A program made the translations under genes and the position numbers. This document shows positions 1 to 41,985 of a stretch of DNA of 41,985 nucleotides, one piece after another; positions within the stretch are counted from its first letter, which is position 1; the number at the start of each line of letters is the position of its first letter. Below the pieces are notes generated by a model. The model saw only the letters and a program-made list of their open reading frames with translations. It ran no database searches and had not been told where the DNA came from. The DNA comes from Catajapyx aquilonaris (lineage: Eukaryota): NCBI GenBank assembly GCA_000934665.2, contig KZ538890.1, positions 1 through 41,985 on the forward strand. The letters run 5' to 3'.

Positions 1-3000
1 TCTTCATTTGCACGATTTCTGAGCGGATTTATAATTCCCTGCTCCAGGCCAAATCCTCCATTTCAAGGGTGAAACACGTATTGCGCAATCATGCCAGCAT
101 TAGTGAAAAATGCTCCTCTAAAAATTGGACAAAATCTGCCATTATCGTTAAAAACGCAAAATAAAACATTTGAAGGTTCCTATATCACGCCTTTGGCGGT
201 CATTTTAACCGAAAAAACGCCCAATTTATGATTTTTAAGGCCAAGATATTCACACCTCATGGAACAGAGAGGAAAAACGATTTCACTTTTTTATGTAAGG
301 TAATACAGTACCCTATTATTAGGAACATATTCCACTGCAAAATAATCCTAGTCCATATTAAAATCAATCTGGCAAGTATACTTTCTCTTTCACATGACTC
401 AATGCCGCAATTCTTAATCACTCTTACGTCGATTTGATCCAATAGCGTTCAAATTGACTGAAAATTTGCGAAAAAGAAAAATGATGACCGAGACAGTTGG
501 GGGATGTAAATGTTCACTCTAAAGCAGCGGGTGCTATTTCAAGTGCAAAGAAAGCTAACACGCACACACACACTGGTACACACACACAATTTAATCCTTC
601 AAAATTATTTGGAGAGCAAACAAACAGCGCGAGCTGACACATGCGGACTAATTACAGTCTGCCATAGGGTCGTTGACCATTTGTTATAAATCAGATCGTG
701 CCCATTCAGTCTCTTGCCCTTTCTTTCGGCCATACCGTACGAGCACATGACATCGTGTTTTGTTTTTTTTTAACCAACCATGCCCTACATTGAGCACAGT
801 AAACCAGAGCAGGCATACGGGCGGTGTGATATGCAAGTGCAACACGATACAACACGCGCGCATGTAAAAGTGACTCTGGCGCACAGCACATCCCACTTTC
901 GTGCAGCATGTACACTGGCATGTACGTACACTGGCATGACTTGCTTAGAAGCATCCACAAAAAAAAAGAATTCCAGGATCGCATTTCACCCTGAGCAAAT
1001 CTAAATACACCGGTAGTGAGCATGCCCCCATACAATTAAAGGCGCATCCCGGCAACAATTATCCTGATTTGCGTTCAATGTCAACCTTGAGGGGCCTGGT
1101 TACATGAAGAAATATATACGCAGCGCAAATGAGTGAGTCCAAGACCCATTGCCAACGTGACCAACCGGCGGAGTAGAATTTCATCAGCATAAATAAGCGA
1201 AATGGCAGTAATTTTCCCTCCGCTGCACTCGAAGGAACACAATTATCCTGCACTTTGTCCGCCCGCCCCCCACCAAAATGCCCCTCGCTCAACATCCGTA
1301 AAGCAAGTTTAGAAACACGGTTCGCCGAGAGGTGACATCAGGTTCGGGGTTACCCAGAAGTATATAGAATCGAAATTTTAAAACAATGGGCCCCATTCCA
1401 GGGCTACCCCCTGGCACCAAGGTGAGGCGTTTTCGCCCCTGGCTTTAAAACCGACTCTTGATATATTGGCGAGACCAGGGTTGAGTCAACAGTAATATTG
1501 AGCCATGTCGAGTGTCAATATTAGGTCAGAGTGGGATAATGGACTAGCCTTGATTCTATCTACCCAGGGATGGAAAAATATTGCACAATTTCGTGGGAGT
1601 GAGGAGAGGGGGGAAAGAGTGCTAGGAAAATAATGGCGTGCGGCTTGTTCTACGAGATCAACTAATTCCGCTTATTACAAAATCCGTAGGAGTGGAAAAA
1701 TATTGAATGAGGCACCCTCAACTCTCCAGCTCGGTCGTATATAAATCTGGAGGGCCCAGCCTTGAGCAACAATCGAATGAAATGCATGAATTCACAGTCA
1801 ATAAAAATCAGCCATTAGGCACTTTCACACGCAAACCTACAAAATTCCGGCGGAATTTACCTTCGCAGTTTCCGGCTTTTTATGTTGCAGAGCAGGAAAC
1901 ACGAAAATTTAGTTTTTTTTTCTCTCTCTCCTTTTTCCAACGAGCTATTTATCCCCATTCCAACGATTTCTGAAACAAAAAACCGTGTCCAGACCTCGCC
2001 AAGTTATTTTACAGGCTCAATCCATTAGGCAGTGAGGATCACAGCCTGCTGCCAAAAAAGTCCCTGACCATATACACATTGGCGCAGTCCATCAGAAAAC
2101 ACAGCCAAAAATAGAGGTCCGCAAAAGCCCAGATCGTGTTTTTCCATTCTTACAAATTGTCCAGACAATTCCCCCCAAAAAAATCTCCCCCGAACAAAGC
2201 ATGTTCATGCAGTGTGGTCTAGTTCCCTGTGCACTTGGCTGCTTCCCTAGTGGAAACGAAGAGAAAGTAGAAGACCATATTGTGACCTACATCCACCCTC
2301 AATACCTGGCCATGTATGCGTGTAAAGCCAATTTGAATGGCCCGAGAAAGTGAAGTGTTTCAGGGTGGAGCACCAGTCACACTTCATATGCAACACTGCA
2401 GGTCCTATATACTCCAACTGGGGTGCACTTCGCATGCCGACATTTGCATTCCCGGGACATTAAAGTGGTAAAAAAAAAAAGTTGCAGTAGTGCACAATGC
2501 TAAAAAGGCACTCACTCAAATGAGGGTAACGCCTTGGACCTACCCCTTTGACGTGACATTTTCTCACGGTCCTCTGTCGGTCATAAATATCAGAAAAGCT
2601 ATTGTCATAATAACTGAATTGAAAAATAACCAGCCGTTTTCACCATACTTACACTAATGCAAAATCTGCTGTATCGCAATAACTGTGGTTGAATTTCACT
2701 TTTTTTCTGCACTGATTGGATAAGACGTGATCTTATGCGACTAACCGACTGAGTTGACTATACCCATGCAGGAGCAAATACTTAGATAATTCGTAGTGCA
2801 ATTACGTGGATTCTATACAGTCACTCAAATATTTCCCTTCACGGAAGGAGGATATTGTTACATCTCAAAAATTAGTCATTTCGCCCCCATTCATTCCAGG
2901 CCTCCATTTCCAACTCCCATATCGCAGGCATTCCTCCAGCATTTTCAATTAAAATTTCAGCTTCCGATGCTAGCATTCGAGGCACGCTTTAAAACTGGGG

Positions 3001-6000
3001 AACAATCATTTATTTGTTTTCGTGCTATATATGCTTCCCATGCGGGTGGGTGGCCGGTTGGTGTTGTCGTGTTTCATGTCATTCCCCCTTTGAGAAAAAA
3101 CCGATAACGGACCGTGAAAGAAAACTACTTTACCTGAATAATGTAAGTGACGGGCATGAAGAGTTATCGCCCGCAGGCATGCTCCCAATAGGAATCCATG
3201 TCACGCTCTGTTTGAGACCCTTTGACTATCGATACCACCTTGCTTGCCAATGTTAATCTTGCTACCTGTTGCGTGTAAAAAAGAAGTAACCTTTGCCGCA
3301 AAATTTTATTCCTTGTGAATGAGTCACATCGTCCGGGGGGTCATTCCATTCAGCTAGAAACAAATGGAAGTTGACAAACTCGTTTAGCGTGATGAGCAGC
3401 GGTTCGGCGCTGGATGAATCACACGGGGAACATTTTATCATTCCTTTATGTTCCACACGAATGTGACGGATTGTAGCTTTTCCACATGCCCGCAGTAGTT
3501 CGAAGGCATTAATCGTACTGATAAGACAAACTCTCCAATCTACCGCCAACTGAATTTGTCGAAGTTGGAAAGTCCGGATTATAATTACCAAGGCCAATTT
3601 GTGGCGTCTGATAGCAATGAGTGGAATATTAGTCATGTGTCTGCCGGACTTTAAAATAGTGCATTACCGCACTGTATATTATTTTATCAAAAAAAAATTG
3701 CTACTTCCTCAATTATGCGCACATTTTCTGAAATAATAATCCGTCTACTACAGTGCTTTTTAAAAACAAACATACACTTTAATCCATACATGGCCTCCAC
3801 AGGGCGATGCGTACACAGGTTCACTGCATGTAATAAGCCTAGTCGATAGCAATATCGAACCAAGCGAGGGATGGCACGTAATTTATTTGTACCGCCTCTG
3901 GACAGCCAAACGCATTTATCGGTCTGCTTTCCTAGAAAATTGGTTGGGTTCATCAGCGAGTCCCTAAAACAGCGCAATAATAATTATTTTAAAAAAAAAC
4001 AAGCCAAAGTAATGCAGACTACACGTCGGAATGTTTCTACCCTGCAAAGCACATGTTCGCTCTGCACATCACAAATGTACCGGTGCATTTACCTCACTCT
4101 ACAATAAACCCCTTCGGTCACGTATGCCTGCAGGCAATATAAATATGTGGAATAACACACTATGAAAGTGAGTCAATCTGGGTGTGGAGGTACTGTACAA
4201 GTAATTCCTGCTTACCAGCCTGCACATTCCATAACGGGTTTTGACGCTCATCGAAGCTACAGAGACGAACGTTAAAGAAAAAACAAGGTCAAAATATCAA
4301 AACAAAGATTACGTTCTCAACACAACATTCCTTTTAAACCCGTCCGGGTTTCAAATCTCTGGTTACATAGCACCGTCGATCCACGTCCTTGGATTAACTT
4401 TGTCCCATTCACACTGTTGATGCAATGCAACCGGAATGAATTAAGGTGTGTCGAAGCCCATCCAGCCAGCCGTCTCCGTTTCGTGTCGGTTGAAATGAAA
4501 AGGCCAAGGACTGTTTACATATTGATTCGCCAATTCTTGGCATCGTGTACAGTACAAGTCATATCAAATAACGGGACACAGCAGTGCATGGGCGACACGC
4601 ATCCTTGGACACGGGGTGTCCCGCTTTCTGGCAGCGATCGCGCAACGTGCCAGCAGCCAACTGGATGGTCTTCCTTGACCACCACAAAAATTTGCGTGAG
4701 CCGCAAAAACCATTCTCTCCACACCAAAGGAAGAGCTTGTTTGAAGCGCTTCGAGGCAAAAAGGAGTGACTCAACACCAGGACGGTATCGAGGACACCAC
4801 TTTTTTTTTTCGGAGAGGCCAACTGTACACACAAAAAACGGAGAGATACAGTATACGGAAAGCCTTGGAAACAGTTTTTTGCCTTATGAAGACCAGACCC
4901 AATTTTTGCGTCGCGAGATGTGTTCGTGTAATGATGCCAAGGCAAAGGATGTCCTCGCTGGCTCAAGTGAACTACACCTGGCGTCGGGAAGTGACGCTCC
5001 AGTGCTGCTCAACAACCCCTTGCGATTTGTGGCGCCCAGGCTCAAGGGGTCGTTGACTGTGAGAACAACTTTTGGGGGGGAATCAAAAGACATGGTGGAT
5101 CCGAATTACAAGAATGGCCGGTTGAAATGTACCAAAATGTAGCCAGATTCCACGCATTCACTGAATGTTTCAAATTCTATAGGAGTGACTGCAATGCTTC
5201 AACATACAATGTTTGTCAGGTACTGCACAGTCCCCGGTGAGGAAACAACACAAATTCGGTAAATACCTAATCAACAATTTGCGTCTCCTTCAGCTATACT
5301 GTACTTTTCAATAACCCTGGATGTAGTACACACTAAAAATATTATCTAGCGCGACCTACAATCTGTAGTTATGAAAAGGCGTTTTATCTACAAACGACGT
5401 TTGCACAAGGATTCGTCGTCATTGTACCCCGCACTGCCCACATATGGATACAATGGCACACGGGATGACTTCACTCACGCTCATGCAGTTGATGACATAA
5501 TTCCTTTTCATTGAGAGAACACTGACTCATATGTGAGGTTTTTAAAAAACTCAGTGAGCATCCGACATGGCCGTGTATGCAGCCTGCAAATAATAGCAAT
5601 GGTGTTTTCTGCAAATAGACCCATTTTCCAAATGGCAGCACGCAGTTTGTAAATTTTGCGGTTTTTCGCAAAAATTTCCGCTTGGCTTTTTACCCTTGTT
5701 CCATACTGCATCAGGATGTTGACCCTTTCCCTACACCTGGGACTAGTTTCCGAGGCTATCCCAACGACTAAATTCTTCAAACTATGACCCCGTGAGGGTT
5801 ATCAACTATCCCAAAGGCATACCAATGTAGGCCGCACGTTTTCAGCCTATGCTACCGACACATAACTCGCGCATAATACTGTTACAGCAACGCGTTCGCT
5901 TCGGAATTTCCCCACAAAAGTTGTTCGACACAGCATCAATTAAATCCACTGTTTTCCATCATTATTCCCGCCCGGAAAATCGCATTTAAGACGTGAACAA

Positions 6001-9000
6001 AACTGCTACATCTTTTCCCAGACCCGGAACTTAACCTGCATTACGCCTGTTCATTAGACACCCTTTCACGTCGTCTGGCCCCTTTTAAAAATGTAAGCCT
6101 TGCTTCTGCAACATTTACAAGATTCTGGGTGCGGTGTGCTCCTAGCTCACCCAAAATAATCAGGTCTCTTGTTACCTCACCTGTTTTATTCATGAAGTGC
6201 TCTCTCGACTTCTTCAGTGGGAAATTTATAGAAAAAGCAAAGGGGGAATATGATTCCCAGCGCGGTGCAAGTCTGTGGGATACCAACCAACCCTGGGATA
6301 TTGTGCATCATGGATGACTCACAGTTCGGTTACTTAAAAAAAGCTTTTTAAAATGTGTGCTTCACTCAGCATGGTTACCAATCCTTGAGAGAAAATTAGG
6401 AGAACTACAGGAAGGGCGCCGGCAATGGCGGAAAGCCTGTAATTAATTGAGCAAACGCGACATCTAATTATTTCCTTCTACAGATTGGCGCTCTTTAAAA
6501 AAAATCTGCATTGGAAAAGTGGGGGTTGTGTAATGTCCTGTTTGAATAAATTCGTGCGGAGGGGACAAGGGGTTCCGAGAAAAGTACCGTAATCGATAGA
6601 GCTATAGTAACATTGACTGCTATACCTCAGGAATGTATGCGTCAGCCTCCTTTCATGCAAGTTCAATGGGCTTCCTCTCACCGACACCAATTTGTGACGG
6701 CCACCGGTTTCTTTCTGGGGTCCCTTATGAGCACTTCGCACGAAAACTGCCAACAAGGAACAGAAGGTGAAATATTTGGGGAGTAAGTGCCACATGATAT
6801 TTCCCTAAGGTGTGCCTGTTTCCTCAGCCACACTTCTTTTCCTGGTAACATGATATTGCAAATGACAGCACTTGCACTTTTCCTCCACATGCCTGCCAAT
6901 TCTAAATTCCAGCGAATCTAACTTGCCCCGGATGAGAGCTAACCTCTACATATACTGCCCACTAGGTCGTGGTCTCGTTAGCCCCTCTGGAAAGGAAAGG
7001 GTTGCACGATCTTCCTAAAATCTGGTTGGACCTGAAAGGCATTCCCACGGTCGTGATTCACGAGGTGGAGGTGTCGGCAATGACAGGGGATCCTCGCCAA
7101 GTCTGGCACGTGCATGAAGACACTATGGCTCCGGAGAGGATATTGCCCCTATACCGGATCATCCCAGGGGCTATTAGCAGGGAGTCTATAACATTGGTCG
7201 AACTGCCGCCGGACCAATTGACTTGATCACCTCTTGCAGTCAACTCTAACCTTGCCAGCAGTAAAACAAACACTTGCTTTAGCTACAGGCATTCATGGCA
7301 CAAGCTGGAACTGAGCGGCCCAAACGAGGCAACTTCTGTAGTTGACCTGAATGTGCCAACTCGCGCCATACCGAGTTTGCACCGGAATGGTGTCACTGTC
7401 AAAATCGACTCAATCTGGAGTGATAGTATAGTGACAGACATGATAGCTGATAACACTGACGCTAATTTTAAGCTCACTAATAAACACTGCCCTACTAACC
7501 TGCACAGTACTGTTACCTCAAGTTTCGCATGCACTGAAAAAATTTGCAGTTACAATTTTAATTCCAAGTGGGAAAAAAAGTTTAAACTCAGCCTGGATAT
7601 TCAGTGGCAATTACTCACAGGCAAACACTCCTAAAGACAATTAAATTGAAAGAAGCTGCGTGCAAAATAACTCTAATTGAACTAACTCAGTATACCATAT
7701 TCTAATATATTACTCCAGATTTGTGTAAAATACAAAAGAGTTACACAGAAGAATAAATTTCGTATATTCTAAAACAGCAGACATTATGTGTTGCTGCTTC
7801 AACAACAATGGTTCATAATAAAAGCAATTTCTTGGCTCACAGACACAGCACCAAGGACATAGGCTGTAGAGACTATGAATGCAGCCAGCATTATCCAGCC
7901 GCCTGCACATTGACCCTGTTACCTCCCACCCAAAACGCCTCCAAAACCGGCCATACTCTTCACCCACTTCCAATGTAACTGCACCCACACCTGGCAGCTG
8001 GCCAACCGAAAACTCCTTTTTGCCTTCATCTTTCCCGAAGCAAATTTTCTTCCCACTTGCTTCCCTGGTTATTCCAACTCTTCCCAACATATCACTTTGG
8101 TGCATGCAAAAATAATGGCACAGGTCATCGTGTGGCCCAGTGAACAAGATATAGTGCGCAACTGTAACTTTGCAAAAACTTGCCAAAAATAATTTAGTGA
8201 CTCCACAGCAGGGTTTTTAGAATTCATGTTATGGTAATGAAGCTGCTGTTGCACATGATTCAAGAACATCAGGTCAGCAAGTGAAAAACCAGTTTTCAGT
8301 AATAAATGTGCTCGATTCAACCTATTTGAAAGATACTTTACTGCCCTTATTCCAGATACTGCCTCAGAGTGAATTGGCTGGGGTTTAGATAAGTGCACAG
8401 GTTGTACACAATTATTAATGTACTGTAATTTGCATGTCAGGTGTTTTGATATAAATAGAATTTTAAAAACAAGCAAAATACACACCACTGCACACATGCA
8501 CAATTTGAAATAACAACATCTGGGGCCAGTTGTACAGCAGCCAGTAAAATGTGGAAAAGTTTGTTATTCATTGTCGGCGGCAAAATTTCTGGAGGCCCTG
8601 CAATGTCGGTAATATCAAAATGTTGCTGCATAATTTTTCTTATCATCGGTAGTGCTTGACAGGGGGCAATTACTTAAATAAGTTATCAGCCTGCAGCATT
8701 TCTCTTCAACTGTAACAGCATGAGTGAGTAGCATGTCATCCAGACTCGCATCAAAACCACTCAAACAGATGAGGTGACTGCCTCGAGCCCACCTTTTCAA
8801 CATTGGGCATTCTCTCATGTAGATGTAGCCCTGCATGGTCGGTGTTCAGCATGACAAAGAGTATTGTCACATGTATGTTTCATAGACCTTCTTTCACCTG
8901 TTTCTGTTCCGTATCAAATGAATGCTCCTGATTATTTATGATCCCTCCATGGTGAAAAAAAAACAGCGCATCATATTCCCCAATCTCAAGTTTCCACTTT

Positions 9001-9198
9001 TTCCGGGGAAAAAAAGGCAACACGATCTGGCCACGCATCAGTCTCAAAAACCATGACACTGAACCTCTCACATGGGCCTCTTTCAGGATCAATATTCCCC
9101 TGTGTAGATACGCATCTGAATTTTATATTCACCTAAGCGCAAGACTTGAGAACTTATTGTCTGTGTACAGTAGTTGTTGGTGCCATGTGCCTCCCAGG

Positions 9199-9325
9199 GT
9201 GCCAACACCAGTGACCCGTGATTCCAATGCTGCCAATACACGACCTGTGATTCCAGAGGCGCCAACATTAATTTGTGGTGATTTCCATTGGTGCCAACAT
9301 TTGTGATTCCAATGGTACCAACATG
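9199..9325. repeat. Imperfect minisatellite (GTGATTCCAATGGTGCCAACA-like unit, 4-5 copies)
   Basis: Units such as GTGATTCCAATGCTGCCAATA, GTGATTCCAGAGGCGCCAACA and GTGATTCCAATGGTACCAACA with short variable linkers. Confidence 0.55.
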
Positions 9326-9759
9326 ACTGATGTGACCAACCAAGTTCAGTGTTTCTTTTCCCCCTTCCAGCCAACCCTACCCCTTATGGGCGAACATGGG
9401 CCAGTCCCCTGCCTACATGTGCTGGGTGTTCCAGCAGACTCCCTTTCCCCGGACAGGTTCATCCAAGCGTCACCGTCTGGTGTGGTACTCACCCCTGACA
9501 GACCCAGTCACGCTCCGTCCAGCCCCATCCGCCCCGAGAGTGTCTCCAAGCTGCAGCCCCTGAGAGAGGACGGGGGCAGAGGTCCCCGCAGGCAGGCCAC
9601 GACAGTGTTCTCCTCTCACAACCACCGAGACCCGACTGACTGGTGTAGCGCTGACAGGAATGCGCCTTGCCCCCCCCCCCCCCCCCCCCCNNNNNNNNNN
9701 NNNNNNNNNTTCCCCCTTTTCCAGGTCCCCACCTCCGCAAATCCAACTGCAGGTGGGAG

Positions 9760-9882
9760 GGAGGCAGCGATTGGCCGGATGGAGCCAATGGGATCGCCCG
9801 TAGCATCCCTGCTGGTCTCCTTGTATGACGTAGGCGTCGCTTCCGAACGAACGAACGTTCGTTGAAAAACTAAAGATGGCGG
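9760..9882. promoter_or_regulatory. CpG-rich Pin1 promoter, possibly bidirectional
   Basis: ATTGG (~9770) and CCAAT (~9785) boxes, CRE-like TGACGTAG (~9826), 14-bp palindrome AACGAACGTTCGTT (9850-9863), YY1-type AAGATGGCGG overlapping the ATG. Confidence 0.55.
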
Positions 9883-12182
9883 AGGACAGCCTGCCGTCCG
9901 GTTGGGAGAAGCGCTTGAGTCGATCCACCGGTTCGTTATGTTGCCCATCTCAGAGCACTGGCGGGGGATTGGGGGGGTTGCCTGGCTGTAGTAGATTTGG
10001 TGGTTAGCATACCCGCAAAAAGTGTACTGAGAAAATTAAAGCATTGCAGTGTGTACTAGCACAGAACATGATTCTGAAACATGACCACTATTTCCCTGTA
10101 ACATGTCAGTGCAAGGAAAAGGTAGGTGACGGGCAATGCAGCAGCGCAAATGGTCGTTACGCTGCCCTCCAGGAGCCCAGTTCCACTTTGCGCTATTACG
10201 CTGGCTTGTCTTATGCACGAGACTAGTTGGTCCGAATGTACTGGCCAAATGAATTGTTACGGACCAAGCAGAGTTGCGTACGTAAATCTTGTTAGCGTAA
10301 AATTAAAATCAGGCTAAGCAGAATAGGAGTCAGAACTGAAAGTTCAGATGTTACCTTGGGAACGAACTGTTACAGCGAGACCTGTGGCTGGCAGAATCAC
10401 ATGGAACCTGACAAATTTAGACAGGTTTCCATTACATCCGTCAAAAAATACATTGCATGTCCTATGCCTGTTCCCAGAAATACTTATGCAATGGATAAGT
10501 TTCCGCTATATTCGGGGTCTGTTATGGGAAGGTTTCACTGCATGATCAATCACAGAATCAAACTAGTGACAAGGAAACTGTAATTATTGATAATTCTGAA
10601 ATAAATCTAATTACTATGCAAGTATAGGTGCAGAGAAATAAAAATACAAGTATGCAAATAAACATAAGTAATCCCTTGATGCAGTGTGGTACATACCACC
10701 ACACAGATTCCACCTTTTAACACATTTGAATATCATGTTCCTGGTCTGAAACAATAAAGTGCACATGTGGATCATACCGAAACATTTCAAAGTTGGAGGA
10801 ACTAGTGGTAATCATTCTTATATGTTACTGTCTGGGCCAAAATTGCTAGTGTGTTACTGGGGAAGTCCAACTGATCCGAATGGTAATTCTTCTGTATGGC
10901 TTCTGAATGGCATATATTCAGCTTGCTGGACCTTTCCACTACACTACACCAAACTAAGCGTCTGAATCAAACGCAATTAGTTGTATTCTGTAATGCCCAA
11001 AAACCACAAGCAAGGGATGTCTAGTACAAGAGGTTCATTGACACTGCTGAGTTATTTGAATAGTCACATATGGATGTGTAACATTCTGCTAATACCACAC
11101 TAGTCACATTAGATTATTAGCCTACTTTATGATATTTAATATCAAATTGGGGGACCTCAGAGGACAACCATGGCTCCTGTACAACAAGCTCATTTTGTAA
11201 CCAGCCTTCAGTAGAATGACCCTTGCCTATTTGTCATTATGGAAAAAAGGTCAATCTTGTGAAAAGATGTTAGGTCTTCCTGTTGAAAGTGTGGTATCAT
11301 GTCTGCTGAGGTAGCTCATACCTGCCAATGTTAGTTCAGATAAAAATAATACATTTGGCAGGAAATTTCACGCAGTTGGATCACCACTCAAAAGTTATTC
11401 AGTGTCAAATTTGGTCACTACTTCGGAAGGCCCTGTGTTAACAATACAATGGTACCTCACTGCAATATTTCTGCAGAGGGTATGACTTGTATGCGTGCAA
11501 CAAATCCTTTTCCAACACACACACACACACACAATCCGTAGCTAAAGAACAAAATTATGCATAATGTTGGCGTTGTAACATTACTGATTTTGTCTTTCTT
11601 CAGGCCAGCACTACTTCTTGAATGTGTACACAAAAGAAAGCCAATGGGAGCAGCCTGACAAGCCAGCTGAGCCGGTGTCAAGCTCAGGTCCAGAGGAGAT
11701 CCAGTGCAGCCATCTACTAGTGAAACATTGTGAGTCACGCCGTCCCTCTTCATGGCGGGAGGACAAAATCACTCGCACCAAGGATGATGCTCTAGAAATG
11801 GTCAAAGGTAACTACAAATTACTGTATCTAGCAACTTCATGGAGATCCCATGCTATCCTTTTTGTGATTATGACTTGCTTTTTAAGTTAAATTTGATGAG
11901 TCATATTGTGAAAATTAATTGTAATGAGTTCTCACTAACACTGCCTGTTTCCCATGTACAGATTATAGAGAGAAGATAGTGTCTGGCCAGGCCTCGTTTG
12001 CAGAGCTGGCGTCTAAGTATTCAGACTGCAGTTCAGCTAAGCATGGAGGAGATCTGGGTCCGTTTGGAAGAGGAGCAATGCAGAAGCCCTTTGAAGAAGC
12101 AGCCTTTGCTCTGAAAGTGGGAGAGCTGAGTGAGCCTGTCTTCAGCGACTCTGGAGTGCACATCATTCTCAGGACTGCCTGA
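9876..12182 (+). CDS. PIN1: Peptidyl-prolyl cis-trans isomerase Pin1 (WW + parvulin), 3 coding exons: 9876-9930, 11604-11807, 11962-12182; 159 aa
   Basis: Exon 1 [19 protein letters not shown] with donor GT at 9931. Exon 2 follows ttcttcag and encodes [17 protein letters not shown] (WW) and [18 protein letters not shown]; donor G|gtaact. Exon 3 follows gtacag and encodes [53 protein letters not shown]. Both introns are phase 1 and the joined CDS is 480 nt in frame. Confidence 0.97.
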
Positions 12183-12775
12183 ATTAGGGGTCCCAATGCT
12201 AATCAAAGCAGGCAGAAAAATTGAAAAAAAGCATCATGCCTCCAGCACAACATGGGTTCTTGTTTCTCAACTATCCAGTACAATTTATTGCAACAAAAGG
12301 GTGTGTTAATTTGATTATTTCTGGGATTAATTTGTGTTAATTTGCTTATTTCTTGGATTAATTTGTGCCTAATTGCCTCATTGACATGTCTCAAAATTAT
12401 GCAACTCCAAGTTGATTCTTATTTCCATATGTTGTTAAACAGGCTGGCCCAAGTTAACGCCTCCAGGGCTGAAACGTCGTAAATTACAACATCTGTCATG
12501 TTTTCCACTGGCCTGTTGTCAGATGTGCCAACTTGGAGCGCCTTTTCACCCTGCATACAGATGTGTTTCCTATTTTGCCAATATCTCAAGCATGCTTGTT
12601 ATTTTTTATCACTTGCATTGAATGCATCACATGAACCCATTAAAATGGATCGAAGACTATTATTCATCTCTTATATTGTCACTTATTTTGTCAAACTTTA
12701 TTTTCTCAATGGTAATGCTTCTTTCTAGTTGTAAGGAGTTCCCTGATGTAGTACATTGTTTTCATCCCACAAGTC

Positions 12776-12937
12776 CAGTGTTGGACATTAATCGAGGCAT
12801 ACTGCCAGTGACATTTACCGAAGTGGCAGAAGAAGGAATTTTGCTCACCCGCCTTGCAGTATCCTTATCTTCGATTCCTTCTTCTGCCACTTCGGAAAAT
12901 GTCGCTAGCAATATGCCTCGATTTATGCCCAACACTG
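12776..12937. mobile_element. Short MITE/foldback (CAGTGTTG termini) in the probable Pin1 3' UTR
   Basis: About 63-bp imperfect inverted arms (CAGTGTTGGACATTAATCGAGGCATA...CCGAAGTGGCAGAAGAAGGAAT and its reverse complement); no clean TSD. Confidence 0.7.
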
Positions 12938-13789
12938 TACTGCTCAGTAGTTTATAAAACAACCTGGTTATTGATCAATGTAAATTTAATTTTCCATGCA
13001 TATCATACTACCCAGAACACTGCAGCATGCCGATATGAAAGATCAACCATGGGGGGACCAGTATAACCAAGGAGAGCTGGCCGGCCAGTATGAAGTGGGG
13101 CAAAGTTGGTGATTTCTTCCTTCCCTTGATAATAATAATTTAATTAAGTTTTCATTTGAACAGCAATAATTCAAGAATGCCTTGTGTGGAGGGGCAAAAT
13201 GACCTGCACATTAAAAGTAAAGTATGAATGTGAACTCATGGTTATTAATAAAATTAAACCTTGGCCAGAGGGTGGGAGGAAAGTCTTGTTGAGAGTTGTG
13301 AAGGGGTAGCCTAGAGGCAGCACAACTGGCTGCTGACGAATGGGGGAGGCTGCATATAATCTCCTGTCCCCTTCGGTAGGAAATTGTAGTTTTCATCTGA
13401 CATTCTTCGCATGTAAAATGTAGGAAATATCTCACACTACACTGGCATACCTCTCCTCATACCAGCATGCCGAGATAGTGCCGAGGTGCGAACCCCTTTC
13501 TTTTCCTGAATACCACATTTATGAGAGGTAATACAGTAATATTAATACAATGTATTAGAAATGGAGAATGACTGTTACCAAATAATTGCTATTATTTGAA
13601 TGATGCTAGTGGTCTGTGTCAATGCAGATGGATCCAGTGCAAGTTAAATGTTATGCTGATATGCATTTATGATTTGAAATAATGGTTACTTTTCAATGGA
13701 AATATTCATTTCCTGTCATGTCAGTTGAACAGACTTTTTGTCTCAAGTGGTAATTTACCTTGCCATTATTGTGCTGTGATGTGTGACAC

Positions 13790-13795
13790 AATAAA
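13790..13795 (+). terminator. Candidate Pin1 polyadenylation signal AATAAA
   Basis: AATAAA followed by GT-rich sequence; the paralogous copy of this block at ~36160 reads AATGAA. Confidence 0.35.
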
Positions 13796-13912
13796 CTATT
13801 GTGAATTTGTGAGCGTGTTTAGAATTTTACAACAATTAAGTGAGACCCGGTGAAACCTGTCCATGAAGGAACATGATTTCAGGGTGTTTAAAAACTACAC
13901 AAAAAATTTTAA

Positions 13913-14838
13913 CCCCTTCGGTCCCCAGCTATACCCGCCATCGCCTAGTTTTCCACTTATCAGTACTCTGAAGATACGGACAAGATATTTTACACAAAAT
14001 AACAGCTATACTTACAAGTCCATGGAAAATACTATCAATGTGTTTGGAACAATTTTCCTCATCTAGAAGTCCCTATATTAATTTCCAAAATATTGGTGTA
14101 AAACTCGAAATTCGAGTACTTACGGCCAACGACTTGGCTCATTTAATAATGAAACACATTAAAATACACGGAATAACAACCTTGAGAATAGTGCCAGACG
14201 AATTTGATGAAATCATCACACTTTGCGCGAAATAAATGATTTCTTATCTGCTGCTTTCCTGTTACTTCGGAAATCTCCCAAATTAATTTATTTATATCGT
14301 GAAGTACTACGATTTCAGCAACTTTGTCTGGCAAGGTTCTCAAGGTTAATATTCTGCACATTTTAACATTTCATAATTAAATCAGGCAAACAGTTGGCTG
14401 CCAGTTCTCGAATTTCCAGTTGTTGTTTTTTTACAGCATATATTTGGAAATTACTTTAGGAACTTCTAGAGGAGGAAAATTGTTCCAAACAGATTCATAG
14501 ATGAATCTGTTTGGAACAATTTTCCTCCTCTAGAAGAATTTATTTTGTGAAATATATTGTCCGTATCTTCAGAGTACGTGTAAAGGAAAATCTAGTCATG
14601 GCATAAAGGTTCACCAGTAGTACTTGAATTTCAAGTTATTACTTTTGAAAATTAATTTAGGGACTTCTAGACAAGTTTCCAACACATTCATAGCATAGAG
14701 GGAGACTGTAGAACATGAACGTGTAAGTATAGCTGCTATTATTATTGGTAAAATATATTATTTATAATCTTCAGCGTACATGTAATTTTAACAGAAACGA
14801 AAATCTAGGCGATGGTGGTATAGCTGGGGCCGAAGGGG
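13913..14838. mobile_element. piggyBac-like non-autonomous element (TTAA TSD)
   Basis: TTAA|CCCCTTCGGTCCCCAGCTATACCCGCCATCGCCTAG ... CTAGGCGATGGTGGTATAGCTGGGGCCGAAGGGG|TTAA; internal inverted repeats, no transposase ORF. Confidence 0.85.
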
Positions 14839-16564
14839 TTAATGGGGGGAGGGGACACCAAGATGAATCTCTTTCATCAATTGGCGTTTCATTCTAGCTT
14901 TATTAGGTTTTTCAATCAGGCAGCCAATTTTAATTAGGACGAGGTGCAAAAGGAGCTTATCCAGGATTATATTTCCCTCCACCAAAATTTTTAGTGGTAG
15001 TTTTGTTCTTAATAATGCCAGATGAAAAGTGAAGCTCAGATTTGTCCATCTATTTGGGCATTCCAAAAATTCGCATTTCAAGTTCTGTCTTCAACAGGAG
15101 GCACAAGGAATGACAGATATATTTATTTTTCAAGCAATGGCTGATAGGGACTGACTTTTTGAGATACCAGCTGTTCACTAAAGAGATATATTTAATGAAA
15201 TCCATGATTTAGCAATCCTGGTGAAACAGGTTCAATTGGGGAAATGTTAACACAAGTACTACCTAAAGTCAGAACTTATGATAGCTGACCTATTCCAACC
15301 ATCAGGGAATGAGACTGGAGAAGTTCTCAATTCCCTCAGAAAATTTTATCAGTGCACTTTGTGATCCTTTTGTTGCTGATAACATTGCAGTTCTGCTTGC
15401 AATAATTTGAGGCTTCCAAGCACAAATGCATGCATAAGTCACAGTTACAAGTCAATATTTGATCATTGTTGATCATCTGCCTTCTGTTGTTAAAAGTATC
15501 TACTGTAGTAGGCCTAATTCAACTAGGTACAAAGTGACAGAAATGTGACTTGCAAATTGTAATTCATTTTTCAACAAGGACAGGTGAGATCACAATCATC
15601 TTTCCCTGCCTCAGATCCTGACCACAGACCAGGGCAGGCACAGATATGCCATCACAGATCTAGGGCTTGCTGTGAAGAGACCTGGAAATATCTCAGCACT
15701 GGGAGAAAAAATAATAATCCACCTGTCACATCACACTGCAGTACCTTTTATGGAAACATCAGGGCCTCCAATGGTGAGTTAGGGTTGGTAATGTTCACCT
15801 ATTGAACCAACATCGCCGCACACTAGCTGCAATACCATGCCAAACAAGGTAGCGAATCAATGCAAAAAAAAAAAAAAAAATGCATCCTTACAAAAAGGGA
15901 ATGTGGCACAACATGCAGATCCCGGCTATGAGTGGTGCAGGTGAAGGTTCCATAGCAGGTTATTGGTAAGTAACCTTGCCATTGTACAGGATAGTTTTGC
16001 ACAGAGCAACACACAACTGTTATTCAACATTTAATCCAAATGGTTCACTTTCATATCTTCAACTTACAAAGGTACAAAATGATTCTTTCAAAACTCCCAC
16101 TGACTGGAATACTAGTCTATTACAAATCAAATAAAGATGCTCCTTATGACATGTCACATTCAAGGGTATAGCTCTGGGTTATCCAGAGGTTATAGAATCT
16201 TGTGCAACATTACATACCAGGATGCTCAGTACTACACAACCCTGAAGTTATACAAGTACTCACATGAACAAAATGAAGTTATAGAGTAGCCAAGTCAGTT
16301 CCCAAGAGCTAAAGAAACCTCCATATATGAATTGCAAATGTACATTACATGATCACTTACAATCATTCTACACACTGTGTTCCAAGTATTCTGGTCACTA
16401 TAGTTATCGCTTTTGCCCCGAGTGTTACTTTTGTGTAGCTTCCTACACCCATTTCAAGGTTCCCAATTATATAGCAGCTGCTTCACTCAATCACATCTGG
16501 GAATAACATTGGGAACCTGGATTGCAGTGCAATAAGCTTCACAAAATTTACAATTTGGGTGAAA

Positions 16565-17306
16565 GGACACTGAGGCACAAAATGTATGGGCGAGTGGCCT
16601 TCCGTTCGATTTGCCTGAAAATTGGATATGTTGCAGCCCAGACCATCCTGATCAATGTTAGATAGGGACATTTCGAGGTAGGACCTACAGGGAGTGTGCT
16701 ATTGACCTCCGAAGGTCATATGGGATATGATCTGGTTTTCCGTTCGATTTGCCTGAAAATTGGATATGTTGCAGCCCAGACCATCCTGATCAATGTTGGA
16801 TAGGGACATTTTAAGGTGGGACCTACAGGGAGCATGCTAATCGCTATTCATCGAAGAGGCTACTCAATACCATAGAAGACTGTGGTGAGAGAAACCTTCC
16901 TTACATTGACCCTATGAATGTTGAAGTGCAGCTGGGTTCAGTGGGGCTTAACGTTGGCCTATTTCTGCCTCTGAGGCTCAACACCGACGCCAGGGGGTGG
17001 TCCTCCTCCTGGAAATTGCAGCTGGAGGAAACTCCAGATGACAACCTTCAAGGAGTATAATTTGAACCAGATGAATAGGTAATAACGATTAATAATTAAT
17101 TTAATGCAATAACCATTGAGTTCCTGAGACTTACTGTAGTCTACTACTCCCCCTATTACCTTCGGAGGTTATTAGCATGCTCCCTGTAGGTCCTACCTCA
17201 AAATGTCCCTATCTAACATTGATCAGGACGATCTGGGCTACAACATATCCAATTTTCAGGCAAATCGAACGGAAGGCCACTCGCGCATACATTTTGTGCC
17301 TTGTCC
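16565..17306. mobile_element. MITE with ~155-bp TIRs inserted between AAA and TTT with no TSD (Spy-like)
   Basis: GGGTGAAA|GGACAC...TGTCC|TTTGCAATAAC; the paralogous LRR-2 flank shows the empty site GGGTGAAATTTGTGATAAC (26221-26239); the left arm is partly duplicated at ~16738-16840. Confidence 0.8.
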
Positions 17307-17412
17307 TTTGCAATAACTAAAAGGACTACAATACATGGAACACATGCACAATAGGTCGATTTGTATTGCTGAAGTTTCATTCCAATGCACCACCTTATAT
17401 CACAGGTTTAAA

Positions 17413-18906
17413 TCAAAATCCAGTAAAATTTAGTGAGGATATCTTTGTATGATTAACAAAGAAATGCATATCATACTGCTCCAGCTGGTGGGACAATTCA
17501 TTGAGATAGTCAGGTAAGAGAATCAGCTTACTGCTGTACAAGTGAACTCTTTCCAAATGCTCTCCACATGAATCGAAAACTATTGGAATCACTTCTCTTT
17601 TCATGCTATTATCACACACATAGAGAGTACGCAATTCCTTCAGGTTAGCATTACAGAGAAGTTCATATACACATGATTTGACAGATGTGTTATCCACAAA
17701 AAGACACTTCAATTTGCTACAGAAGGGAATAAGATACCTCACTTGTTGCACTGGCACATTGTTAATATTCAACTCTTCTAGTGCTTGAGATCCAGCATGT
17801 GGCATTTTACATGGAAGTGAATGTCCCACGTAATCACCATACAACAGCTCAAGACACTTTAGATCGGGAAAAATTTCCCTGATTCCTGCCACATTTATAC
17901 CAGTGCAATTTTCAATGGTCAGAGACTCGAGTTTAGGGTACGACACATTCATGTTTTGTCTGAAGAGAGAATCAAGGCCAGCAACCTTTTCCAATTGTAA
18001 TTGGTGTAGACCAAACATGCATTTGTCCATCAGGAAAAGAAGATTTGAAGATGTCCCATTACATAATTTCAAGCTCTTCAGGTTAGCTAGTCCACTAATC
18101 ATATTTATGTGTGCGTTGTCAACCATGTACAGGTCCAGCTTCTCAAGGTATGGAAAATGGGTCACAACCTTTTGCAGGGTAGCTATATTTGTTGCATCCA
18201 GGTCTGCTGCAAAGTCCTTCAGCTTATAAGCATGTGTGCACAGTGGAAGAACTTCCAGGATATGGTCCATCTGCAATACTTCCAGATTGGGAAGATGGTC
18301 AAGCAGGTGTATGGCTATCTCTGGGGTCAAGGAATGAACGGAAATTTTCTTCAGGTTCTTGCACTTTGAGAGAAGCCGTAAAATGGACGGAGTGGGGCCC
18401 ATCCCATAGAGAAAATTATCTATTACTATATCTTGCAAGTTTGGACAGTTTTCAATAACTTGTGGCAAGAGCTGTCGGTTGGCATCTAATGATACCTTAA
18501 TTGATCGCAGGTTCGTCATTTTGGGGAATGGAATACCTTGTCCTTCCTTTTCGCAGGATTGCTCTAAGTTAATTTCAGGTTCAATATTGATCAGATCACT
18601 CATGACCTGAAGGCCCTTTAAGAGCTGATCAGGCGAAGAGAAAAAAACCCCATCACACTTTTCACTAATCCCTGTGCACTTGGGATGCAAAGCACTAGTA
18701 ATGTCAAAGCAATTACTCCTTCTCGAATGTAACTGAAGAACCTCGTTGACGAATTCGTTTGCAAATGTATTTGGGATGTCCTTCACATACTGTTGAATCT
18801 TTTCTTGTTGTTTTCCATCACTCTTTTCGCATGCGTCGAGTATGACGTTGGCCAAAGCATGCAAGCTTGAGGACCGAAGACTTTGAGGCTGCTTGCTCCT
18901 TGGCAT
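17413..18906 (-). CDS. LRR-1: BC-box/Cul2-box-like N-terminus + leucine-rich repeats (putative CRL2 substrate receptor), 497 aa, single coding exon
   Basis: Long ORF; SLRSSSLHAL (BC-box consensus) and IPNTFANEF (Cul2-box consensus), then repeated LxxLxL motifs (CPNLQDIVI, LPNLEVLQM, YPKLESLTI); acceptor tttttcttacag 3 nt before the ATG; two paralogues in the window. Confidence 0.88.
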   Translation of the reverse strand: MPRSKQPQSLRSSSLHALANVILDACEKSDGKQQEKIQQYVKDIPNTFANEFVNEVLQLHSRRSNCFDITSALHPKCTGISEKCDGVFFSSPDQLLKGLQVMSDLINIEPEINLEQSCEKEGQGIPFPKMTNLRSIKVSLDANRQLLPQVIENCPNLQDIVIDNFLYGMGPTPSILRLLSKCKNLKKISVHSLTPEIAIHLLDHLPNLEVLQMDHILEVLPLCTHAYKLKDFAADLDATNIATLQKVVTHFPYLEKLDLYMVDNAHINMISGLANLKSLKLCNGTSSNLLFLMDKCMFGLHQLQLEKVAGLDSLFRQNMNVSYPKLESLTIENCTGINVAGIREIFPDLKCLELLYGDYVGHSLPCKMPHAGSQALEELNINNVPVQQVRYLIPFCSKLKCLFVDNTSVKSCVYELLCNANLKELRTLYVCDNSMKREVIPIVFDSCGEHLERVHLYSSKLILLPDYLNELSHQLEQYDMHFFVNHTKISSLNFTGF

Positions 18907-19143
18907 GTTCTGTAAGAAAAATGAAATGTCTCACTACAAAATACTCATGTACGAAAATAATTACATGTGACTGATGAAGCAAAATGCGAGGGCGAATCAA
19001 GAAGCAATTCACACTTTTTTTAAAAATTCTGAAGCCTCATTATGGAAACTGAAACTGACATACAGTATTGGAAGGGCAAGTCCTTCTCTCCTTTTTGACA
19101 TACCATACACAGTGATGCACTTATGGCACCAGGACACTACTAC

Positions 19144-19386
19144 CTCAACCTGTTGGATGGTGCGGACCGGGAAGATCAAGTGTGACTGGCGGGTGTGCTA
19201 GGACCAGTGGGGATGGCGTCTGGTGCTGGTTTGGACGTTATCCGGACGATCTGGGCCCACAGGGGGAAGGAGATTGTTCCGACGGGCAGAATGATGTTCC
19301 ACGAGACGAGTCTTCACCTCCTGCTTGAGTCGGCCATCTTGCCAGTCACGTGACGCGAACACCAACTGGCACCAGTGTTGCCAATG
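19144..19386 (-). promoter_or_regulatory. Promoter and non-coding leader exon of LRR-1
   Basis: GC-rich island with GTCACGTGAC E-box palindrome (19345-19354) next to YY1-type CAAGATGGCCG; candidate donor GAG|GTAGTA near 19143; intron ends at the acceptor at 18910-18911. Confidence 0.55.
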
Positions 19387-20141
19387 ACAAAAATAATAAT
19401 TCAGAACGACATTTACCTTATTTACGCTACCTGCAATATGATTTTAATTTTGAACCACGTGGTCACTCACTACTGGGATTTATTTAAATCCACAGGGCTA
19501 CATTCTCGATTGGTGGTGGCATCCATGCAAAGAAGGCTCGCGGGACATTCGATCGTCGCTATGATCTGAACAGGGCATGAACTTCATTGCAGCACATGTT
19601 TTCTCATGAGTGCCTTTAGGTACAGTAGTGCTCACAGTTCAAATATGTTGTGAAATGTTTTCTGCTTTCCAATCACCCCCCCCCCCTCCAGTATTCTCTG
19701 CCTTCCTATAAGTGGCAAAGGAAGTTGAATATACCGTAATCAAAGGCAGCATATTTTCCATCTGAGGGCGAGACATGGTCTCTAATAGACGAGGTGAGGG
19801 GGAAATTGGTATGTTTTATCAGGAGTAAAAATACACAGGGCCTTACTGAAGTTTTCCTGGACCGGCCTTTCCAGTCTGTTATGACCTGAAGTGTTATTTA
19901 CGAGTAAGTTGCAGAGGTTTCGGCAGCACAAGGTGCCATCCATCCAGAAGGATTTGACGGGTGCGGTCATCACATTTCGAACTTACACCCTTCAACTGGT
20001 GTACAGCTTCAAACTCTTGCCAACTAATTTTTGGCCCTGCACTTTGACCATGCCCTGCAGGAAAATGAACATGTGCAACAATATTAATTTTATTCTACAT
20101 ACAATATGCGTGGGGTGGAACTGCTTCTCCTATTGCATTTA

Positions 20142-21218
20142 CAAGGGCATGCTGATAATTTTTGCTTCCATTGCACAGAGAACTAAATACATGCCATAGC
20201 TCATCAGACAATGAGGAGGGTGACATCAAATGAAAGCCTGAAATGTCCTCTTCAAAACCACATATAGGCTAGAGTTGAATCTGGATGTAACTGACTTAAT
20301 CAAGGGACCGAGGAAAACAGTATGTTATAACCAATCTCTGTTATAGCCAAATAGCCACTTTCGCAATGAATACACAAGTTTTCTGCTATCATACGCTTAT
20401 AATGCACGCTACTGCTTACTGATTACGAAACTATCCACAAACGCGCAAAATTAGCTCCCTGGGACTTAGGCAGGACCAAAAAAAATCTGCCATCTCGTTC
20501 TTGCCAAATATACCATAAAAATAATGATTTTGACCTTTTCAGCAAGTGTTAGATCAGTGACAGATGCGAAAATCACCCCAGCTCCAGTATGCAGTGCTTT
20601 CCTCGCATGGGAAATTAAGCGGAGTAATCAAAAACAGCATATTTGTCCAATAAATAGTATGTTATACACGAGGTGAGGTAAAATAAGTGCTACATATCAG
20701 GAGTCAAAATACATAGGGCCTTATGGAAGAATGGCGGGACTGGCCTTTCAAGTCCGTTATAGCCGAGGCTGTTATGCAACTGTACTTTACTTTTCTAAAT
20801 CTCACATTCACAGTTTTGCGACCCGTCATGAACTCGACATGCATGACACCTTCTCCCGAGACTCAAATTCCCTGCACTTCTCATCCACCATATACAGCCC
20901 AGATCTTGAGTCCTGCGACTTTTTTCTTTCTCCAAAAATGAAGACACACATGAAAGGAAATCGGTGCAGTGCCAATGCAGAAGTTGAGGCTGCTGTTCGC
21001 ACTTGTCACGGCTCCCCAAGCCCAGAGTTGTCCGCCGACTGGAGGAAAAAACTTGTACATCGGTGGTGCAAGTGCTGGTGCTGGTGCCTATGTAGAAAAG
21101 TCAATATATGGTTTTGAATAGGTCATTTCAGCCATTCATTTGATGTCACCCTCATTGTCCTGTGACATGTATTTAAAATTCGATGTGCAGGTAGGCAAAA
21201 ATTATTAGCATGCCCTCG
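20142..21218 (+). mobile_element. Degenerate mariner (DD34D-type) element
   Basis: TA-flanked imperfect TIRs (CAAGGGCATGCTGATAATTTTTGC / GCAAAAATTATTAGCATGCCCTCG); transposase C-terminal remnant HPP/YSPDLESCDFFLSPKMKTHMKGNR...KKLVHRWCKC at ~20880-21095. Confidence 0.85.
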
Positions 21219-21278
21219 TAGCTTCACTCACTGCTCCACACTGCTCTATCTGAAAGTGACGGTATTATTTTGCTTAGT

Positions 21279-21388
21279 TTTTTTTTTTTAAATACCACAT
21301 GATCAATCCAGAGGCCATCTTAGGGTCAGGTAGAACACCGCCATATTTTCATTCAATTTTCGTATTTTTTCTTCAAACTTCGCGCAAA
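21279..21388 (-). mobile_element. Short poly(A)-tailed retroposed insertion with 15-bp TSD
   Basis: ATTATTTTGCTTAGT at 21264-21278 and 21389-21403, with a poly-T run at the left end (poly-A on the minus strand). Confidence 0.7.
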
Positions 21389-22217
21389 ATTATTTTGCTT
21401 AGTATTGGTTCTATACCATCGACACTGGTGTAAGATGAGGTCATGAGGTCAGCTTCGCACAAAACTTGGCAAAACATCAAGCAACTATTCACTGCAATTT
21501 ATTACACAAAATACATAAATGCAAAATATCACATTTTCACGATTCTTCTCCATATTTATTAATTTGGCATGATTCACCAAATACAGTGCATTAAAAAGTA
21601 TAATATGACCTGTTGGCAGTAACTGCTGATCATCTACCTTCCATTGTTGAGAGTATAAAGTGATTCAATTTGGTATACTGCATGGCACAGAAATAACATT
21701 ATTTTAATAAATTTGTCAGAAATCCAATTTCAAACCCAACCAATGAGTAATCAAACGAAGATCTTATGCCAATTGATGGGGTAGTGTGGATCGTTCTTTC
21801 CCACATGTTTTCAAGTGTATTTTTTGCACAACTCCCCACTTTAGTGACAATTTAATCAGGCCTAACATATTCTAATGGAATGGCATCGGCAACAATTCAC
21901 TTCATCTGATAAATTTAAAGCAATTTTTGCAACCACAGATATTATGATATTAAGTGGAATTGTTTCTAATCAATGAAGTATAAAACTTCATTCAAAGGCA
22001 GCTAACAAAAAAAGTTTGCCATTGCCCACATCACTCCCTGACCACCCCCTCAATCTATTAGGTACGAATTGTTTCTCAAAAAAGGGACACGGACCTATCA
22101 CACAACTTGATGCTTTGCTTCCTTAAAAATACATGACTACATCAGTCTTTCAATCCCCTTCCCTCTCACCCATATGAACACAATCTTCATAATTATTCAG
22201 GTCAAACTGTGAACATT

Positions 22218-22859
22218 TCACAATCGCTTCAGACTTCGTTTCTTGTCCTTTGTACTTTTCTTCTTGTCAGCACCATTCTTCTCTCCTAGGACGTTCTTTT
22301 CCCCAGCAAGCTTCTTAGCCACAGGCCCATCTCGAGTGGCTAAAACAGATGCTGCACCCTCACTTTTTGAACTCTTGGTTGACTGAGCATGAATCTCAGT
22401 CATCATCTTCGCACGTTGGACGTAGTCATCGTAATGGTCCAGGAGTAGCTTGCCGGCCTCCTCATTCAAGGCAGATTCCGGGTTGGGCACAATGAGAAGG
22501 CATCTTATGGTCAGTAGGACATTCCTGATGCCAAACTCAGGCTTCCAGTCCTTCTTCAAAACATTGACACAAATCTCACCATTTTTGGCCACATTGGGAT
22601 GGAAAAGTTTCGTCACAAACAGGCCCTTGGGTGGTGAGAGCGGAAAGTCCTTGCTAAGCACCAGTTTGACTCGGAATATACCACCGGCATATGGGGTGTC
22701 AGCAGGTCCTTCGATTGAAGCTTGGATGTCGCTGATGTCCTCATCGTTGACGTGGACTCGGATCCCTTCGAGTGGATTATTCTTCAGATCACTCACCTCT
22801 TTTGCCACCTGGCGTATGACCATTGGGGAAAGGTTTTCCATGTTGGAGGAGGCACTCAT
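22218..22859 (-). CDS. UBE2S: Ubiquitin-conjugating enzyme E2 S (K11-chain E2), intronless CDS, ~213 aa
   Basis: [22 protein letters not shown]...[17 protein letters not shown]...[20 protein letters not shown]...[16 protein letters not shown] and the characteristic basic C-terminal tail DKKRSLKRL; candidate acceptor tcctgcag at 22940-22941; an alternative in-frame ATG lies at 22871. Confidence 0.95.
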
Positions 22860-23091
22860 ACTTTGGTGCATCAAGGTCACAGCTGCCCTGAATGAGTCTC
22901 CAGGCACGAAATCCGGAAAAAGGTGGTTGAGTTCGAGACCTGCAGGAGTATGGTGCCAACGTCGGAGACTCCAGATAGAGAAACCAACTGCCATGTGGCA
23001 CAGAAATTAGACTTGCAATTCATGTTTCAACTTGGAGATGCGTCAAATGTGAAATAACAAATAATTCCCGTCCATGCTAATTTCAGTGAAC

Positions 23092-24125
23092 GGGTGATTC
23101 CAGGTGAGATCAGATAAAATAAAATCAGATGTCCACACTGCATTTTTTTTAAATTCTGAAATTTGGCATACAGAAACGTTATGTTCACATGTGATTGTGT
23201 GAATTTTTTCAACCCGCTAGCATCCATAGGTCGCTTCAGGGTAGCCAACCCGCCTCCTGGGCGAAAAAGGGCGTGGCACCATATCTGAATTTGAAGAGTA
23301 TGCTCTCAGGGACATTTGTACCAAATTTCATGCTTTTTTCACCAAATTCATGGTTGAATCCCTTAACCTCCGGACTATAATAGGAAACGAGGCGTAACTT
23401 CAGTCTGAGTGTGAATGAAATCAGTAACTTGTTATTTTCGTAGTGTTTCCCCCACTTTACAGGCTAGAAAGGTCAAAGGTCATGCAATTTGCAAAAAGAG
23501 ACGTCATTAACAAGCCAAATTCATTATAGACCAGATGGCACAATCTCCGTAGTACCACAATGAAGCTTTATTCATTTTGAAAATGTTTATTATGTTCATG
23601 AATACTGAAATACTGAAAGCTTATTGTAACGAAAATATCAACTTTTCACCCTTCCTCCTCCAGATTTAATTCATATCTCCGTAACTACGCCCGACACAAA
23701 ATCGAAATTTTCGGGAACATATAGAACACGGATGGATGATCATGTGAATATTTTTCACATATTTTTGTGACCTCATAGGGTCGAAAGGTCAAAGGTCAAA
23801 TATTTTGACCTCAAAAAATGAGAGGTCACATTTTTCGTAAAAATTCATTTTTGGTGCAGGAATATTGGGCAAACCTTCCAGAATTGAAATTCACTTCAAT
23901 GATGTCAGTGGTGCCAATAGTTGCCGAAATATGGCGGTTGACGTGATGGTCAAATTTTAGCACATGCAAATTTTCACATGGTCATTTCTCGTGACCTATG
24001 GATGCTAGCGGGTTGAAAAAATTCACACAATCACATGTGAACATAACGTTTCTGTATGCCAAATTTCAGAATTTAAAAAAAAATGCAGGGTGGACATCGC
24101 TATCTGATCTCACCTGGAATCACCC
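23092..24125. mobile_element. MITE with ~135-bp TIRs and 4-bp TSD GAAC (Sola2-like by termini)
   Basis: GAAC|GGGTGATTCCAGGTGAGATCAGATA ... TATCTGATCTCACCTGGAATCACCC|GAAC; near-identical arms; the superfamily assignment is tentative. Confidence 0.85.
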
Positions 24126-24609
24126 GAACGTAATATAGCCTAATATTAGAAACCCAAATAACATGCTATGAAATAATAGTGCAACTTGTGGAATACAGGT
24201 CACATAACAAAATAGGTCATAAGAAAATTATTTCCTATTTTGCTATAGTCCACAGAGCTTGCCACAGAGTGTGACATGTCATGTCTGTGGCATGTCCCAA
24301 CACTCACTTTTGTAGTACTGTAAATTTTTATGCATTCAGTGCATAAAATGCTTATTTAATTTTTTAATCAGAGTAGTGGAGCAAGAAATACTTAGAAAGG
24401 CTAATGCATTTTTTGTATTGATTTTAGAGAAAGAGGAATTTTGTCCCAAATCACATCAGTGCAGTGGGCAGAAACAAAAACTGCTCAGTCCTGGTACGGT
24501 CAGCCCAAAGCCCCACAGCCACACCAACACAAGGGCTCCATCCATCTCCCTATTGCCTCCATATCCATAGGTATATTAATAAGCAGTAACAACCAGAACT
24601 AGCTGTAGC

Positions 24610-24965
24610 TGTTTTGAAACAACCACACCTAGGTCTGGATGGTTTGCAACGACCAGACTTACTGTGCTTACAGCCGAACTTCTCAAAAAGATAGGCACGT
24701 CCTAAATATTGTGACCTCTGTGTTTAAGCCATACCCAGCAGGATTTCAGAAGTGGCATTTTTTTTGTATTGCCTTGTACCCACCAATCTGATTGGCGGGT
24801 CAGGGGCCCTTGAGTATGGCTCCACCAATCAGATCCCTTTGGGTGTCCGGTGGGGAGTGGAGGGCTAATCCCTTTTTTGAGAAGTTAGGCTGTAAGCACT
24901 GTAGGTCTGGCAGTTTTAAAACGTCCACACCTAGGTCTGGATGGTTTGCAAATGACCAGACCTAG
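24610..24965. repeat. Composite inverted/direct repeat element (MITE-like)
   Basis: Inverted arms CCAGACTTACTGTGCTTACAGCCGAACTTCTCAAAAA / TTTTTGAGAAGTTAGGCTGTAAGCACTGTAGGTCTGG, plus the direct repeat CCACACCTAGGTCTGGATGGTTTGCAA at ~24622 and ~24925. Confidence 0.65.
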
Positions 24966-25864
24966 GTTTTTCGCTCAGTGAGCGTTTTTGGGGTTTAAGC
25001 CTAACATACACGATACAGCAATTTTAGAATGAAAAAAAAAAAAGTGAAATTATAGACTTGGTGGTTATTTTACTGGGAACACTAGAGGTAAGACCTTTTT
25101 TATATTTAAAAAAAAACAAATCTGAAGACATTATTACTCTGTATTTTGTAGAAATTTGAAACTGAAAATCAGCATTATTTCACTATTGACCCAGATGTGA
25201 GATCATAATAATATTTACCTGTCTCAGATCTTGATCTCAAAGATGGACAGCCACAGAACTCCCAGCTTGGAGGCAACTCGTGATGTGAAGAAACCTGGAC
25301 TTATCTCAACACTGCACTGTAAAGAAGTAAATTAAAAAAATCACATGTCACATCACACTACCTTATTATCATGGCCTCCAAATGGTTTACATCAGTCCTA
25401 GCTAAAGCCAGAACTACTTCTAGCAAACTTATTCGAGAGTTAGGACCCAAGAGTGGAGAAGTTGCCAAGAATTCTCTCTCCATGTCACTACTCACTACAT
25501 AATTATTGCACTGCTGAAGAATGCAGAATTTCTGCTTGCTCTCAATGCAGGCAGAACTATCTCCAGAGGCCTCTTCCCACAAATAATTCTCAGATCACCA
25601 CTATGCAGGATAGATTTGCACAAAACAAGATGCAAGTGTTAATCAACATTTAGTCCAAACGATCCACTTTAATAACCCCACAGTAAAAAACGTACAAAAT
25701 GGAACAGTACAGCAATGGTTATCTCTGCGTACTAAAATAATACTCTTGGAACATGACATGTGAACAGTTCTCTACAGCACAACTCCTTGAAATACCATTT
25801 GTTGCCCTGTACCAACATGAACAAAATGTAGTCATATTGGAGCTAGGTAGGTTCCCAAGAGGTT

Positions 25865-25959
25865 TGTTTGTTTGTTTGTTTTGTCTTTTATACCCCATTG
25901 GGAGAATCGGCGCTCCATTAGGGGGGTGGAATACCCCCCCTACACCAACCGGCTTTGGT
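25865..25959 (-). mobile_element. 5'-truncated non-LTR retroelement 3' end with (AAAC)n tail and 15-bp TSD
   Basis: GGTTCCCAAGAGGTT at 25850-25864 and 25960-25974; (TGTT)n at the left end; paralogous flanks at ~16298 and ~38838 carry the uninterrupted site. Confidence 0.8.
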
Positions 25960-26276
25960 GGTTCCCAAGAGGTTAAACAACCACCATAATTATTATTTTT
26001 TTAACCACTGCATATGATCACATAAAATCATGTTAGACAGTGTGTTCCAAGAGTTCATGTCCTTTTAATAATTATTCACAAATCTTGTCACCAAAAGTTG
26101 TTTTTGTGCAGCTTTTTGTCTACTAGCCCAATTATACAGCAGCTGCTACATTTGACCACATTTGGGAAGAATTGGGAACTGGATCAGGGCAAAAAAACAG
26201 CCTCATACAATTAACAGTTTGGGTGAAATTTGTGATAACAAAAAGTATGACTGTGTAGCGTAATTTTTCTCTCACA

Positions 26277-27755
26277 TTACTCAGGATCATATGTAAAACA
26301 ATCATCGATAAAGAAACGCATGTCATATTGCTTCAGTTGATTGGACAATTCATGAACACAGCCAAGTGAAAAAGTTAGCTCACTACTACCTAAGTTGACC
26401 ATTTCCAAAACCTCTCCACATGAATCAAAAATGATTGGAATGACTTCCCTTTTCATGCTGTTGTCATGAACCGTGAGAGTACGCAACTCCTTTAGGTTGG
26501 CATTACAGAGAATTTCGTGAAAACAGGTACTGACAGATGTGTTAAACACATAAAGACTCTTCAATCTGCTACAGAAGGGAATGAGATACCTCACTTGTGG
26601 CACTGGAACATTGACAATTTCCAACTCTTCCAGTGCTTGAAATTCAGCATGTGGCATTTTACATGGCAGATCATGTGCCAAGTATTCCCCATCCAATAGC
26701 TTAAGAGACTTTAGATTAGGAAACATCTCCCCGATTCCTGCCAAATTTATACCAGTGCACCAATATATGGTCAGAGACTCGAGATTTGGGTATGACGCAT
26801 TCATGTTCTGTTTGAAGAGAGAATCAAGGCCAGTAACATTTTCCAACTGCAATCGCTGGAGACCAAACATGCACTTGTCCATCAGGAAGAGAAGGTTTGA
26901 AGATGTCCCGCTAATTAATGTCAAGCCCTTCAAGTGGTCCAGTTCATTAATCAAATTTACATGTTCATTGTCAACCCTATCCATGGTCAGATTCTCAAGG
27001 AGTGGAAAATGAGCTACAAGATTTTGCACAGAAGCAGCATCATTTGCATCCAGGTCTGCTATAAAGTCCTTCAACTTATAAGCACATGTGCACAGTGGAA
27101 GAACTTCCCGGATATTCGTAATCAGCAATACTTCCAGATTGGGAAGATGGTCAAGCAGGTGTACGGCTACCTCGGGAGTCATGGAATCAACGACAATTTT
27201 CTTCAGGTTCTTGTACTTTGCCAGAAGCCGCAAAATGGATGGAGGGGCATCCTTATACGAGGAATAAACTATTTCAACATCTTCCAAGAGTGGGCAATTT
27301 TCAATAACTTGCGTCAAGAGCTGTGGGTTGGTACCTAATGAAATAGTAATTGAGCGCAGGTTACTCAATTTGGGAAATTGAAAACCAACCCATTCCTTTT
27401 CTCGGGGTATCCATAAATCAACTTGAGGTTCAATTCTGATAAGATCACTCATGACGTGAAGACATCGTAAGATCTTCTGAGGCAAACAGTAAGGTTTACT
27501 TTCGCCCTTTGCACTAATAATTGTGCACTTGGGATGCAATGCACTAGTAATGTCAAAGGAATCATTCCTATCCCAACACAACCTAATGATCTCATCCACA
27601 TATTCATTTGCAAATGTATTTGGGATGTCCTGGACATACCGACGAATCTCATCTTGTTCTTTTCCATCACTCTTTTTGCATGACTTGAGTATTACCTTAA
27701 CCAAAGCACGCAGGCTTGAGGAGCGGAGACTTCGAGGCTGCTTTCTCCTTGGCAT
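26277..27755 (-). CDS. LRR-2: paralogue of LRR-1 (BC-box/Cul2-box-like + LRR), 492 aa
   Basis: MPRRKQPRSLRSSSLRALVKVI...IPNTFANEY; collinear with LRR-1 over its whole length; acceptor aacttgcag 3 nt before the ATG at 27755. Confidence 0.88.
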   Translation of the reverse strand: MPRRKQPRSLRSSSLRALVKVILKSCKKSDGKEQDEIRRYVQDIPNTFANEYVDEIIRLCWDRNDSFDITSALHPKCTIISAKGESKPYCLPQKILRCLHVMSDLIRIEPQVDLWIPREKEWVGFQFPKLSNLRSITISLGTNPQLLTQVIENCPLLEDVEIVYSSYKDAPPSILRLLAKYKNLKKIVVDSMTPEVAVHLLDHLPNLEVLLITNIREVLPLCTCAYKLKDFIADLDANDAASVQNLVAHFPLLENLTMDRVDNEHVNLINELDHLKGLTLISGTSSNLLFLMDKCMFGLQRLQLENVTGLDSLFKQNMNASYPNLESLTIYWCTGINLAGIGEMFPNLKSLKLLDGEYLAHDLPCKMPHAEFQALEELEIVNVPVPQVRYLIPFCSRLKSLYVFNTSVSTCFHEILCNANLKELRTLTVHDNSMKREVIPIIFDSCGEVLEMVNLGSSELTFSLGCVHELSNQLKQYDMRFFIDDCFTYDPE

Positions 27756-28345
27756 GACCTGCAAGTTAAATGAAATGTTTCAGTTGGCCTGTACATTTAT
27801 GAATGTAATGACAGATTGCCAAGCTGGGTAAGCTTGGACCGCCATCAACCAGATGGTACATGGATTTCACCCCAAACAATTGGTCTCATTGCTGCACATT
27901 GCTGATCAAATCGCTCACATGTAAACACGGCATTTGCATGTATGATACATATAGGCAGGCCACGTTAACTTGCCACTGACAAATATCGATGAGGCAGCAG
28001 CATATCGTACACCACATTCAGGTGGCAGTACTGTGGCGGCGCACAACAGTGCCAGCACAACCACTTCATCGCAGATAAAAAATTTCATATGTAAACGCAG
28101 CCAAAGTTTTGTGGGTTTTGACTGGATTGTACGGAACTTGAGTGAATAAAGATTTAAATCAGGACTGGTTGCTGTGCTAGACGCAGGGACTCGATTGGGC
28201 TGGGTCACCTTGCAACTCCGACAGTCTGCCAAGCGAATCCCACCTGGTCTTCCGTCGCGCAAGCTTCACAATGCCACCCTTTTCCATGCACCCAACCAGT
28301 CTCTTATCTTCCCAGTTCAGACCAGCCAACTAGTACGGTACGTAC

Positions 28346-28780
28346 CACAACGACGAGAGCAGTGGGCTCCCGATGGCGTCCGGTCGGCTTCCCGGGTTTT
28401 CCTTCCCTCCTTTGGAGATGTGCAGCTCTCGTGCCCACCAAGTCACACAGCCCAAAGTTTGTTGCTGCGGGTCACTGGGCCTGGTGGTGGGAAGGTCGGA
28501 GGTTCCTTGCCCCGTGTTTGGAGTGTGCAGGCAGACGGTGTGGAGGCCCGGCAAAGGGCCCGAAAGGAACAGAAGGAGAAGAAGAGTTGTTGTTCTTCCG
28601 AGAATGTTGGTTGTTCCATCCACGCTGCCAACCGGCTCTGGGCTCTCCTTCAGTCTAGGTTGTAGGCATATCATATAGTACTAATGCTACTTGGACATAC
28701 CGGCCACTAGGAGGACCGACTTCCCGTGCGCCATCTGTCTTTCGATGATGTATTGCCTCACCTGATTCAATTGTTGCCGC
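28346..28780 (-). promoter_or_regulatory. GC-rich promoter/leader exon upstream of LRR-2
   Basis: CpG-rich island; plus-strand GCCATCT...TTGCCTCACCTGA...TGTTGCC loosely resembles the LRR-1 promoter; candidate donor GTG|GTACGT at 28345. Confidence 0.45.
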
Positions 28781-29509
28781 GAAATGGAGTTGACCGCAAC
28801 CATGACTGCAACTATGCCTGACGTTATCGCGACTACCTACCGGTTGGGAAATATTGGTTCACCAGTGTAGAGTACATTCAAGTTTTTACTGAATACAAAA
28901 TAAATCTCTAGGTCTAGGAGAAAGAGGAGTGATATTATTTAAGAGTGGAAATGCCAAAGGCGCTAACTTGTAATTGCCAGAAAATTAGAAATTCAGATTC
29001 TGAGGGCAAAATGCTCTCTGTGTACTGCCTAGTCCCGTGCAGGTGGCTCATAGTTCCAAAAATTCAGTCGTGGTACTGTACTGAAGGTATCCCACAGATA
29101 ATGTTAGCTATATGTGCGCATGGTCATCTCATTCGAAAAAATTCAATTATGTCCCTTCAAGATTTTTGGCAATTTTTACAGCCTTTGGCATGTCCATTTT
29201 TAAATTAAATCTGTTTACTGCCAATGTAAATGTCAATCATCAGGCAGAAGTCATCATCAACAACATCATCGTCATCATTATCAACCTTCATGGACACACT
29301 AATAAGAAACACTAAAAATACATCTTTCAAATTTTTCATGTTATAAATATTTTTTCAGGTATACAATGTGTATACCTGAAAGAGGTACTATGTATACAAT
29401 ACATTCTGCCCATCGCTGCACATAAACTTGACAAAGGATTTTTTTTTTCTTCACATACAGGACGTTCCTGTTGTCATCTACCTTCTGCTGTTGAAATTTC
29501 GAAGTCAAT

Positions 29510-30042
29510 GGGTGGAATTTTTGTCCCACTGCTATATACAGGGTGGTCCAACTTTTTTTGTCCGAACAGCTATTGACAAATTCGGCCTAAGCTGCTTATG
29601 TTGTAGTGCGTTACCCGGCAACCCCGGCCGGCGGGCCAATTCAAACATCAGCACATGGAGACGAGTGCTAAGTGTTCTTTCCATTGTCATTGTCTTGTTC
29701 TTAGTAACATCATTATTTTCTCTGCTTATCCCTTGCTACTGATGTGTAAGCAGGCAGAGACCCGTCGCTGGGTCGTCCGCGTCACTCACTCGATTTGTAA
29801 ACAGTGGCAACAATGGAAGCGCTCTCCATGGGCTGATGTTTGAATTGGCCCGCCGGACAGGGTTGCCGGGTAACGCACTACAACATAAGCAGCTTAGGCC
29901 GAATTTGTCAATAGCTGTTCAGACAAAAAAGTTGGACCACCCAGTATAGTTACCGCAAACTTAGCAGTGCCATCCCTAACACTGGTACTGCTAGCTAAGT
30001 TAGCAGTAACTAGCAGTAGGTTGAAAAATTGAAAATTCACCC
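29510..30042. mobile_element. Small palindromic MITE (GGGTGGAATTT termini) interrupted by a Tc1/mariner MITE
   Basis: Same family as the copies at 32154-32260 and 39025-39137; the two halves lie at 29510-29534 and ~29947-30042. Confidence 0.7.
29539..29944. mobile_element. Tc1/mariner-type MITE with ~120-bp TIRs, TA-flanked
   Basis: TA|CAGGGTGGTCCAACTTTTTTTGTCCGAACAGCTATTGACAAATTCGGCC... with the reverse complement ending ...GTTGGACCACCCAG|TA. Confidence 0.88.
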
Positions 30043-30876
30043 CCCAAAAAAAGAAAGCACCCCAAAAATGCACTCGGTCTTCAAGCAGGCATGGCATGGC
30101 ATGTGGCCTTCCTGGCAGGACAACCTTTGCGGTTGCGGAACCCACCTCCGTACCAGGAAGACATCTCGGAAGCAGTATGCTTCTGCTCCTTGCGACCACT
30201 TGAACCGTTATTCTTGCCAGCAGCCCCTCTGGTGTGACTGGAAGAATGAACCCGGTCCAGTTGCAGCATCTCCTCATCTTGGAGAGTAGACTGCTGCTGC
30301 TTGACGGACAGCCTGGCCTGAGTGACGGCACACTGTTCGGCAGCTGGCTTCCTGACTAGCGTTGACGGTAGGGGTAGACTTGGCTCATCCCACTGCTGCT
30401 ATCATGTAATGATATTAGCCTTGGACAGGCTGGTGAGCGGCCCTCGAACAGGCCCTCTGAGTAAGACACGTCCTGCCTTTTGGAACTCTTTAAGTGTTTA
30501 CTGAATGTGGTCACTCACAACAACCTGCCAGCTGATAATAGACATATGTGCCAACTGGCCTACAATACAATGAGAGCTTAAAAAACTGCAGTAAATATTT
30601 TATTAAACTGGCATTATACAGGTATTTTTTCCCCCAGTGTGGGAGGAAGGGAAAAGGCCAGGGACGAATTCAAAAATTTTAAATGGCCTGTGTTCCAAAC
30701 TAATTTGAAGTTATTTCAATTGCATTTCAATGTATGATCAAATTTTATTCAATGAAATTTCAACATTTATTTTTACCTTGCAGATGGCTGTAAAATGACT
30801 TTAGCACACACCTCACGGCAAAATGTAATATGATATGCTTTACAATAACAATACCCTTGAGACTTGTGCCCAAATA

Positions 30877-31320
30877 CAGGGTGAAGGGGAACTCGCGGAC
30901 AATCGCCAGGTAGACTGATAGTACTCGTAAAACTAATATAGGGACATGCAATTAGTTTTGGGCACCATTGCATAGTTAACACGTACGGCACTTTCAAAGT
31001 TTCATGACATCACATCTGCTCCTCCAGTTCCAAAGAAGCATAAGTCAGCTTGAGGGCCTCCGAATAATCTGGCCTTGGTCACCTAACGCATCGTCCATGT
31101 GCAATAGATGATCAAATCCCGCCAGAGTAAGAATCTGGGTACGACACCCATGCACTTTGTCCTTTTTACCTAATATTTTAGCATCCGGCCCTCTACACTT
31201 AGTAGCCGCCGTACGCATTAACTACGCAACAGAGCCAAAAACTAATTGACCATCCCTATATTAGTTTTACGAGTACTATCAGTCTACCTGGAGATTGTCC
31301 GTGAGTTTCCCTTCACCCTG
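30877..31320. mobile_element. Tc1/mariner-type MITE with ~85-bp TIRs, 62 nt downstream of the SGT1 stop
   Basis: TA|CAGGGTGAAGGGGAACTCGCGGACAATC...GATTGTCCGTGAGTTTCCCTTCACCCTG|TA. Confidence 0.88.
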
Positions 31321-31382
31321 TATAGCCACCTGGGCATACTTCCAGCAGCGAACGCACAAGTGTCTCACAGTCACTCCCCAGC

Positions 31383-33882
31383 TTACTGCTCCCACTTCTT
31401 CCATTCCATTCCTTCGGGTGGCTTGACCTCGATCTTGTCCTTCTTCACTTCACCCCAGTTGGTGCTTAGGACGGTTCCCCCAGACTCCACAAAGCTCTTG
31501 TTCATTGCTCTCTGGACCTCCTCACTACCATCAAGGTAGATCTTCTGGAAAAGCTGATTCAAAGCAGCATCCCCATCCAGCTTCTCCTCTTCTTCCTCTT
31601 TTTTCAACTGTCTCTCCAGCTTGTTCCAGTCTTTCTTCTTGGCAGCCCCCTCCTCCAGCTTCTTTTCCACCTCCAGGTTGGGCCACATCATGGCATCAGC
31701 CTTGGCCAAGCGAAGTTCCAGCTTCACTTTCCCCACTTTGAAAGAGCTCAACTCTGGTCTGATGCGTTGGGCTAGGGACAGTTCCAGGGTGTACTCAGCT
31801 GTTGGAGCATTAACAAACACGGAGTGGGGGCGAAACTCAACCTGAAAAATGGTCGCAACAGGTTTCAAGATATGCTATTACGAGACAATGACACCAGAGT
31901 TTGCAAACAAAGTTAAGTACTAATTCGTTCAAAAAGATGATGATGATATTGCAAAATTGTTTCCATCTTTTCGAGCGATATAGCGCAACCATGAGCACAA
32001 TGATGGAGAGCAACTTGGTGAGAAGCTCTGAGTTATGTCGAAATCAGGCAATGTCCATGCTCCAATGCAAATACACTGTACTCTCAATTATTCAGGTGCA
32101 GATTATTCGTGAATCGCCAAAAAATCAAATGAAAAGGTAAATTCTGAAAAAATGGGTCGAATTTTCATCCCACTGCTAGATGCTGCTAACTTAGCAGTAC
32201 CAGTGCCAACACTGGTATTCTAAGTTAGCAGTAACTAGCAGAGAGACGAAAATTCCACCCACTGTCAATATGTCTTGCCAAAAAATATATATAGCAGACT
32301 TTTTCTAGAAGACAAATAAAAATCTATGGTAAGTTTATTATTTTTGCTTCAATCAAGCAGATTACACTTTGTTCAGTAGTACATTAAAAACCTGTTAATA
32401 TCACATTCTTACAGTGTCTAGGACCATTTCTTCATTATGTGTTTTCCGATTGCCTGGCGACACCTGTGCAGTCATTAGCCCGGATAATCGGGAGTACCGT
32501 ATATACAGCATCAGATGCCATGATCTAGAAGCATACATCTGCATGGAGATCAAACCGCACCAATTTCAACAACTTAAAATATGTGCATTTCTGAAACCTG
32601 ATGTTAATGTGAAATGGCTTATACGTAATAAAGTGCCGTAAAATGGGTACTTCCTGCAATGGCTTCTGTGCAGCAGATAGAACTTACGACCCTTCCGTTA
32701 ACAGAAGCCTACCTTACCAACTCATAGAGAATGAAAATCCCTTTCAGTCGTGCACACCACGTGCATGTTTTAACCTGATCTTCTGGTACTCCAAGTAACA
32801 GCACTTGGAACAAAAATGCAACCAAACGATGATTGAAAATTGGCACATTTCACACCCTGTAGTTTTGCAACCACCAGTCGCAGAGAATAACAAAATTGGG
32901 GACATAGATCCATGAATGGGTACAACAATAACCTCCAATATGGTCAACTTCAGAGAAGGTCATGGCAAAGGGTGGCTCCCTTTGAAGTGGAATGCCCCCA
33001 TACTTACAATGATCGCCTACAACCGCTCTACCATTCCCCAAGCTTAGTTCTCGGACCAGGTAGGCAACACTGCATAACTCGTGACGTAAGGGGCCAATTA
33101 GGTGGGGCCATCTCTCAAATGGTTCCTACAGCCCTAGGGAACATGTGTGCCCAGTGGCACCTTCTTATCACAAAGTGCAGAGTTAAAATCCTTAGGGCCT
33201 GGACTACATGAACTAATTATCTTTATCACATAAAAAATCAATCTCAATTTGTTTTGACTCGCCTTCGTAGGTAGAAACTCATGATTTTTCTAATGAGAGC
33301 GAAAAGAAAAAGCCAAACAGAAACCATATTACTTTGCAGGGGAAACTGGACATCCAACAAAAAAACTCCACATAGTGTTCATAAGCTTCACACATCAATA
33401 GATCTGTTGTACACACAATTTGAAAATCATTACTTTACATTTCAACCACGTTAGATTTAAAAGTGATTATAACAATTATAAATGAAACTCACCTTCACTT
33501 GATCAGGTGGCAGGTTCCTAGCCAATATGGTCACACACACTTCTGAAGTAGTCTGGTACCAGTCATGCCTGATCTTGGGCTTGGCTTGACCTTCGACCTC
33601 AGGAGCCAAGGCCCCAGGAGGCAGAGCTGTGGCTGCCTGCCCTCCAGCTCCTTGAGCCACAGCATTGCAAGTCCCATCAACCTGCTTTCCAGCTGTCTGA
33701 GCCGCAGCACCCAAATCACCTTCATTATGTTCTCCAGATTCCTGAGCCCCAGCAAACTTACCACCATCAACGTATGTTCCACTTGCCTGTGACTCAGCTT
33801 GCGTAGCCTCAGAATCAGGCCCTCCTGTTGCTTGAGCCCCAGCCGAGGCTTCAGGTAATTGTTCCTTCTTCTCAGTCGACAT
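31383..33882 (-). CDS. SUGT1: SGT1/SUGT1 homologue (CS + SGS domains; no TPR exons found in the window); exons 33911/33882-33493 and 31841-31383; ~282 aa if started at ATG 33882
   Basis: KIRHDWYQTTSEVCVTIL (CS start); AAG|GTGAGT donor at 33492; acceptor tttttcag|GTT at 31842; SGS domain GDAALNQLFQKIY...AMNKSFVESGGTVLSTNW...PPEGMEWKKW*. The start codon is uncertain because the exon opens at acceptor ggtttcag|GA (33911). Confidence 0.9.
32154..32260. mobile_element. Small palindromic MITE (~107 bp) in the SGT1 intron
   Basis: GGGTCGAATTTTCATCCCACTGCTAG...CTAGCAGAGAGACGAAAATTCCACCC; flanks AAT/ACT. Confidence 0.75.
33040..33206. mobile_element. Solo right end of the TAGTCCGG-terminated foldback family
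   Basis: Similar to 35690-35841, ends CTTAGGGCCTGGACTA. Confidence 0.7.
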
Positions 33883-34012
33883 TATCCACTGGTCAAACCA
33901 CCTTTCTTCTCCTGAAACCAAATCATTCAATGCTGACATTACATCTGGGCGGTCTAACAAGTATGGAACTTTACAGAAATTATGCTTATTAACCCTTTGT
34001 GGCCTACGATAG

Positions 34013-34160
34013 AATTATCGTGGCATTAGTTTGTTAAGTGTACCAGGAAAAGTGTATGCCAAGGTTTTGATGAGGATTTGTCAGGATACAACGCAACCCA
34101 AGTATAGAAGGCGGACGCCTGCCTCATTCTATGACAGAACGACATTGTTGTTGTTGTGGT
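34013..34160 (+). mobile_element. RTE/CR1-like LINE fragment (reverse transcriptase motif)
   Basis: 34013-34078 translates to NYRGISLLSVPGKVYAKVLMRI, a typical non-LTR RT motif; (TTG)n run at ~34145-34158. Confidence 0.75.
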
Positions 34161-34583
34161 ATTGTTACCATGTGGTTACTATGGTTACTAAGATTTTGAA
34201 GTGCTTGTGGTGAGTCAAGCCCCCTTGTTCTCGGATAGAACAACACGTCTGAGGCACCAAGTGAACGGGCAAAATATGTTGCTTTCTAGTCACTCTACCA
34301 TTCCTCAAAATACACGCACCTATTTCTGTTACACCCTGTATAATGATTTCTATTGAACTTGACATTTTTGGTAGAACAGCCCCCTTCAGCAGTGAGCAAC
34401 TGACCCAAAAAGTACCCTTACCACTACAGAAGTGCCTGAGATTTAGTTGTGCCGGGATGAACAGTACGTTCAACTGCTCCGTGGAAGGCCATGAGCTACA
34501 ATATTATATCTAGCCATGATCATGTCTGGGTGCGTTCTAGTGTGACTGCACCTCATCATCCCCACCGCCGGTAGCCCACTCAC

Positions 34584-35050
34584 CAGTCGACTATCTTCCC
34601 TGTCATCCACACCAGCTGGAAGGGACAAAAGGTTCGGCCACGCCAGTCGCTGGTCTCCTTTTCTCCACCTCTTCAGACGATCTCCCTGCAAACAAGAAGA
34701 GCGTTACAACAAGAAGGGAACCTGCAAATGCACGCGTCTCAGTTTGGAATGGCGTCCCGTAGGCCTCCATTTTTAAGGACGGATCTCACACCGCAACAAT
34801 GAGAGAGCAAATGCGAAGCCATTCCAGACTCTTACGAAGCTCAGATTTACCACCGTAAGTACCGCGCGAAGCAGGGCGCGAGGTTGAGTCCAGGGAAGAA
34901 GAATCCAGAGGGGACTAGGATCGTCCCTGCAGCCGCTGGGATCAGTCGCTCGACTTCTTTGTCTCGCAGCAACCAACACGTTCTCCTCCCGTTCACCTTC
35001 TGCAATCCGCCATCTTGCCAATCACGTGACGGGAAGCAGCGTTGCCAATG
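34584..35050 (-). promoter_or_regulatory. Promoter and non-coding leader exon(s) upstream of SGT1, homologous to the LRR-1 promoter
   Basis: GCCATCTTGCCAATCACGTGACGGGAA (35009-35035) matches 19333-19359 at 25/27; leader exon 34685-34584 is bounded by ttgtttgcag and |GTGAGT. Confidence 0.6.
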
Positions 35051-35224
35051 CAAGTTATTAATCACATTTAAGCCTCACTTCCAGTCTCAAACACTTGTAA
35101 TAATTAATCCTCCGCGTGATTATTAATTAGTGACACGTTTCCAAATAAACAAGGGGACGTTCTCTGCTCGTGTTATGCGCATCGGAGGAGGCGGGACATT
35201 CCAGTATTCGTTTCGGTTCATTTT

Positions 35225-35841
35225 TAGTCCGGGCCCTAAGCGCAAAAATCAGGCCTAACCTTGCATTTCGGGATAAGAAGGTGCCACTTGGCACATATGT
35301 TTCTTAGGCCTATAGGAGCAATTCCAGAGTTGCAGGCAACTGATCGGCCCCATAGGTCACGAGTTATGCGGTGTTGCCAACCTGATCAGGGAACTAAGCG
35401 TTTCAACTCGGCACTTTGTGATGAGAAGGTGCCACTTGGCAGACATGTTCCCTAGGTGTATAGGATTAGGATCCATTTGAGAGATGGCGGCACTTGATCC
35501 GCTCCTTAGGTCAGGAGTTATGCGGTGTTGCCAACCTGGTCCGGAACCTAAGCATAACCGCATAACTCGTGATCTAAGGGGCAGATCAGGTGCCACCAAC
35601 TCTCAAATGGAACCTCTAGGCCTGGGGAACATTCTTGCCAAAATCCCAAAATGCAAAGTTAAAAATGATACAAAACGCTTAGGTCCAGGACCAGGTTGGC
35701 AACACCGCATAACTCATGACCTAAGGGGTCGATCAGTTGCCTGCAACTCTGGAATTGCTCCTATAGGCCTAAGGAACATATGTGCCAAGTGGCACCTTCT
35801 TATCCCAAAATGCAAGGTTAAGACGCTTAGGGCCCGGACTA
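35225..35841. mobile_element. Foldback MITE with TAGTCCGGGCCCTAAG termini and ~150-bp internal subrepeats (Academ-like termini)
   Basis: Two direct units followed by two inverted units; terminal TAGTCCGG...CCGGACTA; TSD not exact. Confidence 0.8.
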
Positions 35842-35953
35842 TTATGCAGATGCAGTAGTGTCCTAGTGTCCCATACTGGATCATGTTTTCCTTGTGTTCA
35901 GTTGCTGTGGAAATGCCACCTAGTAAGGCCAAACAGCTAACGATCAATCAATC

Positions 35954-36018
<65 letters not shown>
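35954..36018. repeat. (TTA)n microsatellite, ~21 units
   Basis: Perfect TAT/TTA run. Confidence 0.95.
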
Positions 36019-36020
<2 letters not shown>

Positions 36021-39000
36021 CAAAGTGATTGTATTACTTTATGAGGAAAAATGTTTATTTCCTTTCATGCCAGTTGAACAGATTTCGCCCCCCCCCNCCC
36101 CCCCCCCGTAATACAGTAATTACCTCGGCATTGTAATGGCCTGCTGTGTTGCATGACACAATGAATTTTTTTGAGAATTTTTGGGCATGTTAAAATCTTT
36201 TGGGAGTTCTAGTGAAACCTGCCCATAACGAAACATGTGGCTTTGGTAGCACCATGCCCATTACAGAGTATAGTTGTTAGCTCCTAGCAGGGAATTCTCT
36301 ATTTTTTTTGCAAAATTGGCACTTGCACAATTTTCCACTGTAGATTGAAGCCGCTTAATGTACCTGATTCAGTGTATAACCAAATCTAGTAATATTTTTA
36401 TCTTATTGTTCCAGTTTCAGTTGGTATTTCATTCAGGCTGCCTGCATTTGAATCCGGATGGGATCGAAATGTACATACTGCACTTTAGTACTCAAAAAGA
36501 AAGAATTTTAGAATATTTCAATGTGAAATCGTATCCATCTTTTTGAGAAGCATGGTACACCCATTGGTACACCATTACGGATCTGACTTGCTTAAAGAAG
36601 TTGTCCAGTTATGTTTTTACATTTTCCATTCCTGCATGTGAAGGAAGGCAACGCTGTCAGCAGAGCTCAAATATTGGTTTTCATAATCCAAAGGTGGGCG
36701 TTTTATCTTGCATACATGTACAGTACCATGTGCTTCATAATTATTTTTCTTCCATACATCCATCATCATTAACTATCTCTCCATAATGTCACAGCATTTA
36801 TTGCAGCGCACTTTTACCCTCCGTGAAGAACGGATAATCCGCACCCAGCTAATCGGGAGTAGGCTACTACAGTGTGTATCATTCATGAATAAATTCTTTC
36901 CCACAGGAAATTCTCATGTCGCCTCTGCCATGTCAAAAATTCTTTGGAACCAGAGGGCAACTACAATAATACAACTGTAAAAGGTGGAATATTCTTATCC
37001 AGCATTTAAAAATAAATTAAATTATTCATAAATATTGTATAACACTGACTCAAGCCTGGGACAAGTTCATCCAATGAACCACTGTCAGAACACACACGAT
37101 GCTAGACCTTGCCAAACAAGCTAGCAAATCTGTGCAGAAAATTACTTCCTGAAAAAAAGGCGGTGCGGTATATCATGTAGATTCCCACCACGACTGGTGC
37201 AAGTGAAGGTTCCACTGTAGGTATTGTTGGGAAGTAACAGTGCCACTCTATGGAAAAATTGTGCACAAAATACAGAACTATTATTCAACATTTAGACTGA
37301 GTACAGTACAGCTGTGATTGTTTTCAGAAAAATCCGAGACGGTCTAGCAACATTTAGGCCCACCTGATTGGGAAAAAACTGCTATATTTGAGGATTTTGG
37401 TTTTTTGACTGCCCCCAGGTCAAAAACAAAATGAATGCCCATTATGAGTTACGAATGACCTAAGGAACATGGAAACAGCAATGAATTTCCATGGACAAAT
37501 ACCGTGTCACATAGTGTAATAATCCAAAACATGGATAATCGGTAGTGCATTTCCAACATTATTCTGGTTGTAGTAGGTCATTCACTCGGTCTGCATTTTT
37601 GACCCAGTGCAGTGCCACTAACGAAATTTCCACAAATTTGTTCTGTGTATGCAACAAAGCAAGATTGTCACAGGAGCCCAAATTGTGACGTTTGAACCCA
37701 AAGGTGGATGTCATTTTGGATACACTGCATTTATTGTAACATAGCTTTAGGGGGCATAGCAGGTCCTGGACATCCCAGCCATGATTGGAGTTGATGATGG
37801 TTCAAGAGCACAGTATTACTGGGAAGTAGCCTTGTCACTAAAAAGGAGAGTTTTGCTCAGAACAATGCACAACTGTTATTCAACACTTAGACCAACGGTT
37901 CACTTTAATGCCTTCAGAGTAGAAAATTACAAAATGGAATAGTTCAATAATACAGATAGTACCCATTTTATGCCACTTCATTTTACACTGATTCACATTC
38001 ACACATAGGTTTCAAAAATTACCTGTGACTCAATTTTAACTGGGAAAATTCCAAAAACAAAAATAGAATATAACAAAACAACAAACATAAATACATTGCT
38101 GCAACACTTCTGAGACCATACACACTAAAGTACAGTATAGACGCTTCTTTTGTTTCCATGGAGCACTGTTGGAAGGAAGGTGTACAGATATACATATTTG
38201 TACAATTGTATTATTGGTGTGTGCACTCCTTGAAGTAATTTATACATTGTTACAGTACACTGTGTGCATTACAGTTTTTGTAAAAAAAAAAAATGAAAGG
38301 GGCTCGGAGAACCCAATGGCCACCAACCTGGAATCTCCCTTTAAACATAAGCATTAAATTAATGCTTCAAAATAATACTCAGCAATAAAAACATAAATAA
38401 TAGCAAGAGCGATAATATAGTACTGAATATCTTGGCACCTATCTCCGTCACTTACATTATACTATATTTTTGTCTCACTATTCAGTTGATCCCAATTCAC
38501 TTTACACTGCTGTGTTGCTGGAACTAATTACAGGCATAAAACAAGTACTCGTAGTTTCTGTACCACTCCTTCAAAACTCACACAGTATAGCATGAGAGTC
38601 TGCTACAATACAAACCAATTATTGAATAGCTTCAATAATTGATTTGTAACAGACTCTCAATCTGTCTAAAGGAGCAGCTCTGCTCTTTCTTCAGACAGAT
38701 TACATCAGGCAGAGGCAGGTACGGTTACATGGAATACCTTGGAACATCACACGTGGTCAGTACCCTGCAGCCCAACTCATAGAAATACTATGTATAACCC
38801 TGTTCAAACAAAAAGTACGTTATAAAGTAGCTGAGCATGTTCCCCAAGAGCTAAGGCAATCTCTGCATGAAGAAAAAAAAAGGATGTACATCACCGCTCA
38901 TTTATTTCAATACACCAACGAAATAATCAATTATTCAGAAAGTAATGAACCAAAGCAGCTAGTTTGTGATAAATATGGATTTAATATTAGACAAATAAAC

Positions 39001-39024
39001 GTATTTTGAACTCATACATACATT

Positions 39025-39137
39025 GGGTGTAATTTTCGTCCCACTGCTAGTCACTGCTAACCCAGCAGTACCAGTGCCAATGCTGGTGCTGCTAAGTCAG
39101 CAGTAACTAGTCTCAGCAAGGAACTAAAGTGCCACCC
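39025..39137. mobile_element. Small palindromic MITE with 3-bp TSD ATT
   Basis: ATT|GGGTGTAATTTTCGTCCCACTGCTAG...CCACCC|ATT; third copy of the family. Confidence 0.75.
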
Positions 39138-39757
39138 ATTGTTTACAAATGAATTCTGCTTCTTTTCCTTAGATTTTTCTTTCCTGAAAGTATCCACACT
39201 AAGCAGCAATCACAGCAGTGCAAACACAGGGCATTCTGTCAATTAATTGGTTTAAAGTTTCAGCCCTAATTAGAGTCCACTTCTCTTGTAGCAACTCCCA
39301 GAGATTATTTTGGCTCATTTATACTTGCATCAGTTGCATGTCTCAAATAGGCCTGTACAGATGATGATCCCAAAGGATTTCAACTGGATTAGATGTTGGA
39401 ACCAAACACCTCAAACTTAGATTTGTCTGTGATAAGAACCTTCTTCTACTGAGTAGTGGCGCAAGTCCGGTACTGTGTAGCCAATAAGAGGCTATTCTCT
39501 TTATTACTGGGCCTAAGGCTCTGATCAGTGGTTTTCAGTCTGCAAAAAACTAGCTTCTTTTGTTCATTAGTTCCCAAATAAATGACTATTCACGTGGTGT
39601 ATTGAAATTAATGAGCGGTATTGAGCAAGATCACTGAAATCACACTACAGTCGACTCCAGATAGAGCTGTCAAGGGACCACAGCAATCAGTATCCCATGT
39701 AACCATGGTCTTAGAAGAATAGGTCGGGACACTCGCCGCAATCTTGCGTGCCATTAA

Positions 39758-39982
39758 CCCTTCCCGCATTGGCGCTAGTATATCTGGAATGGAATCATGC
39801 TGTGGAAGTCGCTGCATATAGCAACTGGCAACCCTGACGGTACAACTCTGCATTAACACCTAGCTACTGATAGCGATACACCAAGATGCAGAGTTGTACC
39901 GTCAGGGTCACTAGTCGCTATGATGCAGCCAGTTCCATAGCGTTATTTTATTGCAGATATACTAGCGTCAATGCGGGAAGAG
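39758..39982. mobile_element. piggyBac-like MITE
   Basis: TTAA|CCCTTCCCGCATTGGCGCTAGTATATCTG ... CAGATATACTAGCGTCAATGCGGGAAGAG|ATAA; ~95-bp imperfect arms. Confidence 0.75.
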
Positions 39983-40240
39983 ATAACGGCACAGCTATTT
40001 ATATTGGCCTGGGATAGAAGTGTCAGGTGGCGGCACGTAACCAAGGTTCCTTATATCCAAATGCACGGGCCACGTATGGAAGTGTGCTGGGACTGACCTT
40101 TTGAGTTGGCTATAACTGAGGGGGTCGCCTTTAGCTAAGGCTCTTACATCTGGAGTTGATTGTATAATGCTCCATTTATATTGTGGCACTAACTTTCTTT
40201 ACACTTCACGTCTTATTTTCTCTAGTAACTAGCCATAATT

Positions 40241-41735
40241 TCAATCAGCATAATGATCATGACTAAAATCATAATTGACAGAGACTCTCATATCATATTG
40301 CTGCAGCTGATTGGACAATTCATGAGCATAGTTGGGTGAAAGAATCAGCTCATCTCCATGCAATTCAACAATTTCCAAATAATCTCCACATGAATCCAAA
40401 ATGATTGGAATCACATCCTCTTTCATGCTGTTGTCACGCAACTTCAGTGTACGCAACTCCTTCAAGTTGGCATTACACAGAAGTTCATAAACATTGGATT
40501 TTACACATGTGTGACTGACATGAAGATACTTCAATTTGCCACAGAAGGGAATGAGATACCTCATGTGTGGCACCGACACATTGACAATAATCAACACTTC
40601 TAGAGCTTGAAATCCAGTATTTGTCACTTCACATGGAAGATCATGTTTCATGTGCAGTGTAATTGTTGTCAAATAGTTTAAGAGACTTTAGATTAGGGAA
40701 AATCTCCCTTATTCCTGCCACATTGACACCAGTACAATCAGAAATGAGCAGAGACTCAAGTTTTGGGCATGAGACATTCACATTTTGCCTTAAGAGAGAG
40801 TCAAGGTCAGTAATATCATACAAGAATAGTTCTTGGAGTCCAAATAAACACTTGTCCATCAGGAAAAGAAGGTTTGAAGCATTCCCATAATATAATGTCA
40901 AGCACTTCAGGTGTTCCAGTTCACTAATCAAGTGAGCATGTGAACTGTTAACCCTGATCAGGGTCAGCTTCTCAAGGTCTGGAAAATGAGCTACAACATT
41001 TTGCACAGAAGCAGCATCACTTGCATCCAGGCCTGAAACAAAGTCCTTCAACTTATATGTACACTTGCACATTGGAAGGACTCCTGTGAGACATTTCCTC
41101 TCCATTTGCAATATTTCCAGATTGGGAAGATTGTCAAGCAGGTGTATGGCTACCTCAGGAGTCATGAAACCACCAATAAATCTGTTCAGGTACTTGCACT
41201 TTGAGAGCAGTATTAGTGCGGATGTAGTGGAATCCACTCGTAAGGAATCATAAGATATTGAAATATCTTCCAAGCGTGGGCAGTTTTCAATAACTTGCTG
41301 CAAGAGCAGTGGTTGGTTCTTTAACGAAACCTTAATGGAGCGCAAGTTGGTCAGTTTGGGGAATTGAAAATCTTCCCATACCTTGTTCTGGGGTAGCCAT
41401 AAATTAAGAGTAGATTCCATATTGATCAGATCACTCATGACATGAAGACTGCGTAATTTCTGGACAGACGAAATATAAAATGCCCCAGAACCCTTTCCGC
41501 TCATCACTGTGCATTTGGGATGAAAAGCACTAGTAAAGTCAAAGCGTTCTCTTTTCTTTGAACCCATCCTAAAGACCTCATCAACATATTCGTTTGCAAA
41601 TGTATTTGGAATGTCCTGCACATATCGTTGAATCTCTTGTTGTTGTTTGGCCTTTGCACATGAGTCTACTACGAGCTTGGCCACGGCATGCAGACTTGAG
41701 GACCTGAGACTTTGAGGCTGCTTTCTTCTTGGCAT
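40241..41735 (-). pseudogene. LRR-3: third BC-box/LRR paralogue broken by a 7-bp duplication frameshift at 40641-40653
   Basis: MPRRKQPQSLRSSSLHAV...IPNTFANEY; the frame ends ...YTAHET* and homology resumes in another frame (HDLPCEV...ANLKELRTL...QQYDMR); TCATGT-T-TCATGT at the break; acceptor ttctggcag 3 nt before the ATG. Confidence 0.85.
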
Positions 41736-41985
41736 GATCTGCCAGAAGAAAGAAAATAATGCTTTAGTATCCATGTCTGATAATAATTACATGGGACCTG
41801 TCAAGCAGCATTTCTTGTCACATTTTATCAGTACTCTTTTGAGAAAAATTGATGAAACTGTTGATTTTTGGTAGAACATCCCCCTTCAGCAATTGATGCA
41901 GACATGCCTGCTTCCGCCCAGGCAGCCAGCTTTGAGAAATAGTGTAGGGGTGTAGCAGGGCCGCATTAAGGTTTTTTGCGCCCCA

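Follow-up and report, generated by a model that had tools for sequence, protein, structure and literature searches.

The window, by which we mean the whole analyzed stretch of 41,985 nucleotides, carries five co-oriented genes on its minus strand in the order LRR-1, UBE2S, LRR-2, SGT1-like, and LRR-3, the arrangement that a first-pass annotation had claimed and that ORFs and domain matches bear out. In our best reading, the three paralogous LRR genes form a lineage-specific tandem array. The host would be an animal with conserved proteins of arthropod- or crustacean-like appearance. The spacers of the array contain two unrelated genes: an intact intronless UBE2S and a 5'-truncated SGT1 paralogue. 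We propose that the SGT1 paralogue stands behind an LRR-type promoter, obtained by capture of a promoter or 5' exon, and that UBE2S is independent of the array, a reading to which we give a probability slightly better than even (about 0.55). The region would mostly reflect ordinary gene duplication, without a swappable cassette.

A splice acceptor lies 3 nt before the ATG in all three LRR genes, so an upstream exon is required for each of them. Each would thus consist of a single coding exon behind a 5'-UTR intron.

17416-18906, minus strand: LRR-1 coding exon, 497 aa, assigned from ORF, sequence, and paralogy; acceptor ...cttacag 3 nt 5' of the ATG
26280-27755, minus strand: LRR-2 coding exon, 492 aa, assigned from ORF and paralogy; acceptor ...cttgcag 3 nt 5' of the ATG
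28700-28900, minus strand: candidate LRR-2 5' exon and promoter, with a CCAAT box, an ATGGCG... stretch, and donor CCG/GTATGT
40244-41762, minus strand: LRR-3 coding exon, frameshifted; acceptor ...ctggcag 3 nt 5' of the ATG

In LRR-3, a +7-nt insertion near 40650-40690 breaks the frame. The coding sequences of the paralogues are 74 to 79% identical, and their 3' flanks align collinearly at 63 to 77%. Pairwise dS values of 0.35 to 0.54 (dN/dS, 0.52 to 0.78) imply that neutral sequence has largely decayed, so that short islands at 93 to 96% identity point to constraint or conversion.

The SGT1-like gene consists of two coding exons.

33493-34003, minus strand: upstream coding exon, in which a vestige of the TPR end and a linker of low complexity precede the CS domain start; donor AAG/GTGAGT
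31386-31841, minus strand: last coding exon, with the second half of the CS domain and the SGS domain; acceptor tttttcag; stop codon at 31383-31385

SGT1/SUGT1 proteins have a TPR-CS-SGS architecture, of which the gene described here has the CS and SGS domains but not the TPR domain. Its SGS domain matches PF05002 over profile positions 1 to 82 of 82 (E 6.9e-35), and its last exon is 49 to 55% identical to decapod SGT1. The CS domain is divided between the exons; its N-terminal half has matches in CS structures of human and plant SGT1, and its C-terminal half matches 1rl1 (E 5e-6). No Pfam TPR family was found in the protein, and among solved chains the upstream exon gave matches to the CS domain alone, with none to a TPR. 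Indeed, in a tblastn search of the 42-kb window, all 12 canonical SGT1 proteins used as queries matched the CS/SGS exons only, and none found DNA coding for a TPR. About 145 non-TPR residues, mostly low-complexity linker, precede the CS domain. The gene retains one GT-AG intron, inside the CS domain, and one X5 contig piece stops at 33491, which would be expected of a spliced form. Since neither a poly(A) tail nor a target-site duplication was seen at this gene, DNA-level partial duplication is as likely as retroposition.

The evidence linking the SGT1-like gene to the LRR array lies in its 5' region, which contains two elements similar to sequences upstream of LRR genes.

19313-19420, minus strand: LRR-1 upstream module, with a 14-mer at 19373-19386, a 27-mer at 19333-19359, and a GT donor at 19317
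34992-35070, minus strand: SGT1-like upstream module, with the 14-mer at 35037-35050, the 27-mer at 35009-35035, an ATG at 35011-35013, and a GT donor at 34996
34364-34391, minus strand: 28-nt element within the predicted SGT1-like intron 1, 27/28 identical to the LRR-3 copy
41864-41891, minus strand: LRR-3 copy of the 28-nt element, in the LRR-3 5' intron, 102 to 129 nt upstream of the LRR-3 ATG

The two modules (∼50 to 100 nt) agree at 13/14 positions of the 14-mer and 25/27 positions of the 27-mer, and both are followed by AG/GTGAA. They are located ∼430 nt upstream of LRR-1 and ∼1 kb upstream of the SGT1-like gene. These agreements, and that of the 28-nt element, had been reported in the first-pass annotation and are confirmed letter for letter. 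We evaluated the significance of 5' and 3' matches with 200 dinucleotide shuffles per comparison. The SGT1 5' region scored 29 and 26 against LRR 5' regions, compared with a shuffle maximum of 18, and 0/200 shuffles reached either score. Within the window, the module core occurs exactly twice when up to 3 mismatches are allowed (0 expected from 100 shuffles). The block was not found in the 5' region of LRR-2, where the best score was 15, at noise level, and the candidate LRR-2 5' exon at ∼28700-28735 differs from the module. As the LRR-3 promoter falls outside the window, the designation "LRR-type" promoter rests on LRR-1 and one intron element.

The shared block is a putative promoter and first exon, and exon 1 of the SGT1-like gene would be spliced to 34003. 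By eye, the SGT1 ORF can be read from the upstream ATG when 34997 is joined to 34003, an in-frame outcome with a 1-in-3 chance. In LRR-1, use of the first donor would leave the ATG within the block in a different frame from the LRR ORF. Most likely, an LRR unit received a truncated SGT1 copy in its 5' intron, by insertion or duplication; the recipient was possibly the original 5' region of LRR-2, and the copy would now be transcribed from the LRR-type promoter. The direction of this capture is inferred, as is any co-expression. That an unrelated coding region has taken over an LRR expression context is plausible from these alignments for the SGT1-like gene only.

New gene copies can recruit a neighbor's promoter or untranslated 5' exon, as seen with retrogenes and chimeric genes. 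The SGT1-like gene likewise derives from a housekeeping gene, of which it is a truncated copy, and the 5' module in front of it has its homologue in an adjacent gene family. In contrast to promoter-recruiting retrogenes, it keeps an intron and has no visible marks of retroposition. Literature on retrogenes and chimeric genes includes PMC2413143, PMC4772013, and PMC2584115.

The similarity could also be fortuitous, the blocks being generic core-promoter motifs or old dispersed-repeat fragments and the SGT1-like and UBE2S genes merely sitting in spacers. The blocks are just 23 to 47 nt long within unalignable flanking DNA, and inverted-repeat and high-copy elements fill the window, repeat-rich bins near the shared blocks reaching depths of 6,900 to 15,000. 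The shared block also looks generic, with what we take to be CCAAT, a palindromic E-box, and AAGATGGCG; in LRR-1, we read the module as a CCAAT-like 14-mer followed by an E-box/CCAAT/AAGATGGC 27-mer, presumably a content resembling common transcription factor sites. However, a contiguous identity of 22/23 that includes the inter-motif bases, together with the second 13/14 block and the conserved donor in the same order, exceeds what motif convergence would give, and no shuffle reached the scores. Furthermore, the block copies lie in X1 DNA contigs of single-copy depth (18804-19707, mean depth 24.6, for LRR-1; 34011-35253, depth 35.4, for the SGT1-like gene), and no other upstream region in the window carries the pattern. 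We consider this explanation unlikely, though it survives better than the other alternatives to capture.

Somewhat less probable still is that the 5' intron of LRR-2 houses the SGT1-like gene, with the block at 35009-35050 as the ancestral LRR-2 promoter and two mRNAs arising by alternative splicing or polyadenylation. The need of LRR-2 for an upstream exon fits this arrangement, as do the lack of such a promoter block between 27756 and 28900 and the position of the SGT1-like gene, which is co-oriented with LRR-2 and lies entirely within the interval from the block to the LRR-2 exon. Against it, LRR-2 has a plausible separate 5' exon with its own donor, and the intron would span 7.2 kb and hold a polyadenylated gene.

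Capture of the 5' region by the SGT1-like gene, our preferred reading, leaves unexplained a 3' motif common to LRR-1, UBE2S, and the SGT1-like gene.

15467-15499, minus strand: LRR-1 copy, ∼1.9 kb 3' of the stop codon
21624-21656, minus strand: UBE2S copy, 27/33 identical to that of LRR-1, ∼570 nt 3' of the stop codon
29469-29496, minus strand: SGT1-like copy, 25/29 identical to that of LRR-1, adjoining a repeat terminus at 29506-29534

The UBE2S and SGT1-like copies map onto one LRR-1 segment and lie in X1 contigs 21144-22589 (depth 38.9) and 27903-29563 (depth 29.5), respectively. The letters of the UBE2S match are as first reported, but its significance is marginal, since 2/200 shuffles reached its score of 21; the SGT1-like copy, 10 nt from the repeat terminus and to that extent favoring a fortuitous origin, scored 19, the 95th percentile of shuffles. 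The collinear 3' blocks that SGT1 and LRR-1 were earlier said to share were not recovered: the sole other match (30919-30975 versus 14637-14698) had a score of 16, at noise level, and was in the wrong order, and the two best SGT1 3' matches are transposon-like repeats in common with the LRR-3 flank. Sharing of 3' sequence between LRR and non-LRR units reduces to one ∼27-nt motif.

A functional extension of the capture reading, in which a cullin-ligase-like LRR family would have a private TPR-less SGT1 co-chaperone under the family promoter, with UBE2S tied in by the 3' motif, is doubtful. In SGT1, the CS domain binds HSP90 and the SGS domain binds LRR proteins, and both are kept in the TPR-less paralogue. 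If the extension were true, LRR receptor and SGT1-like chaperone would be made together, and the shared 3' motif would put UBE2S under common posttranscriptional control.

Pfam LRR families match the C-terminal LRR domain of the LRR proteins (down to E 1.2e-9), and an AF2 model of LRR-1 (pLDDT 73) has an FBXL2-like solenoid. The best structural matches to the whole model are FBXL-type F-box LRR proteins (FBXL2, FBXL17, TIR1, and D3/MAX2), with FBXL2 at a Z score of 20.3 and an rmsd of 4.2 across 313 residues and D3 aligning with residues 1 to 494, a likeness that is mainly one of LRR solenoids; Rad7-Elc1 is matched by the solenoid as well, among many other LRR proteins. At E values up to 10, Pfam detected no F-box over the first 90 residues of the three paralogues or in five relatives. 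Nor did it find a SOCS, VHL, or F-box domain in the LRR proteins, whose N terminus matches no Pfam family. Folded separately, the N-terminal domain had no clear structural match (best Z score of 6.5, generic helical), and the protein sequence showed no similarity to any solved chain. By eye, we recognized BC-box-like and Cul2-box-like strings at residues 9 to 23 and 44 to 52, without profile or fold support; they are kept in 3/3 LRR paralogues and partly in four distant relatives. We assumed the consensus S-L-x3-[S/A/C]-x3-[L/V/I] for the BC-box-like string and I-P-x2-F-x3-F for the Cul2-box-like string, within the first 50 residues. Elongin-BC (CRL2/CRL5) substrate receptors of the PRAME family and of LRR-1 type likewise place an RNase-inhibitor/FBXL-like LRR solenoid after a short helical N-terminal region; the architecture of the PRAME-family member Pramel15 is treated in PMC11344788. 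Like PRAME-family genes, the LRR genes are tandemly duplicated and fast-evolving (dN/dS, 0.5 to 0.8). Unlike those receptors, they show no sequence similarity to solved chains, and their N terminus has no Pfam or clear fold match.

The first-pass annotation had proposed to derive the five units from a single expression cassette carrying different coding regions, as a co-regulated module of receptor, E2, and co-chaperone. Co-orientation and alternation of the units, the 5' blocks that the SGT1-like gene has in common with LRR-1 and LRR-3, and the recurrent 3' motif fit this proposal, but we regard it as the least probable explanation, because the UBE2S 5' region is unrelated to those of the LRR genes, the promoter block is missing from LRR-2, a search for the 3' motif at up to 3 mismatches detected no copy flanking LRR-2 or LRR-3, and collinear 3' homology exists among LRR units only, with none between LRR and non-LRR units. 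What stands of the common cassette is the homology of the SGT1-like 5' region to those of LRR genes. A payload swap is not demonstrated, since no LRR coding relics lie within the UBE2S and SGT1 units, and the operon-like organization is contradicted by spacers of ∼3 to 7 kb (3.3 to 6.2 kb from CDS to CDS) that contain inverted-repeat and high-copy elements, where short spacers would be expected.

UBE2S is best read as an independent neighbor of the LRR array.

22221-22859, minus strand: UBE2S CDS, 213 aa, intronless; ATG at 22859, stop codon at 22218-22220

Its 5' region scored 15 against LRR 5' regions, a value reached by 26/200 dinucleotide shuffles and not significant. No poly(A) tract, a feature of processed retrogenes, was seen near the gene, although the CDS is intronless. 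UBE2S (E2-EPF) is a K11-specific E2 and a partner of the APC/C. With known UBE2S, the gene has in common the UBC core (Pfam UQ_con, E 1.6e-39) and the region of the catalytic Cys. Residues 1 to 151 align to human UBE2S, including the catalytic Cys stretch; UBE2S accounts for the six best solved relatives (E 8e-67 to 2e-65), with the next E2 at 2.8e-30, and named database hits are likewise UBE2S, the best orthologues from arthropods and molluscs being 70 to 72% identical. It looks like an ordinary, intact UBE2S, and its basic, Lys-rich C terminus ends in L-K-R-L, a possible equivalent of the human UBE2S tail motif that docks on the APC/C.

Between 13.5 and 42 kb, five genes occupy the minus strand in the order LRR-1, UBE2S, LRR-2, SGT1-like and LRR-3, as the first-pass annotation had described. 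The SGT1-like gene, between LRR-2 and LRR-3, has two clear exons:

17416-18906, minus strand: LRR-1 coding sequence, leucine-rich-repeat paralogue of LRR-2 and LRR-3
22221-22859, minus strand: UBE2S, intronless, between LRR-1 and LRR-2 (Pfam UQ_con, E 1.6e-39)
26280-27755, minus strand: LRR-2 coding sequence, paralogue of LRR-1 and LRR-3
31386-31841, minus strand: last exon of the SGT1-like gene, acceptor tttttcag
33493-34003, minus strand: upstream exon of the SGT1-like gene (exon A), donor AAG/GTGAGT
40244-41762, minus strand: LRR-3 coding sequence, a frameshifted paralogue

The SGT1-like product has a linker, then a CS domain whose coding sequence the intron interrupts, then the full SGS domain (E 6.9e-35). 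In tblastn searches with canonical SGT1 proteins, 12 of 12 queries matched only the two SGT1-like exons, and their TPR parts had no match anywhere in the window. Because all 12 canonical queries match the CS and SGS exons only, we consider the gene on sequence grounds to be a 5'-truncated, TPR-less SGT1 paralogue. The TPR domain of SGT1 binds Skp1. The top named matches of the last exon are SGT1 proteins of decapod crustaceans (49-55% identity). Database searches with UBE2S and SGT1 gave no match above 72%, the arthropod-like source genome being absent from the protein databases.

The counts previously reported for four blocks shared between the flanks of these units (13/14, 25/27, 27/28 and 27/33) proved accurate. 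Two of these blocks lie upstream of both LRR-1 and the SGT1-like gene, namely, 19373-19386 versus 35037-35050 (13/14) and 19333-19359 versus 35009-35035 (25/27), and an AG/GTGAA donor follows the 25/27 block by 15 to 20 nt in both copies. The SGT1-like coding exons stand behind a module homologous to the promoter-proximal region of LRR-1, and the putative first SGT1-like intron shares an element with the 5' intron of LRR-3 (34364-34391 versus 41864-41891, 27/28). Each non-LRR flank was then compared with the LRR flanks against 200 dinucleotide-preserving shuffles. The SGT1 5' region scored 29 and 26, values reached in 0 of 200 shuffles (maximum, 18), whereas the UBE2S 5' region scored 15, which was reached in 26 of 200 shuffles and indicates no sharing. 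Since neutral LRR sequence is about 65 to 70% identical and the islands reach 93 to 96% within unalignable DNA, these 5' islands resemble conserved cis-elements or patches of conversion.

The blocks could instead belong to a dispersed repeat. Contigs of DNA run X1, from the same organism, span the promoter blocks, the 28-mer in its SGT1 copy and a 3' motif in its UBE2S and SGT1 copies. Their mean depth (24.6 to 38.9) resembles that of other unique parts, compared to 6,900 to 15,000 in repeat-rich bins, which argues against young high-copy repeats; old, diverged repeats are still compatible with these data.

It is likely that the truncated SGT1 paralogue captured a promoter or 5' exon inside an ordinary tandem LRR array. 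In the simplest history, the 5' intron of an LRR unit would have received a truncated SGT1 copy, which would use the promoter and first exon of that unit. With 34997 joined to the acceptor at 34005-34004, the ATG within the block and the SGT1 ORF share one frame, as judged by eye; such a join has a prior of 1 in 3. The capture can be drawn in two variants. In one, the SGT1-like gene is nested between the ancestral LRR-2 promoter and the LRR-2 exon, but a candidate 5' exon belonging to LRR-2 itself lies at about 28700-28735, with a good donor and without the shared promoter block. In the other, the host was a fourth LRR unit whose LRR exon was lost, but tblastn revealed no LRR relics in the UBE2S or SGT1 units (none at E < 0.3).

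The 3' evidence is thinner. The 27/33 block (15467-15499 downstream of LRR-1 versus 21624-21656 downstream of UBE2S) scored 21 against the LRR flanks, a score reached in 2 of 200 shuffles. The two top matches of the SGT1 3' region were repeat fragments also present in the LRR-3 flank, and its 25/29 block (29469-29496) scored 19, the 95th percentile of shuffles. The latter and the UBE2S block map to one and the same 33-nt segment of LRR-1, so that LRR-1, UBE2S and the SGT1-like gene likely have a real motif of about 27 nt in common, though support for it is weak. Allowing up to 3 mismatches, the flanks of LRR-2 and LRR-3 gave no copy of the motif, and the search for further "collinear 3' blocks" between SGT1 and LRR-1, which had also been claimed, yielded none.

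The earlier observation is partly confirmed. Of the proposal that all five units are copies of one cassette with swappable payloads, there remain one likely promoter or 5'-exon capture by the truncated SGT1, within an otherwise unremarkable tandem set of LRR genes, and one weak 3' motif. For the most part, the locus consists of a well-documented tandem gene family plus two unrelated neighbors. An operon-like ubiquitin module seems disfavored by the 3- to 6-kb, repeat-filled spacers, and the ubiquitin-pathway theme may be a post hoc coincidence. Neither an LRR/UBE2S/SGT1 cluster nor an animal SGT1 lacking the TPR domain was described in a literature search of limited coverage. That a shared promoter serves both a TPR-less SGT1 and an LRR family is a modestly interesting hypothesis. 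Were the promoter sharing both real and functional, the locus would be a clean animal case of a client-specific SGT1 derivative, one without the TPR domain and coregulated with a young, fast-evolving LRR family, in parallel with the reliance of LRR receptors on SGT1-HSP90 in plants and animals. It would also neatly illustrate how a new gene can become expressed through capture of a neighbor's 5' module.

The LRR paralogues are 74 to 79% identical in coding DNA and 57 to 65% identical in protein sequence, with pairwise dS of 0.35 to 0.54 and dN/dS of 0.52 to 0.78, and their 3' flanks show collinear, decayed homology (63 to 77%) over 1 to 3.7 kb. A 7-nt insertion in LRR-3 relative to LRR-1 and LRR-2 (40650-40690, minus strand) shifts the frame, which stays open past it for about 137 codons; LRR-3 is either a very recent pseudogene or an allele, or the insertion is an assembly error. 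All three genes have a splice acceptor (...cag) 3 nt before the ATG (18907-18910, 27756-27759 and 41763-41766, minus strand), conserved in position despite unalignable introns, so each requires an upstream noncoding exon. In a lineage with spliced-leader trans-splicing, these acceptors could be trans-splice sites; acceptors just before ATGs are only suggestive, and the idea of trans-splicing or an operon was dropped.

A word-indexed protein search with the LRR sequence gave 0 matches at E <= 0.001 among 7,769 candidates, and the solved chains yielded none at E <= 1. When 1.84 billion representatives were searched with a profile, 44 matched at E <= 0.001 (best, 1.1e-12), only 4 of which (P0003, P0009, P0019 and P0022) have an MPRxKxPxSL-type N-terminal start, and a metagenome scan gave one weak locus (L001, 29% identity). 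In the AF2 model (pLDDT 73), three N-terminal helices lead into an LRR solenoid; the model most closely resembles FBXL2 (Z 20.3), RNase inhibitor and plant F-box LRR proteins. Pfam assigned LRR families only, with no F-box and no SOCS/VHL box. Folded alone, the N-terminal 100 residues (pLDDT 70; best structural Z, 6.5) had no Foldseek match at E <= 0.001; no SOCS/VHL-box or F-box protein stood out, and the CRL2-ZYG11B chain reached only Z 4.8 (rank 47). Strings resembling what we take to be the BC-box and Cul2-box consensus occur in the N terminus and are partly conserved in four distant relatives. A role of the LRR proteins as cullin-ligase receptors is plausible but unproven, and the predicted complex of LRR-1 with the last SGT1-like exon scored 0.01, which counts neither for nor against binding. 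PRAME-family proteins have a comparable architecture, according to PMC11344788. The idea of a vertebrate PRAME locus was dropped, the best UBE2S and SGT1 matches being arthropod or crustacean (50 to 72%).

UBE2S looks like a normal UBE2S neighbor. Its top six solved relatives are all UBE2S (E ~1e-66, versus 3e-30 for other E2s), and a database search brought up 1,770 relatives (E <= 1e-30), the best of which are 70 to 72% identical and, if named, belong to arthropods and mollusks. The view of it as a proven retrogene was dropped, as no hallmarks were seen.

Run X5, whose kind is not stated and in which stretches without coverage are uninformative, contains pieces of LRR-1, UBE2S, LRR-2 and the SGT1-like gene. 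One 1,147-nt contig (record 16) is 87% identical to 33491-33771 on the minus strand (36 differences in 281 nt), a region encoding the linker and the start of the CS domain, and ends exactly at the exon A boundary; among the matches listed, the piece in a contig of equal depth begins where the next SGT1-like exon does, near 31840. Run X1 has only the window's version at 33491-33771. The 87%-identical contig points to another SGT1-like gene or to an allele that has diverged greatly, and the X5 contigs would be consistent with a spliced transcript from such a paralogue or allele.

The window is eukaryotic, with about 42% GC and many inverted-repeat elements. Rfam and tRNA scans gave 0 matches, and Pfam found 0 families in 15 further long ORFs. 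Other features are as follows:

9691-9709: assembly gap of 19 N, within a GC-rich, proline-coding-looking stretch (9272-9865)
11588-12182, plus strand: PIN1-type prolyl isomerase, two exons (Pfam WW, E 1.5e-5; Rotamase, E 2e-21)
13937-14602, 16562-17309, 23091-24126, 29535-29948, 35225-35841 and 39748-39992: six inverted-repeat (foldback/MITE-like) elements, arms 70-95% identical
20140-21220: roughly 1.1-kb element, its terminal inverted repeats 78% identical, in the stretch separating UBE2S from the LRR-1 promoter
28150-28680, minus strand: GC-rich stretch upstream of LRR-2, open in several frames on both strands, no Pfam match

The GC-rich stretch is possibly a CpG-island-like promoter region, and a 146-aa ORF inside the 1.1-kb element (20677-21117) had no Pfam match. 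The PIN1-type gene lies on the opposite strand, immediately downstream of the LRR-1 unit. The six inverted-repeat elements enlarge the spacers and the LRR-1 3' region, and several of them occupy bins where the k-mer depth of run X1 is very high.

What the first reader, a model, noticed from the sequence alone, without database searches (positions are those of the whole stretch)
17413..41735. LRR paralogues vary at exposed beta-strand positions, an immune-receptor-like pattern
Seen: scaffold segments are nearly fixed (NLLFLMDKC, LLDHLPNLE, LCNANLKELRTL, DNSMK, YLIPFC) while the x positions of LxxLxLxx change in almost every repeat: LESLTIENC / LESLTIYWC / LESLLISDC; LRTLYVCD / LRTLTVHD / LRTLKLRD; LKCLFVDN / LKSLYVFN / LKYLHVSH; LKSLKLCNG / LKGLTLISG / LKCLTLYYG; LEKLDLYMV / LENLTMDRV / LEKLTLIRV. 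Known: this concave-face variability marks ligand-binding LRRs under diversifying selection, as in plant NLRs and lamprey VLRs. Inference: the receptors track fast-changing targets such as pathogen or selfish-element proteins.
Basis: partly seen in the sequence, partly recalled or inferred. Interest (0 to 1): 0.75.

Follow-up and report, generated by a model that had tools for sequence, protein, structure and literature searches.

The report
Fast-evolving LRR gene cluster, likely ubiquitin-ligase adaptors
Three tandem copies of an unannotated animal leucine-rich-repeat gene keep their scaffold and N-terminal module but change unusually fast on the inner binding face, as expected of target-recognition proteins under diversifying selection.

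Summary
The window holds three paralogous LRR genes on the minus strand, each with an uninterrupted coding region. g1 (17413-18906) and g2 (26277-27755) are intact. g3 (40241-41735) has a 7-nt insertion that shifts the frame.

Across 14 aligned repeats, LRR positions 5 and 7 are invariant in 0/14 and 1/14 repeats, against 14/14 and 12/14 for the leucines at positions 1 and 4.

- Class omega: 1.38 for the pre-defined xxLxLxx class, 2.1 for positions 3/5/7, 0.32 for the core, 0.54 for the rest of the LRR.
- Site models: M1a/M2a LRT 12.2; M7/M8 LRT 13.2; 0 of 54 null simulations reached 12.25.
- dS at the variable codons is like that elsewhere.
- Only three sequences were available.

The immune-receptor reading is not shown. 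There is no NACHT domain, LRRNT/LRRCT cap or other Pfam domain. The LRRs match FBXL-type repeats (FBXL2, E 1e-22). The conserved N-terminus has no F-box but fits the BC-box and Cul2-box consensus, laid out as in ZYG11B and PRAME.

My best reading is a lineage-specific family of cullin-RING substrate receptors in an invertebrate, probably an arthropod. That makes it a new member of a known kind. Targets are unknown.

The parts
17413..18906 (-). g1: intact 497-codon ORF plus stop. N-terminal helical module, linker, 14 LRRs.
   Evidence: Translation. AF2 model pLDDT 78.5 with an LRR horseshoe. An independent run, X5, holds exact contigs over 17328-17805 and 18288-18723.
26277..27755 (-). g2: intact 492-codon ORF plus stop. 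65% protein identity to g1.
   Evidence: Pfam PF24758 LRR_At5g56370, 38.4 bits against a cut-off of 27. X5 holds an exact contig over 27134-27626.
40241..41735 (-). g3: a paralogue with a 7-nt insertion near 40645 that shifts the frame and brings a TGA. The downstream frame stays open to the homologous stop. It is a probable recent pseudogene or an assembly error.
   Evidence: Not covered by read laying, so the insertion is unverified.
18853..18882 (-). g1 residues 9-18, SLRSSSLHAL, which fit the BC-box consensus (S,T,P)LXXX(C,S,A)XXXphi. The same place in g2 and g3 also fits.
   Evidence: Regex scan; consensus taken from PMC4878042. The stretch lies in the first helix, H7-28, of both models.
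18751..18777 (-). g1 residues 44-52, IPNTFANEF, which fit the Cul2-box consensus phiPXXphiXXXphi. g2 and g3 read IPNTFANEY.
   Evidence: It is the start of helix H46-61.
17467..18510 (-). g1 LRR region, 14 repeats of LxxLxLxx(N/C). The beta strands cover motif positions 3-7. The hypervariable codons are motif positions 5 and 7 of each repeat.
18907..19000 (-). About 90-100 nt upstream of the ATG that are conserved in all three copies. They end in a pyrimidine tract plus CAG, 3 nt before the ATG, which looks like a splice acceptor and suggests a non-coding first exon. The matching stretches are about 27756-27850 and 41736-41830.
   Evidence: Alignment. blastn similarity stops at 18933 / 27782 / 41755. 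That this is a splice acceptor is inference only.
15919..16081 (-). A downstream block of about 160 nt that is conserved among the three copies (also 25598-25711 and 37772-37946). It may be the end of the 3' UTR. Function unknown.
   Evidence: blastn 75-77% identity; alignment.

Best explanation
The three genes belong to a lineage-specific, tandemly duplicated family of cytosolic LRR proteins in an invertebrate, probably an arthropod.

Each protein has three parts:
- a conserved N-terminal helical module of about 56 residues;
- a fast-evolving linker;
- 14 FBXL-type leucine-rich repeats.

Shown: after duplication the copies kept the hydrophobic scaffold and the N-terminal module under purifying selection. 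Residues on the concave beta-sheet, mainly LRR positions 5 and 7, were replaced faster than synonymous sites. That is positive diversifying selection on the presumed ligand-binding face.

Inferred: the N-terminal module is a VHL-box-like docking site, with a BC box for Elongin B/C and a Cul2 box. Each paralogue would then be a substrate-recognition subunit of a cullin-RING ubiquitin ligase that brings a different target protein to ubiquitylation. The targets are unknown. They could be pathogen, selfish-element or germline proteins.
For: Intact genes:
- g1 and g2 keep about 495-codon ORFs at dS 0.34-0.40.

Selection by class (ML partition):
- omega is 0.32 at the core, 0.54 in the rest of the LRR, 0.43 for N-terminal residues 1-56, and 1.38 for the pre-defined xxLxLxx class.
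- Concave = rest is rejected (LRT 39.0, p 4e-10). Concave = 1 gives LRT 4.6, p 0.03.
- Strand-outward positions 3/5/7 have omega 2.11 (LRT against 1 is 18.9).

Site models:
- M1a/M2a LRT 12.25, with 25% of sites at omega 2.6.
- M7/M8 LRT 13.2.
- 0 of 54 simulations under M1a reached 12.25; the maximum was 6.87.

Sites with posterior above 0.5: 30 of 70 concave against 25 of 207 in the rest.

Controls:
- dS at positions 5/7 is 0.36-0.65, like the gene-wide 0.40-0.51, so this is not a mutational hot spot.
- Concave sites that are polar have omega 1.21, against 0.56 for polar sites elsewhere in the LRR (p 3e-5).
- There is no mosaic pattern (chi-square p 0.74).

Family identity:
- A profile of the family hits the LRRs of FBXL2 (E 9.8e-23), FBXL17, TIR1, COI1, MAX2, SKP2 and RAD7.
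- The best structural match is FBXL2: Z 19.2, rmsd 4.0, 345 residues aligned.

N-terminal motifs:
- A strict BC-box match at residue 9 is present in 7 of the 9 family members that have the N-terminal motif, against 7 of 100 background LRR hits and 5% of shuffles.
- BC box plus Cul2 box together occur in 1 of 100 background hits and 0.3% of shuffles.
- The BC-box leucine and the Cul2-box proline are 35 residues apart in g1 and 33 in ZYG11B (L18, P51; passages of PMC13201589).
Against: - Only three sequences were available, one of them frameshifted. There are no orthologues and no polymorphism data. Site identification with three taxa is imprecise.
- Codon models without multi-nucleotide changes can inflate omega. 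48 of 84 pairwise comparisons at positions 5/7 differ at two or more bases.
- Singling out positions 5/7 was post hoc. The pre-defined five-position class is only marginally above 1 (p 0.03).
- The ubiquitin-ligase reading rests on short, degenerate motifs.
- Pfam finds no F-box, SOCS or VHL domain in the N-terminus at E up to 10.
- The N-terminal model alone has no clear fold match: Foldseek best E 2.3, VIA best Z 6.4.
- Profiles hit no ZYG11, ZER1 or PRAME chain among those listed.
- The strict Cul2 box is met in g1 only, and 2 of 9 relatives miss the strict BC box.
- Binding to Elongin C, Cul2 or Skp1 was not tested.
- Expression is not shown.
Confidence: 0.5

Rival explanations
1. These are stand-alone cytosolic LRR sensors or inhibitors, working like ribonuclease inhibitor or like NLRs. 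The variable concave face binds pathogen or toxin proteins directly, with no ubiquitin ligase. The N-terminal module signals or oligomerises.
For: Concave-face positive selection. Structural matches to ribonuclease inhibitor (Z 17.0, rmsd 3.6-3.8) and to NLRP LRRs. The N-terminal fold is unassigned.
Against: No NACHT, TIR, death-fold or other signalling domain. Sequence-profile similarity is to FBXL-type LRRs, not to RI or NLR LRRs. The N-terminus fits the BC-box and Cul2-box consensus at a fixed place in most relatives.
Confidence: 0.17
2. This is a germline or reproductive conflict family like mammalian PRAME. The proteins are cullin-adaptor LRR proteins expressed in gametogenesis, and they diversify through sexual or genomic conflict rather than through pathogens.
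For: The layout matches PRAME: an N-terminal VHL-box-like motif plus LRRs, many copies, and positive selection. PRAME has an N-terminal VHL box (PMC4878042). In cattle, 8 of 12 selected sites lie in the concave region (PMC3037382).
Against: No sequence homology to PRAME was detected. No expression data. This overlaps the best explanation and differs only in the kind of target.
Confidence: 0.15
3. This is relaxed constraint in a decaying gene family. The variable positions are simply unconstrained (omega about 1), and the apparent excess over 1 is a model artefact.
For: Whole-gene omega is high, 0.53-0.80. g3 is frameshifted. The linker, residues 57-129, has omega 1.06. The five-position class is only marginally above 1. 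Multi-nucleotide differences are common at positions 5/7.
Against: g1 and g2 keep full ORFs. The core and N-terminal residues 1-56 are under purifying selection, with omega 0.32 and 0.43. Positions 3/5/7 have omega 2.1 with LRT 18.9. NG86 omega at positions 5/7 is 1.8-2.5 in all three pairs. M8a vs M8 gives LRT 12.3, and 0 of 54 null simulations reached the observed LRT.
Confidence: 0.1
4. The gene is carried and multiplied by a mobile element, with its coding region lacking introns, so the family's spread and divergence reflect a selfish element rather than host function.
For: The coding region has no introns. About 5-10 contigs per site align at 80% or more in the DNA runs. High-copy repeats flank the genes. 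The distribution of distant relatives is patchy.
Against: Of the 241 other ORFs of 55 or more residues, none matches a transposase, integrase or reverse transcriptase in Pfam. The copies share colinear downstream flanks at 68-77% identity and an acceptor-like upstream stretch, as in ordinary segmental duplication. They lie between housekeeping genes.
Confidence: 0.05

Closest known systems
PRAME family (mammals)
   Same: LRR proteins of about 500 residues with an N-terminal VHL box (BC box plus Cul2 box). They are multi-copy in tandem clusters and under positive selection. In cattle, 8 of 12 selected sites lie on the concave face (PMC4878042 passages; PMC3037382 passages).
   Different: No detectable sequence homology. 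The host is an invertebrate. The coding region here is a single exon. Binding to Elongin BC and Cul2 is not shown here.
ZYG11 / ZER1 (CRL2 substrate receptors)
   Same: An N-terminal BC box in the first helix, a long connector, a Cullin box, then LRRs. The spacing from BC-box leucine to Cul-box proline is 33 residues in ZYG11B (PMC13201589 passages) and 35 in g1. One relative has a weak Pfam LRR_Zer-1 hit (E 0.007), and an ESM Atlas row names a Zer-1-like cluster (score 0.92).
   Different: There is no ARM domain, which is where ZYG11B binds its substrate. There are 14 LRRs rather than 10. No ZYG11 chain appears among the listed PDB profile hits or fold matches.
F-box/LRR proteins (FBXL2, FBXL17, SKP2, TIR1, COI1)
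   Same: The LRR domain is of the same sequence type: profile E 9.8e-23 to FBXL2 and 9e-18 to FBXL17. FBXL2 is also the best structural match, Z 19.2. The layout is an adaptor module followed by LRRs.
   Different: No F-box was detected in the N-terminus (Pfam at E up to 10).
Expanded F-box and MATH-BTB adaptor families of nematodes and plants (Thomas 2006, known to me only as cited in PMC8120010)
   Same: [quoted passage not shown] Here the pattern is the same: N-terminal residues 1-56 have omega 0.43 and the concave sites exceed 1.
   Different: The domains and the phylum differ. The family here seems small: about 5-10 contigs per site.
Plant NLR and lamprey VLR LRR domains
   Same: Hypervariable solvent-exposed residues of the xxLxLxx strand. 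This statement about NLRs and VLRs is recalled from general knowledge and comes from no call.
   Different: There is no NB-ARC or NACHT domain, no LRRNT or LRRCT cap, and no sign of somatic assembly. That the proteins are cytosolic is inferred from the charged N-terminus.

Membership tests
Leucine-rich repeat proteins, FBXL / RNI-like (cysteine-containing) type | Tandem LxxLxLxx(N/C) repeats that form a curved solenoid with a concave beta-sheet | tested here: met
   14 repeats were located. The AF2 model has one strand per repeat. Foldseek gives 290 matches at E <= 0.001, all listed ones being LRR proteins. VIA Z is 15-19.
Leucine-rich repeat proteins, FBXL / RNI-like (cysteine-containing) type | Sequence-profile similarity to curated or solved members | tested here: met
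   PF24758 is above its cut-off for g2 (38.4 bits) and for the g3 N-terminal part (31.9 bits). g1 is below the cut-offs. The family profile against PDB gives FBXL2 E 9.8e-23.
F-box proteins (SCF substrate receptors) | An F-box domain that binds Skp1 | tested here: not met
   No F-box family appears for the four N-terminal sequences at E up to 10, nor for 9 family members at E 0.01. A structural overlay with the FBXL2 F-box region is suggested only by the alignment range, model 38-458 against chain 9-400.
VHL-box CRL2 substrate receptors (VHL, LRR-1, FEM1, PRAME, ZYG11/ZER1) | BC box (S,T,P)LXXX(C,S,A)XXXphi | tested here: met
   g1, g2 and g3 match at residues 9-18. So do 4 of the 6 distant relatives that have the N-terminal motif, at the same place. 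The consensus is from PMC4878042.
VHL-box CRL2 substrate receptors (VHL, LRR-1, FEM1, PRAME, ZYG11/ZER1) | Cul2 box phiPXXphiXXXphi downstream of the BC box | tested here: inconclusive
   The strict match is in g1 (IPNTFANEF). g2 and g3 end in Y. The relatives have a proline-started helix nearby, with strict or near matches.
VHL-box CRL2 substrate receptors (VHL, LRR-1, FEM1, PRAME, ZYG11/ZER1) | Physical binding to Elongin B/C and Cul2-Rbx1 | not testable with these tools
NLR / NACHT-LRR immune receptors | A central NACHT or NB-ARC nucleotide-binding domain | tested here: not met
   Pfam finds only LRR families. The protein is about 495 residues, and all of it is accounted for by the helical N-terminus, the linker and the LRRs.
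Variable lymphocyte receptors | A secreted LRR with LRRNT and LRRCT caps, assembled from cassettes | tested here: not met
   No LRRNT or LRRCT family in Pfam. The ORFs are complete germline genes. The absence of a signal peptide is judged by eye only.
Genes under diversifying selection | A class of codons with dN/dS significantly above 1 | tested here: met
   M1a/M2a LRT 12.25, p 0.002. M7/M8 LRT 13.2 and M8a/M8 LRT 12.3. 0 of 54 null simulations reached the observed value. Three sequences only.

The most novel reading that the evidence does not exclude
An invertebrate, probably an arthropod, maintains a previously undescribed repertoire of VHL-box-LRR ubiquitin-ligase receptors. Their concave faces diversify to capture fast-changing intracellular enemies such as viral, microsporidian or transposon proteins and send them to degradation. 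That would be an intracellular, germline-encoded recognition arm of immunity in a phylum without NLRs. The family's position next to the LRR co-chaperone SGT1 and the E2 enzyme UBE2S would then be functional rather than accidental.
Probability: 0.12. Interest if true: 0.8.

Novelty: new member of a known kind. Interest (0 to 1): 0.5.

Why it matters
The family is effectively unannotated:
- g1 and g2 are absent from a 15-billion-protein collection.
- The best hit among 1.84 billion representatives is E 2e-12.
- The nearest named relatives are 'uncharacterized' or 'hypothetical' insect proteins.

If the ligase-adaptor reading holds, rapidly diversifying substrate receptors, known from nematode and plant F-box families and mammalian PRAME, would also occur in another animal lineage. 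That gives a concrete set of residues, LRR positions 5 and 7, to test for target specificity.

If it does not hold, this is still a clean example of concave-face positive selection in a new LRR family with an N-terminal module of unknown fold.

Tried and rejected
- **Whole genome.** None is held for this window. Paralogues outside the window could not be collected, and codeml-style tests rest on three copies.
- **Protein search with g1 alone.** No hit at E <= 0.001 among 7769 candidates.
- **Sequencing runs.** No RNA holder is listed. Run X5 has no recorded kind. It holds exact contigs on parts of g1, UBE2S and g2 and little over several intergenic bins. I do not count this as evidence of expression.
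- **g3.** Read laying did not cover it, so its 7-nt insertion is unverified.
- **Odd contig joint.** One contig per DNA run joins 17981 to 26993. The two ends are not homologous positions of g1 and g2, and I did not interpret it.
- **N-terminal module alone.** Pfam gives nothing relevant at E up to 10. Foldseek's best E is 2.3 and VIA's best Z is 6.4, both generic helical matches.
- **PDB profile searches.** They hit LRR parts only. The A7 profile was meant to be N-terminal but still included LRR columns.
- **Gene conversion or mosaicism.** Site patterns are homogeneous along the gene (p 0.74). Rejected.
- **Mutational hot spot.** dS is not raised at the variable codons. Rejected.
- **g3 decay as the driver.** Branch omegas are 0.57, 0.88 and 0.69 for g1, g2 and g3, so g3 is not the outlier.
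- **Mobile-element carriage.** No TE protein domain in 241 other ORFs.
- **Rfam.** No match in the window.
- **Earlier findings of this scan.** Nothing.
- **Complex prediction.** The adjacency of SUGT1 alone did not justify the single job.
- **Literature.** Five full-text searches listed no description of this family. None could search for the N-terminal motif itself, so this is weak evidence that the family is undescribed.

Full report
**Anatomy**

The window is eukaryotic and animal-like. ORFs are sparse and the identifiable genes are housekeeping genes.

- PIN1: WW and rotamase exons at 11588-12182 on the plus strand.
- A UBE2S-like ORF without introns at 22221-22994 on the minus strand (PF00179, E 1.5e-39).
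- A SUGT1/SGT1-like gene on the minus strand, with CS and SGS exons at 33460-34014 and 31386-31874 (SGS E 6.9e-35).

Interleaved with these, all on the minus strand, are three paralogous ORFs of about 495 codons.

- g1 is 17413-18906 and g2 is 26277-27755. Both are intact.
- g3 is 40241-41735. It has a 7-nt insertion relative to g1 and g2 near 40645, which shifts the frame and brings a TGA. The downstream frame stays open to the homologous stop.
- Protein identity to g1 is 65% for g2 and 57-62% for the two g3 pieces. Nucleotide identity is 74-78%.

Of the 241 other ORFs of 55 or more residues, only the PIN1 and SGS ORFs match Pfam at E <= 0.001. Rfam finds nothing.

**Observation check**

The variable motifs are the same repeat compared across the three copies.

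I located 14 repeats of LxxLxLxx(N/C). In the AlphaFold2 model (pLDDT 78.5, pTM 0.73) each repeat has one strand covering motif positions 3-7.

Invariance among the three copies, by motif position over the 14 repeats:

| Position | 1 | 2 | 3 | 4 | 5 | 6 | 7 | 8 |
|---|---|---|---|---|---|---|---|---|
| Invariant | 14/14 | 11/14 | 5/14 | 12/14 | 0/14 | 8/14 | 1/14 | 4/14 |

At positions 5 and 7, all three copies differ in 7 and 9 of the 14 repeats. So the variability is real, but it is concentrated at positions 5 and 7. Those are the side chains that point out of the concave sheet between and after the core leucines.

A model-free permutation among non-core LRR columns reached the observed excess in 0 of 20000 trials.

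**Selection tests**

Whole-gene pairwise dN/dS is 0.53-0.62 by NG86 and 0.68-0.71 by ML. dS is 0.34-0.51, so synonymous sites are not saturated.

I fitted a GY94-type codon model of my own on the three-taxon star tree, which is the only unrooted topology. Synonymous branch lengths were shared between classes.

| Class | Codons | omega |
|---|---|---|
| Core (positions 1, 4, 6, 9) | 55 | 0.32 |
| Rest of LRR region | 207 | 0.54 |
| N-terminal region | 127 | 0.78 |
| Pre-defined xxLxLxx class (positions 2, 3, 5, 7, 8) | 70 | 1.38 |

- Equality of the concave class and the rest is rejected (LRT 39.0, p 4e-10).
- Omega = 1 for the concave class gives LRT 4.6, p 0.03.
- The class defined from the model's strands (positions 3, 5, 7; 42 codons) has omega 2.11, with LRT against 1 of 18.9.
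- Positions 5 and 7 alone (28 codons, chosen after seeing the data) give omega 3.25.

Class-blind site models agree.

- M1a vs M2a: LRT 12.25, p 0.002, with 25% of sites at omega 2.6.
- M7 vs M8: LRT 13.2, p 0.0014. M8a vs M8: LRT 12.3.
- In 54 data sets simulated under the fitted M1a, the largest LRT was 6.87 and none reached 12.25.
- Of 32 sites with posterior above 0.9 under M8, 15 are in the 70-codon concave class, and 13 of those are at positions 5 or 7.

**Controls and caveats**

- dS at the variable codons (0.29-0.49 for the five-position class; 0.36-0.65 for positions 5/7) is like the gene-wide value. A local mutation hot spot therefore does not explain the pattern.
- Buried residues dilute the 'rest' class. 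Restricting both classes to residues that are polar in one reference copy still gives omega 1.21 against 0.56 (p 3e-5). The result is similar with g2 or g3 as the reference.
- Informative-site patterns are homogeneous along the gene (chi-square p 0.74). I see no gene-conversion mosaic.
- g3 is not the branch with the highest omega.

Weak points remain.

- There are only three sequences, one of them broken, and no orthologues.
- Multi-nucleotide differences are frequent at positions 5/7 (48 of 84 pairwise codon comparisons, against 198 of 1380 elsewhere). The model does not allow them as single events.
- A second fast region, the linker at residues 57-129, has omega 1.06. It looks merely unconstrained and coincides with low-pLDDT loops.

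**What family is this**

- Pfam sees only weak LRR families.
- g1 and g2 are not in the 15-billion-protein collection, and g1 alone finds nothing there.
- A profile of the three copies, run against 1.84 billion representatives, gives 41 hits at E <= 0.001. One is at or below 1e-10 and none at or below 1e-30.
- A few hits share the N-terminal start MP(R/Q)xKxPxSL: a mayfly 'uncharacterized protein' (P0009), three unnamed contig proteins (P0027, P0005, P0023), and, after iterating, a moth 'hypothetical protein' (P0165, E 1.4e-52 to the widened profile). A sixth relative, the unnamed P0166, starts MPYDTSVMSL, outside that pattern, but has the BC-box match at residue 9.
- The ESM Atlas look-alikes are unnamed or F-box/LRR-named clusters, commonest in arthropods.
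- The UBE2S neighbour's best hits are 59-72% identical. The top named ones are arthropods, but molluscs, hemichordates and a cnidarian lie at 62-70%.

I therefore place the window in an invertebrate, probably an arthropod. The phylum is not settled.

The family profile matches solved FBXL-type LRR domains: FBXL2 at E 9.8e-23, FBXL17 at 9e-18, then TIR1, COI1, MAX2, SKP2, and RAD7 at 9e-4. All matches lie in the LRR part. FBXL2 is also the best structural match (Z 19.2, rmsd 4.0, 345 residues aligned). Ribonuclease inhibitor is at Z 17.0, and NLRP LRRs appear lower in the list.

**The N-terminal module**

Residues 1-56 are conserved among the copies (32 of 54 columns invariant, omega 0.43). They are predicted as three helices, with a fourth at residues 92-107.

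- No F-box is detected.
- The isolated model has no clear fold match.
- Residues 9-18 (SLRSSSLHAL) fit the BC-box consensus (S,T,P)LXXX(C,S,A)XXXphi. Residues 44-52 (IPNTFANEF) fit the Cul2-box consensus phiPXXphiXXXphi. Both consensus patterns are quoted in passages of PMC4878042.
- A strict BC-box match at the same residue 9 occurs in 7 of the 9 members that have the N-terminus. That compares with 7 of 100 background LRR hits with a match anywhere in the first 40 residues, and 5.2% of shuffles.
- BC box plus Cul2 box together occur in 1 of 100 background hits and 0.3% of shuffles.
- In g2 and g3 the last Cul2-box position is Y. Two relatives miss the strict BC box.

The layout is a BC box in the first helix, a long connector, a Cullin box, then LRRs. 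This is what passages of PMC13201589 describe for ZYG11B, whose L18 and P51 are 33 residues apart, against 35 in g1. PRAME also has an N-terminal VHL box before its LRRs. This is motif-level inference, not a demonstrated domain.

**Genomic context and copy number**

- Similarity between the copies starts about 20-30 nt to 100 nt upstream of the ATG. It includes a conserved pyrimidine tract plus CAG, 3 nt before the ATG, which looks like a splice acceptor and suggests a non-coding first exon.
- Downstream there are colinear blocks at 68-77% identity, including a conserved stretch of about 160 nt. This fits old segmental duplication, with neutral flanks about as diverged as dS predicts.
- In contigs of three DNA runs of one sample, unique stretches have depth about 25-40. 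The LRR genes collect summed depth of about 200-390 at 80% or more likeness, with 5-10 distinct contigs at listed variant sites. The family is therefore larger than the three copies here. Some of these contigs may be g2 and g3 themselves.
- A run from another study (X5, kind not recorded) holds exact contigs over parts of g1 and g2 and contigs of further paralogues at about 82% identity. So the genes are not artefacts of one assembly.

**Interpretation**

Shown:
- a tandem LRR family with FBXL-type repeats;
- a conserved scaffold and N-terminal module;
- positive selection focused on concave-strand positions 5 and 7.

Inferred:
- the concave face binds the ligand, as is general for LRR proteins;
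- the N-terminal module docks to a cullin-RING ligase through Elongin BC and Cul2;
- each paralogue recognises a different target.

Confidence by layer: diversifying selection on the concave face, about 0.8. A cullin-RING substrate-receptor role of some kind, about 0.5. Specifically an Elongin BC-Cul2 receptor, about 0.35.

It parallels what has been proposed for nematode F-box families; PMC8120010 reports Thomas 2006 as finding purifying selection on the F-box and positive selection on the substrate domain. The location between UBE2S (an E2 enzyme) and SGT1 is suggestive but may be coincidence. That SGT1 is an LRR and SCF co-chaperone is recalled knowledge and comes from no call.

**Comparison and novelty**

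The closest functional analogues are PRAME and ZYG11/ZER1 (VHL box plus LRR) and the FBXL proteins (same LRR type). Concave-face positive selection in multi-copy LRR adaptors is already known; in bovine PRAME, 8 of 12 selected sites are concave (PMC3037382 passages).

This is therefore a new member of a known kind: an unannotated, very divergent invertebrate family. It is worth following up, but not categorically new.

For every paper cited I read only the passages returned by the term searches, not the whole text and not the supplements.

Noticed in passing
window 22221-22994 (-): A UBE2S-like ubiquitin-conjugating enzyme ORF without introns lies between g1 and g2 (PF00179, E 1.5e-39). Its best database hits are only 59-72% identical. 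Read depth looks single-copy.
   Followed up: partly
window 31386-31874 and 33460-34014 (-): SUGT1/SGT1-like CS and SGS exons lie between g2 and g3. No TPR exon was found among ORFs of 55 or more residues. SGT1 is known as a co-chaperone of LRR proteins and an SCF partner (recalled, from no call), so its place inside an LRR cluster is curious.
   Followed up: partly
window 29000-32340: A highly repeated stretch: summed contig depth is about 6000-17000, against about 40 for unique DNA. About 80-115 contigs end at each of 30874, 31324 and 32260/32261, which look like repeat boundaries inside and beside the SUGT1 intron.
   Followed up: no
window 9272-9949 and 28150-28680: GC-rich stretches in which all six frames are open. 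The first holds the assembly gap of N at 9691-9709. They lie upstream of PIN1 and of g2 and may be promoters or first exons.
   Followed up: no
window 17981 joined to 26993: One contig in each of the three DNA runs joins g1 at 17981 to g2 at 26993, skipping 9011 bases. The two ends are not homologous positions. It may be another paralogue, a chimeric contig or a structural variant.
   Followed up: no
window 15919-16081, 25598-25711, 37772-37946 (-): A block of about 160 nt lies 0.6-2.3 kb downstream of each LRR gene. At 75-77% identity it is better conserved than the flanks around it. It contains ATTAAA and may be the end of a 3' UTR.
   Followed up: partly
window 11588-12182 (+): PIN1 exons (the end of a WW domain plus a rotamase domain) with short introns, on the opposite strand to the LRR cluster.
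   Followed up: partly
P0009, P0165, P0005, P0027, P0023, P0166: Distant relatives from a mayfly, a moth and unnamed contigs share the N-terminal MP(R/Q)xKxP(S/T)L start or a close variant of it. The start codon therefore seems fixed relative to the BC-box-like motif across insects.
   Followed up: partly
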